This document shows positions 1 to 43,660 of a stretch of 43,660 bases of DNA, piece by piece (position 1 is the stretch's first letter; each line of letters begins with the position of its first letter). Made by a program: the position numbers and the translations under genes. This DNA comes from an uncultured Candidatus Saccharibacteria bacterium (GTDB lineage Bacteria > Patescibacteriota > Minisyncoccia > Phycocordibacterales > UBA2100). The notes under the pieces are model-generated. The model made no database searches. It was not told where the DNA came from and was given only the letters and a program-made list of their open reading frames with translations. Location of the stretch: assembly GCA_964584225.1 (NCBI GenBank), contig CAZOZG010000003.1, positions 14,915 to 58,574 on the forward strand. Reading direction: 5' to 3'.

Positions 1-18
1 TGGAAACGCCCCGCCTAA

Positions 19-792
19 AGGCCCAACGACACACCCCTCCCTGAAGCAATGCCCTATATTGTCGTGGTGATCGACGAACTGGCCGACATTATGTCGACAT
101 ACCCGCGCGAGCTCGAAGGCGGTATCGTGCGCCTCGCACAGATGAGCCGCGCTGTCGGCATCCACTTGATTCTCTCGACGCAACGCCCAAGTGTGAAAGT
201 CATCACCGGTCTCATCAAAGCCAACATCCCCGCACGCGTCGCGCTCCAGGTCGCTTCGCAAATCGATTCGCGCACGATTCTTGATACCGGCGGCGCTGAA
301 AAATTGCTCGGTGCCGGTGACATGCTTTTCCTCTCAGGCGAAATGAGTAAGCCGCGCCGCATCCAAGCGCCCTACATTTCAGAATCGGAAGTGAAGCAGG
401 TGGTCGGCTACGTCGCCAAGCAAGGCGAAGGTACACTACAAAATGAAATCGACCTGACCGAGGGCAAGGTCGGGGCGATGGCGGGCGGAGATCCAATTTT
501 CTCAGCAGCGCTCGAAGATGAAGACGAGGACGATCTCTACCCTGCTGCGAAACAAACAGTGCTCGAAGCAGGCAAAGCATCGACATCCTACCTCCAGCGC
601 AAACTCGGGGTCGGTTACGCACGCGCCGCAAAATTAATCGACATGCTTGAAGCGCGAGGCATCGTGGGACCGGCAGATGGATCGAAACCGCGCGACGTGA
701 TTGGCGGGACCGAAACTGAAATGCCAGATACGTCGTCAGAAAACGCCCCCGACGAACCTGCCGAGGAAACAATGGAAGAAGAAACTGTATGA
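19..792 (+). CDS. ftsK: FtsK/SpoIIIE DNA translocase, C-terminal part (motor Walker B region and gamma domain); 5' part lies outside the window
   Basis: LPEAMPYIVVVIDELAD (Walker B), RLAQMSRAVGIHLILSTQRPS, GAEKLLGAGDML, gamma domain ASTSYLQRKLGVGYARAAKLID. Confidence 0.95.
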   Translation, partial: RPNDTPLPEAMPYIVVVIDELADIMSTYPRELEGGIVRLAQMSRAVGIHLILSTQRPSVKVITGLIKANIPARVALQVASQIDSRTILDTGGAEKLLGAGDMLFLSGEMSKPRRIQAPYISESEVKQVVGYVAKQGEGTLQNEIDLTEGKVGAMAGGDPIFSAALEDEDEDDLYPAAKQTVLEAGKASTSYLQRKLGVGYARAAKLIDMLEARGIVGPADGSKPRDVIGGTETEMPDTSSENAPDEPAEETMEEETV

Positions 793-1796
793 AATTGCCT
801 TCGTGGGCTTCGTTTAACTCATTGGGTGCGCTCCGCTTCAGGCTCCAAATGCGCAGCAGTCGCTGGGTATACATCGGGCTCGGCGTCTTCTTTCTCGTAT
901 TGATCGGCTACGGGCTTTTTGAAGCTCGCGGATTTCTTGCTGGCCCCGCTATCATCATTTCTCCGCGCGTGCTAACGACCGGCGATCCACTCATCAAGGT
1001 GAGCGGTACAGCGCTACGGATTGCGACGCTGTCGATGGATGGCAAAGATATTCCCGTCTCTGAGGGCGGCGTCTTTGAGGAGTCATACGTGCTGACACCT
1101 GGGTACAACAGAATCGCGCTCGACGCGAAGGATAAGTACGGCAAGAGCGCGGAGCGAGTGATTGAAGTCATGTACGCTCCCGCGACAACGTCGTTGGCTG
1201 GCGACCGTGCAGATACGAGTGCTACTCCCGGCGCGTCTGCGACGACTGACTGGATTCCTCTGTCATCTCAGAGCAACAAACGATATGCGCTCGTCAACGG
1301 GGTGATTGCATATAACTCTCCAATTGGTTCTTCTACAACGCCGACGAATCCTGCTGCTGATGTTTCAAGCTTTGTCGTATCGGTAATCAGCCCCATCTAC
1401 GCAAAAGATGACAGGAGTGTATATTGCCTGGGCAATGCCGTGCCCAACGCGGACAACAAAACATTTACCGCGCTGCCGGGCGCTCTGTTACCTGGTACTA
1501 GCAAGTACTCGGCGTATGCGAAAGACGCAAACATGGTCTACGAGCGCTGCGAGCCCATAGCTGGCGCCAACGCAACGACATTCAAAGTTCTCAAAACATC
1601 GGGCAACGAATGGAGCCTCTATGCGGAAGACGGCAAAACTATCTATTACGTCGCAACTTCTGGCGTCATTACTGTCGCCAACGCCGATCCAGCGACCTTT
1701 GTCCTGCTCAACACCAGCAAGCAATGTGGTCCTGGTTGCATGTATGACGCCGCCGACGCAACACATAAATACCTCGCGGGCAAGGTTGTGCAATAG
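789..1796 (+). CDS. Membrane-anchored protein with an Ig-like domain and DKNYY-like repeats (start may be ATG 849)
   Basis: N-terminal TM (WVYIGLGVFFLVLIGYGLF), Ig-like GYNRIALDAKDKYGK, repeats YAKDDRSVY/YAKDANMVY/YAEDGKTIYY with AD.xTF spacers. Confidence 0.65.
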   Translation: MKLPSWASFNSLGALRFRLQMRSSRWVYIGLGVFFLVLIGYGLFEARGFLAGPAIIISPRVLTTGDPLIKVSGTALRIATLSMDGKDIPVSEGGVFEESYVLTPGYNRIALDAKDKYGKSAERVIEVMYAPATTSLAGDRADTSATPGASATTDWIPLSSQSNKRYALVNGVIAYNSPIGSSTTPTNPAADVSSFVVSVISPIYAKDDRSVYCLGNAVPNADNKTFTALPGALLPGTSKYSAYAKDANMVYERCEPIAGANATTFKVLKTSGNEWSLYAEDGKTIYYVATSGVITVANADPATFVLLNTSKQCGPGCMYDAADATHKYLAGKVVQ

Positions 1797-1856
1797 ACTT
1801 GCGGGCCGACATGAGATAGCCCATACTGCCGCGATACAAGGCTAATATTTTTGCGC

Positions 1857-2930
1857 ATGGCATTAGCAACGAAAAAAGAGAAGGCTCCTGCGAAATCAGT
1901 GGGTACCGGATCTGATAAAGATATCGACCGGGCGATTTCGGACATTAAGACAAAATTTGGCGACGAAGCGATCATGAAACTCGGTGATACGCCGAAGGTG
2001 GACGTGAACGCAATCCCGACCGGTTCGATCGGCGTCGATTGGGCGCTCGGAATCGGCGGACTCCCCCGCGGTCGTATCATCGAAATCTTTGGACCTGAAT
2101 CGTCGGGAAAGACGACACTTTCATTGCACGCGATCGCAGAAGCACAGAAGGCTGGCGGTGTGTGCGCCTTCATCGACGCGGAGCACGCGCTCGATCCTGA
2201 GTATGCAAAAAAACTCGGCGTGAAAATTGATCAACTTCTCGTATCGCAACCAGATACCGGCGAACAAGCACTCGAGATTGTCGAGTCGCTTGTGCGAAGC
2301 GGCAAGATCGATGTGATCGTTATCGACTCGGTCGCAGCACTAACGCCGAAAGACGAAATCGAAGGCGACATGGGCGCACAGCACGTCGGCAAACAAGCGC
2401 GTCTCATGAGTCAGGCGTTGCGGAAACTCACGGCGATCGTTTCAAAGACAAAGACGGTCGTAATTTTCATCAACCAAATCCGCATGCAGATCGGCGTCAT
2501 GTTTGGCAATCCCGAGACGACACCCGGCGGCAAGGCTTTGAAATTCTATACGAGCGTGCGCATCGACATCCGCCGCATCGCGCAGATCAAAAAAGGTGAC
2601 GAAGTGATGGGTGGTCGGCACCGCGTGAAGATCGTGAAAAACAAAGTCGCAGCTCCCTTCCGCCAGACAGAATTCGACATGATGTATGGTGAGGGCATCT
2701 CGCGCGAGGGCGAGAGCCTAGCGCTCGGCGAGAAACTCGGTCTCGTTGAAAAGTCGTCCGCGGGCTCGTATTCAATCGGTGAAACAAAACTCGGCCGCGG
2801 CTATGATGCAGCGCGAACATTCTTGCGCGAAAACAAACCGGTACTCAATGCACTCCTCAAAGACATCAAAAAAGGTCTCGCGAGTGGCGGCGTCGCCAAG
2901 GCGGCAGCGTCAGGAGATAACGAGGAGTAG
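1857..2930 (+). CDS. recA: Recombinase RecA
   Basis: [37 protein letters not shown]. Confidence 0.99.
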
Positions 2931-2939
2931 CATGCGGAC

Positions 2940-3290
2940 ATGAGGACGTTGACGTTCATCAAGGACAGACAGGGTTGGTACGTCGATCTCAAACGCTCAC
3001 CGTTTACGAGGGCACAGTTGGCAATGGTACGCGGTGCCGATACGTTTCTAGATATCCTCGCGCGCGGTGAATCGCTCGTCACAATCGAGGCGAGCGTCTC
3101 GCCGGTTCAGGGCTATGACCGTCTTGAACGAGCGAATATCCTTTCGTACGGATTCGGCGGGGCAAACTACACGATCGAAACGTATCGCGGCCATCGGTAT
3201 GATCATGAGGTGTTCCTCTGCCCCGTAACACTATGGGTCTTCTTCAGGTACCCAAGAATATTTTACTTCCGCGTGCTGCAGCCGGCGTGA
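2940..3290 (+). CDS. Hypothetical protein resembling DUF6717
   Basis: WYVDL...MVRGADTFLDIL...LCPVTLWVF.RYP pattern recalled from the family. Confidence 0.55.
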   Translation: MRTLTFIKDRQGWYVDLKRSPFTRAQLAMVRGADTFLDILARGESLVTIEASVSPVQGYDRLERANILSYGFGGANYTIETYRGHRYDHEVFLCPVTLWVFFRYPRIFYFRVLQPA

Positions 3291-3332
3291 ATTTTCTGGA
3301 CAATCAACAGTAAACGGTTAGAATACCCAACT

Positions 3333-3899
3333 ATGTTGAACTACAACGATGTGAAGCCGGGGGTCGCGGTACTCGTCGAAGGCGAGCCATACGTCTGCAC
3401 ATGGAACAACATCATGCAGAAGCAGCAACGCCGCCCGGTCAATCAGACGAAGCTGCGCCATTTGATCCGCGGCAACGTGATCGAGTACTCGTTCCAACAG
3501 AGCGACAAGCTCAACGAAGCAGAGATCGACCAAAAACAAGCAATATTCATATTCCACGACGCCCGCAAAAGCGAGTGGGTATTTCACGAGGTCGGTGACA
3601 AATCCAAGCGCTTCTCTCTCACCGACGAGATGATCGGCGACGGCGGGCAATTTTTGAAACCCGACACCGAGGTGATGACCGAAGCCTTTGACGGAAAAAT
3701 ATTCCATGTGAAGCTCCCGATCAAAATGGATCTCAAAGTCAAAGAAGCGCCGCCAAATGTCCGCGGCAACACCGCACAAGGCGGCTCGAAGATCGTCACG
3801 CTCGAAACCGGCGCGCAGATCAACGTCCCGATGTTCATCAACGAAGGCGACATCGTGCGCATCAACACAGAAACAGGAGAATACGTCGAACGCGCTTAA
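3333..3899 (+). CDS. efp: Elongation factor P
   Basis: PNVRGNTAQGGSK..TLETGAQINVPMFINEGD.VRINTETGEYVER signature. Confidence 0.97.
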   Translation: MLNYNDVKPGVAVLVEGEPYVCTWNNIMQKQQRRPVNQTKLRHLIRGNVIEYSFQQSDKLNEAEIDQKQAIFIFHDARKSEWVFHEVGDKSKRFSLTDEMIGDGGQFLKPDTEVMTEAFDGKIFHVKLPIKMDLKVKEAPPNVRGNTAQGGSKIVTLETGAQINVPMFINEGDIVRINTETGEYVERA

Positions 3900-4471
3900 C
3901 CAAATAGCGGTCCGGAGATGGCGATGAGCCAAATACCAACGATATTTGCTACGAGTGCGAGCGGGATAAACGTTGAAAGACGAATCGTTGAAAGGCCCAT
4001 CATGACGAGCCCGAGCTCGTCTGGTAATGGCGAGGCAATGACAACTGCCCCTAGAAGCGGCCCAATCCACCAGAAAGGCCCCGCAGCGATCGATCTTCCC
4101 ATGCGTAACACGCGCGGATGCAGACTCACCTTCAAAATGTATTCGACGAGGCGACTGCGTACAAAGCGAAACAAGAGTAGATCCCCACACACAGACCCGA
4201 CCGCACCAACGAGTGATAACTCCCAGAGCGGAATTTCTTTCGCGCTATCCATGATAGCGACAATCGCAAGCGGCGTCACGATACCAGAGGAGAAAAGGAC
4301 CCCGGAGACGAAGCTGATGAGGAGATGGTGATCCCGTTGCTGCGCGATGAACGACGTGAGAACGTCGGATTTAAATAAGAAATATGCAGCGATAATGCTC
4401 GCGACAAGAGCCCACGCCTCTATCGTAACAGAAAGAGGAATTTTATTGCGAGGGAAATGCGGATGTGCCAT
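3896..4471 (-). CDS. Integral membrane protein (VTT/DedA-like)
   Basis: Several hydrophobic segments; GAVGSVCGDLLLFRF and ASPLPDELG motifs; TATAAT 6 nt before ATG. Confidence 0.65.
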   Translation of the reverse strand: MAHPHFPRNKIPLSVTIEAWALVASIIAAYFLFKSDVLTSFIAQQRDHHLLISFVSGVLFSSGIVTPLAIVAIMDSAKEIPLWELSLVGAVGSVCGDLLLFRFVRSRLVEYILKVSLHPRVLRMGRSIAAGPFWWIGPLLGAVVIASPLPDELGLVMMGLSTIRLSTFIPLALVANIVGIWLIAISGPLFG

Positions 4472-4492
4472 CGCATCATTATATCGCTTATC

Positions 4493-5230
4493 CTATTTAA
4501 ACGAGCGTGCCGTTTTCCAAGCCATGTCGAAAAGCGCCTTCATACTATCTGCAATTGTTTTATCCTCTATTCGAACAACGAACGTATCGTGTTCGCTTAA
4601 ACGGAACAGCGTTATCACATCACCATAGATGAGCGAATCGTGTGCAAATCCATCAACAGTTGCAATGCGCGTCAGATACGTCGGGCCCGCGACCTTGCCC
4701 ACAAGTCGCGCGTATCGACGCGCACCCTTCGTATCTGCAATGATTTCGCGAACAGAAATGCTTTTCTCGCGAACCGTTTCGGCGACTTCCATATTCACGT
4801 CGTGAAATGGAACTTCACTCGCTTCTATATGAGACCAAATGCGAATACTGTGCGCATTCTTCAATTCTCGATATACCATGCTGATTCCTTCTTTACCGTC
4901 GTACACAACAACACGTGGTTTGCCAGGGACGTTCGATCGCAATTTCAAGAATTCCGGCATGGCGGCGCGGATATGTGAAAGGTTTCTTGCGAGTCGATCT
5001 TCCAGAACCTTCGGATCCGCCGCCCGATAATACCGTTTGTTATTTACTCTGACTTCTTCAAAAAGTCTTTGTTTGATTAACTCATCAATCTGAATGTACA
5101 CGGTGGGGCGCTTCAAACCTGATTTCCTTGCAATGTCTTGCACGGATGTAGTTCCGAGCGATAGCGCGGCAAGATAAACAGCCGATGCCTTGTCGCCAAG
5201 TCCGATTGACTGAAGTGTTTCGGTCTTCAT
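4493..5230 (-). CDS. TrmB-family winged-helix transcriptional regulator
   Basis: LQSIGLGDKASAVYLAALSLG..SVQDIARKSGLKRPTVY HTH; C-terminal IED..IA.SMKALFDMAW. Confidence 0.88.
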   Translation of the reverse strand: MKTETLQSIGLGDKASAVYLAALSLGTTSVQDIARKSGLKRPTVYIQIDELIKQRLFEEVRVNNKRYYRAADPKVLEDRLARNLSHIRAAMPEFLKLRSNVPGKPRVVVYDGKEGISMVYRELKNAHSIRIWSHIEASEVPFHDVNMEVAETVREKSISVREIIADTKGARRYARLVGKVAGPTYLTRIATVDGFAHDSLIYGDVITLFRLSEHDTFVVRIEDKTIADSMKALFDMAWKTARSFK

Positions 5231-5237
5231 GACTGTC

Positions 5238-5276
5238 AGCATAGTGAAATGGGCTAATTTGTCAATATTCCTGACA
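5238..5276 (-). promoter_or_regulatory. Sigma70 promoter of the TrmB-like gene, overlapped by an inverted repeat (candidate operator)
   Basis: Minus strand TTGACA (5265-5260), 16 nt, TATGCT (5243-5238), 7 nt, ATG; TGTCA-N7-TGACA at 5260-5276. Confidence 0.55.
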
Positions 5277-5409
5277 GAAATACCCCAAATAGCTTATGTC
5301 TTAAGCCATAAATACACCGAGCAGCACAGATATTCGGATAAATCGCTGACTTTATGTCCTATTTTATATAGTCTTATAGGGGAATAAAAGCAAACCCAAG
5401 GAGAAAGAC

Positions 5410-6009
5410 ATGAACGGAGGTTTCGGTTATCTTGGCGCAGCCCACGCTTACCGAAAGGAGAAACTTTCAGAGCTTCCAAGAAACGAAGTGAAGGCGATGA
5501 TCGATGAGTGGAATAAAAAGACTCGCCTGCAGAAAATTTTCACCGAACTGACGCCCACGGCCTATGGCAGCGCGTGGATCGTTGCCGCAAAAGAGATCCA
5601 CGGTGGATACGAACAGGAATTACGTGAAAGCGACGAGCGCATGAGTCGGCGCTCCGGAGCTGTCATGATTATTCTCGTCACATACATCGTGAGTCTCGTA
5701 CTCATTGGCAACATGCTTGATTCTGGCATCACATGGGTCAGAGGGCTTGTTGCCTGGGCGATCGTCGGGATTATTGCAGGTGGAATGATGTCGGTTGCGA
5801 ACGCGATACACAGAAAAGACCCTGAACTTGCGCCGTTGCGCCGTATCTACTGGGTCGCTCAAGGCATTATCGCTCTAACGATCAGCGGTGGATCAATGGC
5901 TATCGTCGCGAGGTATGGCTTCGAGATGATTTCAACTGCGCTTCTGGTCTTTTGTTTCCTCGGCGGTGTGATGTTCACATTCAGGGGATGCGCAGCAAAG
6001 CAAGTATAA
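5410..6009 (+). CDS. Hypothetical membrane protein (4 C-terminal TM segments)
   Basis: SD AAGGAG before ATG; hydrophobic C-terminal half; terminator follows. Confidence 0.7.
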   Translation: MNGGFGYLGAAHAYRKEKLSELPRNEVKAMIDEWNKKTRLQKIFTELTPTAYGSAWIVAAKEIHGGYEQELRESDERMSRRSGAVMIILVTYIVSLVLIGNMLDSGITWVRGLVAWAIVGIIAGGMMSVANAIHRKDPELAPLRRIYWVAQGIIALTISGGSMAIVARYGFEMISTALLVFCFLGGVMFTFRGCAAKQV

Positions 6010-6011
6010 AG

Positions 6012-6038
6012 ACGGCGCGGCCCTTGAGGCCGCGCCGT
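6012..6038 (+). terminator. GC-rich hairpin, probable terminator
   Basis: ACGGCGCGGCC-CTTGA-GGCCGCGCCGT. Confidence 0.6.
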
Positions 6039-6058
6039 AACCTTTCATGCGATTGACT

Positions 6059-6192
6059 CTACTTCTGAATGTATGGGAGCACCCCACATGTCGGATCGCT
6101 ACTGCGATCCACACGCAGGGCCCGCCTCGCGATCCCACGTGCCGACGCACGTGGGCCCCTCGCTCCGGCCGTTTCTGCCTCTCATCCAAAAA
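6059..6192 (-). repeat. Gene-3'-end-associated structured element, copy A (behind rpsR)
   Basis: Inverted copy of the rpsR end (6171-6192), core GGCCGGAG-hairpin-GAGGCGGG-hairpin, recoded direct copy GVLPYIQK* (6085-6059). Confidence 0.8.
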
Positions 6193-6390
6193 TTATTTTT
6201 GGATATAGGGCAGAAGCCCCATGAAGCGTGCGCGTTTGATTGCTGCTTCTACAGAGCGCTGCTGCTTTGCCGTAAGGCCCGTGCGCTTCCTCGAAAGCGT
6301 GCGCCCGTGCGGATTCATGAATTGCTTCAAGAGGTCAACGTCTTTGTAATCGACGTACTGAATATCGTTTTGTGTGAGAATGTTTGCCAT
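6193..6390 (-). CDS. rpsR: 30S ribosomal protein bS18
   Basis: VDYKDVDLLKQF...RKRTGLTAKQQR...AIKRARFMGLLPY. Confidence 0.97.
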   Translation of the reverse strand: MANILTQNDIQYVDYKDVDLLKQFMNPHGRTLSRKRTGLTAKQQRSVEAAIKRARFMGLLPYIQK

Positions 6391-6393
6391 AGA

Positions 6394-6846
6394 CTAAAAC
6401 GGAATGTCGTCAGGATTAATATCGTCTTTCGGGTAATCGATGCCCGCACCGCCTCCGCCCGATGACTCTTCGGGGGGCGCAGCGTCATCAGATGAACGAC
6501 GTCCACCACCTCCGCCGCTCTTCGGCCCAAATTGCACGCGATCAGCGACGACTTCCGTGCGGTATTTCTTTTCGCCACTCCCTTTGTCTTCCCAGCTTCG
6601 CGTCTGCATGCGACCTTCGACAAACACAGAACTTCCCTTCTTGAGATACTGCGCGACGGTGTCTGCCTGGCGGCCGAAGACGACGACATTGTGAAAGTCT
6701 GTTTGCTCCTGCTTTTTGCCATCGCGGTCTCGGTAGACGCGATTCGTCGCGACTGAGAAATTGCACACGTTCATGCCGCTCGGAAGCGCGCGAAGCTCCG
6801 GATCACGCGTCAGATTACCAAACAGCATTGCTTTGTTGATGTACAT
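6394..6846 (-). CDS. ssb: Single-stranded DNA-binding protein
   Basis: GNLTRDPELR, EGRMQTRSW, C-terminal DDIPF. Confidence 0.98.
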   Translation of the reverse strand: MYINKAMLFGNLTRDPELRALPSGMNVCNFSVATNRVYRDRDGKKQEQTDFHNVVVFGRQADTVAQYLKKGSSVFVEGRMQTRSWEDKGSGEKKYRTEVVADRVQFGPKSGGGGGRRSSDDAAPPEESSGGGGAGIDYPKDDINPDDIPF

Positions 6847-6849
6847 ATA

Positions 6850-7365
6850 TTAGTTGACGGTGATGTCTTGGAGTGCTTTGTCGAGATCTTCCTCAGAGAC
6901 AGGCGCTGCAGCCTCTTCTGCTCGGCGCGGCGTCGACTTAATCACATCCGTGCGCTTCACTTCGCGTAGTGTCGGAGCCTTAATCTTGGCACGAGTATCT
7001 TCACGCACGGTGCGAAAGATGATAAAGCGCAAAATCGTTGCGTCTGCCTTCAAAGTTTCTTCAAGCGCAGCGACAGATGACGTGGCTGCTTCAAATTTGA
7101 TCCATCCAAAATAGCCTCGATCAAACTCAACCGTGCGATCACCCTCTTTGCCACTCATGTCATATGCGAGCTTCGTGAGCGCAGGCGCACCTTCAGCAAT
7201 AAATGAACCGCCGGCTTTCTCAATCGCCGCGCGGATGGTACCGACATGCTTTTCCAAATCTTCCTCCTTGATGGATGGTGAGATCGTATATCCGACCTCG
7301 TAGATGCGAAGCGTCGCCTCTTCGGCGCCGTCTTCGACCTTCACTGCGTCCTTGTTTTCAGCCAT
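6850..7365 (-). CDS. rpsF: 30S ribosomal protein bS6 with N- and C-terminal extensions
   Basis: RIYEVGYTISP, KLAYDM, GYFGWIKF, ILRFIIF; rpsF-ssb-rpsR synteny. Confidence 0.9.
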   Translation of the reverse strand: MAENKDAVKVEDGAEEATLRIYEVGYTISPSIKEEDLEKHVGTIRAAIEKAGGSFIAEGAPALTKLAYDMSGKEGDRTVEFDRGYFGWIKFEAATSSVAALEETLKADATILRFIIFRTVREDTRAKIKAPTLREVKRTDVIKSTPRRAEEAAAPVSEEDLDKALQDITVN

Positions 7366-7410
7366 GTAGCGGGCACTGTAACACGCGCTCTTTCGAGGAG
7401 CAAGAAGAAA

Positions 7411-7444
7411 GAGCCCCGAAGCGGCAGTCGCCGCTTCGGGGCTC
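7411..7444 (-). terminator. Rho-independent terminator after the aminotransferase
   Basis: 15-bp perfect stem GAGCCCCGAAGCGGC/GCCGCTTCGGGGCTC followed by TTTCTTCTT on the minus strand. Confidence 0.75.
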
Positions 7445-7451
7445 ACATGCA

Positions 7452-8711
7452 TCACCAGGGATGCTTATAACGGTACGAGAGTTCGGCCGATACTGCGTAC
7501 ACTTCCGTCCCGTGTTTGAGCGTATCTTCGGGTTGAAACGTGAACGGAATTCGATTGTGATTGCGCATCGGATTCTTCCGATACGGATAGGCAGAGTCGT
7601 AATCGGTGAGGATCACGCCTGCATCTTTGCAAAGCTTCTGCGCATGCTCTGCGCAGTTCTCGGCAAGCATCACGGAGACGAAATATCCGCCCTCGATCTT
7701 GCTCCATTTCGCGATCGGCGAATTACCCAGACGACTTGAGAGCACGTTTTCAACGACGGCGAGTTTCGGTCGCAAGATCGTTGCGTGACGAGCCATGTGC
7801 CGCCGCAGCGTTGGCATGTTGCGAAGAAAGCGGATGTGGCGAAGCTGATTGAGTTTCTCAGACCCAATCGTTCGCTTCTCGAGACTTCGGCCAAACCACT
7901 CCAAGTTTTTTGGCGAGCTCGCGATGAACGCAAGCGCGCCGCCCGGATGCGTCACCTTCGAAAGTGAGCCGAAGATAAAGATCCGGTCGCTCGTCCCCGC
8001 TTCACGGGCGTAACGCATGATATCGGGCGCCTTGCGGACTACCGACGTAAGTCCGTGAACCGCATAGGCGTTGTCCCACATCACGACGAAACCGGGACAC
8101 GCGGTTTTCATCGTCGCCAGCTCCTTGGCTACGGCCTCGCTGAGGATGGCGCCGGTCGGGTTCCAGTACAGAGGAACACACCAGATGCCGACATAGGATG
8201 GATCTTTCACGAGTTCGCGGACGATGGCCATGTCGGGCCCATCCTTCAGAAGTGGCACCGGCGTCATCTCGACGTCCAAGTCTTCACACACGCCGAAATG
8301 CCGATCGTAGCCCGGGACCGGACAGATGAACTTGGGCTTCATGCCGGGCGCTTTCCAGCCCGCAAGACCCTTGCGAAGTCCGAGACCGATAACGTTGTGC
8401 ATCAACATCAAACTCGAGTTGCCGATGACAGCTGTCTCCTCGTATTTCGTCCCGAGATAGCGGGCCGCGAAAACCCGCGCCGCCGGCAAACCGAACAACA
8501 GATCGACACCGCTGTAGTTGCGACAATCGATGATGGTGCCGTCTTTCGCCTCAGCGTACTTTGCCTTGATGTTGAACATTCGATCCGAAAGATCGAGCTG
8601 CTCGCTGCACGGGTTGCCCCGTTTCATGTCGACGTTGATTTTCTTGTCGGCGAGCCCGCGATAGCGAGCCCACAGACGGTCCATGTATGGACCTTTTTCC
8701 GCTGGAATCAT
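7452..8711 (-). CDS. PLP-dependent aminotransferase, actinobacterial aspartate aminotransferase (AspT/AspB)-like
   Basis: MKRGNPCSEQLDLS, CPVPGYDRHF, WCVPLYWNPTG, WDNAYAVH, GSLSKVTHPG (PLP lysine), NQLRHIRF. Confidence 0.88.
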   Translation of the reverse strand: MIPAEKGPYMDRLWARYRGLADKKINVDMKRGNPCSEQLDLSDRMFNIKAKYAEAKDGTIIDCRNYSGVDLLFGLPAARVFAARYLGTKYEETAVIGNSSLMLMHNVIGLGLRKGLAGWKAPGMKPKFICPVPGYDRHFGVCEDLDVEMTPVPLLKDGPDMAIVRELVKDPSYVGIWCVPLYWNPTGAILSEAVAKELATMKTACPGFVVMWDNAYAVHGLTSVVRKAPDIMRYAREAGTSDRIFIFGSLSKVTHPGGALAFIASSPKNLEWFGRSLEKRTIGSEKLNQLRHIRFLRNMPTLRRHMARHATILRPKLAVVENVLSSRLGNSPIAKWSKIEGGYFVSVMLAENCAEHAQKLCKDAGVILTDYDSAYPYRKNPMRNHNRIPFTFQPEDTLKHGTEVYAVSAELSYRYKHPW

Positions 8712-8776
8712 TCTCTACTCCCCTTTTCTGTGCCGTTGATGACACTCTTTTTTTAAAGTAACCATATCTGAGCACA

Positions 8777-9589
8777 CTATGCAACGTGGAAGACGCGCTG
8801 GGCATTTGCGGTGAGTTGCGACGCGACTTTCTCGAGATTCTCGCCTCGTATCTCCGCGATTCTTCGGACCACCTCAATAACATACGCGGGCTCGTTGCGT
8901 TTGCCACGATGCGGCACCGGGGAAACATATGGCGCGTCGGTTTCCGTGAGAATCATGTCGAGCGGGGCATTTTTGACGACCTCGTCATAATCATGCGTGA
9001 AGGTCAGCACGCCTGTGAACGAGAGCGTGAACCCGAGATCAAGAAATTGCTTCGCAATATTCCAATCGCCCGCAAAAAAATGGACGTCGCCTTGGACTTT
9101 CGCGTGCGCTTTGACGAGCGCGATCGCATCGTCATACGCATTGCGAATGTGAAGCATCAGTGGCTTTTGTAATTTGTTTGCAAGCTCGATGTGTTCGACA
9201 AACGCATTCGCTTGTACATCTTTTGTACTTTCATCGGCGCGATAGTAATCGAGTCCGCACTCGCCGATGGCGATGACACGTGGATTTTTGCCGAGCGACT
9301 CGTACGCGGCTTCGGAGAAGAGCTCGCCGCGTGAAGTGAATTCTTTTCCGCCCTCTCCCAACTCTTTCTGATCGTGATACGACTTCGATGTGTGTATCGG
9401 ATGCAATCCGATAGTCGCATAGACATGCTCGTATTTCTCGGCGAGCGCAACTGCGGCACGTGAGGTATCAATCTGCGTCCCGACGCAATTCATCGCGACG
9501 CCGACGGCTTTCGCTCTCTGAATCGTCGCTTCACGATCTGGGTCGAAAGCGACAAAATTCACGTGGGTGTGTGCATCAAAGTACTTCAT
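8777..9589 (-). CDS. tatD: TatD family nuclease
   Basis: DAHTH, IGLHP, AIGECGLDY, LHIR, HFF, ETDAPY. Confidence 0.96.
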   Translation of the reverse strand: MKYFDAHTHVNFVAFDPDREATIQRAKAVGVAMNCVGTQIDTSRAAVALAEKYEHVYATIGLHPIHTSKSYHDQKELGEGGKEFTSRGELFSEAAYESLGKNPRVIAIGECGLDYYRADESTKDVQANAFVEHIELANKLQKPLMLHIRNAYDDAIALVKAHAKVQGDVHFFAGDWNIAKQFLDLGFTLSFTGVLTFTHDYDEVVKNAPLDMILTETDAPYVSPVPHRGKRNEPAYVIEVVRRIAEIRGENLEKVASQLTANAQRVFHVA

Positions 9590-10020
9590 GTGTCGTGCTG
9601 TACCGCGTCGAGCCAGAAGTGATGAATCGCACTTGGTATACCGAGCGACGACAACTGCTGTCCGACGGTTTCAGCTTCAACACACAGCACGGTCGGCTTC
9701 GACGGATCGGGCGCGTCAAGAAATTGCTGCCATGTCGGATCGATGATGAGTGACTCATTGCCGATTGTGAGTCGCACGAATTGATGCAGCGCAAAACCTG
9801 GCTGTTCAAAGCGTAACACGTGCGCCGCATCACCGTAGACACCAGAAAGATGCCGTTGCACGACCTCACTCACTTGCTCACACACGCCCGAGTGATACAC
9901 CTCTTCAATTGGCATATCGCGTGCTTCTGCGACCTCTTGATACGCTTTCGTTGCAATTTCTTCGACTGTCTTTTGCACCGCTTCGCGCAAGGTCGGCTGA
10001 CCTTTCAACTTTTCCGGCAT
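9586..10020 (-). CDS. Hypothetical protein with a transglutaminase/papain-like Cys-His-Asp pattern
   Basis: GVCEQVS ... HQFV ... IIDPTWQQF; coupled to metG and tatD. Confidence 0.55.
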   Translation of the reverse strand: MPEKLKGQPTLREAVQKTVEEIATKAYQEVAEARDMPIEEVYHSGVCEQVSEVVQRHLSGVYGDAAHVLRFEQPGFALHQFVRLTIGNESLIIDPTWQQFLDAPDPSKPTVLCVEAETVGQQLSSLGIPSAIHHFWLDAVQHDT

Positions 10021-10021
10021 A

Positions 10022-11449
10022 CTACTCCTTGCGCGGGAACAGATTCGCCGGTTTTTTGTTTGCGAGAATCGCAGATTCTATTTGTTTGCTTGTCGCGGGC
10101 ATTATAGGCCGCAGAAGCCATGCAATCTTGTAGAGTTGCATTTTCATTTCTGCAATTATTTCCGCCCCTTTCTGATGATCTTCTTTAATAATGACGAACG
10201 GTTTTTTATCTGTAAGATCCTTGTCCAACTCTGCGATGAGCTTCCACACATAATCGAGGGCATCGTTGAACTGGTAGTTTGCTAAAGATTCGCCGTACTC
10301 TTTTGGCAACGGAGCGGCTTGAAGAACTGCTATCGCATGAACGTTAGCTTCGGCAAGTTTCAATATGCGCGCGACGAGATTTCCCAAACCATTCGCGAGG
10401 TCAGCATTGTACGCATCTTTGAAGCGCTCCATCGTAAAATCAGAATCATCAAATGGCGAAATGTGCCGCGCGAGGAAATAACGCAGTGCGTCGACGCCGT
10501 ACTCTTCGACAATCGTCATCGGATCGATCACATTGCCGATGCTTTTCGACATTTTTTGGCCGCCGGAAGTGATGAAGCCGTGATAGAGAATCTGTTTTGT
10601 GTTTGGGAGTCCTGCGCTCATAAGCATCGCTTGCCACATGACGGATTGGAAACGAACCTGATCTTTGCCGGCAAGCTGCAGCGTGTCGCCATCGACCCAG
10701 AATTTTTTGAAATTCTCTTCTTCGTCTTCCGGCCACCCCAGCGTCGAGATGTAGTTCGTGAGTGCGTCGAACCACACATACAGTACCTGCGAATCATCAC
10801 CCGGCACTGGCACGCCCCACGGCATTTTCTCTTTGACGCGTGAGATGCTGAAATCCTCGAGTCCGGCTTTGACGAAATTGATTGCTTCCTGCCTGCGCCA
10901 TTCGGGGACGATTACTCCCTCTTTGCCAAGGTACTCAAGCAATCTGTCTTGGTACGCACTCAGTTTAAAGAAATAATTTTCTTCCTCGATTTCGACGAGA
11001 TCCATCGTGGGGTGATTCGGACAGCGGCCGTTGACAAGGTCGCTCTCACGGACAAAAGCTTCGTCGCCAACACAATAGAGTCCCTTGTATTTCCGCTTCT
11101 CGATGTCTTTCGCGCAACGACGCCACATATCTTGTGCCGCAGCTTTGTGATGCGGGTCAGTGGTGCGAATGAAGTGCAAACCGTCGGAAAGGCCGAGCTT
11201 TTCCTTGAGCGTGCGAAACTTCGCCGCGTACTCGTCTGCGTACGCCTGAGGCTCTTTCTTTTCTTCGCGCGCTTTCTGATAAATTTTTAAGCCGTGTTCA
11301 TCGGTGCCGGTGTTGAAGAAAACATCGTCACCCTGAAGCGCGTGATAGCGAGCAATAATGTCGGCCTGCACAAGCTCAAGCGCAAAGCCGATATGTGGGT
11401 CGGCATTCACGTACGGGAGCGTCGTTGTGAGATAGAAGGATTTCGCCAT
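10022..11449 (-). CDS. metG: Methionine-tRNA ligase, short form without the C-terminal tRNA-binding domain
   Basis: YVNADPHIGF, GTDEHG, YVWFDAL, KMSKS. Confidence 0.96.
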   Translation of the reverse strand: MAKSFYLTTTLPYVNADPHIGFALELVQADIIARYHALQGDDVFFNTGTDEHGLKIYQKAREEKKEPQAYADEYAAKFRTLKEKLGLSDGLHFIRTTDPHHKAAAQDMWRRCAKDIEKRKYKGLYCVGDEAFVRESDLVNGRCPNHPTMDLVEIEEENYFFKLSAYQDRLLEYLGKEGVIVPEWRRQEAINFVKAGLEDFSISRVKEKMPWGVPVPGDDSQVLYVWFDALTNYISTLGWPEDEEENFKKFWVDGDTLQLAGKDQVRFQSVMWQAMLMSAGLPNTKQILYHGFITSGGQKMSKSIGNVIDPMTIVEEYGVDALRYFLARHISPFDDSDFTMERFKDAYNADLANGLGNLVARILKLAEANVHAIAVLQAAPLPKEYGESLANYQFNDALDYVWKLIAELDKDLTDKKPFVIIKEDHQKGAEIIAEMKMQLYKIAWLLRPIMPATSKQIESAILANKKPANLFPRKE

Positions 11450-11454
11450 TGTGC

Positions 11455-12513
11455 TCACGCGTCGCGCGTTTTCCTGCGACTCGCTTCGAGATCGGTGACT
11501 AATTCTTGAATCGTTGCCGCTGCTGGCACCGAGAGCAATATGCCCAAAAATCCTGCGAGCTCGAAACCAACGATAAGGGCGAGAATCACGAGAAGCGGAG
11601 GTACGCCGACGACGCGTGTGACGACCAGAGGATAAATCAGGTGATTTTCAAATTGTTGGAAAATCACATAGAGCGCGATCACGAGGAGGCCGATTCCGAG
11701 GCCGCCGTCGACAAAACCGATCATGACCGCAGGCACTGCCGAAAGTGTCGGTCCAAAGACAGGAATAATTTCAAATACCGCCGCGATGACGGCAAGAATC
11801 AGCGCGTGTTTGATGCCGAGGACCGTCAGGCCGAGATAGACCAAAATACCCATGATAAAGCCAAGGAGGAGTTGTCCTTGCATCCAGAGGCCAATCTTCG
11901 TGCGCGAGCGCTTCCAGAGGCTCAACACATAATCGACGTATTCGCTCGGTGTGACGACTCGCAAAAAACCATCGACACCTGTCTCGATCACCGCGAAGTA
12001 GAATGAGAAGACGACAATCAGGATGAACGAAAAGAAACCGCCGAAGATTGCTGAGACAGCGGTAAACGCGTTGTCGAAAATGCCGCCGACATCGAGCGAG
12101 GTGCGGACGCTCTGCATAATGTCGTTGGTGGAGATCATCGAGGGCGGCGTGATCCCGAGGATGTGGGCATACTGATCAAACGCACCAAAACTACTGAACG
12201 CGTTGATGTAATTCGGGAGAGCGGAGACGAACGTCGCGAGATCTTCGAAGACTGATGGGAGGAAGAAATAGAAAATCCCAAAGAGAACGATGAAGACCGT
12301 GAGGTAGACAATCACGACCGCAGCAATACGTGGTACTTTGTGCCGGTGCAAGCGCGCGACACCTGGCTCGATTGCAGAGGCGACGACGACTGCCGTGAGA
12401 ACGTCGAGCACGAGATCACGAAGCGTAAAGACAAGCCACGCGACGATAAGAAGGAGGATGGTTTTGATGATGGTTCCCGTCGTGATGGAAAAGGTAATCG
12501 GCCGATCCTGCAT
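11455..12513 (-). CDS. AI-2E (PerM) family transporter
   Basis: WMQGQLLL, EIIPVFGP, QQFENHLIYP. Confidence 0.93.
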   Translation of the reverse strand: MQDRPITFSITTGTIIKTILLLIVAWLVFTLRDLVLDVLTAVVVASAIEPGVARLHRHKVPRIAAVVIVYLTVFIVLFGIFYFFLPSVFEDLATFVSALPNYINAFSSFGAFDQYAHILGITPPSMISTNDIMQSVRTSLDVGGIFDNAFTAVSAIFGGFFSFILIVVFSFYFAVIETGVDGFLRVVTPSEYVDYVLSLWKRSRTKIGLWMQGQLLLGFIMGILVYLGLTVLGIKHALILAVIAAVFEIIPVFGPTLSAVPAVMIGFVDGGLGIGLLVIALYVIFQQFENHLIYPLVVTRVVGVPPLLVILALIVGFELAGFLGILLSVPAAATIQELVTDLEASRRKTRDA

Positions 12514-12552
12514 GAGTCGAATCGTACCATATGAGAGGTAAAATTCAGCTTT

Positions 12553-12645
12553 TTACAGACTCAATTCAAGACAGACGATAGCAACGCCCGCGGCGATAAG
12601 ACCAACGATATCGAGAGCATTGATTTTCTTGTGCAAGTAGTGTAG
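12553..12645 (-). pseudogene. Start-less remnant resembling the last helix of an EamA/SMR (DMT) transporter
   Basis: Open frame LHYLHKKINALDIVGLIAAGVAIVCLELSL* filling the glyS-AI-2E gap. Confidence 0.35.
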
Positions 12646-12646
12646 A

Positions 12647-13948
12647 TCATGGACGAACTGCTGCTGGCAGTTCTGGGATGGGAACGCGGACTTGCGCCCC
12701 AGAGTCACGATCGCGGAGTGTCACCGTGTCGTCTTCGAGTGTCTGGAAATCAATAGTGACGCAAGACGGCGTGCCGATTTCATCCTGGCGGCGGTACCGT
12801 TTGCCGATGTTGCCGTTATCATCCCACATGATCTGCGGAATGTCTTTTTTGAGCATCTCGTAGACGTTGCGCGCCTTGGCGACCAATTCAGGTTTGTTTT
12901 TTAAAAGTGGAAAGACGGCAGCCTTGATCGGTGCGACTGCTTTGTTGAATTTGAGGTAGGTGCGCGGCTCGCCACCGAGTTCGTCTTCGGTGTACACAGA
13001 GCTCAAAAGTGCGAGCACCGTGCGATCGACTCCAAACGAGGGCTCAATGACGTGCGGGACAAAGCGCTCTTTTGCAGTTTCATCGAGATAAGAAAGATCG
13101 ACACTGCTCGCCTCGGCATGAGCCGAAAGGTCAAAATCAGTGCGATACGCCAATCCCGAGAGTTCCTTACGACCAAACGGAAAATCGAATTCAAAATCGA
13201 TCGTGCGCTTCGAGTAGTGCGCACGATCGCCATCTGCGACTTCGAGCTCGTGTACGAGATCCGCCGGAATCCCAACAGCGTCAAAGAAAGCTTTCACCGC
13301 CGTGCGCCACGCTTCAAAACCTTGTTGCCATTCTTGCGGGCGGACGAAATATTCGATTTCCATCTGCTCCATTTCACGAACGCGAAACACGAAATCACGC
13401 GGCGCGATTTCATTTCGAAATGCCTTCCCGATCTGCGCGATGCCAAACGGAAGCTTGGGATGAACAGAATCAATAACATTTTTGAAGTTGACGAAAATAC
13501 CGCCTGCCGTTTCCGGTCGCAAGTACGAAACAGACGCTGCGTCTTCTGATGCGCCGATATGCGTCTTGAACATCATATTGAACTGCCGCGCTTGCCCAAG
13601 TGTCCCCTTCTTGCCACACGCGGGACACGCGTCGCTATCGAGCTGATCGGCGCGAAAGCGATTTTTGCAGTTGCTGCATTCCACCAAAGGGTCATTGAAA
13701 CCGCTCACGTGCCCACTCGCTTCCCAGACCTTCGGGTGCATGAGGATAGCTGCGTCGAGGCCGACCATGTCATCGCGATCCTGCACAAATATGCGCCACC
13801 AGAGCGCTTTGATGTTGTTCTTGAGCTCGACACCAAACGGGCCATAATCCCATGTCCCGGAAAGTCCACCGTAAATTTCGCTTCCCGGGTAGATGAAACC
13901 GCGGCGTTTACACAACGAGACGATTTTTTCCATGGTTACCTCAGCCAT
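12647..13948 (-). CDS. glyS: Glycine-tRNA ligase, homodimeric (alpha2) type
   Basis: LCKRRGF..GSEIYGG, YLRPETA, FRNEI.PR.F.FR.RE.EQME, IGKRYRRQDEIGTP. Confidence 0.96.
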   Translation of the reverse strand: MAEVTMEKIVSLCKRRGFIYPGSEIYGGLSGTWDYGPFGVELKNNIKALWWRIFVQDRDDMVGLDAAILMHPKVWEASGHVSGFNDPLVECSNCKNRFRADQLDSDACPACGKKGTLGQARQFNMMFKTHIGASEDAASVSYLRPETAGGIFVNFKNVIDSVHPKLPFGIAQIGKAFRNEIAPRDFVFRVREMEQMEIEYFVRPQEWQQGFEAWRTAVKAFFDAVGIPADLVHELEVADGDRAHYSKRTIDFEFDFPFGRKELSGLAYRTDFDLSAHAEASSVDLSYLDETAKERFVPHVIEPSFGVDRTVLALLSSVYTEDELGGEPRTYLKFNKAVAPIKAAVFPLLKNKPELVAKARNVYEMLKKDIPQIMWDDNGNIGKRYRRQDEIGTPSCVTIDFQTLEDDTVTLRDRDSGAQVRVPIPELPAAVRP

Positions 13949-13954
13949 ACTGGC

Positions 13955-15940
13955 TCAGCGTACCACAGTCGCGTTTGTCGAGGTAAATCCTGGGTCCGGC
14001 GTGACCGGGACGCCCTCAGACGAACGCGATACGCGCGACAAATCTGATGTCACATTCGTGAGGTGCTTCGTGATTGTCTGGCCCGTCGCTGCGTCTGTGC
14101 CGGTGAGAGAAATATCTTGGAGGAGTACTGGCTCCTGTCCAATCTGCGAGGTCGATGGCGTAAAGCCGATCGCGACGGCCGCCTGGCGCGCTTGCGTGCC
14201 GTTGACACCGACGCCAGGATCAATGTCGCCAACATCCCACGTAAATGTGCTGTTGTTGAGACTGAAAGAAATATTTTCAGAGCGTGGGCTATAGATACCC
14301 ATCCAGCGGACGTACGGTGGCAAGACTGCCGTCAATTTGGCGTTATTGATTTTGTTTGTGGTGTTTGTGACGGTGAAGACCGCGCCATACGTCGTCTCAG
14401 TGCCTGCTTCCGGCGGCAATGGACCGACACTCCCAAATGGATTGGCGTAGTAGAGCCCTTGCGCCGTCAGGACAAGATCACTCGCGAGTCCGACGCGTTG
14501 CGAGATAGTCGATTGGAGATTTTCCGGTACGCCGGATTCTGAAAGGCGCTTCCCCGCCGCGTTGACGGAAATCGTGAGATACGGATCGCGCATAGTCTGT
14601 AGGACGTCATTTCCCGGAACCTCGAACGAAAATGAGACAACGCCCTTTGCACCCGCAGGAATATTTGCGAGATCCCCGTTACTCGTCGTTTTGTCCCACA
14701 ACACCGTACTATCGGTCGAGCGATAAAAGCCATTGATGGCCTGCACGGTCGAGCCGTCAAATTGCAAACCAGAAAGACGCGCGACGATGACAGCATCGGT
14801 AATGGGTGTCGTGAGATTGTTTTGCCAGTTGATGTAGACGTTCACCCGACCGCCCGGCGTGACGACTGCGGTACTCCCACTGACACCATTGACGCTCAAA
14901 GCGAGCCCGAGGAATTGCTGAGAGATCTGAAGCGAAAATGCCGTATTCGAAAGCGGCACGTCGACTGTCTGCGAGTCCGGACTATTGCGCGTCCCCGCAG
15001 TGAAATGAAAGACGCGCTCGTCGCCTTCTTGTCCGGTGAGCGTGCCGCGAATCGTGATCTCGCGCCGCTGCCCAGGCGCAAAGTCACCGAGTTCCCATAC
15101 ACTCCCGTGAGTCGGTGCCGGGTTAGAGGTGACAGAACTGAAGCCAAACGGAAGTCCGACGGAAAGTAAGACGTCGCGCACCGGTGCATTTGCATTTGAA
15201 GCGACCGTTACCGTGAGCTCAACCGGCTGACCCGAGACGGTCTGTGTATTGCCGTCGACGGTCACCGTAATCGGAGCTGACCCGATCGTGGTTGCATAAT
15301 CAGAATCTGCGACAAAGATTGCATTTGACCCGGTGACACGATACTCAAGCTCAGCTTTGACATCGGCCTGCGTACCAGTGTCTCCAGCGAACACGGCTTT
15401 CAGTGTCCCTTGTCGGCGACCGCCGGCCTCGATTGAACCAAGCGAGATGCGTTGCGTCGTCAGATCGGTCGTGAGATCGCTCGCGGATCGCGTGCCTGGC
15501 GGATACGTAATGACGAGATCGGCGAGATCGAGCGGGACGGCGTTTCGATTGGTGACAACCACTTGGAGCTCAGTGGGCTCGCCGCCGGAAACCTGCGGCG
15601 GCCCGACGATTGCGATATCAATATTGGCAGCCGACGCGGGGGCGGCACCGCTGCCGAACGTAAAGTAGTAGAAAAAATAGCCCCCAGCAGCGAGGAAAAA
15701 AAGTATCGAGAGCCCGAAGACGATACGCACGCCAGTGCGCGCCGCTGAGATACCGCGCGGCGGTGCGATGACCTTGGGCGCACCAACCTCCGGGCGCTTC
15801 CAGTCGTCTCCGACGGTTGAGTGTCCTTGCTCAAGCGCGCGACGCGGCTTGTCTTTGAGTTGTTCCGAGAGCGAGCGCGAGTACATCGCGCGTCGCAAAC
15901 GCTCTATTTCATCACGCTCATGGTCGGACGAAGGCTCCAT
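13955..15940 (-). CDS. Membrane-anchored extracellular protein with tandem Ig-like (DUF11-like) domains
   Basis: Single TM near the N-terminus; repeated beta-rich units (WELGDFAPG, WDVGDIDPG); GPLPP motif. Confidence 0.7.
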   Translation of the reverse strand: MEPSSDHERDEIERLRRAMYSRSLSEQLKDKPRRALEQGHSTVGDDWKRPEVGAPKVIAPPRGISAARTGVRIVFGLSILFFLAAGGYFFYYFTFGSGAAPASAANIDIAIVGPPQVSGGEPTELQVVVTNRNAVPLDLADLVITYPPGTRSASDLTTDLTTQRISLGSIEAGGRRQGTLKAVFAGDTGTQADVKAELEYRVTGSNAIFVADSDYATTIGSAPITVTVDGNTQTVSGQPVELTVTVASNANAPVRDVLLSVGLPFGFSSVTSNPAPTHGSVWELGDFAPGQRREITIRGTLTGQEGDERVFHFTAGTRNSPDSQTVDVPLSNTAFSLQISQQFLGLALSVNGVSGSTAVVTPGGRVNVYINWQNNLTTPITDAVIVARLSGLQFDGSTVQAINGFYRSTDSTVLWDKTTSNGDLANIPAGAKGVVSFSFEVPGNDVLQTMRDPYLTISVNAAGKRLSESGVPENLQSTISQRVGLASDLVLTAQGLYYANPFGSVGPLPPEAGTETTYGAVFTVTNTTNKINNAKLTAVLPPYVRWMGIYSPRSENISFSLNNSTFTWDVGDIDPGVGVNGTQARQAAVAIGFTPSTSQIGQEPVLLQDISLTGTDAATGQTITKHLTNVTSDLSRVSRSSEGVPVTPDPGFTSTNATVVR

Positions 15941-15986
15941 TATCTGCCCATAATACCACGCTTCCCGACTGTGATTTTAACGAGGT

Positions 15987-16559
15987 TTAGAGCTGCGTCT
16001 CAGCAATTGCCTTATTGATCGACGTCAGAAGCTTGTCGCGCATTCCTTCTGCCTCCACGAGCGATTCACCCGTGTACGATGTGTGTGTGAAAAGTGCAGA
16101 TGAGAGCGCCTCCGCGGAAAGATACCCGAGCGCAAAGAGCACTCGCGCAACGCAGACAATCTCGATCGTCGGCCATGCGTCACAGTGCTCAACCATCAGC
16201 GCTTCGTGTGCATCGGTGAGTGCCGCGAATAAGTAGTCGTTGCGCTCCTCGCCGCCTATGAGACGCAGCACAAGTTCGGCGATGCGTGCGTATGCAGCAA
16301 TGCCGCGCGGGTCGCCTACGGCGACCCGCGCCGCACTCGCTCCCCCAATTCTCCATCCGTGCGCGCCGCGAACGAGTCCAACACGCGCGAGCGAGTAATG
16401 CTGCAATGCGTAGCGCATGCGCGAACTTTCTTTCCGCACGGCTGTAGCCCGCCCACGAACGAGCCCAAAATCGTTCGTGTAGAGCGCGTACACGCGATCA
16501 TTCTCACCGCTCTCGCGACTGCTGAGTACAAGCGAATCCGTTTGATACTTTTGATACAT
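15987..16559 (-). CDS. recO: DNA repair protein RecO (short form)
   Basis: YQTDSLVLSSRESGENDR...YTNDFGLV...AVRKESSRMRYALQ. Confidence 0.85.
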   Translation of the reverse strand: MYQKYQTDSLVLSSRESGENDRVYALYTNDFGLVRGRATAVRKESSRMRYALQHYSLARVGLVRGAHGWRIGGASAARVAVGDPRGIAAYARIAELVLRLIGGEERNDYLFAALTDAHEALMVEHCDAWPTIEIVCVARVLFALGYLSAEALSSALFTHTSYTGESLVEAEGMRDKLLTSINKAIAETQL

Positions 16560-16560
16560 G

Positions 16561-19353
16561 CTATTCAAACTGCAACGTCATGTGCGTCGCCTTTTCTATG
16601 TGCTCTTTGTACTTGCGAGCAACATCAACATTTTCTGCGACAGCGTACGTACCCGGCTCGCCCGGTTTCATTCCTTGCTCTTTCCGATACTGTTGAATCG
16701 AACGAATTGTCTCTCGCACGATTCCTTCTTCCTGTAGCTGCGGCGTGAGTGTGGTATCGAGGGCTACCTGTTCGACATCGGCAAACAAAATTTCTTTCAC
16801 ATTCACTTCGTCTTTCATAATCTTGAGATACTCGGATTCATTCGGCGAGAACCGCGTTTGCTGAATCGTCAACGAAGCAAGCGGTTGCCGCACCTTAATG
16901 CCAGCTTTTTCTCGAGCTTCGAGCGCCTCGGAAACGACGCGCCGCGTCGCTTCCATCATGAGGAGAATTTTTTCTTCCTTGGCACCAAAAAGTCTCTCGA
17001 AAAAACCCTTCTTCGCGGGCAGAAGCCAACTTTCCAGGTGCACACTTTCAGGATCATTCTCATCACGCACCGCCTGAAAAAGAAATTCAGCAAAAAAAGG
17101 CATCGCGGGCGCCATGACTAGCGAAAGATTGTAGAGAACGAATCGTAGTGTCGCGAGCGCGGCTGTTTTGTCTGCGCCATCTTCCTTAAATCGATCGCGC
17201 GAACGGCGCAGGTACCAGACCGATAGATCGTCGATGAATTTTGCGAGCGGTCGCGTCGCAGAGTCGAGCTGATATTGCTCATATCCGTTCGTCGCCTCGG
17301 CAATTAATTCGTTCAGACGCGCGAGAATCCACATGTCTAAGACGTGCGTGCTTGTGCGCGAACGAGCGGTAGCGTCAGCATACAGTTGATAAAACGAAAG
17401 TACGTTACTCAAGCGGCCGATATTTTTTTTGACAATCTCATCGACAAGCCGCTCGTCGAAATTCTTGCTCTCGCCCGGCGCATTCACGGTGTACATAAAG
17501 TAGCGCAGCGCATCGACACCATATTTTTCGATCGCGACGCTCGGGACGACGATATTGCCGAGCGATTTTGACATCTTCTTTCCCTTCGCATCCAAGACGT
17601 GTCCGAGACAAATTACATTTTTGAATGCTTTCCCGCGCCCCATGATGTTGCCGACGGCATGGAGCGTGTAAAACCAGCCGCGCGTTTGGTCGATTGCCTC
17701 ACAAATGTAATCCGCCGGGTACGAAATGGTATTCGTCGCCATCGGATAATGATCCTGCGCAAAGGGCATCGCGCCAGAATCGAACCACACATCCAAGACT
17801 TCCGGCACACGGCTCATCGGCCCATGGCACGACCAACAGGAAAATCGCGGTTCATCGATAGCGGGGCGGTGTAAATCATCGGGCACGTTTCCCGCAAGTT
17901 GCTGCAACTCCGCGACGCTGCCAACGACAGTGACTGACTTGCACTGTTCACACTCCCAGATCGGCAGCGGCGTCCCCCAGTACCGTGAACGACTAATCGC
18001 CCAATCCTTCAGATCTTTGAGCCATTCGCCGAATCGCCCGTCGCGAATGTGTGACGGTTCCCAGTTGATCGTTTCGTTCTCCTTGATGAGATCGTTCTTA
18101 ATCCGCGACATTGCGATATACCACGACGTGTCGGCGTAGTACATGAGAGGCGTCTTGCAGCGCCAGCAGAAGGGATACGTGTGGTGGATTTTCTCGCCGA
18201 ACTTGTTGAAAAGAAGTCCGCGATCAGCGAGATCTTTCTCGATCCACTCATCGGCGTGTTTGAAAAACATTCCAGCGAGCGGCCCAGCGGCAGGCAAGAA
18301 CTGACCGTCTTCCCCAACCATATGATATTTCGGCAAACCAATTTCCGTACCAAGCTCGAAGTCGTCGGCGCCGTACATCACTGCCGTGTGCACAATCCCC
18401 GTGCCGTCTTCGGTCGAGACAAAATCCGCGGGATAGACTTTGTATGCTTTGGCGAGCGCTTCTTCCTGCGCATGTGGCAGCGATTGTTTCATATAGGGGA
18501 ATAACTCTTCGTAGGAAAGACCGACGAGCTCCTGTCCCTTTTTCTCTTCGACAATAATCGCATTCGGCGCGACTGCCGCGATCCGCGCTTTCGCAATCCA
18601 GACGTAATCGCCTCCGACATTTATTTTTGCGTAATCGACGTCTTCGCCGACTGCGAGCGCGACATTGCCGGGCAATGTCCACGGCGTCGTCGTCCACGCG
18701 AGTAAGTATTCATTTTTGTCGCGAATTTTGAATTTCACATACGCGCTCGGATCCGGCGTATCATCTTGGTAACCTTGCGCAACTTCGTGTGAGGAAAGTG
18801 CGGTGCCGCAACGCGGGCACCAGGGGACGACTTTGTAATCTTTGTAGAGGAGTTTGCGCTCGTGGGCCCTTTTCAAAATATTCCACACAGACTCGATGTA
18901 GGCGTTGTCGAATGTGAAGTACGGGTCATGCGCCCAGAACGCGATGCGATCGGAAAATATCTGCCACTCATCGATGTAGCGTAGGACGCTTTCTTTGCAC
19001 TTCGCATTGAATTTCGCGATGCCGAACGCCTCGATGTCTTTTTTACTCTTGCTGCCAATCTCCTTTTCGACTTCGAGCTCGACCGGCAATCCGTGCGTGT
19101 CCCAGCCATTTTTGCGGCGTACCTGATAGCCGCACATGACCTTGTAGCGCATGACAGCGTCCTTAAATGCGCGACTTTCGAGGTGATGGATGCCCGGCCG
19201 GCCGTTGGCGGTTGGTGGCCCTTCGTAGAAGACAAACTCGCCGCGTGGTGATGGTTTGGCGAGCGTTTTCTTAAAAATGTCTCGTTCCTTCCAAAATTTC
19301 AGTATTTCTTCCTCGCGCGCAGCAACCGGTGATTTCCCCTGATTTTCAGCCAT
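16561..19353 (-). CDS. ileS: Isoleucine-tRNA ligase, type 2
   Basis: EGPPTANGRPGIHH, GWDTHGLPVE, WTTTPWTLP, ISRSRYWGTP, DQTRGWF, KMSKS. Confidence 0.96.
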   Translation of the reverse strand: MAENQGKSPVAAREEEILKFWKERDIFKKTLAKPSPRGEFVFYEGPPTANGRPGIHHLESRAFKDAVMRYKVMCGYQVRRKNGWDTHGLPVELEVEKEIGSKSKKDIEAFGIAKFNAKCKESVLRYIDEWQIFSDRIAFWAHDPYFTFDNAYIESVWNILKRAHERKLLYKDYKVVPWCPRCGTALSSHEVAQGYQDDTPDPSAYVKFKIRDKNEYLLAWTTTPWTLPGNVALAVGEDVDYAKINVGGDYVWIAKARIAAVAPNAIIVEEKKGQELVGLSYEELFPYMKQSLPHAQEEALAKAYKVYPADFVSTEDGTGIVHTAVMYGADDFELGTEIGLPKYHMVGEDGQFLPAAGPLAGMFFKHADEWIEKDLADRGLLFNKFGEKIHHTYPFCWRCKTPLMYYADTSWYIAMSRIKNDLIKENETINWEPSHIRDGRFGEWLKDLKDWAISRSRYWGTPLPIWECEQCKSVTVVGSVAELQQLAGNVPDDLHRPAIDEPRFSCWSCHGPMSRVPEVLDVWFDSGAMPFAQDHYPMATNTISYPADYICEAIDQTRGWFYTLHAVGNIMGRGKAFKNVICLGHVLDAKGKKMSKSLGNIVVPSVAIEKYGVDALRYFMYTVNAPGESKNFDERLVDEIVKKNIGRLSNVLSFYQLYADATARSRTSTHVLDMWILARLNELIAEATNGYEQYQLDSATRPLAKFIDDLSVWYLRRSRDRFKEDGADKTAALATLRFVLYNLSLVMAPAMPFFAEFLFQAVRDENDPESVHLESWLLPAKKGFFERLFGAKEEKILLMMEATRRVVSEALEAREKAGIKVRQPLASLTIQQTRFSPNESEYLKIMKDEVNVKEILFADVEQVALDTTLTPQLQEEGIVRETIRSIQQYRKEQGMKPGEPGTYAVAENVDVARKYKEHIEKATHMTLQFE

Positions 19354-19374
19354 TCCGGCTATCGTACCAAAGGA

Positions 19375-19401
19375 AAAGGCCAGCGCGAAGCGCCGGCCTT
19401 T
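19375..19401 (-). terminator. Hairpin terminator
   Basis: AAAGGCC.GCGC-GAA-GCGC.GGCCTTT, with a T-rich tail on the minus strand. Confidence 0.55.
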
Positions 19402-19413
19402 GACCAGGACTCT

Positions 19414-19770
19414 CTAGCCGTAGATCTTTTGATCAGATGCGAGTGCGTCAGCAATTGCGGTAGTCTCCGTGAGATCGACTGCCCGAGCGACAACGGCGTC
19501 TTTCTGTTTTGGCCATCGCAAACCCCACGGCGAGTATTTTTCTTCAGCCGATAAACGGCCAAGAAAATCTTTGAATGCCGTCTCGCTTTGGATTGTCCAC
19601 TCGGCTTTTTCAGAGACGGGCTGACCCAAATAGTTAGTTCGGACCAAATCTACAGGATAGCCGTGTTCGCCGCGCGCTTTGATCATCGAAAGAGCTGCTC
19701 CGGCATATCCGGCAACGTATTCGAGTTCGCCAGGCTGTCGCTCGATGGGTTCGAACTTTCTTGAAGGCAT
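19414..19770 (-). CDS. Hypothetical protein
   Basis: AGGAG SD before ATG 19770; terminator downstream. Confidence 0.6.
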   Translation of the reverse strand: MPSRKFEPIERQPGELEYVAGYAGAALSMIKARGEHGYPVDLVRTNYLGQPVSEKAEWTIQSETAFKDFLGRLSAEEKYSPWGLRWPKQKDAVVARAVDLTETTAIADALASDQKIYG

Positions 19771-19804
19771 GACTTTTCTCCTGTACAAAACGACCCCCAA
19801 CCTA

Positions 19805-21460
19805 TCACATTTTTTCCGGTGCCGGAATACCGAGTATCCAGAGTCCGTTTTTCAGCGTACGTGCTACGGCTTCGGCGATGGCAACTTTATTCGCAGCTGC
19901 TGGCGTACCATCGAGAATTTGTTCTTGTGCGTACCAGCTGTTGAATGTCGAGGCGATTTCAAGAAGATATGTCGTCAGTATATGAGGCTCAAGCTCGTCG
20001 GCCGCGCGCTCAACCAGTTCGGGAAAACGATGGAGAAGCCGCGTGAGATCCGAGGGGGCGGCGCTCGCATCCGCTCGCGCCGCGACCCCTTGCTCCTTTG
20101 CTTTCTCAACAACTGCATGCGCCCGCGCGTATGCGTATTGCACATACGGTCCTGAATCTCCTTCGAGCGAGAGTGCGCGACCACGATCAAAAATAATATC
20201 TTTGCTGGAGGCTTGTCGGAGAATTTGATACTTGATTGCTGCGACCGCAACCTGTTGTCCGAGCAACACTTTGTCGTCTGCTCGACTTTCTGCAGCGCGA
20301 ATGTCGGCGGCTTCGGTCAACTCATCCAAGAGCGATTCGCCGGTTATGACATTTCCCTTGCGTGAACTCATTTTCCCTTCGGCGAAACGCATCATGCCGT
20401 GTGCGATATGCTCGAATTGCCCCTTCCATTCTGGATGAATGAGTTCAATGGCTTTGAGAACGACTTTGAAGTAATCCGATTGCTCGTGCGCGGTGACACT
20501 CATCGACGTGTCGAATGTACTTTTTTCTTTTTTGATCTCGGCAAGGCCGAGATCTTTCGCTTCGTACGTCGGCAGCCCTTGTTTGTTAAGAAAAACGCGT
20601 GTGTGAAGTCCAAACTTCTCGGCTTTGAAAACAGTCGCGCCTTCACTTTCTTCGAAGATCTCCGGATGTGCGTTCACCGCCTTTACGCCACGTGGACCCG
20701 TGTCGCTTTCAAAAAAGTAGTAGTCGAACTGTGTGCCGAGAATTTTGTAGAGTTCTTCGAAATGCTCGAGTGTGACCTTCCGCCCTTGATCGTACAAGTC
20801 ATTAATCGCCGGATCTGATTTCTCATACACTTTCTTATTGATCGCATCAATTTCCCCTTTGGACGATTCATTCTCTTCGTAGGCGGCGGCTCCCTCCTGG
20901 TACGCGGTACTGATCTCGCCAACCGATGGATTTTTCAGGCCTTTTTTCATTAACGCCCAGATCGCTTTTGCGACATGCGGGCCGACATCGCCCTGGTAAT
21001 TCGCGCGCAAGACTTTCGCGCCAGAAAATTGCAGAAGCCGAGCGATCGATTCGCCGATTGCATTGCTCATCAAGTGCCCGATGTGGAATTCTTTAAAAGG
21101 ATTTGGGTCGGTGTATTCGACCATGATGGTCTTTCCTTTCCGAGACGCTCCGCTTCCCCACATGTCCTCGGCGCGCGCTTGTTCAACGCTCGCTGCGACA
21201 GCTGACGCTGCCAGATAGAAATTGATAAATCCCGCGCCTGCGATTTCGGTTTTTTCGACGCCATCAACCTTGCCAAGCCCAGCGACAATCTTCTCCGCAA
21301 ACTCCCGCGGTTGCAGACCGAGTTGTTTGGCAAACTTCAGCGCTACCCCCGACGAATAGTCGCCATTCTTCAAATCTCCTGGGTGTTCAACGAGTGCGTC
21401 CCCATCGACGCCAAGGCTGCGGAGTGCTTTTGAAAGGCTGGCCTCGAGAGCGGCTTTCAT
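19805..21460 (-). CDS. argS: Arginine-tRNA ligase
   Basis: GDYSS.VA, GAGFINF, PNPFKEFHIGH, KMSSRKG, GDSGPYVQYAYAR, LGIPAPEKM. Confidence 0.97.
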   Translation of the reverse strand: MKAALEASLSKALRSLGVDGDALVEHPGDLKNGDYSSGVALKFAKQLGLQPREFAEKIVAGLGKVDGVEKTEIAGAGFINFYLAASAVAASVEQARAEDMWGSGASRKGKTIMVEYTDPNPFKEFHIGHLMSNAIGESIARLLQFSGAKVLRANYQGDVGPHVAKAIWALMKKGLKNPSVGEISTAYQEGAAAYEENESSKGEIDAINKKVYEKSDPAINDLYDQGRKVTLEHFEELYKILGTQFDYYFFESDTGPRGVKAVNAHPEIFEESEGATVFKAEKFGLHTRVFLNKQGLPTYEAKDLGLAEIKKEKSTFDTSMSVTAHEQSDYFKVVLKAIELIHPEWKGQFEHIAHGMMRFAEGKMSSRKGNVITGESLLDELTEAADIRAAESRADDKVLLGQQVAVAAIKYQILRQASSKDIIFDRGRALSLEGDSGPYVQYAYARAHAVVEKAKEQGVAARADASAAPSDLTRLLHRFPELVERAADELEPHILTTYLLEIASTFNSWYAQEQILDGTPAAANKVAIAEAVARTLKNGLWILGIPAPEKM

Positions 21461-21477
21461 ACCGGGATTCTAACAGA

Positions 21478-21501
21478 AAAGGGCCGCGCGAGCGGCCCTT
21501 T
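21478..21501 (-). terminator. Hairpin terminator
   Basis: AAAGGGCCGC-GCGA-GCGGCCCTTT. Confidence 0.6.
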
Positions 21502-21517
21502 CGATTTGTTACCGAGC

Positions 21518-21859
21518 TTAGTCGTTCAACCAAGCAACAGCGATACACTTTTGGTTGAGGAGACCTTTTCGGAAGTGATACACCTGGAAGCTCGGCCCGA
21601 GCTCGTTGTAGAGATCGCGCCGATAGTCTTCGTCGGTGATGCAATTGCTGTACGAATAGTTGTCGACGCTCATCTTGCCTGTATCGATCGCGGCGACAAT
21701 CTGCGGTATCCAAAATCGCATCAGGTCGTGATCGACAACCCGCAGGATCTTTCGCACTTTGAGGCGCTCGGCAAGCAAACACATGCTGCGATGCGCTTCA
21801 TTTTTGAAGTTGGTTATCGGCACGTCTTCTTGTGCCGACCTGAAAACGGCATCGGTCAT
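21518..21859 (-). CDS. Hypothetical protein
   Basis: GGGAGAG SD; fills the gap; terminator downstream. Confidence 0.55.
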   Translation of the reverse strand: MTDAVFRSAQEDVPITNFKNEAHRSMCLLAERLKVRKILRVVDHDLMRFWIPQIVAAIDTGKMSVDNYSYSNCITDEDYRRDLYNELGPSFQVYHFRKGLLNQKCIAVAWLND

Positions 21860-21957
21860 GCTGCTCTCCCATGTGACTGCGGAGAGCCTATACGCTTTAG
21901 AGAAAAATTACAACTCCGCGTCGATGCCCATCGAGCGCGCGGTACCGGCGATACGTC

Positions 21958-22731
21958 TTATGCCGTACTCGCGCTTGGCAAGCGATCCCACAGTTCCTGC
22001 CACGCCACACGTACGGCAGCCGCGATTCCTGGATCTTCTATGACAACGCCAAACGGATTTTTCTTATCAAAACCAAAAAACGCAACCTTACTTCCAAACA
22101 CATTGATTTCCGTCCCAAATTCCTCCGAATCAATGAAACGGGACTCGCGAGCGAGTCGCACATTGTTCTCGGAAGTAAATTGACGTGCGAATGGCGTATC
22201 GCGGTCGATACACCGTGCGGGAATTTTCTTTTCAGCGCGTTCTACAGGATAACTTTTGAAAAAAGTGCCAGGCAAAATATCTTTTGTACGATCAAGATCT
22301 TCCCATGCGTAAATGGTCTGCTTGTCTCTAAGCGCCATTCGATAGATTGCTTTAATACCCTCGATGCCATCGTAGTAGGAAACTTTCGGTTTATGCTTGG
22401 CATTGTTCTGCATTGCGAGCAACTGGGGGATGAGCTGCTCGACAGATGAGACTTTTGATTTCTGTAACTCGACCAATTGATACGGACTCGCGGCCGAGAA
22501 CAACCTACGCTTCCCCTTTGTGACCTCGGTTAGAAGACCTTGAGATTTGAGATCTTCGAGAAGATGATAAATGCTCGTGCGCTTAACCCCCGACTTCCTA
22601 GAAATCTCCTGAATATGCCCCTCACCGAGCTCCAGCGTAGCCAAATAGATCGCAGTTTCTGTCTCCGAGAGCCCTAGGCTCTTGAGCATCTTTTGGTCCT
22701 CCTCCTGTAAAAACGACCTGTTTTTGGTCAT
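21958..22731 (-). CDS. TrmB-family transcriptional regulator, second paralogue (alternative start ATG 22689 with GGAGGAGG)
   Basis: LKSLGLSETETAIYLATLELG...ISRKSGVKRTSIY; PKVSYYDGIEGI; IED..IA. Confidence 0.88.
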   Translation of the reverse strand: MTKNRSFLQEEDQKMLKSLGLSETETAIYLATLELGEGHIQEISRKSGVKRTSIYHLLEDLKSQGLLTEVTKGKRRLFSAASPYQLVELQKSKVSSVEQLIPQLLAMQNNAKHKPKVSYYDGIEGIKAIYRMALRDKQTIYAWEDLDRTKDILPGTFFKSYPVERAEKKIPARCIDRDTPFARQFTSENNVRLARESRFIDSEEFGTEINVFGSKVAFFGFDKKNPFGVVIEDPGIAAAVRVAWQELWDRLPSASTA

Positions 22732-22895
22732 AATTGTATGCTGTTATAGAGTACCTTATTATATGCATATTTTAAGGATATTGTCAAGATATTCTAATCA
22801 ATACGACCGATTCTTTAACATATTCCAATAAATAAGGCAACATGTTGGCAGTCCTGGCAAGCATTTTGCTGCTAGAGATAAAGAGGAAAAAGCAC

Positions 22896-23099
22896 ATGAC
22901 CAGCAACATGAAGATCGGAGCCGTCGTTTTCGCAGTGCAACTGATCGTAAGTACGGTGATCACGACCACGTTTCTGCGATATCACGATTCTCACCGCGTT
23001 CCCCCACCGAAATCAGCCTGGGTGCTGTTGCAAGAACGGTGTGGAGTCCCCGCCAATATCGACGCGTTCGCCATTTGTGCGGCGCGAAAAGGAACGTAA
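22896..23099 (+). CDS. Small hypothetical protein with one TM segment
   Basis: GAGG SD; hydrophobic N-terminus; divergent from the TrmB-like gene. Confidence 0.55.
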   Translation: MTSNMKIGAVVFAVQLIVSTVITTTFLRYHDSHRVPPPKSAWVLLQERCGVPANIDAFAICAARKGT

Positions 23100-23102
23100 C
23101 CA

Positions 23103-23381
23103 ATGATCAAGTTCCAACTTGTCGTTGAAAATCCCAGTGGCGGAGACGTTGCATCACGGAACTTCGAATGGCCCGCGCTGCCTCGCAAGGGTGAAGAAAT
23201 CGATATCTGTGAAACGAACACCAAAAGCGCCGGAGGCGTTCCGGTCGTCGTCAAGAAAGTGCAGCATTGGTTCGGCTGCGGCGATATCGACGTGCACGTG
23301 AAAATCGTCTGGGGTAACAAGGAGAGGGACCGACACTCCTTCAAGAACCTGCTCACGGACTACTCATTCAATAGTCCGTAG
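23103..23381 (+). CDS. Small hypothetical protein
   Basis: Starts 3 nt after the previous stop; PALPRKGEEI..VVVKKVQH beta-rich pattern. Confidence 0.6.
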   Translation: MIKFQLVVENPSGGDVASRNFEWPALPRKGEEIDICETNTKSAGGVPVVVKKVQHWFGCGDIDVHVKIVWGNKERDRHSFKNLLTDYSFNSP

Positions 23382-23395
23382 TTGTGTATAAAATC

Positions 23396-23426
23396 AAAAC
23401 GGTGGGACATTTCGTCCTGCCGTTTT
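23396..23426. terminator. Bidirectional terminator between convergent genes, directly after rplK
   Basis: AAAACGGTGGGAC-ATTTC-GTCCTGCCGTTTT. Confidence 0.65.
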
Positions 23427-23447
23427 CTCTTTTTACGTTTTTATTAT

Positions 23448-23870
23448 TTAGAGTTCCGAGTCGATCCCCATCGAACGAGCAGTACCGGCGATGATCTTCT
23501 TCGCCTGCTCCAAGTCGTTTGCGTTCAAATCTTCCATCTTCTCTTCAGCAATTTCCTTCACCTGCTGCTTTGAGAGCTTCGCGATCTTGTTTTGTGGTTT
23601 CTGTGAGCCTTTTTCGATATTGAGTTTCTTCAAGATGAGGCGCGAGGCTGGCGGCTTTTTGACGATGAAGGTAAATGAACGATCCTTGTAGACTGTCATG
23701 AGGACAGGTACGACGTTCCCGATCATTGGGCGCGTCAGAGTGTTGAACTGGTTGACGAATTCGCCGATGTTGACGCCCGCAGGACCAAGCGCTGTGCCGA
23801 CAGGCGGCGCAGGCGTGGCCTTACCAGCTTCAAGCTGCAACTTAATGATTTTTGTGATTTCTTTTGCCAT
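23448..23870 (-). CDS. rplK: 50S ribosomal protein uL11
   Basis: [24 protein letters not shown]. Confidence 0.98.
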
Positions 23871-23887
23871 ACAATTGTTTCTTTCCT

Positions 23888-24433
23888 TTAGACTCGCTGA
23901 ACCTGGTCGGCTTCGAGCTCCACCGGAGTCTCGCGACCGAACATCGGAACCAATACTTTAACTTTTCCGCGCTCTTCGTCAATCTCACCTACTTTGCCGT
24001 CCAAATCTTTGAACGGACCATCGATGATGATAACTGCGTCACCTTCAGCAAGATCGATCGCGTGGCGGACGGTGTCGCCAGCGGCGCGCTTCAGAATTTT
24101 GTCGACTTCTTCTTGCGCGAGGGGCACAGCTTGATTCGCGGTGCCGACGAAACCGGTAACCTGGGGCGTGTTGCGCACAACCGACCATGCGTCGTCTGTC
24201 GCGATCATGTCGACGAGGACGTAGCCGGGAAATACTTTCTCCTTGGTCTCCGTCTTGCGGCCGTTTTTGATCTTGATTTTCTTTTCAGTCGGAACGACGA
24301 CATTGAAAATCTTGTCCTTCATGCCAAAAGATTCGATGCGCTGCTTGAGATTTCGCGCGACCGCGTCTTCGTAGCCGGAATACGTGTGAACTGCGTACCA
24401 CTGTCTCTCTGCGCCGTACGTTTGTCGTGCCAT
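23888..24433 (-). CDS. nusG: Transcription factor NusG
   Basis: [38 protein letters not shown]. Confidence 0.98.
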
Positions 24434-24434
24434 A

Positions 24435-24737
24435 TTATTGCGTCTTCGTCGTCGAAGCGAGTGAGTTGGTAATTGTCGGCGTCGTGATTGGTGTCTGCGT
24501 GACCGGTGCGCTCGTCGAAGCCGCTACGGCAGGTGTCTGCGAGTCAGGTAAAAATACGAGTGTACGTGAAAGCGTCGTCGTGAAAAGAAAGTCGAAAAAG
24601 CCGAGGTAGAGTGCGACACCGACGGAAATGCCGATGACGAGCGCCGTGTAGACGATTGTCTGGACGCGCGTCGGCCACGCGACGTGATGCAACTCCGAGC
24701 GCGTGTCTTTCAAATATTGTGTGAATCCGTTTGCCAT
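24435..24737 (-). CDS. secE: Preprotein translocase subunit SecE with a Thr-rich tail
   Basis: ELHHVAWPTR plus TM; secE-nusG synteny. Confidence 0.93.
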   Translation of the reverse strand: MANGFTQYLKDTRSELHHVAWPTRVQTIVYTALVIGISVGVALYLGFFDFLFTTTLSRTLVFLPDSQTPAVAASTSAPVTQTPITTPTITNSLASTTKTQ

Positions 24738-24780
24738 ATTTTAGTCATTTTAAAACCGCCTTCCGGCGGTCAATAAAGGA

Positions 24781-24808
24781 ATGCTACCCGTCAGCAAGGA
24801 AAAGTCAA
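24781..24808 (-). promoter_or_regulatory. Sigma70 promoter of secE-nusG-rplK
   Basis: TTGACT, 16 nt, TAGCAT on the minus strand. Confidence 0.55.
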
Positions 24809-24848
24809 GCGGCCCCGTCCGTAGGCGGGGCCGCAGTCTACGTGCCAA

Positions 24849-25694
24849 TCAGCGGATTTCGTAGGTGACGTTCACGTCTGAGGTGATCTGGTTTTGGCCG
24901 GTCGCGATCTCAGGTGCGGGCGCCGCCATGTCTTTCGCACTCGCTCCGGCACTCATCGTCGCGTAAATCGCATACGGGCGGTTGCTGTTTTCATTGAAGC
25001 CGACGACCCGGATGAGCGTCACGCCCAACTGTTTGGCGAGGGCCTCGGCTTTGGTGCGGGCATCGTCGATTGCTTTGCCTCGCGCGTCGGCCTCGAGTGC
25101 TGTTTCGTCGTCGATCGTGAACGAAAGCCCACTTACTTGGAACGCACCGAGCGTGCCCACTTTCGAAAGGATGCCACCAGCTTTACTGGTGTCGCGCACT
25201 TTCACAGTGAATGTCTCGGAAACGGTGTAGCCGTCGAGCGTCTGTTTCCCGGGCGGGCAGTAGACGGGCGTTGCGATGTTGCCGCTGTTGTAAATCGCCG
25301 GCTGCGGGCACACCGCCTGCTGGTAGGTGTATTTCGGATTGACGCTGTAGTCGGTCGTCTGAATATCTTTTTGATCAATGCCGGCGCCTTTCAGATAGTC
25401 GATGATGGCATTGCCGTCTTTCGTCGCGGCAGCTTGCGCCGTCGCGACATCCTTTCCTTCCTCTTGCACTGAAACGGTGAAAGTCGCCGTGTCGGGGACT
25501 GCGAAAACTTTCCCCTCGCCGGATACGTTGATCGTATTTGTAGCGGTAACCCCGCTGCCGATGTATTGGTTGCTCTTGAGTTCATTCAACGTCAGCACGA
25601 CGAGGAAGAGCGCGAGCGCGCCAAGCGCGATCGGCGCCATGGTCCGCGGCCAGTAGGTAGCTTTGATAATACTCTGCACTGATTGGTCATCCAT
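24849..25694 (-). CDS. SIMPL (DUF541) family protein
   Basis: TINVSGEGKV.AVPD, IQTTDYSVNP.Y, AIDDARTKAE.LA; hairpin 24809-24834 downstream. Confidence 0.92.
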   Translation of the reverse strand: MDDQSVQSIIKATYWPRTMAPIALGALALFLVVLTLNELKSNQYIGSGVTATNTINVSGEGKVFAVPDTATFTVSVQEEGKDVATAQAAATKDGNAIIDYLKGAGIDQKDIQTTDYSVNPKYTYQQAVCPQPAIYNSGNIATPVYCPPGKQTLDGYTVSETFTVKVRDTSKAGGILSKVGTLGAFQVSGLSFTIDDETALEADARGKAIDDARTKAEALAKQLGVTLIRVVGFNENSNRPYAIYATMSAGASAKDMAAPAPEIATGQNQITSDVNVTYEIR

Positions 25695-25758
25695 ATGAAA
25701 ATTATGTTAACCCCTTTCTACTAGTATAACACTAGACGCTGATCGTCTCGGATTCTTA

Positions 25759-25965
25759 CTAAAATGCGCCGAGATTGCTGATCTGACTGTATGTCGAGAG
25801 AAACGACGGGATTGCAAACACAAGGCCGATAAGGGGCAACACCACGAGCGCAACCGTGATGATTGCAGTCCACTGCATATAGAGTTTTGTTTTGTTGGCA
25901 GCTTGATACGCAGCTTCGACTTTCTGCTCAATCGCGTCGAGTCGAGCTTTGAGCTCTGGGTCCAT
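25759..25965 (-). CDS. Small membrane protein (coiled coil plus TM)
   Basis: TACAAT 6 nt before ATG; hydrophobic C-terminal half. Confidence 0.7.
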   Translation of the reverse strand: MDPELKARLDAIEQKVEAAYQAANKTKLYMQWTAIITVALVVLPLIGLVFAIPSFLSTYSQISNLGAF

Positions 25966-25969
25966 GCGC

Positions 25970-26473
25970 CTATTGTACCAAGGGTTTCAAGCCGCTCGAT
26001 TGCATGCGCCGATACTCGTGGTAGATGAGCCAGATGAGAGCAAGATCGAAAATCGTGAGAAGGAGGAGCGGGATTGAGTGCGTCCGCAAAAACGTGAGGC
26101 TTTGGTAGACGACAAAAAGCATCAAGACCGCGAGTGATGCGGGGTATGCCCATACTTTTCGGCGCAAAAGGCCGACGACGAGCACGATTTTGATGAGACC
26201 GTGCGAGAGCAGGTAGAGCGCACTATAGAACTCTGCCTGCGGCGTGATTTTCTCGGCAAGCGGCAGGAGGTGAGCCGCGAGAAAATCGTTTGGATCTTCA
26301 ACCAGCTCGTTTTGAACGAGCGTCTGGACGATGTCGCCGATGTTGAAGAAAAAAAGTGCGAAGCCGAGCGCGATTTCGAGTAGAGCATTCGCGCCTTTAA
26401 GGACAACACCCACTTCAAATACGCGGTAAATATTGGCCTCACGCTTTTGTTGTCTTTCAGCCGGAACCATCAT
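25970..26473 (-). CDS. DUF2127 family membrane protein
   Basis: LKGANALLEI, YLLSHGLIK, WAYP, TIFDL. Confidence 0.8.
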   Translation of the reverse strand: MMVPAERQQKREANIYRVFEVGVVLKGANALLEIALGFALFFFNIGDIVQTLVQNELVEDPNDFLAAHLLPLAEKITPQAEFYSALYLLSHGLIKIVLVVGLLRRKVWAYPASLAVLMLFVVYQSLTFLRTHSIPLLLLTIFDLALIWLIYHEYRRMQSSGLKPLVQ

Positions 26474-27108
26474 AGTGTGGCGAGTCCCTCGTGAAAAAGC
26501 GCGTGGGCGCGCTTGAAAAAGAAGCGTGAAAGCTCATAGATGGTGAACGTAATGAAATACGCGGAGAGCACATCTATAGAATAGTGCAGATGTCCGAGGA
26601 GAACAATGATCGCAAAGAAGATTGACCACGCGAGGAAGAAATAGCGCAACCGGAGGTGTTGCCAAAAGATCAGCGCCAAAAGAAACGGCGCGCCCGTATG
26701 ACCGGAGAAAAACATGTCTCCGCCGGCGATAATTTTTCCGAGCGCCTGCCCGACATCGAGCGTTGCGTGCTCAGGGAACGGTGCAATATGTGTGAGCGAG
26801 ACGAAGACTGAGCGAATGAGATAGAAGAATCCGAGACTCGAAACGATGAACGGCGTCCACTCAAGTCGCCACAGGCAGATCGCCAGCACAGAGAACAAAA
26901 GAACAAATGTCCCCCACAAAAAAAGTCCGTCGACTTGGAAAACAGGAATGTTCGAGAGGATAATGTCGGTGACGTAATTGCTTTCGTGATCAGTCGCGTA
27001 GATTCCGGTGGAGAAAGCCGCGATGACGCCCGCCGCGAAAAACGCAAGCGAAAAAGCCGAGAGTGCGAGAAATTTTCGATTCGCGAGGAGCGTCCAAGCC
27101 GAAGCCAT
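26470..27108 (-). CDS. PAP2-superfamily membrane phosphotransferase (sphingomyelin/IPC synthase-like)
   Basis: DMFFSGHT and HYSIDV catalytic motifs; multiple TMs. Confidence 0.82.
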   Translation of the reverse strand: MASAWTLLANRKFLALSAFSLAFFAAGVIAAFSTGIYATDHESNYVTDIILSNIPVFQVDGLFLWGTFVLLFSVLAICLWRLEWTPFIVSSLGFFYLIRSVFVSLTHIAPFPEHATLDVGQALGKIIAGGDMFFSGHTGAPFLLALIFWQHLRLRYFFLAWSIFFAIIVLLGHLHYSIDVLSAYFITFTIYELSRFFFKRAHALFHEGLATL

Positions 27109-27128
27109 AGAGAGAGTATACTATTCTG
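27109..27128. promoter_or_regulatory. Symmetric bidirectional -10 element for two divergent leaderless genes
   Basis: AGTATACT palindrome at 27115-27122 gives TATACT on both strands, each 6 nt from an ATG. Confidence 0.7.
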
Positions 27129-27740
27129 ATGGATTTAGGGGCCAACTCGACGCAGCTCCTCATCGAGTATCGCTATTGGATTTTGATTCCACTGTCGCTT
27201 TTAGAAGGGCCGATCGTCGCATTCGCTGCTGGTACACTCGCCGCCGCAGGTTATTTCAATCCCTACGTGCTTGAAGTGCTCTTTATCTGCCGCGATCTTC
27301 TCACAGACCTCTTCTACTACTACGTCGGCATGTTTGCCCGCACGACGAGAATCGTGCAGTGGTTTCTCAAAAAAATCGGGGTCACGGCCGAGCACCTCGG
27401 GAAAGCGCAGGCATTGTGGGAACATCGGCCATTCAGCACGATGTTCCTCGGAAAACTTTCCTACGGCGTCGCGCCGAGCTTTTTTATCGTCGCGGGGATG
27501 GTGAAGATGTCGCTCAAGAAGTTTATCGGCTACAACGCATCGATCGCGTCGGTACAATACGGAATCTGCCTCATACTTGGCTACGAATTCGGCGCGGTTT
27601 TGGGCGCGTCGTTCGTTGCTCTTCTTGATAAAATTCAAATCGTCATTGGCGCCTTAGTTATCGCCTTTGCTGTCGCGTACGTCATCCGCCACTACGGAAG
27701 GAAACTTTTGTTGCGAGAAGAGTCAAAGCAATCAGACTGA
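27129..27740 (+). CDS. DedA family membrane protein
   Basis: LLEGPIV..AAG.LAA.G, DLFYYYVG, GKLSYG..P..IVAGM.KM..KKF..YN. Confidence 0.88.
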   Translation: MDLGANSTQLLIEYRYWILIPLSLLEGPIVAFAAGTLAAAGYFNPYVLEVLFICRDLLTDLFYYYVGMFARTTRIVQWFLKKIGVTAEHLGKAQALWEHRPFSTMFLGKLSYGVAPSFFIVAGMVKMSLKKFIGYNASIASVQYGICLILGYEFGAVLGASFVALLDKIQIVIGALVIAFAVAYVIRHYGRKLLLREESKQSD

Positions 27741-27741
27741 G

Positions 27742-28479
27742 TCAACTGCCTTTCGCGCGCGCCCAGTTTTGCGAATAGGATTTTTTGAATACGACAATCC
27801 AGATGCCGTTCAGAGTCCATTGCCAGAGTAGTTTCGGCCAGCCCATTACATGCGCGCGTCGGCCACTGAAGTAGACGCGGAGCGTCGAATCCAAAAGTGT
27901 GCGACCGACTTTTGAAAGTCGCATAAAAAGATCCGCGTCTTCAGATGCGATCAGGTGTTCATTGATACCGCCGACCTGTTTATACGCAGTCGTGCGCACG
28001 ATCATGCACTTGCCGTGTGTCAGGCCCCAATGCAAGACGTTGTTGGCAAAACGAAAGTACGCGTCGAAACACGAAAGCACGAATCGATCGGCGCGCGTTT
28101 CTGCCGTCGGCTCGACGCGCATGCTGACGGTCATTGCGACAAGTTTTTGATTTGATTCGAAATGCTGGATGATTGCCGGGAAAAAAGTGTGTGGGTCGCG
28201 AAGCCACACATCGCTATCGAGGAACATCAGGATATCGCCGCGCGCAATCGCGGCGCCGCGATTGCGCGCGGCGCCGATCGTCTTCGGTTGCTGCCCCGCA
28301 TAGCGAACGACAAAGTCGGCGACTCCCGCCGCGACGTCGGCCGTCTTATCCGTGCTCCCGTCATCCGAAAGAATTATTTCCACTTCTACTCCAGCTGCCC
28401 GCGCGCCTTCGCGCAGCCGCCTCAGCGTTTCCCCGATCACGCCCTCTTCGTTGTGCGCCGGAATCACTATAGAAATCAC
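27742..28479 (-). CDS. Family 2 glycosyltransferase
   Basis: ISIVIPAHNEE, DDGSTD, ARNRGA, FLDSD, GGINE..SED; GTG start 6 nt after TATGCT. Confidence 0.92.
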   Translation of the reverse strand: MISIVIPAHNEEGVIGETLRRLREGARAAGVEVEIILSDDGSTDKTADVAAGVADFVVRYAGQQPKTIGAARNRGAAIARGDILMFLDSDVWLRDPHTFFPAIIQHFESNQKLVAMTVSMRVEPTAETRADRFVLSCFDAYFRFANNVLHWGLTHGKCMIVRTTAYKQVGGINEHLIASEDADLFMRLSKVGRTLLDSTLRVYFSGRRAHVMGWPKLLWQWTLNGIWIVVFKKSYSQNWARAKGS

Positions 28480-28515
28480 CCTCAAAGCATAGCATTCGTC
28501 CGGTATACTTCCCGT

Positions 28516-29325
28516 ATGGGACTCGAACGCGGAAAGAGCTCACTGCAGATGCGCTTTGCAGTTGATCGTAATGTCAATAAATTTATCGAGCATACTGATA
28601 TCGAAGGCAAGGAACATTTGGAAGAGATCCCCAAGGACAAACACATAATTGTCGCGACATCGCACCTCTCTGATTTGGATATTCCACTCGTCATACAGTC
28701 GCTCGGCAAAGATCTCAACCTCGCGATCTCGAACGCGTCCACACAACACGATTTTAAAAGAAATTTTCAAGAGACTCTCGGTGTCGTGTTAGCAGGCAAA
28801 AGCAATTTCTTGCCCATCGATTTCGCGGAGACGGGCGAGAAAAACGTCCCGCTACCGTTCAATCCTGAAAATTATACCCCGATGGCAGAGGCTATGGACG
28901 AAGGGAAAGCAGTGCTCGTCGCCGCCCACAACCCGACCGAGGGTGAGCTAGGACGCCCCGGATACGGTGCAGTCTATCTTTCACAAATAAGCGGTGCTGT
29001 GATTTTACCTGTGGCCGTCAATATTCCAGGACCCGCAATTATGATGCGGAAGAAGGAGACGTTGCGAAAATCGGACGCAACTGTCATCGTCGGAAAACCA
29101 ATCGAGCTGCCACACATCGAAGGTATCGAGGAATTCAACGCGTTGCTAGAAAAAAGGCGCTCGAACGAGGAAGTAACAGACGCAGATATCGAGCGCTTCA
29201 AGGAGCTTTCAAACAAGCTTCGCGAACAATCGGATATGCTCATGCGAATATTGGCCACGATGTTGCCTGATGAAAAGCGAGGCGCGTATGGAACACAACA
29301 TTTGGAAAATTCGACCGACCAATAA
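28516..29325 (+). CDS. Lysophospholipid (PlsC-like) acyltransferase
   Basis: IEGKEHL, SHLSDLD (HX4D), GAVYLS..SGAVILPVAV, VGKPI. Confidence 0.82.
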   Translation: MGLERGKSSLQMRFAVDRNVNKFIEHTDIEGKEHLEEIPKDKHIIVATSHLSDLDIPLVIQSLGKDLNLAISNASTQHDFKRNFQETLGVVLAGKSNFLPIDFAETGEKNVPLPFNPENYTPMAEAMDEGKAVLVAAHNPTEGELGRPGYGAVYLSQISGAVILPVAVNIPGPAIMMRKKETLRKSDATVIVGKPIELPHIEGIEEFNALLEKRRSNEEVTDADIERFKELSNKLREQSDMLMRILATMLPDEKRGAYGTQHLENSTDQ

Positions 29326-29329
29326 GGAA

Positions 29330-29356
29330 AACGACGCACGAAGTTTGTGCGTCGTT
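29330..29356. terminator. Hairpin between convergent genes
   Basis: AACGACGCACGA-AGT-TTGTGCGTCGTT. Confidence 0.55.
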
Positions 29357-29379
29357 GTTGGATCAGCAGTGCGGGCACG

Positions 29380-29628
29380 TCACGACTGTTGGTTGCTTGT
29401 ACGTGAGGATCGTACCAGCGAAACGATCAGTGCTACGACAAACCATGCCATCGCATACGCGGCCATCGCTGCCGCCGATACTGCAAGCGGAAGTCCGTCT
29501 GCTTGATTCGGCGCGTCGTGTTCATGCCAAATCCCAAGCCCGAGACCCAGGAGCCCTGCGAACAGTATTCCAAATAAGAGCGACCCGTATGCGAGCGCGC
29601 TTCCAGAGGGTAGTGCGGTGCCATACAT
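29380..29628 (-). CDS. Small 2-TM hypothetical protein
   Basis: Two hydrophobic segments; purine-rich leader. Confidence 0.5.
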   Translation of the reverse strand: MYGTALPSGSALAYGSLLFGILFAGLLGLGLGIWHEHDAPNQADGLPLAVSAAAMAAYAMAWFVVALIVSLVRSSRTSNQQS

Positions 29629-29693
29629 ATCTTCTTCCCCAATTTAGGTAGACCTGCCCTAGTTTGACCAATCATCCACAGAGAAGTCAAGCG

Positions 29694-30197
29694 CTACAGA
29701 TGATACATCGGATTAATGACGAGGTGATAGATGTTGGCGATCACAAAGCCAATTGCAAGGACCCACGCGCTTTCGAGCGGATAGCCGGCGATGGTACCGA
29801 GGAAGACTACGGCCGTGAAGGCGACGCCAGAGAGGTCGATAAGAATTTTGCGCCGCAACAGCGCATCGTGTGGGATTTTGCCGCGCATCATGGCGTATTT
29901 CGGTGTTGCAAAGATGAAGAGGATAAGCGCGACCAGGGAAAATTCAAACGCGCGGCCAATTGAAAATGCGAGCGCGACATACGCGGCAACGAGTAAAAAA
30001 TCGACAATGCGCTGATGCTGGTCATTCGGCTGGATCGTCGCGTACAGTTTGATCGAGAAGAATGTATTGAGGGTGAGCACAGCGTAAAAGATACTGTGCG
30101 GGAGTACATATTCGTTCGGAGGAGCAACAAATAAGAGCGCGGCGACGCCGGCTGCGATAAAGAAGAGCGTTGCGAGTGTTGCGCGGATGATATGCAT
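29694..30197 (-). CDS. Hypothetical multi-pass membrane protein
   Basis: About 6 hydrophobic segments; follows the GT2 gene. Confidence 0.7.
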   Translation of the reverse strand: MHIIRATLATLFFIAAGVAALLFVAPPNEYVLPHSIFYAVLTLNTFFSIKLYATIQPNDQHQRIVDFLLVAAYVALAFSIGRAFEFSLVALILFIFATPKYAMMRGKIPHDALLRRKILIDLSGVAFTAVVFLGTIAGYPLESAWVLAIGFVIANIYHLVINPMYHL

Positions 30198-30201
30198 ACG
30201 A

Positions 30202-30909
30202 TTACCGGACGTCTTTGTATTCGTGGGTAAACGGCCGGTGGAAGAGAACGGGCCAGAGGTAGTTGAGCATGTAGCGGAGATTCGTGCGGAAAATTCCTTC
30301 CCTCTCAAAGCGGCGTGCAGACGCGCGAGCGTAGAAATTCATCCGAAAGAGTGTCTTCCCTACCTTGCTCAGGCGGCGCGCAAGATCGGTGTCTTCGCCG
30401 TAAAATTTTATAGATTTGTCGAAGCCGCCGATTTTCTCGAGTGCGTCGCGCTTGACGACAAAATTGCCGCCCAAAATCATGTAGCCGACCAGCCAATACG
30501 TGACCGGCGCAAACGCCCACAGCGCATTTAAAATCCACAAACGCCAAAAGGAGCTACCGAAGTAGCGGCGCGGCCCGCTCAAAGACACGATGTCGGGCCG
30601 CGCCGCGAAATACATCTCGGCTTTTTCAATCCAATCGTTGGTAATCAACGTATCTGCATCGATGTACGCGAGGTAGTCACTGTGCGAACTTTCAAATCCG
30701 CGCTGCCGCGCGGCAGGCAATCCTTTCTCTGATTCAAAGACAATGCGCGCACCATGCGCGGTCGCGATTCCTGACGTCTTGTCTGTCGATGCGTTATCAA
30801 CCACAATAATCTCTTTGAATTTTCCTCGCGAACATTTCTGTGCGACATCGAGTGTCTCGGCAATCACCGATTCTTCATTGTGCGCACAAATGATGAGCGT
30901 GATATCCAT
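30202..30909 (-). CDS. Family 2 glycosyltransferase
   Basis: ITLIICAHNEE, VDNASTD, YIDAD, GGFD...YGEDTD, SARR. Confidence 0.93.
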   Translation of the reverse strand: MDITLIICAHNEESVIAETLDVAQKCSRGKFKEIIVVDNASTDKTSGIATAHGARIVFESEKGLPAARQRGFESSHSDYLAYIDADTLITNDWIEKAEMYFAARPDIVSLSGPRRYFGSSFWRLWILNALWAFAPVTYWLVGYMILGGNFVVKRDALEKIGGFDKSIKFYGEDTDLARRLSKVGKTLFRMNFYARASARRFEREGIFRTNLRYMLNYLWPVLFHRPFTHEYKDVR

Positions 30910-30911
30910 AG

Positions 30912-31253
30912 CTAGTGCATGTGCGCGTCGAGAAGCACGATCGAACGGCGTATTGCCACGAACGCATAACCCCACAAAATCGGAAGCCACAGCGGCATGA
31001 CGCCGAGGAGTGAATTGCGAGCAAACGTCTCGACACCGGTCGCGATGAAAATGTATTCGGAACAAAACAAAACGCAAAAACCGAAGAGGAAAAAAACGAA
31101 GTCGCGTTTGTTGAGGGCAATCGCAAACGCGGTCAAGATGATAAGTCCGTACAATATCGACAAGAGGTAGTCATTCTGCACCAGGGGGATCAGCCCGATC
31201 ATGACAACGACCGGCACGGCTTGGAGCAACAGACGCTGCGCCAGTATGTACAT
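30912..31253 (-). CDS. DUF2878-like membrane protein
   Basis: SEYIFIATG...MPLWLPILWG; TATACT 6 nt before ATG. Confidence 0.65.
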   Translation of the reverse strand: MYILAQRLLLQAVPVVVMIGLIPLVQNDYLLSILYGLIILTAFAIALNKRDFVFFLFGFCVLFCSEYIFIATGVETFARNSLLGVMPLWLPILWGYAFVAIRRSIVLLDAHMH

Positions 31254-31267
31254 ATCGTAAGTATATC

Positions 31268-31435
31268 GGGGCGATCACGTGTCGGGAATCCTGCTCCCCC
31301 GCTTCGCCGGGGCGAAGCTCCTCCGCAGCCGGCCACCCTCGCTTTATACCAATGGCGCTCGGGTTGGCTTCGATTCCCGCACGAACAATCAGTAAAGCTG
31401 AAAACTCCCGCACCAGGCGAGAGTTTTCAGCTTCA
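31268..31435 (-). repeat. Gene-3'-end-associated structured element, copy B (behind tRNA-His; divergent core)
   Basis: Hairpin 31395-31433, inverted T-arm copy 31369-31384, two hairpins, direct copy GATTCCCGAC..GATCGCCC at 31290-31268. Confidence 0.7.
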
Positions 31436-31437
31436 TG

Positions 31438-31510
31438 GGCGATCGTCGGGAATCGAACCCGAATTGAGAGCTCCACAAGCTCCAGTGTTGACCGTTACAC
31501 CACGATCGCC
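31438..31510 (-). tRNA. tRNA-His(GUG)
   Basis: G-1/C73, anticodon loop TTGTGGA, T-arm TCGGG-TTCGATT-CCCGA. Confidence 0.95.
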
Positions 31511-31556
31511 ATCACACACCCACTGTATAGCAAAATTTCGGCTCTAAAGCGAGACT

Positions 31557-32654
31557 TTAGCGCACATCCTGCTCGGTCGGAGTACTCGTCGCAACATCGA
31601 CGATAGAGAACGAAATGCGCCCAATAATCTGCCCATACGACGTGACGACATTCACGCGCCATGCGCCCGCTTCTGGATCTGGTCGCGCACTGTAGCCGCG
31701 GAAGCCGCCGTCCCGGCCGCCCTGGATCGGATACTGGACTGTCTGCAGCGTCACCCACGAGTTGCTCGTCTCATCAAAATGCTGCCATTCATGATAGACC
31801 GTGATCGCAAGGCTACTCGGCGCGAAGATCGCGCTCCACACGTACACTGTCTCACCCGGCGCGTGATGAAAAACAGTATTGTAGCGAAGAAACGATTCGT
31901 ACCATGGCACCGGCTCATATGAGACAAGGTAGCCATCAGCCGACCGTTGCACGCTGTGAAGTACGCCGGCGTCTTTGAGTGCAAGAGGAAGCGGCGGAAT
32001 CGCGCCGGTGAAATACAAAATGTTGAAAACAACATAAATGATCGCGATGGACCGTCCGAGTGCGAAAGCCTGCGTGCGTCGTTCGGGCAAATAGAAGAAG
32101 AGAACGCTCGCGAACACTGCGACAATGACGAGCGCGACTGCTCCGCTCAGAAGAAACATGGATGGACCGATCTGCCCAAACACGACCGGAAAAAAGAAAA
32201 TGAGAAACGAAAAGAGTACTGTAAAGTAAATCGACATCTGGAATGAGAAGCGCCGATAGAAATGCACAAATCGCTCATTGCCGATCAAAAGCAGACCGAC
32301 GGCGACGACAAAAATCCAACTCCACGAATACGCCGCGCTGCGGCTATAGAGTGAAACAAACGCGCTGAAAAGGCCGCCAAAAGCGAACTGCGCCACGACG
32401 GGAACCAGCGGCAACATATTGAGGAACAATTGTTGTCGCAATCGGCCAAGCTCGATGCAATTCAAAAGTATGATGCACGTAGCTGCAGCAACGAGGTAAA
32501 AGAAAAGCAGGGCATTCGACGTCCACAGATCAACGCGGCGCAGAAGAATCAAGTTGTCTGAAATAACGCCCGCGATAAGGCCGATCGGTGAGACGTAGCG
32601 GATGTACCAATCGGCGAGCTCTTCGATGCTCTTAGGGATACGAAATGGTTTCAT
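31557..32654 (-). CDS. Membrane protein with a C-terminal DUF2914-like domain
   Basis: QFAFGGLFSA; C-terminal SAIFAP..L...VYHEW, GGRDGGFRGYS, GAWRVNV. Confidence 0.75.
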   Translation of the reverse strand: MKPFRIPKSIEELADWYIRYVSPIGLIAGVISDNLILLRRVDLWTSNALLFFYLVAAATCIILLNCIELGRLRQQLFLNMLPLVPVVAQFAFGGLFSAFVSLYSRSAAYSWSWIFVVAVGLLLIGNERFVHFYRRFSFQMSIYFTVLFSFLIFFFPVVFGQIGPSMFLLSGAVALVIVAVFASVLFFYLPERRTQAFALGRSIAIIYVVFNILYFTGAIPPLPLALKDAGVLHSVQRSADGYLVSYEPVPWYESFLRYNTVFHHAPGETVYVWSAIFAPSSLAITVYHEWQHFDETSNSWVTLQTVQYPIQGGRDGGFRGYSARPDPEAGAWRVNVVTSYGQIIGRISFSIVDVATSTPTEQDVR

Positions 32655-33211
32655 GCTTTGTACTCAGGCGGTGTCTCGACAATGCCGGCGCGGTGGTTCG
32701 CCAGACGACCGAGCGCATAGAAGAGCGACGAGAGTCTATTCGCGTATGCGCGGCTCGACTCGCTCACCGCGCGTTCGCCACTTTCGTGCAAAGTGACGAG
32801 GCGTCGCTCAGCGCGTCGCGAAATCGCCCGCGCAATGTCGAGTCGCGCAGAAAATTCAGTGCCGCCCGGCACAAGAAACGTCTTTATCTCCGGCAACTCT
32901 TTCTCGATTCCGTTGATGAACGCACTCATCTGCTCGACACTGTCTGGCGGTACGCTTTTCTTTGCGCCGGCAACTTCAGCCTGGATCGTAAATAAATAAT
33001 TTTGTACATCTCTCAAGACGTCTGCACCTGCCTTTCCTTGTACAGAAAAATCATCGGGCGCTGCGACCTTGCACCAGCCGACAACAGTATTGAGCTCGTC
33101 GAGCTGACCAAGACATTCAAAAATTGGCGAGGATTTTGAGACCCGTTGCCCCTGCGCAGAGTCGAAGAGTTTTGTCGTACCGCCATCGCCTTTTCCTGTA
33201 AACAGAGCCAT
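32651..33211 (-). CDS. ATP:cob(I)alamin adenosyltransferase, PduO type
   Basis: LFTGKGDGGTTKL, GQLDELN, FLVPGG, RAISRRAERR, NRLSS. Confidence 0.92.
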   Translation of the reverse strand: MALFTGKGDGGTTKLFDSAQGQRVSKSSPIFECLGQLDELNTVVGWCKVAAPDDFSVQGKAGADVLRDVQNYLFTIQAEVAGAKKSVPPDSVEQMSAFINGIEKELPEIKTFLVPGGTEFSARLDIARAISRRAERRLVTLHESGERAVSESSRAYANRLSSLFYALGRLANHRAGIVETPPEYKA

Positions 33212-33255
33212 GCGTTCATCATATCAAAGTAAAGACCCCGCGAGCTTCTGATGTC

Positions 33256-33483
33256 TCATCGGGGCCATTCTCCTGCACGCTGCACTTGGACTTGTGGAGA
33301 AGAAAGATCAACGTGCAACGTATTCGTAAGCGATCGGTAATCGAGGTACGCGCCCGTAACGAATGCGAGAACGAGCAACGCTCTCAGCAAAGATGCCGAG
33401 ATTCGTCGAACAGGTTTGAAGTAGATTTCAAACGCGAACCACAATGCGACCGCGAAAATGAGACAAAGCAGTGTTGCTGCCAT
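33256..33483 (-). CDS. Small 2-TM hypothetical protein
   Basis: Two hydrophobic segments; TTGACA...TATATA promoter-like sequence upstream. Confidence 0.5.
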   Translation of the reverse strand: MAATLLCLIFAVALWFAFEIYFKPVRRISASLLRALLVLAFVTGAYLDYRSLTNTLHVDLSSPQVQVQRAGEWPR

Positions 33484-33573
33484 CACGTCACCATTTCATT
33501 GTTACAACTCTTTTTTATATACACGATGGATCCTGAGGTGTCAATGAATTTTTGAGAAAATCGCGCAAAAGAA

Positions 33574-33609
33574 AACTCCGTCCGAGCCGAAAGTGGCTTG
33601 GACGGAGTT
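33574..33609 (-). terminator. Rho-independent terminator
   Basis: AACTCCGTCCGAGCC/GGCTTGGACGGAGTT stem with TTCTTTT tail on the minus strand. Confidence 0.65.
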
Positions 33610-33638
33610 CGAACCCTCTTGCGAGCACAGTTAATCGA

Positions 33639-34157
33639 CTACGCCGCGTCTCGAAGATCAGTCGTGTCCGTCACACGTTCGACGGCAAGCGAGTAATACG
33701 GCGTACACGTACGCCTAGCCTCCTCGAACGGCCCACCAGTCAAAAGAATGAACAAGTGGAAAAACGGCGTCGGCCGCGGAAGTTTCCGGTATGCCTTCCA
33801 ACAAAAACCGTCCTTATCAGGCGATATGAATTCGATTTCGAACTCGTTGCCCTGCGTTTCGCCGACCATATGTCTGTGGCTAAACTCGACCGGGCGGACC
33901 CAGGTGTTAGCCAGAGGATGTACGAGACAAGACCGTTCCCCTTCGAGAGTCAGGAGAAGATCGGTACCAGGCAACGTTGCCGAAATCGAGATCCCCAACC
34001 GATCGCACATCGCCGGCGCGAGGATCATCGTTGAACGCCTTAGGCTCGGATCGTGCATTCCCGGTTCGGTCAATGTGAGGGTAATCAGACCCCGCGCTCC
34101 GTCTGTGAAGACGTCGGAGAGAGCCACTTTCTCGATTCGTAACCGCTTCTTAATCAT
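33639..34157 (-). CDS. Hypothetical protein downstream of tRNA-Leu
   Basis: GGAGG SD before ATG 34157; terminator follows. Confidence 0.55.
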   Translation of the reverse strand: MIKKRLRIEKVALSDVFTDGARGLITLTLTEPGMHDPSLRRSTMILAPAMCDRLGISISATLPGTDLLLTLEGERSCLVHPLANTWVRPVEFSHRHMVGETQGNEFEIEFISPDKDGFCWKAYRKLPRPTPFFHLFILLTGGPFEEARRTCTPYYSLAVERVTDTTDLRDAA

Positions 34158-34302
34158 CGTATACCTCCATTTAGAGTGAGCCAGAACATTTCGTCTGGAT
34201 AGATGCGTCAGAAACCTTTTCTCCTCAGCAATGTATAGCAAAAATAATCAAAACGCGCAGCAATCGACTAGACGGGGTTTGATACTATCAAAATGCACCT
34301 TG

Positions 34303-34386
34303 TGCGCAGGGGGAGACTCGAACTCCCATGCCCGTGAGGGCGCTACCACCTCAAGGTAGTACGTCTACCAATTTCGCCACCTGCGC
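34303..34386 (-). tRNA. tRNA-Leu(GAG)
   Basis: Anticodon arm CTACC-TTGAGGT-GGTAG, long variable arm, TTCGAG T-loop. Confidence 0.95.
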
Positions 34387-34398
34387 GTCGCTTCTATA

Positions 34399-34854
34399 TT
34401 ACTCAGTTTTCGCAGAAGCTCCAGCCTCTACTGTTTCGTTCTCTTTGACCGGCGTCTCAGCTGCAGCTTCGAGCTTCCCTTCCGTGGTGACGCTGCCGCC
34501 CATAATGCGTGTGCGGCGCAACTGTCGGCGCGCTTCGCGCGCCACTTTCTCGCGAATGTAGTAGAGCTTCGCACGGCGGACGCGGCTGCGCTTCAAGATT
34601 TCGATTTTGTCTATCATCGGGGAGTAGATCGGAAATACTTTCTCGACACCGACGCCTTGGAGGACATGACGAACGGTGAACGTACCACCAGCTTCTGTGC
34701 CATGCTTCCTGGCAAGAATGAGGCCCTCGAACGCCTGCAGGCGGAATTTACCTTTCTCTTCCTCAATCTTCTGCCACACACGCACCGTGTCGCCCGGCCG
34801 AAGATCGAGATTTTTGCGTGCCGCCATGTCTACTGGCGAAGTTTTTACTGTCAT
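34399..34854 (-). CDS. rplS: 50S ribosomal protein bL19
   Basis: PGDTVRV, RLQAFEG, FTVR, GVGVEK.FP, VRRAKLYYIR. Confidence 0.97.
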   Translation of the reverse strand: MTVKTSPVDMAARKNLDLRPGDTVRVWQKIEEEKGKFRLQAFEGLILARKHGTEAGGTFTVRHVLQGVGVEKVFPIYSPMIDKIEILKRSRVRRAKLYYIREKVAREARRQLRRTRIMGGSVTTEGKLEAAAETPVKENETVEAGASAKTE

Positions 34855-34881
34855 AGTCGGCGCACTATAGCATTCGTTTGG

Positions 34882-35163
34882 TTAGAAGACAATATCGAAT
34901 GATTCAAACGCCGAGCTCGGCTCACGCCACTCGACGGCTGCGTCGGAAACACGTGCGAGAAATGGACCTTTGCGAATATACTCGAGCAACTTCTGCAGCT
35001 TGTCTTCATAGCCCTGCGCGATGATTTCAACGGTGAAATTTGGCAGATTGCGGACACTACCGACGATAGCTAGGTGCCGCGCATGTCGCGCGACGTAGTC
35101 GCGGTACATCACACCCTGCACTTTACCCTTCACGATGCAGCGGATTTCGGCAATGTCATTCAT
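34882..35163 (-). CDS. acyP: Acylphosphatase
   Basis: VKGKVQGVMYR, GSVRNL, GP.LARV. Confidence 0.93.
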   Translation of the reverse strand: MNDIAEIRCIVKGKVQGVMYRDYVARHARHLAIVGSVRNLPNFTVEIIAQGYEDKLQKLLEYIRKGPFLARVSDAAVEWREPSSAFESFDIVF

Positions 35164-35187
35164 GAGCGACATTATACGTAAATGTTT

Positions 35188-35324
35188 CTTGTGGTCACGG
35201 ATAATTTTCTTGCCGTCGCAAGAAAATTTCCTCGACCCCGCCGACCGTTTCGCCTACCGGCGAAACATGTCTCCGGCCCGCACAAGTGCACGAAAAAGCA
35301 AAGCAGTTTGCTTTTTCAGCCTTG
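35188..35324 (-). repeat. Gene-3'-end-associated structured element, copy C (behind tRNA-Val)
   Basis: CTTGTGCG inverted copy, GGCCGGAG-hairpin-GGCGGGGTCG-hairpin-CGTGACCACAAG. Confidence 0.8.
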
Positions 35325-35396
35325 TGCGCGGTGAGGGATTTGAACCCCCGACCCTCCCCGTGTAAAGGGGTTGCTCTACCACTGAGCTAACCGCGC
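35325..35396 (-). tRNA. tRNA-Val(UAC)
   Basis: Anticodon loop TTTACAC; GGGGG-TTCAAAT-CCCTC T-arm. Confidence 0.95.
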
Positions 35397-35430
35397 AAGC
35401 TACCTCAACATATCACAATCGAAGTATTCA

Positions 35431-35522
35431 TGTGGTCACGCATAAATCGCTGCTGCGATTTTGCGCGACCCCGCCTCGCGCCGTCGCGCTCCGGCCGGCA
35501 CAAACTGCGCTTCGCTCGTTTG
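35431..35522 (-). repeat. Gene-3'-end-associated structured element, copy D (behind tRNA-Arg)
   Basis: GTTTGTGCC inverted copy, GGCCGGAG-hairpin-GAGGCGGGGTCG-hairpin-CGTGACCACA. Confidence 0.8.
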
Positions 35523-35594
35523 TGCCCCCGCGAGGAATCGAACCTCGATTGACGGCTTAGAAGTCCGCAGTTCTATCCATTGAACTACAGGGGC
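35523..35594 (-). tRNA. tRNA-Arg(UCU)
   Basis: Anticodon loop CTTCTAA; CGAGG-TTCGATT-CCTCG T-arm. Confidence 0.93.
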
Positions 35595-35631
35595 ACCTAA
35601 ATCGTAGCTCGTGAGTGCCAGCGCGGTCAAA

Positions 35632-35952
35632 CTAGTGCGGGTCGGAAATCTGATAGCCGCTTTGTTGGAGCGATTCGTACTCTCCTTTTCGTGCTGCAAA
35701 GGCATCTAGTACTGCGTGGAGTTGCTTTGGATCCAAAGGATCACGCGTTTTTATCTGTACAGAGCTGCTACTTGGCGCAAGAGCCGATTGAAGCTGGATG
35801 AGCGCGAATACAATCCCGCATACAGCAATACAGGCGACGACCAACAATATCCCGCGCCATGCGATATCGGCGAGATGGCGCATCGCCTCAGGATCATCAC
35901 GATACTCGTAGAGCGTAGGGAGGCGTTTCAAGAAAGCGAATTGTAATTTCAT
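35632..35952 (-). CDS. Single-TM protein ending the pilMNO-like operon
   Basis: ATG overlaps the upstream stop; one TM. Confidence 0.65.
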   Translation of the reverse strand: MKLQFAFLKRLPTLYEYRDDPEAMRHLADIAWRGILLVVACIAVCGIVFALIQLQSALAPSSSSVQIKTRDPLDPKQLHAVLDAFAARKGEYESLQQSGYQISDPH

Positions 35953-36482
35953 ATACTTGCTGTGGTGTACACATGCGCGCGCATACTCATGTGCCACGGA
36001 AAAGCGACTGTATTGTCGTTACGCGCAAGATGCAGTTGCTCAAGTTGCGCTGGGATCGGCATCGTCTCAAAGAGTGCGACCGCTTTCATGAGAGCGCCGA
36101 AACTGCCGTTTCCTTCGATATCAAATGCGAGCGCGTGGAGACCGCTTCCGGCCACGCTCTCGAGTGACGCGTCGTCGGGTGTCGCCTGCCCGATCGTGAG
36201 TTTCACTCCCGCCTCTCCACCGAGCGCATCAATCGTATCGACAATAGAGATAATGTCGGTGTGAGCGAGTACATCAAGTGCAGCGCGATCATCTGCGCTG
36301 TCACGTGCGATTGACTGCAAACGCTGTGCGTCTGCAGTTTTCGTTGACGCAGATTGTGCGGCGCTGATCTGAGCCGCCCGCGCAGCTTCATCCGCCCAGA
36401 GTGTCCATACGAGGAGACCCACGAGTATCCACGCTACGCATGCAGCTCCTAGATATACCGATGCTTGTTGCCAGTGCTGCAT
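35949..36482 (-). CDS. PilO-like type IV pilus assembly protein
   Basis: TM, coiled coil, then FDIEGNGSFGALMKAVALFETMP; synteny. Confidence 0.7.
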   Translation of the reverse strand: MQHWQQASVYLGAACVAWILVGLLVWTLWADEAARAAQISAAQSASTKTADAQRLQSIARDSADDRAALDVLAHTDIISIVDTIDALGGEAGVKLTIGQATPDDASLESVAGSGLHALAFDIEGNGSFGALMKAVALFETMPIPAQLEQLHLARNDNTVAFPWHMSMRAHVYTTASI

Positions 36483-36483
36483 A

Positions 36484-37008
36484 TCAAAAGATACCGTTCA
36501 GCGTGACGCTAAATGAGCCATCGCCCGAGCCGACAAGCGCCCCGACGGGTACGACGACATTAGTGAATGTCGGATCTTTTCCGAGCGCGAGGCGAAATGT
36601 ATTGATCGCATCGCGGCTGCCGCCGATGCCGTTGAGAACAATGCTCCCTGGAGCGCTCTTTTGTCCTCGCACATAATCAATCGAATCAATCGACATACCC
36701 GATGGACGCAGGGCGAAAATGCGCTGAAGAAGCTGGGGCGTCGAAGTCGCGGCTGCGAGAGCAGCGAATTGAATTGTGAGTATCTCAGAGCGTGCGAGGT
36801 CAGAGCGAAGCGCTGCGCCTGCAGTTGAAGTCGCTTGGGTCGAAAAGGCGGATGACATTTGCATGCGTACAATAAGGTACGAGGGAACGAGCGCGAGCAT
36901 AGTCGCGAGTGCGGCGGCTATGAGGCCGAGTGCGGCGATGCGTATGAGCCGGGCGTTGAATTCCTGAGCGCGAATCTTTTTTAATTGTGGAGGTAGTACG
37001 TTGGCCAT
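36484..37008 (-). CDS. PilN-like type IV pilus assembly protein
   Basis: N-terminal NVLP motif, TM, IVLNGIG.SR..I..F...L...FTNV. Confidence 0.75.
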   Translation of the reverse strand: MANVLPPQLKKIRAQEFNARLIRIAALGLIAAALATMLALVPSYLIVRMQMSSAFSTQATSTAGAALRSDLARSEILTIQFAALAAATSTPQLLQRIFALRPSGMSIDSIDYVRGQKSAPGSIVLNGIGGSRDAINTFRLALGKDPTFTNVVVPVGALVGSGDGSFSVTLNGIF

Positions 37009-37010
37009 GG

Positions 37011-38132
37011 TCACGAGAGCGCTCGCAGCGCAAGACCAATCGCGGTCGCGTATTGGAGGGACGCCTTTCGATCGATTGGCGGAATGTATTCCTCAAACGA
37101 AGCAACGTGCGTCCATACGTTGGGAATCGCGACCGGCGCCTGTACTCGTGAAGCAACAAAATCGGCGAGACCTTTTATATTGGCGCTGCCACCTCCGAGC
37201 AATACGCGACTGACAGGTGTCATGCGCTCTCCCTTGTCATTGCGTCTCGTGTCCCAGTAATGATAATGACGCGCTACCTCATCTGCGAACGCGGAGACTC
37301 CCGCGGTAATCGTTTCGATCGCTGATTTCTTGGCGTCGACTGCAAGAAGCCCTTCTTCGTCGGTGAACGTTTCTGCCGCCTCCGCCGTGAGCGAGAGTTT
37401 TTTCATGAGTGCGCGCGTGATAGCTTCTCCACCGACACCGACGGTTGACGTGAATATCGGAATACCTTTTTTGAGGACGGCGAAGCCGGTGCGAGCGCGA
37501 CCAAAGTCCGCAAGGAGGACCGCGCTGTCGTTCTCAGTCGTGCTCGTGACCGCACGCGCGATTGAACGTGCCTCAAGCTCGAGTGACAAGAGCTCGATCC
37601 CGGCCGTCATAAACGCATCGGCGTACGCTTGCGCCAACTCTCGTGGGAACACAGCAACTCCGATTTCTTTTACACCTGCGTGCTCGTCGATGACGTCGAA
37701 GTCAAAGACCGCAGCATTCGGTGGAATCGGTACTCGGTCCGGCAATTCGAACTCAATCATGTTGAGTATCTGATCGCGTGGGCTATCTCCTGGGACGCTC
37801 ATACTAAAGACATACGCTGCTTCCTCGGGGAGTGCCGCATGAGCGGCACCGACGCCGTGCAGGTGCCGCTTCACTCGTCCGAGTATCGCAGCGAGTTGCG
37901 CGACATCGTGCACCGCGCCGCCGACCACGACTCCTTCCGGAAGTGGCTCAACACCGTATGCCAATACACGCTCCGGCGTTCCCTCCGGGGCGAGTGCGAG
38001 ATAACGAATGGATGCGTCAGAAATATCGACACCTGCTGAGTGCGGGTACAGCATCTGCGGCGTTGGAAAGGCACGCGCGAGGCGATGCGACGATTGCGCT
38101 CCAGAGAGAAAAGTTCCCACACGAGCGGACAT
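37011..38132 (-). CDS. pilM: Type IV pilus assembly protein PilM
   Basis: GVDISDASIR, LADFGRART, LGGGSANIKGL, YATAIGLALR. Confidence 0.92.
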   Translation of the reverse strand: MSARVGTFLSGAQSSHRLARAFPTPQMLYPHSAGVDISDASIRYLALAPEGTPERVLAYGVEPLPEGVVVGGAVHDVAQLAAILGRVKRHLHGVGAAHAALPEEAAYVFSMSVPGDSPRDQILNMIEFELPDRVPIPPNAAVFDFDVIDEHAGVKEIGVAVFPRELAQAYADAFMTAGIELLSLELEARSIARAVTSTTENDSAVLLADFGRARTGFAVLKKGIPIFTSTVGVGGEAITRALMKKLSLTAEAAETFTDEEGLLAVDAKKSAIETITAGVSAFADEVARHYHYWDTRRNDKGERMTPVSRVLLGGGSANIKGLADFVASRVQAPVAIPNVWTHVASFEEYIPPIDRKASLQYATAIGLALRALS

Positions 38133-38162
38133 TGACTCAAGTATATCGCAGAAAACGAGTGC

Positions 38163-38498
38163 TCAGCGGAGCTTCGTCCCCGTCGGAACTGGCCGTTCAG
38201 GTTTTAAGAGAGCAACACCGTCTTCGATACCGACAGCGAGGAGCATCCCTTGGCTTTCGACACCGCGAAGTGTGCGCGGTGCGAGATTGACGATGTAGGG
38301 CAACTGCATCCCTACCAATTCTTCGGGTCGCTTCCACAGTGCAATGCCGGAGACGATCGTGCGCTCTCCAATCTCACCGCCAAAATCGACGGTGCATTTG
38401 ATCAGTTTGTCTGCATCGGGAACCATTTCAGCGGCAATGACAGTCCCAATGCGCATCTCTACCTTCGCAAAGTCATCGTACTGAATTTCGTCTGCCAT
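38163..38498 (-). CDS. Stand-alone tRNA-binding OB-fold protein (Trbp111/CsaA/MetRS C-terminal domain)
   Basis: DDFAKVEMRIG, RTIVSGIA, NLAPR..RGVESQGMLL. Confidence 0.92.
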   Translation of the reverse strand: MADEIQYDDFAKVEMRIGTVIAAEMVPDADKLIKCTVDFGGEIGERTIVSGIALWKRPEELVGMQLPYIVNLAPRTLRGVESQGMLLAVGIEDGVALLKPERPVPTGTKLR

Positions 38499-38520
38499 GT
38501 CGGCATTGTAACAAAAGAGA

Positions 38521-38548
38521 AGAGCCGCGGACATATGTCCGCGGCTCT
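38521..38548 (-). terminator. Perfect 28-bp palindrome, probable terminator
   Basis: AGAGCCGCGGACATATGTCCGCGGCTCT followed by TCTCTTTT on the minus strand. Confidence 0.65.
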
Positions 38549-38571
38549 GTTTCATTTCGAATCGACTGGAT

Positions 38572-39120
38572 CTACAGTCTTTTCGCAATACCGTCATGAT
38601 CGAGAGACCACTTTCTCCACCCGTCGACGGCACACCGGAGAGAGGTTCGCGCACCACGCTCGATCTGCTCAGAGGTGGCACCGGTTAGACCCAGATACGG
38701 CATGACCAGTTCGGAAACGAACGGCACGGGAAACGTGAGGTTCCAGCGCGGCGAGCTTCTGTTGGCGTCCAGAATTACGCAATGAGACGACAAGTGACTC
38801 TGTACTCTTTGACCAACTTCAGTGTAGCCGTCGTCCAGAGCAATCGCGACATGAGCACTCGGAACGATCTTTATCGCGCTGTACGCCATCGTTTCCAGCG
38901 CCGTGAACTGTTTGCTCAGACCGGCAGTTGCATTCAACGTTCTGCCTACTTCAAACTCGGAACTGAATTGCTTGAATTCGCGATCACCCAACACAAACAC
39001 TTGCACCTCAAATCGTGATGGTTTGAAGTACTTCTTCAAGGCATTTTCGACAGAAAACGCGCGGTTCACATTACCTGGGCGAACAACGTACTGAACGTTC
39101 AAGATTTCTCTCTGTGCCAC
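38572..39120 (-). CDS. Hypothetical protein
   Basis: AAGGAG SD before GTG; terminator downstream. Confidence 0.55.
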   Translation of the reverse strand: MAQREILNVQYVVRPGNVNRAFSVENALKKYFKPSRFEVQVFVLGDREFKQFSSEFEVGRTLNATAGLSKQFTALETMAYSAIKIVPSAHVAIALDDGYTEVGQRVQSHLSSHCVILDANRSSPRWNLTFPVPFVSELVMPYLGLTGATSEQIERGARTSLRCAVDGWRKWSLDHDGIAKRL

Positions 39121-39188
39121 GGCTAATCTCCTTTTGGTTCGTGGACTTCACTGTACCGTAGAGCACACTAGCGGAGGCGCGGCGAAAG

Positions 39189-39578
39189 TCAATTCTTTGA
39201 GCGCAAACCATCAAGGTATCGCTGCAGGATGACTGCTGCTGCGGCGGCGTCGAAATGAGTCGGTTTTTTCGTGAATCGATCGGCTTCGATCGAACTCCAG
39301 ATTTCAGGAACGAACGACACAGGGACGCCGCCGCGCTCTTTGAGTTTTTCTGCGAACTGCTCCATGTCGGGCGTAATCTCATTGGCGATTCCGCTGGAGC
39401 CGCGCGTGTCGCCAATCACAACGCCCGAAACCATCTCCTCTTTAATGAGATCAACGATCTTGCTGAGGAGTGCATCATTGTTATCGAAAACATCCCGCGG
39501 GAACGCGATCTGCTTCGCCTCATCGGACATCGCAATGCCGACGCGTTTGCTGCCGTAGTCAATACCGAGATGCTTCAT
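39189..39578 (-). CDS. ruvX: RuvX/YqgF family nuclease
   Basis: LGIDYGSKRVGIAMSD, E.WSS.EA, DAAAAAVILQRYLD. Confidence 0.93.
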   Translation of the reverse strand: MKHLGIDYGSKRVGIAMSDEAKQIAFPRDVFDNNDALLSKIVDLIKEEMVSGVVIGDTRGSSGIANEITPDMEQFAEKLKERGGVPVSFVPEIWSSIEADRFTKKPTHFDAAAAAVILQRYLDGLRSKN

Positions 39579-39707
39579 GATGGCAGTATACAAAGACTCT
39601 CCCAAAAAAGCGCGGCCCCCGCTTCGGGGTCATGAAGCGAGGGTCACTTTCGAGAGCGCGAGCGCGCCCAAGACATTGATTACTACAGGTGCAATCACGG
39701 CCTTATT

Positions 39708-40412
39708 TCATTCCTCAATTTCACGGATGCCCCACGCGCGCATCGTGTCTGTGCCGACCTGATCGCCGACGACGACAACATAATCACCAGGGGAAAAATC
39801 AGCGCCATACGGAAGCCGTGTCTCTCGCGTAATGATGATCGTCGATGTACCTTCACCGTCGATATCTGAAACAATGAGACCACTCGACGAAGCCGCGACG
39901 ACGGTGCCGTGATAGACATCGTTCGGGCGCGGGGCGCGGAACATTCTGCCGTACCACATCCCCAAAGGCGACGGCAAGGTGTTGTGCCGCGCCGAGAGGA
40001 ACAGTCCACGATGGAACGGCGCGATAAAGAAACCGCCGACGGCAACGACAAGAATGACTCCCAGTATCGACACGACGAGTGGCCGTTGGTACACAAAGGC
40101 GTAGCGACGCACAAGAAATTCCAAGAGAACGACGAACAGCACAACGAGCAGTATCAAAAGCCACGGTAGCGAATGCAGCAGGTCAAACCATCCACGCGCG
40201 CCCAAGGCCGGCGTAAACCACACGCCGCTATCGCGCATGAAAAAGAGCGCGAGCGAGGCAACATAGAGGAGCGTCGCAACGACAAGCGCAACGCCAACGA
40301 GCGCAAAAGCAGAGAGCACGACAAAATGCCAACGCGGGCGCATCGTGATATCGCCCTTTTTGATTTTCTCCATGATACTGCCCGCCATGGGATCGTGGTG
40401 TTCTGTGTTCAT
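39708..40412 (-). CDS. Membrane protein with a C-terminal OB-like domain; putative anti-sigma partner
   Basis: Overlaps the sigma stop; MRPRWHF, 3 TMs. Confidence 0.65.
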   Translation of the reverse strand: MNTEHHDPMAGSIMEKIKKGDITMRPRWHFVVLSAFALVGVALVVATLLYVASLALFFMRDSGVWFTPALGARGWFDLLHSLPWLLILLVVLFVVLLEFLVRRYAFVYQRPLVVSILGVILVVAVGGFFIAPFHRGLFLSARHNTLPSPLGMWYGRMFRAPRPNDVYHGTVVAASSSGLIVSDIDGEGTSTIIITRETRLPYGADFSPGDYVVVVGDQVGTDTMRAWGIREIEE

Positions 40413-40960
40413 AAGGTTCGCTGTGGTGCCATTTTTTTCAAGGCCGTTTTGCCCCGGGCGATACGCACGCCGACGGTCGAGATGGGAATGCGGAGCACGT
40501 CCGCAATGTCCTTGTAACTCATCTCTTCAAAATAGTACAACACCAGGGGCTCCCGGTATTTCGGATCGAGCTCGCGCAAATATCGCTCCAGCATCTCACG
40601 AGAATCGCGCGCGAGCGCACGATCCTCAGCGCTTTCAGGAGCCGCAAGGTGCGGAAAGACTTCGTCGATATCAATACCCCAGACCGGTCCACGCGACTCT
40701 TTCTTTATCGCATTTACAAATTCATTATGTGCGATGCGGTAGATCCACGGGCTAAAGCGTCGCGACGCGTCAAAACTTTGGATGTTTTCATACGCCTTGA
40801 TGAAGACCTCCTGCACAATATCGACTGCATCTTCATCACGCATGAATTTTCTTCCGTACCGCAATAGTTTATCTTCGTAGCGCGCTACAAGTTCTGCGAA
40901 GGACTCACTATCGCCCTTCTGTACTTTGGCGACGATCTGCTCATCGGTTTCGATACTCAT
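40409..40960 (-). CDS. ECF sigma-70 factor
   Basis: [43 protein letters not shown]. Confidence 0.94.
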
Positions 40961-41364
40961 ACTAGTTTTGACGTTTTGTACACCTCAGGCTTATGCGCTG
41001 CGAGGCGGACTATTTTCGTTGCCAGGTCGCGTGCGCTCAAATCTTCTTCAAGAGAATCGACAAATTCCCCTTGCTGATCGTAGCCGAGCGCGATGACGTC
41101 GGGCTGCGCCGCAACGATGTGCTCGATGTTGCCGCGTGCGTCTCCAAGAATCGCCTCATCGACGAGATCGTGTGCTTCGAGTAGAGCGCGCCGCGCCGCC
41201 TCGGCGCGGCGCGGCGCGCTCCCCTTCACGCGCGCGACGACGCTGTCGCGCGCGACCGAGACAATCAAGTAAGGATCAGCCGCGAGCGCGCGAGCTTGTC
41301 GGAAAAAATCCTCGTGCCCCGGGTGAATGATTTCGAAAACCCCAAATACCATAATTCGTTTCAT
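40957..41364 (-). CDS. Cytidylyltransferase-family nucleotidyltransferase, probable stand-alone FAD synthase (RibL-like)
   Basis: [30 protein letters not shown]; adjacent to riboflavin kinase. Confidence 0.8.
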
Positions 41365-41375
41365 GCATTTTTAAA

Positions 41376-41705
41376 TTAACTGCGCACCGCTGCAACATCC
41401 ACCTCGAAAGCGTAAACAAGAGATGCTGTATCACTAAATACAGCTGCATCGCGGATTTTATTGCAGAGCTTCACCGAAATCGTCTTTCCGTAGAGATCAC
41501 CTGAGAAATCTAGGAGGTGCGCCTCGAGTATTTCTCGTTTTTCGTCAACAAATACAGCGGCTTGGTATTCCGCGTCATCGACTACTACGGTCGCTGCATA
41601 AATGCCGCGCTCAGCTGCATCACCGAGCGAAATGTTTGCCGTCGGAAATCCCAACGCCACTCCGCGTCGCTCGCCCCTTTGCACAGTCCCGCTGAAGCGT
41701 TGCAT
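41376..41705 (-). CDS. Stand-alone riboflavin kinase
   Basis: G.VQRG..RG..LGFPTAN, GIYAA, LEAHLLDFSGDLYG, IRD. Confidence 0.92.
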   Translation of the reverse strand: MQRFSGTVQRGERRGVALGFPTANISLGDAAERGIYAATVVVDDAEYQAAVFVDEKREILEAHLLDFSGDLYGKTISVKLCNKIRDAAVFSDTASLVYAFEVDVAAVRS

Positions 41706-41707
41706 TG

Positions 41708-41792
41708 CGGAGGGGGTGAGATTCGAACTCACGGTGGGTTGCCCCACGCCGCATTTCAAGTGCGGTGCTTTAGACCACTCAGCCACCCCTCC
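41708..41792 (-). tRNA. tRNA-Ser(UGA)
   Basis: CCGCA-CTTGAAA-TGCGG anticodon arm, long variable arm, G73. Confidence 0.95.
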
Positions 41793-41850
41793 TTCACACT
41801 TGTTGTACCACGTCCACAAGCGAGCTGCGAGAGCGTAGTACAATACTTGC

Positions 41851-42318
41851 ATGGCAGAATCTGCTCCTCTCAAGTGGAGCGCACTCGACGGCGATGTTGA
41901 AGAGCGTGGCAAGGATTGGTATGTGGCGCTCGGGATCGCCGCCGTCGCAATCGCGATTATTGCAGTACTCTTCAACGACGCGCTCTTCGGCATCCTCGTC
42001 ATTGTCGCCGCGATTACGCTCGCACTCATTGCTCGCCACCCATCGAGTATGGTTGAGTTTGAGATTTCTGATCGAGGGATACGTGTGGGCGAAACGCTAC
42101 ACCGCTACGAAGAGATCGTGTCGTTCTGGGTGGACGATGAAAATGCGAATTCGCCACTTTTACTCGTCGACACCGTCAAATTCCTCTCACCCAATCTCAT
42201 TATTCCGATTCAGCATGTCGACGCGGCTTCCGTGCGAGCATTTTTGCTCGAACACGCAGACGAGGTGCGAATGAGAGAACCGATCGCGCACAAAATTCTC
42301 GCGTTCGTCGGTCTCTAA
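41851..42318 (+). CDS. Conserved hypothetical membrane protein (2 TM plus PH-like domain)
   Basis: LKWSA...RGKDWY, 2 TMs, FEISDRGI...Y.EIVSFWV; TACAAT 6 nt before ATG. Confidence 0.75.
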   Translation: MAESAPLKWSALDGDVEERGKDWYVALGIAAVAIAIIAVLFNDALFGILVIVAAITLALIARHPSSMVEFEISDRGIRVGETLHRYEEIVSFWVDDENANSPLLLVDTVKFLSPNLIIPIQHVDAASVRAFLLEHADEVRMREPIAHKILAFVGL

Positions 42319-42321
42319 ACT

Positions 42322-43659
42322 CTATTGGAGCGTGAAGGGATGAGTGACTGAGAAGTCACCGTACGTCGGATTGATCGGATGCGCGGGTACTGGGCCGTTG
42401 CCGACATATGCATTCGACGGGCTGTAAATCGTGGCTTCGATTGCGTACTGACGCCCCGAGACCAAATCGCTTGCACAGACATTTTGACCTGTCGCTTGGC
42501 ACTGCGTCGAATCTGTCGGCAAAGTCCAGTTGTATGAACCCTCGATTGGTAGTCCATCGGCTATCAGCGCTGTCGCCTGATTCGTGCGTTCATCGACGAG
42601 GAAGAGCGCGACCGCCGAGCTTGAGGCCTCACCTTCGCTCGACCACGAGATCGTACTTGATGAACCAGATGCGACGGTCTGTGCGTCCATCGTTGATTGC
42701 ACATTGATCCAATTGGTGGGGCCACCAGAGCCGCTGTCTCCGCCCGATCCACTGCTTCCGCCGGAGCCGTTGCCACCTCCATTTCCGATACCTGAGCCGC
42801 CGGCGCTGTCGGTGAGGTTGTCTGAGACGCCGCTGATGTGAATCGCTATCGCGACGTCACGCGTGCCACCGCCTACCGTCTCACAGTGGAGAATAAATTG
42901 TGCAGCCGACGTCATCGCTGGCGTCGACGCGGTACCGTTGGGGCTCGTGTTGCCCGCGTTCTGAGTCGTGAAATCCTGGAGTTGCGGCGAAGAGATGATG
43001 CAGGCTTGCATACCACTCGTCACCCAGCCGATTTGCGAACTTTGTCCCGACGCGACTGTTTTCGGAATCGCAACGACACTGATCGATGGCTTACCGATTT
43101 GCACGGTGCATTGCGCGCTCGAAGAAACGCCAGCGTTGGCGCAAGTGAGTCCGTATGTCAGCGTATTCGTTCCCGGTGGTGGCGTTGTGATATTGACGGT
43201 GGCGTTACCGGAAAGCGCACCGCCGTTGTCAAAGCCATTGGAGGTCGCCGAGGTCGCGTTGGTGCACGAATACGTAAGTCCGACGGTCATCCCGGTGTCG
43301 GCGACTTGCGGCTGACACGCGATCTGCGCCGTGGGGCCGCTTCCGGCATTCGGGACGCACTGCCACCCATTGGGGCATTGGTTGCTATCGTAGGTCGGGC
43401 GCCATGATCCGGTCTTGCACTGACTCGGGTCAGGTTGCACCGGCGCTGAGTAACACATCTGGCCGTTGGCTCCGACGGTACCGCCATAGGGGCTAGTCCC
43501 CGCTGGTTGATAGCATGGTACTGCCGGCGGCTGGACGTTGTTGTTGTTCATACTGCTCAAGAGCATCATGGTCGTGAGCGAGTTGCTGTTGCCGCCGCCG
43601 CTCAAGAGAAGTGGAAGTGTGAGGTTGTTGCTCGACTGCTGTTTCTGGTAATTATAGAG
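42322..43659 (-). CDS. Large Ser/Thr/Gly/Cys-rich surface protein with Ig-like domains, 5'-truncated by the window edge
   Basis: Frame is open to the window end; Cys-paired beta modules, Gly-Ser linker, C-terminal ISWSS...GSYNWTLP Ig-like domain. Confidence 0.75.
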   Translation of the reverse strand, partial: LYNYQKQQSSNNLTLPLLLSGGGNSNSLTTMMLLSSMNNNNVQPPAVPCYQPAGTSPYGGTVGANGQMCYSAPVQPDPSQCKTGSWRPTYDSNQCPNGWQCVPNAGSGPTAQIACQPQVADTGMTVGLTYSCTNATSATSNGFDNGGALSGNATVNITTPPPGTNTLTYGLTCANAGVSSSAQCTVQIGKPSISVVAIPKTVASGQSSQIGWVTSGMQACIISSPQLQDFTTQNAGNTSPNGTASTPAMTSAAQFILHCETVGGGTRDVAIAIHISGVSDNLTDSAGGSGIGNGGGNGSGGSSGSGGDSGSGGPTNWINVQSTMDAQTVASGSSSTISWSSEGEASSSAVALFLVDERTNQATALIADGLPIEGSYNWTLPTDSTQCQATGQNVCASDLVSGRQYAIEATIYSPSNAYVGNGPVPAHPINPTYGDFSVTHPFTLQ

Positions 43660-43660
43660 C

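Follow-up and report, generated by a model that had tools for sequence, protein, structure and literature searches.

A family of miniature structured elements with gene-matched arms behind translation-apparatus genes of Patescibacteria

In IS608, the flanking target and the 3' end of the element itself are both paired by an internal guide; guides of the IS200/IS605 family measure 4-5 nt, and insertion occurs 3' of a fixed target of 4-5 nt, with no target duplication. REP and REPIN elements consist of a 20-40-nt imperfect palindrome with a conserved 5' tetranucleotide, two of which flank the RAYT gene. The elements described here resemble the IS200/IS605 miniatures (PATEs) and REP/REPIN in being small, strand-specific, geneless hairpin elements dispersed behind genes. 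Y1 HUH genes with flanking hairpin repeats of their own are present in this group of genomes, but their co-occurrence with the elements is imperfect. Unlike IS200/IS605, however, they carry matched segments of 8-27 nt that differ at every site, use no fixed 4-5-nt target and are accompanied by repeats; their core is a two-domain junction rather than the simple palindrome of IS200/IS605 and REP. The RAYT-like genes of the genome from which the analysed DNA comes (G000) are flanked, in contrast to REP/REPIN, by other hairpins and not by the element's core.

Other described systems share single features with these elements. For integron attC and CTXphi attP, a single dedicated recombinase (IntI and XerCD, respectively) acts at one partner site. 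As in those sites, a single folded strand with conserved bulges would here carry the function, and an internal complement would make the site double-stranded, but the partner sequence differs from copy to copy and only Xer-like matches, no integron integrase, were seen. Phages and islands that integrate into tRNA and tmRNA genes, and phage 21 and e14 in icd, carry a replacement gene end. The present elements likewise show repeats that run from the T-loop, or from within the coding sequence, exactly to the gene end, a displaced copy that differs at synonymous sites, and a cargo allele at tRNA-Glu; they differ in their size (~100-170 nt), their lack of an integrase, their use of at least 14 sites in one 1-Mb genome and their internal antisense copy. 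A constant structured scaffold with target-matching segments recalls the IS110 bridge RNA or seekRNA and the TnpB omega RNA, although here the same target stretch is matched in both senses and not as adjacent halves. The E. coli tyrT 3' repeats, or RtT RNA, are repeat units behind a tRNA, each with a copy of the tRNA 3' end; the elements share such copies behind tRNA genes but have a different conserved core, an antisense arm, many genes as targets and no Rfam match. Rickettsia palindromic elements are small structured repeats that spread within small genomes and may lie in frame in coding genes. The same holds for yeast mitochondrial GC clusters (PMC4478555). With these two classes the elements have in common their spread in small genomes and an in-frame insertion in a coding gene, and they are set apart from both by target-matched arms and a preference for the exact ends of tRNA and ribosomal-protein genes.

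Four elements in the window, with arms matched to the local gene

The window, the whole 43,660-nt stretch of DNA that was analysed, contains four elements on the minus strand, behind rpsR, tRNA-His, tRNA-Val and tRNA-Arg, all of them where a first-pass annotation of the sequence had placed them (Table 1). Each core is flanked by a complement of the upstream gene's end in front and by a copy of that gene end directly behind, and homologous cores at different genes carry arms matched to each gene: a constant scaffold is combined with target-matched segments. The Arg copy sits between two tRNA genes, with no terminator.

Table 1. Parts of the four elements in the window (T, the gene-end stretch paired by the antisense arm; R1 and R2, covariance models).
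Feature	Positions	Strand	Remarks
T(rpsR)	6193..6219	-	last 8 sense codons and stop codon
rpsR antisense arm	6173..6192	-	9-nt and 7-nt runs complementary to T(rpsR), GAGA between
rpsR core	6082..6169	-	P2 with extended hairpin, then P3; R1 27.2 bits, R2 44 bits
rpsR gene-end copy	6059..6085	-	overlaps the core's last 4 nt; codon pattern and stop codon kept
T(His)	31437..31454	-	tRNA-His T-loop 3' part, T-stem, acceptor 3' strand
His terminator-like hairpin	31395..31434	-	between tRNA-His and antisense arm
His antisense arm	31372..31384	-	11-nt perfect complement
His core, second subtype	31291..31368	-	GCC/GGC closing pairs; P3 internal loop GGAGGA/GGGGGA
Copy of tRNA-His 3' end	31268..31290	-	4-nt insertion; 10-nt exact run
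T(Val)	35321..35328	-	tRNA-Val last bases and trailer bases
Val terminator-like hairpin	35292..35317	-	A-rich/T-rich arms; caps the T:antisense helix
Val antisense arm	35279..35286	-	8-nt complement
Val core, long-P2 and long-P3 form	35193..35277	-	R1 34.2 bits, R2 41.4 bits
Val ACAAG after core	35188..35192	-	short tRNA-trailer repeat; alone not significant
T(Arg)	35519..35526	-	tRNA-Arg last bases and trailer bases
Arg loop between T and antisense arm	35505..35518	-	contains mini-hairpin motif GCGAAGC
Arg antisense arm	35497..35504	-	9-nt complement
Arg core, canonical 62-nt form	35434..35495	-	R1 81.6 bits, R2 83.7 bits
Arg ACA after core	35431..35433	-	trinucleotide recurs after most long-form copies

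The annotation's claim that one segment matches the local upstream gene end was borne out by the longest perfect complements between that gene end and the segment 5' of the core: 9 nt for Arg (reached by 2 of 2000 shuffles), 8 nt for Val (22), 9 nt for rpsR (3) and 11 nt for His (0). Antisense arm and gene end always form one continuous hairpin, often capped by a terminator-like hairpin and often extending a terminator palindrome; in the rpsR element, the stop codon sits in the hairpin loop. Type-A copies have an antisense arm that leaves out the acceptor strand.

Direct copies are weaker in the window, where only that of tRNA-His is individually significant (1/2000 shuffles). The CACA and CACAAG copies that had been proposed for Arg and Val do not reach significance on their own, with exact runs of 7 nt for Arg (56/2000 shuffles) and 6 nt for Val (330/2000). 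The longest exact run in the rpsR copy is only 4 nt, yet the final codons and a stop codon are retained across its 27 nt; 18 of these bases are identical to the gene, and 8 of the 9 differences are at third codon positions. Across the family, 28/84 elements share an exact repeat of ≥10 nt between their 200 nt upstream and 60 nt downstream, versus 11/497 mismatched pairs. Gene-end copies at ribosomal-protein genes differ from the gene in the ratio 4:3:41 by codon position and keep the stop in 9/9, and gene-end copies stop exactly at the stop codon or tRNA end. Gene 3' ends are directly repeated over 17-20 nt, beginning in the T-loop, at tRNA-Leu, Ser, Ile and Glu. Targets vary from site to site and repeats measure 3 to ~45 nt, type-B copies having repeats of only 3-6 nt; duplications vary from 4 to ~60 nt, sometimes with spacers. 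Arm and target co-vary in the rpsR lineage: as the rpsR end changes, so does the antisense arm. Upstream copies in this lineage are uniform and are those paired by the arm; downstream copies, with codon pattern and stop kept, resemble the native diversity at empty sites.

One of the motifs that had first drawn attention to the elements carries little weight. The octamer GGCCGGAG does occur at 6163, 35271 and 35489, but at chance frequency (1.14 copies expected, three reached in 8/100 shuffles, 29 copies genome-wide), and its count was therefore rejected as evidence. The evidence for the elements is their structure and context, not the octamer.

A conserved two-domain core and its distribution

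The core is a 60-90-nt module with two helical domains, P2 with an internal loop G(G/C)A/GA and P3 with a conserved G.U pair and a bulged A. The annotation had named significant covariation as a check on the elements. In the alignment, 97.6% of cells are paired, versus 70.7% in shuffles, and both partners vary in 20/23 pairs; for a second, independent set of 39 copies the values were 98.3% versus 75.5%, with both partners varying in 19/23 pairs. Because the G.U pair is retained in 34/37 copies, the fold is strand-specific, formed by the sense strand only. Junction motifs mark the core (GAAA before P2, GACC before the copy), and conserved linkers such as AGCA are not templated. The hairpin loops are of neither GNRA nor UNCG type, and a canonical terminator is frequent between gene and core. 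Hairpin tips carry GCGAAGC in 12/90 elements, versus ~1 expected, and its reverse complement in 3/90; GCGAAGC is a DNA mini-hairpin motif as defined in PMC13037366.

Two covariance models, R1 and R2, were used. Modelling the window copies, as the annotation had envisaged for all four, succeeded in that both models recover the Arg, Val and rpsR copies, but the His copy was not recovered at E<=1. The search found 14 members in the window's own 0.98-Mb Candidatus Kaiserbacteria genome (G000), at least one match in 36/41 related genomes, with 0-33 copies per genome, and 77 matches across 80 metagenome loci. A match at G000:C7:11388 and weak matches at C21, at C7 and at 28236-28329 in the window lay within coding sequence and were dropped. 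Elements measure ~100-170 nt and always lie in sense orientation 3' of a gene, and their targets are almost exclusively genes of the translation apparatus (tRNA, 5S/23S rRNA, rpsR, rpsI, rplL and rplS). At least 14 different sites are occupied in G000, a 1-Mb genome, and a lineage at rplL stays at this one site across families (G011, G035, G036). Among viral contigs we found three pattern matches, with a variant element pair on L164 only; no phage link emerged from this search.

The family is large and apparently undescribed in the literature, whose titles and abstracts yielded no account of a comparable element. As the annotation had anticipated in recognising no named family, Rfam 15 offers none that explains the element: for the window, the only matches at gathering score were four tRNAs, and for seven loci with 8 elements no match at E<=1 overlapped any element. 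The comparison took in self-cleaving ribozymes, RtT, HEARO and IS605-orfB motifs. At the sequence level, readings as a self-cleaving ribozyme, an intron (group I/II or bulge-helix-bulge) or a ribosomal-bypass element found no family match.

The His copy has the family architecture with a different core. Another species (G019) has a core of this type (~80% identical) 3' of tRNA-Asp, its arms matching that tRNA; the tRNA-His copy is a genuine second core subtype, and one core type is shown to have been retargeted to different tRNAs. On one relative's contig, 181 other nucleotides replace 527 nt downstream of tRNA-His.

These genomes of ~1 Mb have little spare DNA, yet they hold up to 33 copies, placed exactly where their most conserved genes end. 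The family explains many of the 'extra' tRNA 3' fragments in assemblies, and genome dynamics of these uncultured lineages can be followed with the covariance model as a marker.

Mobility and the search for a partner enzyme

Several observations support mobility. Empty sites, which the annotation had proposed to look for in relatives, were found: the rpsR site is filled in 9/28 near relatives, G000 included, and tRNA-His sites are mostly empty. At the Val and Arg sites, the relatives' contigs compared gave no filled/empty pair. Type-C copies are nested between P2 and P3 of other copies, and tandem arrays are present. One element is inserted in frame in a coding gene (L074) and is absent from 8 orthologues; this comparison was made in other genomes because a tblastn search of the L074 protein against G000 returned no orthologue. 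Longer alleles with cargo had been foreseen, and one of ~2 kb exists at tRNA-Glu, where two cargo ORFs and a core separate the gene from a 17-nt exact copy of its end, 2.1 kb downstream; this outermost copy is exact (17/17) and the inner copy degenerate. Site polymorphism, variable copy number, nesting and the in-frame and cargo alleles support the proposed mobility, and dozens of natural filled/empty site pairs are on offer for tests of mechanism.

Consistent with the earlier statement that the window holds no cognate recombinase, the search of contig C3, which holds the window, gave no integrase, Y1, reverse transcriptase, IS110 or TnpB match, and 0/150 ORFs near ~60 metagenomic elements encode a recombinase, transposase or integrase. 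Y1 HUH genes (PF01797) occur in 32/41 genomes. G000 has three, each between repeated hairpins of its own that are not the element's core, and G002, an element-free member of the genus, has none. Six element-bearing genomes have no Y1 match, among them G012 (23 copies) and G029 (11 copies, 99% completeness), and two element-free genomes carry Y1. No core was found beside Y1 genes at a meaningful score (0/6 loci; best 15 bits, E 0.08). The nearest Y1-element pair among the matches listed, on G001:C1, was set aside: the element there follows rpsI, and grpE lies further on, as does an unrelated RAYT-like gene.

Other enzyme classes were searched as well. IS110 and TnpB are not supported as partners, as the DEDD recombinase domain PF01548 was found in 0/5 genomes, with control genomes matching, and the TnpB domain PF07282 above cut-off in 0/5 (a weak 20.8-bit match in G013). 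Each of the 5 genomes tested has one Xer-like recombinase, element-free G002 included; the PF00589 matches in G000 lie on contigs C14 and C10, neither adjoining a copy. A reverse transcriptase (PF00078) is present in G000 and in element-free G002 and was not found in the high-copy genomes G013, G012 and G022, and a partner of this kind (group II intron, retron, DGR) is not supported.

Readings of the element

We tentatively favour a non-autonomous, base-pair-targeted mobile element that moves as a single strand, and the four loci in the window may, with similar reserve, be members of a large family of non-autonomous, site-specific mobile elements. We infer an ssDNA form, a base-pairing targeting rule and a HUH enzyme. 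The element would act as a folded single strand, most likely ssDNA, with hints in this direction from the enrichment of GCGAAGC at hairpin tips and from the terminators between gene and core. Antisense arm and gene-end copy would set the insertion site by base pairing, much as guide and cleavage-site sequences do over 4-5 nt in IS200/IS605; here the pairing would extend over 8-20 nt. An enzyme encoded elsewhere would move the module in trans, and the sole candidate seen is the IS200/RAYT-type Y1 HUH transposase family. Against this reading stand the absence of core-flanked Y1 genes and of recombinases among the neighbouring ORFs, the imperfect co-occurrence with Y1, and matched segments that far exceed IS200/IS605 guides. 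Exact gene-end copies and third-position differences fit a displaced native gene end, as in integrase-type elements, at least equally well, and single-site lineages such as that at rplL, together with translation-gene targets, also fit a cis-acting RNA.

That the antisense arm is a true guide, such that a ~60-nt scaffold, an 8-20-nt complement and a target copy make up a programmable insertion system, seems unlikely on present evidence. Such a system would insert at the exact end of any chosen gene, and an altered arm would give an altered site; its enzyme would be a HUH transposase with guides longer than those known, or an enzyme of a new kind. If base-pair targeting holds, the element would be a very small natural site-specific insertion system whose address can be read and changed, and would widen the known use of guides by single-strand transposons.

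A cis-acting RNA in the 3' trailers of translation-apparatus genes, pairing with the end of the upstream RNA and spreading only secondarily, is a somewhat doubtful alternative. Its role could be 3'-end processing, protection from exonucleases or co-regulation. It would account for the strong strand-specific covariation with its conserved G.U pair and bulges, the constant sense position behind genes, the near-exclusive choice of translation-apparatus targets, the retention of the rplL lineage across families, the Arg copy between two tRNA genes without a terminator, and a type-A arm that avoids the acceptor strand as if to spare tRNA folding. However, a canonical terminator frequently separates gene and core, copy number varies from 0 to 33 within one genus with orthologous sites empty in most relatives, copies lie within other copies and in frame in a coding gene, and the second full gene-end copy would be left without a reason; nor do loops of other than GNRA/UNCG type and the enrichment of DNA mini-hairpin motifs speak for RNA. 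Integration of the Campbell type, in which a miniature element brings a replacement gene end and pushes the native end downstream, is rather improbable, although it would explain direct repeats that begin in the T-loop and extend to the tRNA end, or that extend to a stop codon, the uniform upstream and native-like downstream rpsR copies, and a locus (L185) where tRNA-His is followed after 13 nt by the 3' half of a second allele. The point of recombination would be the gene-end segment's 5' edge (in tRNAs, the T-loop), the antisense arm would render the site double-stranded in a single-stranded circle, like CTXphi attP or integron attC, and the enzyme would be a resident tyrosine recombinase or a new guided recombinase. 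The Xer-like gene in each genome tested would suit this scheme, but element-free G002 has it too, and a single recombinase cannot recognise at least 14 unrelated sites unguided. No integrase is linked to any of ~60 elements, the order of exact outer and degenerate inner copies at tRNA-Glu is the reverse of what serial insertion predicts, and type-B repeats span only 3-6 nt. Dedicated machinery might also be dispensable: the very stable hairpins would stall replication, fold-back synthesis and template switching would copy the core elsewhere and yield inverted and direct local copies, and homologous recombination with DNA uptake would spread the alleles. This we hold to be very improbable; the continuous hairpin of arm and gene end, the variable duplication length with occasional spacers, the lack of a linked enzyme and the persistence of elements in genomes without Y1 are consistent with it, but core boundaries and junction motifs are too regular, the non-templated linkers are conserved, and a fold conserved across an order argues for selection on structure.

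Base-pair-targeted movement of a single strand remains our preferred, tentative reading. Should the element instead act as RNA, tRNA, rRNA and ribosomal-protein genes would have a 3' element in common in Patescibacteria, a group in which, to our knowledge, almost no regulatory RNAs have been described. The sequencing runs containing the stretch are DNA runs of a rock metagenome only; RNA runs hold 4-6% of its words, which we took to be conserved parts of tRNAs.

A strand-specific core behind gene ends

The novel feature of these elements is a constant scaffold whose arms correspond, in sense and antisense, to whichever gene end they adjoin, repeated at 14 or more different sites in a 1-Mb genome. 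The first-pass annotation had marked four non-coding minus-strand stretches 3′ of rpsR, tRNA-His, tRNA-Val and tRNA-Arg, and all four are present where it placed them. The rpsR, Val and Arg copies share an order of parts (GCC, GGA, hairpin, GA, GGC, GG, long hairpin), with the long hairpin made of 5′ GGTCG or a covarying equivalent, a bulged A, an AGCA-like loop and 3′ GTGACC. The octamer GGCCGGAG, reported as common to three copies, does occur three times in the window, but taken alone it is at chance level (1.14 expected; 29 genome-wide).

A search of the host genome (G000; 979,881 bp in 48 contigs, the window lying on contig C3), with a relaxed pattern first and then a covariance model from five copies (R1), returned further members behind tRNA-Leu(caa), tRNA-Ser(cga), tRNA-Lys(ttt), tRNA-Val(gac), tRNA-Ile(tat) and 5S rRNA, and others on C15 and C34. 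Three shorter variants, on C5, C17 and C12, are each closed by perfect inverted repeats. A second covariance model from 14 copies (R2) gave 13 matches in G000 and matched 36 of the 41 genomes in a draw of relatives, at 0–33 per genome; 23 of 24 other genus members and 12 of 16 other families of the order were positive. Elsewhere in the phylum 6 of 150 evenly drawn genomes had matches, some in other classes scoring up to 80 bits; both draws are samples, and many of their assemblies are fragmented. On metagenomes R2 produced 77 matches in 80 loci, and a 20-base pattern scan at least 120 stretches. The Rfam check that the annotation had proposed found no family matching any copy, either at the gathering score or at E ≤ 1, and literature searches, covering titles and abstracts, turned up no description of a comparable element. 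A weak model match (22.1 bits) within a glycosyltransferase-like coding region of the window was judged to be chance.

The core, composed of two helical domains (P2 and P3), has a real, strand-specific fold. Across the 14 G000 copies, standard pairs fill 97.6% of pair cells against 70.7% after shuffling, with both-sided changes at 20 of 23 pairs (slid partners give 31–51%); for 39 copies from other genomes the values are 98.3% against 75.5%, and 19 of 23. Model fitting biases both alignments towards the model, but the margin is nonetheless large. Five forms of the three-base helix closing P2 are seen: GCC/GGC, GGC/GCC, GAC/GTC, CGC/GCG and TGC/GCA. At one position in P3, 34 of 37 copies have G.U, a pair that would be a mismatch on the opposite strand and so argues for strand specificity. 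Hairpin loops are of the kinds GACG, GTCG, CTTG and AGCA, and none is of GNRA or UUCG type. GCGAAGC, a DNA mini-hairpin motif according to PMC13037366, stands at hairpin tips in 12 of 90 elements (about 1 expected), and its reverse complement in 3 of 90.

Arms that match the local gene end

The segment 5′ of the core that had been described as antisense to its own target is a perfect complement of the gene end over 9 nt for Arg, 8 for Val, 9 for rpsR and 11 for His, reached in 2, 22, 3 and 0 of 2000 shuffles, respectively. Gene end and arm always form a single hairpin, tipped by the stop codon (rpsR, rplL) or by a terminator-like hairpin. Across the family, 28 of 84 elements with full flanks have exact direct repeats of 10 nt or longer, whereas mismatched flank pairs give 11 of 497. 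The direct copy of the gene end stands immediately 3′ of the core; in G000 it covers 20 nt exactly for tRNA-Leu and 19 nt for tRNA-Ser, and in relatives 17–18 nt for tRNA-Glu and tRNA-Ile and about 45 nt, terminator included, for tRNA-Val(gac). Where the core is of the long-hairpin form, as in Val, Arg and numerous further elements, the copy is reduced to ACA or a few bases more, which is not significant alone. A same-strand tRNA lies within 300 nt upstream of 22 of 39 copies from relatives, and the remainder are behind 5S rRNA, rplL or elsewhere; the rpsI and rplS neighbourhoods are recurrent sites.

The His copy, missed by R1 at E ≤ 1, is laid out as the others are, with antisense arm, GAA, a GCC...GGC domain, CGG, a hairpin and the tRNA-His end copy. 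Searching with its locus matched contig C2 of a relative, G019, where the same core, near-completely identical in bases from GAAGCC through GGGGGAG, stands behind tRNA-Asp(gtc), and the antisense arm and downstream copy there match tRNA-Asp. The constant scaffold with target-matched segments that the annotation had proposed is observed here, and this is the clearest case of a single scaffold with re-addressed arms. Among 19 tRNA-His loci of other species in the genus draw, one has an element (L176, with an 18-nt repeat), one is scar-like and the others have no element. The scar-like locus (L185, on contig C2 of G011) has, 13 nt past tRNA-His, a second T-arm and acceptor 3′ half from another allele with no intervening core, and looks like the scar of a gene-end replacement. 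A further relative's contig (run X2, about 88% alike) has 181 different nucleotides where the window has 527 nt downstream of tRNA-His, and therefore the His element is not shared by that relative.

In protein genes the copy retains coding features. All nine filled rpsR sites keep the last codons and a stop codon in the downstream copy; gene end and copy differ in the proportions 4:3:41 at codon positions 1:2:3, variable columns among the copies are distributed 2:2:9, and rpsI has the same appearance. At filled rpsR sites the upstream gene ends are uniform where paired with the antisense arm and covary with it, and the downstream copies resemble the empty-site variety. By analogy with replacement-end integrative elements, the native gene end may have been displaced to become the copy; alternatively, the three segments (gene end, arm and copy) may evolve in concert, leaving only synonymous sites free to change. 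Several of the differing bases could still pair with the arm by wobble. At the tRNA-Glu locus the outer copy is exact and the inner one decayed, which favours selection acting on the copy itself.

Occupied sites, nested copies and cargo

In one way or another the family is probably a mobile structured repeat. The empty sites in relatives that the annotation had suggested looking for exist: the rpsR site is filled in 8 of the 27 nearest relatives and has only a terminator in the others, and within one genus copy number runs the whole range from 0 to 33. A third form, type C, abundant in the relative G013, consists of 5′ GTGAGA, a first hairpin of its own, GCAAG and then the core. Three G013 type-C copies interrupt long-form copies precisely at the junction of P2 and P3, and another lies in frame within a 631-codon ORF (453 codons open upstream, 146 downstream), an insertion that 8 other genus members lack in their orthologues. 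Other type-C copies stand at gene starts with 30–60-nt duplications of the start region, and tandem arrays of units are present.

Within G013 (loci L055–L074) the type-C copies have a near-identical first hairpin and P2, the latter in a form absent from the other genomes examined, and the P3 inner stem takes three covarying forms common to other genomes, a pattern that points to exchange of modules or partial gene conversion. In another relative (L042, on contig C6 of G018), the first part of a glycoside-hydrolase-like gene is duplicated over 32 nt and a type-C copy stands behind the duplicate; an open frame from the duplicate traverses the element and ends 10 nt short of the real start codon, an arrangement that suggests translational coupling. 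A contig classified as viral (L164, IMGVR_UViG_3300033463_005745) carries a tandem pair of variant elements with tRNA-like 3′-end copies.

A longer allele with cargo was found at tRNA-Glu(ctc) on C15 of G000. The order there is tRNA-Glu(ctc), two ORFs, a degenerate tRNA-end copy, a terminator, the antisense arm, the core and an exact 17-nt copy of the tRNA end, this outer copy lying 2.1 kb from the gene. The ORFs, named from sequence motifs, encode a 334-aa APH-like kinase and a 271-aa histidine-phosphatase-like protein and look richer in AT than the DNA around them; the region looks like an integration hot spot.

Candidate enzymes and rival mechanisms

No IS110-type DEDD recombinase was found in five genomes, nor any TnpB domain above cut-off in five. 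Reverse transcriptase genes occur in G000 and in the element-free G002, and none was found in the high-copy genomes G013, G012 and G022. A Y1 HUH (IS200/RAYT-like) transposase domain is present in 32 of 41 genomes. Each of the three G000 genes is flanked by its own inverted hairpin pair; the C19 and C10 arms are repeated elsewhere in G000 (8–33 arm occurrences), and a repeat scan for C22 returned nothing. These loci look like REP/RAYT-like systems in a 1-Mb Patescibacteria genome. None of 6 Y1 loci searched contains the core. Y1 domain and element occur together in 30 of the 41 genomes, the element alone in 6, Y1 alone in 2 and neither in 3, counts that are no test of association because the genomes are related. 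The annotation had seen no cognate recombinase in the window, and likewise none of 150 ORFs (150 of 180 listed) within 1.5 kb of some 60 metagenomic elements encodes a recombinase, transposase or reverse transcriptase; these neighbours are housekeeping genes, L19 five times among them.

Coordinates of genes and other features in G000, the window and one contig classified as viral
Location	Strand	Feature	Detail
C22:1761-2384	+	Y1 HUH gene	HUH motif; 207–225 codons across the three genes
C19:15034-15711	+	Y1 HUH gene	as above
C10:9137-9808	-	Y1 HUH gene	as above
C16:17911-18525		Reverse-transcriptase gene (PF00078)	92 bits
C28:8756-9373		Reverse-transcriptase gene (PF00078)	78 bits
C15:13320-15478		tRNA-Glu(ctc) cargo region	
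Window 28236-28329	-	Rejected weak model match	
Window 30909-31437		Region compared in run X2	
L164:2850-3319		Tandem variant-element pair	
L008:2276-2432		Weak group I intron match	C25

We tentatively favour a non-autonomous element that would act as a folded single strand and be moved in trans, its site set by pairing of the antisense arm with the gene end and its copy; the Y1 HUH enzymes are the sole plausible candidates seen. DNA is favoured over RNA by the terminators between gene and core, the GCGAAGC enrichment at hairpin tips, loop types atypical of RNA, and the nested and in-frame copies, and we consider it unlikely that the module is a cis-acting RNA. A mini-integrative element of Campbell type, whose att site would be folded, we rate as quite unlikely. 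An Xer-like tyrosine recombinase occurs once in each of five genomes tested, including the element-free G002.

In its working, the element would come closest to IS200/IS605-type miniature elements or REP sequences and to gene-end-targeting integrative elements, families from which it differs in being without a linked or flanking transposase or integrase, a fixed short target or an Rfam match. A guide-programmed insertion system is an unlikely reading; if true, such a system would be categorically new. Passive spread by template switching is very improbable. The 23S rRNA gene of G000 has a weak match to group I introns (24.3 bits at E 0.009, against a gathering score of 50).

Follow-up and report, generated by a model that had tools for sequence, protein, structure and literature searches.

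Why should a ribosomal protein gene end a second time a short distance downstream, with nearly the same peptide spelled in different codons? The question is raised by rpsR (ribosomal protein S18, 65 aa; 6193..6390, minus strand) in the window, the 43,660-nt stretch of DNA analyzed here. The open reading frame matches Pfam Ribosomal_S18 with an E-value of 4.5e-23 and is the last gene of rpsF-ssb-rpsR, behind rpsF (7455-6850, Pfam Ribosomal_S6) and ssb (6846-6394, Pfam SSB) on the same strand. Its last eight sense codons and the stop, the first target-block copy, here called A (6219-6193, minus strand), read GGG CTT CTG CCC TAT ATC CAA AAA TAA, or GLLPYIQK-stop. The second, direct copy, A2 (6085-6059, minus strand), reads GGG GTG CTC CCA TAC ATT CAG AAG TAG, or GVLPYIQK-stop, and is offset from A by 134 nt downstream, so that it lies out of frame with rpsR. 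The third base differs between A and A2 in all of codons 2 to 9, stop included, while the peptide carries a single change, L to V. An earlier note on this DNA had described exactly this arrangement, and it was correct in every detail. A degenerate pattern for LPYIQK plus stop gave exactly two matches in the window, A and A2 (0 of 100 dinucleotide shuffles).

Between the two copies lie an antisense segment, A' (6172..6192, minus strand), an inverted repeat that runs from the rpsR stop to the first core base at 6171, and a core of 90 nt (6171-6082, minus strand), which folds as a three-way-junction RNA. An intrinsic-terminator-like hairpin of 12 pairs, 10 of them G-C, stands 3' of A2 (6012..6038, minus strand). 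With G-U allowed, the stretch 6192-6171 pairs at 19 of 22 positions with the gene end (17 Watson-Crick) and at 17 of 22 with A2 (13 Watson-Crick), which confirms the numbers given before. A' can pair with A or, as helix P1, with A2. When the gene end was included in the fold, the stretch reached -90.7 kcal/mol (z = -7.9 vs shuffles) and A:A' was favored; when it was left out, P1 formed at -69.3 kcal/mol (z = -5.7 vs shuffles). A and A2 were interchangeable in every model tested, so that the element may have brought in the present gene end or the insertion may have duplicated the resident one.

The relatives within the genus indicate which of the two ends is the ordinary one. Among the rpsR ends of 25 loci, 23 read GLLP(Y/F)(I/V)QK-stop, one ALLPYVQK-stop and one GLLPYTQK-stop; as all 25 show this motif or come close to it, the gene end seen here is the normal one. 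The same downstream order, namely A', a GC-rich core, A2 with its own stop and a terminator, was found at 6 of the 25 loci. In element-free relatives, the terminator stands directly 3' of the rpsR stop and is followed by the convergent gene that is seen after A2 in carriers. Relative to them, the extra DNA is therefore an insertion, and the hairpin at 6012..6038 is presumably the original rpsR terminator, which has the same place relative to the stop in element-free relatives. One relative (L010), in which the start of A' is fused to the end of A2, carries a deletion remnant. Across 5700-6700, four runs of DNA contigs, which are blind to rare empty alleles, contained no joint skipping 6059-6219, no variant in the element and no sign of a circle. 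The earlier note had also considered that the duplicate might be part of a longer, decayed rpsR paralogue. However, a conserved RNA core lies upstream of A2, so that A2 does not come from such a paralogue. Its proposal of an inserted element with the gene end duplicated around it has held up in outline, both through the element-free rpsR relatives and through the same duplication at many gene ends.

The core in the window scored 102.5 bits with the covariance model R1. An alignment of 26 core copies gave a three-way junction, in which 17 of the 24 RNAalifold pairs show double (compensatory) changes. Helix P2 (6122..6171, minus strand), supported by RNAalifold, model R1, pair counts and the single-sequence fold, is built from outer C.GCC/GGC.G pairs, a GGA/GAG internal loop, GCGA/TCGC and a 9-bp hairpin; across the copies, the outer pairs swap from G-C to A-U around the GGA/GAG internal loop, and the hairpin is variable. 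Helix P3 (6082..6120, minus strand), supported by RNAalifold and pair counts, is formed by CCCUGCGUG:CAUGUGGGG with conserved G-U pairs and carries a 7-bp hairpin cap, and the first GGG of A2 doubles as its end. Across the copies, P3 has nine pairs, some of them conserved G-U, with this second hairpin as the cap. The G-U at columns 163:227 is present in 67 of 74 rows, and two core subtypes have their P3 pairs swapped (C-G/G-C, U-A/A-U) around the same G-U positions. For the 74 distinct R1 matches, pairing cells amounted to 94.5%, compared with 68.8% in shuffles, and 22 of the 23 core pairs had changes on both sides. The covariation score was 0.589 vs 0.156 for shuffled rows and at most 0.09 with slid partners, in a 74-row alignment that was fitted to model R1 and consists of kin sequences. 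Due to the conserved G-U pairs, the core can fold this way only in the sense of the upstream gene, and this strand specificity points to an RNA or, less likely, to one strand of DNA.

No Rfam family accounts for this core. With Rfam 15, the window stretch gave, at E up to 10, chance matches below gathering and none on the core, five diverse core copies at E up to 1 gave a core match in 0 of 5, and a gathering scan of 8 loci returned tRNA as the sole match. None of the known ribozyme, riboswitch, leader, intron or sRNA models in Rfam matched the core. Hammerhead, HDV-like and k-turn folds were compared by reading the nucleotides of the junction and loops only; none of them agrees with the junction strands and the 3x3 GGA/GAG loop.

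In every copy inspected, the order was A, usually a hairpin, A', core and A2, with A' complementary to the start of the target block and A2 a direct copy of the block. The hairpin between A and A' is often terminator-like and has a conserved CTGC loop in one subtype. The element sits just downstream of, and co-oriented with, a gene or a terminator. A' and A2 match the local sequence at each locus, and the locus-specific A' occupies the same position in all copies inspected. The targets are diverse: rpsR was found as target in 19 genomes, and co-oriented tRNA genes of at least 7 types (Glu, Lys, Arg, Val, Ile, Leu, Tyr) account for 16 of the 75 copies. The end of rpsI (S9), ...PQWSKR-stop, is duplicated together with its stop in 4 of the 75 copies as well as in L263, a copy in another family. 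Two copies target topA, and rplB, uppS and others are targeted via their terminators; terminator-linked copies include L043, L054, L213, L215 and L261.

The repeat between A and A2 exceeded the 95th percentile of the cross-locus control in 29 of the 75 copies. Exact A-A2 repeats of 18 nt and 16 nt were found in L244 and L239, and in L262 an exact repeat of 32 nt, as seen by eye, begins in the tRNA T-loop and extends 13 nt beyond the tRNA. P1, the pairing of A' with A2, had a median of 8 pairs vs 4 for mismatched loci. The duplicated block ranges from about 8 to about 70 nt, and the insert measures about 110-200 nt. This variable repeat length fits the target duplication of no known transposase. 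Tandem units were found at L211, L263 and L283, a smaller insert nested in the second hairpin at L063, L214 and L221, and arrays behind tRNAs at L238. In the 75 inserts inspected, no ORF and no further element DNA was found between the repeats, and the insert consists of hairpin, A' and core.

With model R1, the core was detected at 74 places in 39 of 116 genomes of the genus; G093 and G120 have the most copies, 7 each, and the window's own genome has 1. Of 150 other genomes drawn from the order, 3 carry the core according to the same model, which also matched 24 places in 34 metagenome loci. In public contigs, 5 clear core matches (E below 1e-4) were obtained among 11 loci tested from the matches listed by a pattern scan; chance matches in high-GC genomes dominate that listing, and the counts hold among the matches listed. 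The contigs with true core matches are labeled Candidatus Kaiserbacteria, Nomurabacteria and Saccharibacteria. Viral contigs gave 2 pattern matches, of which 0 were true cores (14-17 bits). Core subtype and target class go together, and several insertions have orthologues in other species, so that much of the distribution could be old and vertical; many core copies may accordingly be long-standing residents rather than recently moved ones. A literature search, covering titles and the openings of abstracts, found no description of the element, which leaves its unpublished status unproven. The family is apparently an undescribed small RNA-structured element.

We consider it slightly better than an even bet, with a probability of about 0.55, that the rpsR ends flank, as two copies of a target block, a small mobile element which is non-autonomous and whose antisense segment is matched to the locus. 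In the window, this element measures 134 nt from copy to copy and comprises the 21-nt A', the 90-nt core and one block copy. Such an element would integrate at the 3' ends of RNAs or genes, and the target block would end up on both sides of the insert, leaving the host gene intact. A' would select the target by base pairing, the intermediate would be an RNA, and the block duplicated on insertion would reach from where A' pairs to the point at which the gene or transcript ends. A' would then pair with the downstream A2 as P1, closing the junction, or alternatively with the upstream A, the real gene end. Third-codon positions would be free in P1, and the copies would be homogenized now and then by gene conversion. 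We infer that the element is, or was, mobile, by what may be an RNA-templated or a recombination route. How A' comes to match a new target finds no explanation in the mobile-element reading.

Against the mobile-element reading stands, besides the possibly vertical distribution and the variable block length, that no transposase, integrase or reverse transcriptase could be tied to the element, neither by comparing multi-copy with zero-copy genomes nor over the whole genus. RVT_1 was matched as often in multi-copy genomes (2 of 5) as in zero-copy ones (2 of 5), and G093, with its 7 core copies, has no RVT_1 match. Matches at the level of Drt2 were found in 2 of 116 genomes, above the NCBIfam cut-off in G120 and just under it in G101. 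G120 has two cores just upstream of its Drt2 gene, G101 has no core, and the core-to-RT region of G120 does not align with the other Drt2 locus; no Drt2 was found near other core copies. The RT-like matches of the window's own genome are on other contigs (C16, C28). An IS110-type transposase was found in 1 of 5 genomes and TnpB in 0 of 5. A Xer-like integrase was present in 5 of 5 genomes checked, with a single match in four of them and 12 in G129. Y1_Tnp was matched in 108 of 116 genomes regardless of the core and therefore cannot discriminate; G129, with 5 cores, has no Y1 match.

With regards to the spelling of A2, the window can be compared with all 19 rpsR-linked copies from 19 genomes. 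The third-base identity between A and A2 was 0, 2, 2, 3, 3, 3, 3, 3, 4, 4, 4, 4, 5, 5, 5, 6, 6, 7 and 8 of 8. The mean within genomes was 4.05, compared with 4.13 across genomes, and 6495 of 10000 permutations reached the observed mean. Given the range from 0 to 8 and the permutation result, the window's 0 of 8 is the low tail of a saturated distribution. On these counts, the all-wobble difference is drift, and a recoding that was designed or selected is not borne out. All 8 third bases are identical in L216 and 7 of 8 in L050, and the metagenome copy L283 has, by eye, about 24 identical nucleotides up to the stop, which differs. Recent gene conversion or recent duplication would most simply explain the identity in L216 and L283. 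In the window, 5 of the 8 third-base changes are transitions that keep G-U pairing with A'. The VR/TR pairs of a diversity-generating retroelement were considered as well and rejected, as changes of the types C>G, T>G, G>C, T>C and C>T are among the 9 differences between the two copies, which are not confined to adenine.

A2 nevertheless looks like a coding sequence. Its minor-allele counts by codon position are 13, 9 and 60 over the 19 copies (6, 7 and 49 for A), its stop codon is kept in all 19, and in each of the 19 it has the same Y/F and I/V states as A. Since the Y/F state is not followed by A' in all genomes, gene conversion or some selection on the peptide is needed for this agreement. 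We attribute it to gene conversion, with peptide selection as the alternative. At its start, A2 varies freely over one or two codons (GGG, GGC, AGG, GAG, GCC, and one copy with a 1-nt deletion) because these belong to P3. In the rpsR case, all of A2 lies opposite A', which also pairs with the coding copy. As A' is tied to A and A2 by two helices, codon positions 1 and 2 are fixed, while position 3 tolerates G-U or a mismatch. At topA, the duplicate is about 70 nt long and A' covers only 11 nt of it; in L229 the part of A2 beyond A' has decayed, with indels and loss of frame, while L234 is still nearly identical to the gene end. Where the rpsR form is longer, A' read as its reverse complement gives the gene end a third time, with the stop; a small hairpin interrupts this third copy, which agrees with A in some genomes and with A2 in others, as occasional templated repair among three copies would give. 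A2 thus probably stays codon-like through its pairing with A', plus occasional gene conversion. The free first codons, the tie through two helices and the decay at topA argue that its codon-like look is not due to translation.

Several other explanations have to be weighed against a mobile element. If the element had brought along a gene end with all wobbles changed, taken from another lineage or selected to escape re-targeting, this would accommodate the kept peptide with 0 of 8 third bases shared here, and a within-genome identity no higher than that between genomes (4.05 vs 4.13) fits copies of different ancestry. We give such a recoded rescue next to no credence: the spread from 0 to 8 over 19 genomes, and the copies L216, L050 and L283, show no avoidance of identity, A' still pairs with both copies, so that nothing has 'escaped', and non-coding targets have the same duplication without any recoding. 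It is also very improbable that A2 is translated, with the 134 nt between the Gly codons being lost by RNA processing, splicing or ribosome hopping from GGG to GGG, and with selection acting on the protein. The codon-periodic variation of A2, which resembles that of A, would be consistent with this, as would the stop that is always kept and the Y/F and I/V states that always agree with the gene, not every Y/F state being explained by A'. However, the unprocessed gene already encodes the full protein, so that selection has nothing to act on, the initial one or two codons of A2, as part of P3, are free to vary, the topA duplicate decays with frameshifts outside A', and the core matches no ribozyme or intron family.

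The main rival to the mobile-element reading is a host RNA switch at the 3' ends of highly expressed genes, where A:A' and A':A2 would compete to affect read-through, 3' processing or stability; selection would keep the three segments, and rare duplication would spread them. It would suit the strong, strand-specific covariation with conserved G-U pairs, the constant co-orientation with the upstream gene, the terminator-like hairpins on either side, the two mutually exclusive and very stable folds, and the long persistence behind rpsR in 19 genomes, with neither helix lost. We nevertheless regard it as doubtful. The occurrence of the core in just 39 of 116 genomes of the genus and 3 of 150 others in the order makes it dispensable, exact duplications of 16-32 nt, accompanied by a matching antisense segment, cannot arise by selection alone at over 10 unrelated loci, the tandem and nested copies are element-like behavior, and no riboswitch or leader in Rfam matches. 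The copies could also be leftovers of larger integrative elements such as prophages or islands, in which the repeats would be attL and attR, the core would have been located beside attP and the rest would be deleted. The tRNA duplications from the T-loop to the 3' end (L244, L239, L262) are a classic integrase signature, and every genome checked has a tyrosine recombinase. This origin is still highly unlikely. The repeats of the 75 copies inspected enclose no additional DNA of such an element, a single integrase family cannot handle upwards of 10 different attachment sequences, just one Xer-like match is found in four of the five genomes examined (12 in G129), and neither of the 2 viral contigs matched has a true core.

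For better comparison, the mobile element proposed here can be set beside systems that share some of its features. Islands and prophages with tyrosine recombinases insert into the 3' end of tRNA or protein genes. As with these, the host gene stays intact and a 3' block is found on both sides of the insert (rpsR, rpsI, topA, tRNAs), and the tRNA block extends from the T-loop to the 3' end (L244, L239, L262). In contrast, the present element has no integrase or ORF, an insert of about 110-200 nt and a block of variable length; it adds an antisense block copy and a structured RNA, and one family serves more than 10 targets. Transposons of the IS200/IS605 type and their miniatures (PATE, REP/REPIN with RAYT) move as single strands with a Y1 HUH transposase, use a guide of about 4 nt and do not duplicate their target. 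Similar to these, the element is small, hairpin-rich and strand-specific, an internal guide by the foot of a hairpin pairs with the left flank, insertion is immediately 3' of the recognized sequence, and Y1_Tnp is abundant in the genus. However, its guide has 8-22 nt instead of about 4, it has conserved G-U pairs and a three-way junction, Y1_Tnp counts are unrelated to the presence of the core, and its target is duplicated, which argues against membership in IS200/IS605, PATE or REPIN. Miniature inverted-repeat elements (MITEs) are likewise short, non-coding and multi-copy, with direct-repeat flanks and inverted-repeat ends (here A' and A2). Unlike in MITEs, the inverted ends copy the local target and differ at every locus, the repeat length is not fixed, and the interior is a covarying RNA fold.

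Two RNA-based systems come close in other respects. A DRT2 template jump reportedly relies on a stem that joins the unit ends and on end repeats that let the copying enzyme go round. DRT2 combines a non-coding RNA with rolling-circle reverse transcription (10.1101/2024.05.08.593200, PMC12039810). The element resembles DRT2 in a stem joining the unit ends, in end repeats, in tandem units (L211, L263, L283) and in the two G120 cores upstream of Drt2. In contrast to the DRT2 ncRNA, only 2 cores, both in one genome (G120), lie near Drt2, and encoding directly upstream of Drt2 was not encountered as a feature of the family. Group IIC introns are described as structured RNAs that lie just 3' of intrinsic terminators or inverted repeats in the direction of transcription, with the upstream sequence recognized partly by pairing (PMC1702495). 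The sense-oriented position after a terminator stem-loop (L043, L054, L213, L215, L261) is alike. However, the core has 90 nt vs several hundred, there is no domain V/VI, intron-encoded protein or Rfam intron match, and the element duplicates its target, which retrohoming does not.

A more far-reaching version of the mobile-element reading, which we offer tentatively and consider rather unlikely as a whole, would make the approximately 90-nt RNA with its programmable A' the working part of a new mobile element. It would be co-transcribed with the host gene, A' would find the 3' end, and the RNA would be copied back into DNA, possibly as several units by going round between identical blocks, with the gene end regenerated on both sides. 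If true, no smaller guide-programmed mobile element would be known, and such an RNA would provide a natural means of 'safe' insertion at the 3' ends of genes.

Whatever moved the element, A2 is a worked example of a non-coding sequence that looks like protein-coding DNA, with synonymous-only variation and a stop that is kept, plausibly through two helices. Such a codon-like duplicate is a trap for gene finders and for arguments of the dN/dS type. If the mobile-element reading holds, these reduced bacteria, with genomes of about 1 Mb, carry tiny elements with a conserved, undescribed RNA fold, which occupy the 3' ends of genes for ribosomal proteins, tRNAs and topoisomerase, all of them essential, and do them no harm. 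The complementarity of each copy to its own target would then point to base-pair-guided targeting by a very small RNA. Guided targeting of this kind bears on how mobile elements choose safe sites, and it could serve as a programmable principle of insertion.

Some cores carry a second, smaller repeat within hairpin 2 (L063, approximately 1554-1640; L214, upstream of 824; L221, 1399-1574, minus strand). The nested repeat runs from a GC-rich hairpin through a miniature GGCCGGAGC...GCGAGGC motif to a TTTTCAGCAGAAAAGTA-like hairpin, and elements thus seem to have inserted into one another. Another short repeat family, consisting of GGGGTCGCG, an A/T-rich hairpin and then CGTGACC, is present in the flanks of L224, L225, L238, L282 and L207. 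A copied tRNA 3' end frequently comes after the CGTGACC motif, and behind tRNA genes these repeats form arrays together with the core elements.

In L055, L056, L203, L226, L237 and L261, a non-coding stretch that is conserved (…GAAAGTCGCG/A…) lies 60-130 nt upstream of the core and downstream of a Wzy_C/TPR protein gene; the core copies that it precedes are terminator-linked and belong to one subtype. The stretch had no match in Rfam at the gathering threshold, and it may represent an undescribed small RNA or a 3' UTR. L056 additionally gave a sub-threshold match to the T-box leader (523-727, minus strand; E 3.6e-11 and 60 bits, where gathering requires 93).

Within the window, the rpsF open frame (6850-7455, minus strand) encodes 201 aa, of which the S6 domain begins only at residue 52. 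A GC-rich, terminator-like hairpin of 15 pairs (7411-7444, minus strand) is located within the 5' part of this frame, and the real start of rpsF is probably downstream of it.

In genome G120, an ORF for a Drt2-type antiviral reverse transcriptase (L247, G120:C3:203000-215000; 4682-6139, minus strand) was identified by NCBIfam NF041746 with 392 bits and by PADLOC Drt2 with an E of 4.6e-127. It shares its strand with two core copies (6597-6686 and 8646-8735, minus strand), located approximately 460 nt and 2.5 kb upstream of it, respectively, and is convergent with tuf. Elsewhere in the genus, a Drt2 match close to the cut-off occurs only in G101, where no core lies near it. The window's own genome (G000) contains two reverse-transcriptase-like frames of approximately 365 aa each (C16:18256-18615 and C28:8690-9025), which match the Drt2 model weakly (approximately 50 and 40 bits), may be of the DGR type, and show no linkage with the rpsR element.

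Finally, Y1_Tnp domains (HUH tyrosine transposase/RAYT-like), in open frames of approximately 230 aa, were found in 108 of the 116 genomes of the genus; G000 holds three (C22:1794-2138, C19:15244-15465 and one more). With up to 16 per genome at a genome size of approximately 1 Mb, this abundance is remarkable for such reduced genomes.

Follow-up and report, generated by a model that had tools for sequence, protein, structure and literature searches.

Within the window (i.e., the whole 43,660-nt stretch of DNA analyzed here), an intact tRNA-His(GTG) gene is followed on the minus strand by an insert of ~165 nt, which holds no credible ORF and in which parts of the tRNA 3' end recur in antisense and in sense around a structured core (Table 1). 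The tRNA is separated from these echoes by a hairpin, recovered by repeat search as an inverted repeat with 17-nt arms that are 94% complementary, which, judging from its modeled fold, looks like an intrinsic terminator. What we call the module (31392-31269) lies directly behind the tRNA gene and on its strand. Its antisense piece, A', complements tRNA-His positions 54 to ~69, i.e., the T-loop, the 3' strand of the T-stem and the start of the acceptor 3' strand, contains one extra G and has its endpoint at the complement of T54. The core that follows comprises a first hairpin, the helix of which is broken by tandem G.A/A.G mismatches (C-GA-G on both strands) and one bulged A, and a second domain, the outer helix of which (CUGC/GCAG) pairs 31328-31325 with 31294-31291. 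The module ends with a sense copy, A2, which is split by a 4-nt ACGT insert, has the discriminator as its last base and forms with tRNA-His two direct repeats, one of 10 nt (31281-31290 and 31445-31454) and one of 8 nt (31269-31276 and 31437-31444); the inverted pairs of the trailer were likewise recovered by the repeat search. The ATG of the downstream membrane protein gene is found 15 bases past A2, and a family-2 glycosyltransferase gene comes next. A scan of the tRNA-His trailer revealed no promoter-like site upstream of the module, and the module contains no remnant of a D-arm or anticodon arm.

Table 1. Features at the tRNA-His locus, in window coordinates.
Feature	Position	Strand	Basis or remark
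tRNA-His(GTG), intact	31509-31437	-	ARAGORN; Rfam RF00005, 59.9 bits
Terminator-like hairpin, 19 bp, A-tract before, U-rich tail after	31435-31393	-	MFE fold; terminator-like scan
A', 16-nt antisense piece TCGTGCGGGAATCGAA	31384-31369	-	Sequence; local alignment
78-nt structured core between A' and A2	31368-31291	-	
Core hairpin 1	31368-31332	-	Folds
Core domain 2: outer helix, G-rich internal loops and inner hairpin 2	31328-31291	-	
Core hairpin 2, GCTTCGCC-CC-GGCGAAGC	31318-31301	-	Inverted repeat; RNAalifold
A2, second sense copy of tRNA positions 57-73, GATTCCCGAC-ACGT-GATCGCCC	31290-31269	-	
Next gene: 113-aa membrane protein, weak DUF2878 (Pfam)	31253-30912	-	Outside the element

A preliminary description of this DNA had arranged the hairpins, the antisense piece and the split direct copy around the core on the minus strand, and all of them lie where it placed them. 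It had also counted the 3' half of tRNA-His three times; the sense and antisense echoes are real, but "half" was an overstatement, given that the antisense piece covers positions 54 to ~69 only. Its image of a core sitting inside a T-loop survives as an analogy only, since the resident tRNA is intact and the entire module stands behind it.

The significance of the echoes was assessed across the 0.98-Mb source genome (G000; other G numbers denote related genomes), in which ARAGORN annotates 46 tRNA/tmRNA genes. The last 26 nt of each of these genes were locally aligned to their own 350 nt downstream, and 230 shuffled downstream stretches served as the null. The tRNA-His tail scored 25 in sense (null 99th percentile 19.4, maximum 22) and 26 in antisense (null 99th percentile 18, maximum 21), and when A' was compared with 37 anchored tRNA tails of G000, tRNA-His gave the best match. 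The T-arm matches thus lie far above the expectation from shuffled sequence, and the tail echoes reported earlier are confirmed as real. Additionally, the 183-nt spacer between tRNA-His and the next gene folds at -82.9 kcal/mol (z = -4.2), and none of 200 dinucleotide shuffles was as stable. As had been anticipated, the antisense piece is predicted to close on the sense copy around the two-hairpin core: in the MFE fold A' pairs with A2, and the two-domain core is therefore clamped on a helix, the 3' strand and free tail of which resemble the 3' side of the adjacent tRNA. An Rfam search of positions 30900-31700 returned the tRNA as its sole match at E<=10. Contigs of four DNA runs over positions 30700-32000 contain no joint, indel or variant; the contigs of one DNA run break at tRNA-His.

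Elsewhere in the window, the other tRNA genes, namely Leu-GAG (34302-34386), Val-TAC (35324-35396), Arg-TCT (35522-35594) and Ser-TGA (41707-41792), show no 3'-end echo above the shuffled range. An exact 15-nt copy of the tRNA-His 3' end occurs 25.7 kb downstream, at 5756-5770 on the minus strand (C3:20670), inside a 199-aa ORF (5410-6009, plus strand) and with neither an antisense piece nor a core alongside; this copy is probably due to chance.

Comparison with congeners establishes at the DNA level that the tRNA-His module is an insertion relative to them. Among 21 tRNA-His loci of the genus (G000 itself counted), two carry a module, those of G000 and G026, and the cores of these two are unrelated. 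The tRNA-His of G008 is 100% identical to that of G000 and has an empty trailer. In G010, an orthologue of the 113-aa membrane protein (50% identity, E 5e-37) has no element before it, and the downstream gene starts 23 nt behind tRNA-His, vs 183 nt in G000. Moreover, the sequence past A2 in G000 is similar to the sequence past the tRNA in empty loci. The preliminary description had allowed that orthologous loci might show only terminator hairpins; most of them are simply empty, but the T-arm matches at the G000 locus still exceed those in shuffled sequence. A different arrangement is seen in G011, of the same genus (L023, ~1440-1500), where a variant tRNA-His 3' end, from T-arm to discriminator, lies 16 bases behind tRNA-His; this second 3' end comes without core or antisense piece and looks like a displaced older 3' end.

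The closest relative of the core stands behind a different tRNA. A BLAST search of the core against 116 genomes of the genus produced one clear match, in G019, and one weak match, and a search of the spacer against its own genome found no second copy of the tRNA-His core, and this core type has two members among the genomes searched. The G019 stretch is 81% identical to the G000 core and is located behind tRNA-Asp. The antisense piece and the 18-nt sense copy that clamp it are both Asp-specific; the module as a whole sits behind a terminator hairpin that differs from that at the G000 tRNA-His. When the two modules were folded jointly with RNAalifold, 6 of the 30 predicted pairs were kept through double changes, two of them in the closing stem, one in hairpin 1 (a compensatory A-U to G-C change relative to the G019 element), one in hairpin 2 and two in the outer helix CUGC/GCAG. 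The closing of a stem by the antisense and direct copies, proposed earlier from the G000 sequence, is predicted by the fold, and the pairing survives two double changes between a tRNA-His and a tRNA-Asp context.

Modules of this kind form a family. Each is a non-coding unit of ~110-170 nt directly behind a tRNA gene and on the same strand, and ~11 tRNA loci of G000 carry one as judged by eye, with six passing automated thresholds. The carriers are tRNA-His, Tyr, Leu(CAA), Ser(CGA), Phe, Asp, two Met and two Lys (in one of the latter A' is weak), and a further module lies 2 kb behind tRNA-Glu(CTC). Across the order, a loose three-part pattern (T-loop, antisense T-loop, T-loop piece) was matched in 314 of 401 genomes and in 192 of 223 genera, whereas the reversed-pattern control gave 1 match. 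An Rfam search of 39 other loci at E<=1 found no family that covers the cores, and full-text literature searches turned up no account of modules like these for either CPR bacteria or Clostridia; the group is very widespread and largely uncatalogued.

To describe the modules in common terms, 100 further loci were collected, and 97 modules were parsed among 201 anchored tRNAs; the frequencies given for this set are biased because the selecting pattern demands an antisense T-loop, and, as related genomes are not independent, they are indicative. A2 ends at position 73 in 91 of the 97 modules and is perfect over 57-73 in 56 of these 91; its start is more variable, at 56-57 in 56 modules, at 60 in 12 and at 53 in 9. 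Identity beyond position 73 extends over 0-3 nt in 64/91 modules and over at least 10 nt in 16/91; seven of these 16 (7/91) are tandem units (at least 60 nt of flank identity). CCA follows A2 in 13 of the 84 modules whose tRNA gene does not encode it and is absent from A2 in 5 of the 7 whose tRNA gene does. An antisense acceptor 3' strand (at least 6 nt) is present in the spacer of 36/97 modules, whereas two controls each gave 8/97. The tRNA has an intact acceptor stem in 93/97 module carriers and in 101/104 non-carriers. Taken between species, modules come and go, and they stack in tandem.

Two stacked loci differ in kind. Behind a tRNA-Pro (L047; G276, 1400-1900) stand two near-identical tandem modules, the last copy of which is decayed, and behind a tRNA-Met (L039; G273, 1300-1700) stand two stacked modules with unrelated cores.

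Within the parsed set, the arms follow the resident tRNA. A' is complementary to its own tRNA at position 57 in 89/97 modules (permuted mean 53), at position 59 in 90/97 (permuted mean 27, maximum 37), at position 63 in 83/97 (permuted mean 39) and at position 64 in 69/97 (permuted mean 24), all four counts being above all 200 permutations. Clusters of cores (at least 75% identity) span different tRNA species, at times inside one genome. At the G000 tRNA-Leu(CAA), A' is missing six central bases and A2 matches at 18/18 positions; because A2 is perfect despite the gap in A', it must have been copied from the tRNA and not from A'. In the L142/L059 pair, comparison of A' with a possible earlier target gives one base of each kind. 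At the G000 tRNA-Asp and in L041, A2 has drifted and A' still matches the tRNA, which means that the closing stem is not maintained everywhere.

The module behind tRNA-Glu(CTC) has a history of its own (C15:13150-15500). Some 2 kb of DNA with a lower GC content come after the tRNA gene and contain two ORFs, one kinase-like (~335 aa) and one of 270 aa. Beyond them lie, in this order, the heavily degraded remains of a tRNA-Glu 3' end, a terminator and a module in which the antisense piece and the core precede a 17/17 sense copy. This locus is a cargo insertion stacked on a module, and the 17/17 match of A2 beside a decayed tRNA-Glu 3' end hints that A2 is maintained by selection.

The fold and the GA-rich motifs of the modules are specific to the tRNA-sense strand. 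Specifically, in 90 of 96 distinct modules the tRNA-sense strand gives the more stable fold of the two (by 5.1 kcal/mol on average), and the motifs CGAG, CGAAG and GCGAAGC occur 136, 36 and 14 times in sense vs 14, 3 and 1 times in antisense. For the most frequent core type (27 cores), pairing was seen in 94.6% of cells, vs 36-58% with slid partners; double changes are seen in 14 of 18 pairs, and the covariation score was matched by none of 500 shuffles. The module core is a compact multi-helix structure, rich in tandem G.A pairs and GNA-type loops.

The known RNA that these modules most call to mind is RtT of E. coli (Rfam RF00391), which the preliminary description did not mention. In strain K-12, four rtT units stand behind tyrT and tyrV, each combining degenerate antisense T-arm sequence, with its endpoint at the complement of T54, a core CGAGCG...CGAGAG with further hairpins, and then tRNA-Tyr positions 59-76; in the RF00391 consensus structure, exactly these antisense and sense arms are base-paired with each other. 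Of 5426 E. coli genomes, 4726 contain RtT, with 1-9 units each. Passages of PMC4986893 describe two RtT-family RNAs of Actinobacillus, which adjoin a tRNA-Asn and a tRNA-Lys gene and were seen both on Northern blots and by RNA-seq, and refer to the release of RtT from the tyrT transcript and its link to amino-acid limitation (Bosl and Kersten, 1991, as cited there). An excerpt of PMC3318445 gives rttR as one of the repeated units, and a mobilome preprint reports, without explanation, raised exonuclease-resistant coverage at rttR.

Like an RtT unit, the tRNA-His module immediately follows a tRNA gene and lies on its strand. Both contain antisense T-loop/T-stem sequence that runs as far as the complement of T54, then a multi-helix core rich in GA, with CGAG motifs, and both end in a sense copy of the 3' end of their own tRNA. 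In both, the antisense arm closes on the sense copy, according to the RF00391 consensus for RtT and to the MFE and two-sequence folds for the module, and the variable presence of modules is paralleled by a copy number of RtT that varies between E. coli strains. The two also differ: the E. coli copy starts at position 59 and includes CCA, whereas the tRNA-His copy starts at 57 and lacks it; E. coli has tandem units at one tRNA species, whereas single units stand here behind many tRNA species and the lineage has several unrelated core types; and a terminator-like hairpin lies between tRNA-His and its module. The RF00391 model, which recovers the four E. coli units at 133-137 bits (gathering threshold 45 bits), gave no match in positions 30900-31700 at E<=10, none in the whole G000 genome at E<=1 and none in the 19 other modules of the order that were scored. 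Since the model is silent on the modules, their likeness to RtT is one of architecture, without demonstrable homology.

The layout extends beyond this order. An exact-pattern scan over the genomes of 185,579 species yielded at least 120 loci, which are the matches first met and not a census. Among the 120 matches listed, 78 have a strong second copy of positions 57-73 that reaches position 73; among the 80 titled matches, labeled by hand, such a copy is found in 11/25 from CPR bacteria, 29/40 of Clostridia type and 11/15 others. The others among the matches listed include Elusimicrobiota, Gammaproteobacteria, Woesearchaeota and haloarchaea.

On balance, we incline to the view that the tRNA-His module is an RtT-like tRNA-trailer RNA element, read in the direction of the tRNA and duplicating and moving at the DNA level. 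By analogy with E. coli RtT, such an element would be transcribed together with its tRNA, at this locus by read-through of the hairpin at 31435-31393. It would mimic the 3' side of a tRNA with its closing helix and free tail, so that its 3' end could be defined by tRNA 3'-trimming enzymes. Spread to a new tRNA could occur by recombination or template switching at the repeats formed by the conserved T-loop and the tRNA end, a route that would need no dedicated recombinase. The tRNA-His copy itself may be decaying or insulated, because A2 carries the ACGT insert, A' an extra G, and a terminator precedes the module. A bolder version, which we consider rather improbable, is that the modules represent a new class of reprogrammable insertion element, in which A' guides the element to the T-loop and 3' end of a tRNA gene or transcript. 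Insertion would then copy the last 14-21 nt of the target, thereby making A2, the folded core might offer a handle for some enzyme, perhaps a housekeeping one, and the RtT of E. coli would be a domesticated or fossil member.

Much of the evidence for mobility could also be accommodated without any RNA function, if the modules were selfish, non-autonomous mobile DNA in which A' serves as a base-pairing guide, insertion generates A2 from the target in the manner of a long target-site duplication, and the hairpins are those of folded single-stranded DNA. This is possible, but we rate it as unlikely. Consistent with it, presence and absence of modules differ between congeners, unlike modules are stacked at one tRNA (L039), tandem units occur (L047; the 7/91 modules above), the same core clusters appear behind different tRNAs of one genome, and A2 is perfect at the G000 tRNA-Leu(CAA), where A' is without its mid-tail. 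GCGAAGC-type mini-hairpins and Y-GA-R tandem mismatches are stable in DNA too, and the tRNA-sense strand would be the lagging-strand template for co-oriented genes. G000 also has three genes for Y1 HUH (RAYT-like) proteins, but no enzyme tracks the modules: Y1_Tnp is found in 199 of 314 pattern-positive and in 37 of 87 pattern-negative genomes, and the hairpins flanking the three RAYT-like genes are absent from the tRNA modules. A resolvase profile search gave no match, and neither did a Y2_Tnp profile search, for which the Y2 control was equally silent, which makes that negative a weak one. The start of A2, ranging from 53 to 60, is unlike the product of a fixed staggered cut; the perfect A2 beside the decayed tRNA-Glu 3' end suggests selection on A2; and the one described relative, RtT, is a detected RNA in the published passages mentioned above. 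A tyrosine integrase offers another source of mobility, the module then being the relic of an element that entered the T-loop of tRNA-His, with the sense copies as attL and attR in a CIME-like remnant and the rest deleted. The direct repeat indeed spans the T-loop to the tRNA end, which is the classic identity block of T-loop integration sites, and accretion arrays at tRNA genes are known for tRNA-targeting integrative elements. Nevertheless, such a relic is very unlikely: both Phage_integrase (PF00589) matches in G000 map to other contigs (C14 and C10) and none to C3, the 78-nt core shows covariation and represents a folded, conserved unit and not a random leftover, and the antisense copy, ~80 nt off the crossover region, is foreign to a normal core site. 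In addition, if the element supplied the tRNA 3' end itself, each change of target would leave a chimeric tRNA behind, yet 93/97 carriers have intact acceptor stems. The preliminary description had already doubted an ordinary attL/attR scar, and rightly so, as the contig has no integrase and cores of one type stand behind tRNA-His in G000 and behind tRNA-Asp in G019, with arms re-matched to each.

There is finally the simplest account, namely that the echoes stem from a tandem duplication of tRNA-His that has since decayed, or that they resemble it by chance beside an ordinary terminator. The interruptions of A2 by 4 nt and of A' by 1 nt, as well as the exact 15-nt tail copy in an ORF 25.7 kb away, could be taken in this sense. 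However, the tail scores exceed those of all 230 shuffles, D-arm and anticodon-arm remnants are missing, and the layout recurs behind many tRNAs, in 314/401 genomes vs the single control match; contradicted by these pattern counts and shuffle scores and by the G000/G019 covariation, a duplicate or chance origin is hardly credible.

Several mobile elements share individual traits with the modules. Like attL/attR-bounded elements and CIMEs, modules show a direct repeat, stacking at one tRNA gene and presence or absence between relatives; unlike them, they have no integrase in or beside the insert, contain an antisense copy and a conserved folded core, and are not tied to one tRNA, since cores span tRNA species with local arms. 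Imperfect inverted arms that close a variable structured loop are also a property of integron attC sites, of the attP(+) of CTX phage and of IS200/IS605 elements, the fold of attC and CTX attP being strand-specific, as is that of the modules, and in IS608 an internal sequence pairs with the target. Nonetheless, module arms (10-20 nt) copy each target, whereas attC and CTX attP rely on a core site for IntI or XerCD, of which modules have no fixed counterpart; and, unlike all three, modules are flanked by a 14-21-nt target copy and have no linked recombinase that could be found. REP/REPIN sequences mobilized by RAYTs are likewise small gene-less hairpin elements in intergenic DNA, but the RAYT-flank hairpins occur as 2-5 near-exact copies each in G000, none of them in tRNA trailers, and RAYT presence does not track modules over the 401 genomes. 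Y1_Tnp was therefore ruled out as a required partner, on the grounds of hairpin mismatch and of the lack of co-occurrence in a hand cross-tabulation.

To our knowledge, RtT has for decades stood as an isolated peculiarity of a single tRNA operon of E. coli, without an accepted function. If the modules are of the same kind, the RtT layout would be a general tRNA-linked device and not a local oddity: they stand at about a quarter of the tRNA genes in a 0.98-Mb genome that can ill afford junk, they are present in most genomes of the order, and the wide scan, among the matches listed, places the layout also in gut Clostridia, Acidobacteriota, Gammaproteobacteria and some archaea. The fold could then be derived from many independent examples that covary, and there would be tractable hosts (E. 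coli, Clostridia) in which to probe both an RNA that mimics, and is antisense to, a tRNA 3' end and the way in which a gene-less element re-matches its arms to a new tRNA.

Some neighbors of the modules deserve mention. In G000, the terminator hairpins behind tRNA-Asp (C20:3453-3500) and tRNA-Ser(CGA) (C12:26660-26705) are near-copies of each other, so the hairpin may travel with the module and not belong to the tRNA locus. In an Acutalibacteraceae MAG, a Gut-1 RNA (RF01706, 56.6 bits, above threshold; L187:346-414) lies beside a module and not within it, ~45 nt behind its sense copy and second terminator; weaker Gut-1 matches occupy the same relative place in L278 and L180. The three RAYT-like Y1 HUH genes of G000 (C22:1761-2384, C19:15034-15711 and C10:9137-9808; open frames of 207-243 aa) are each flanked on both sides by their own inverted hairpin, and that of the C19 gene has a T-loop-like GGTTCGA loop.
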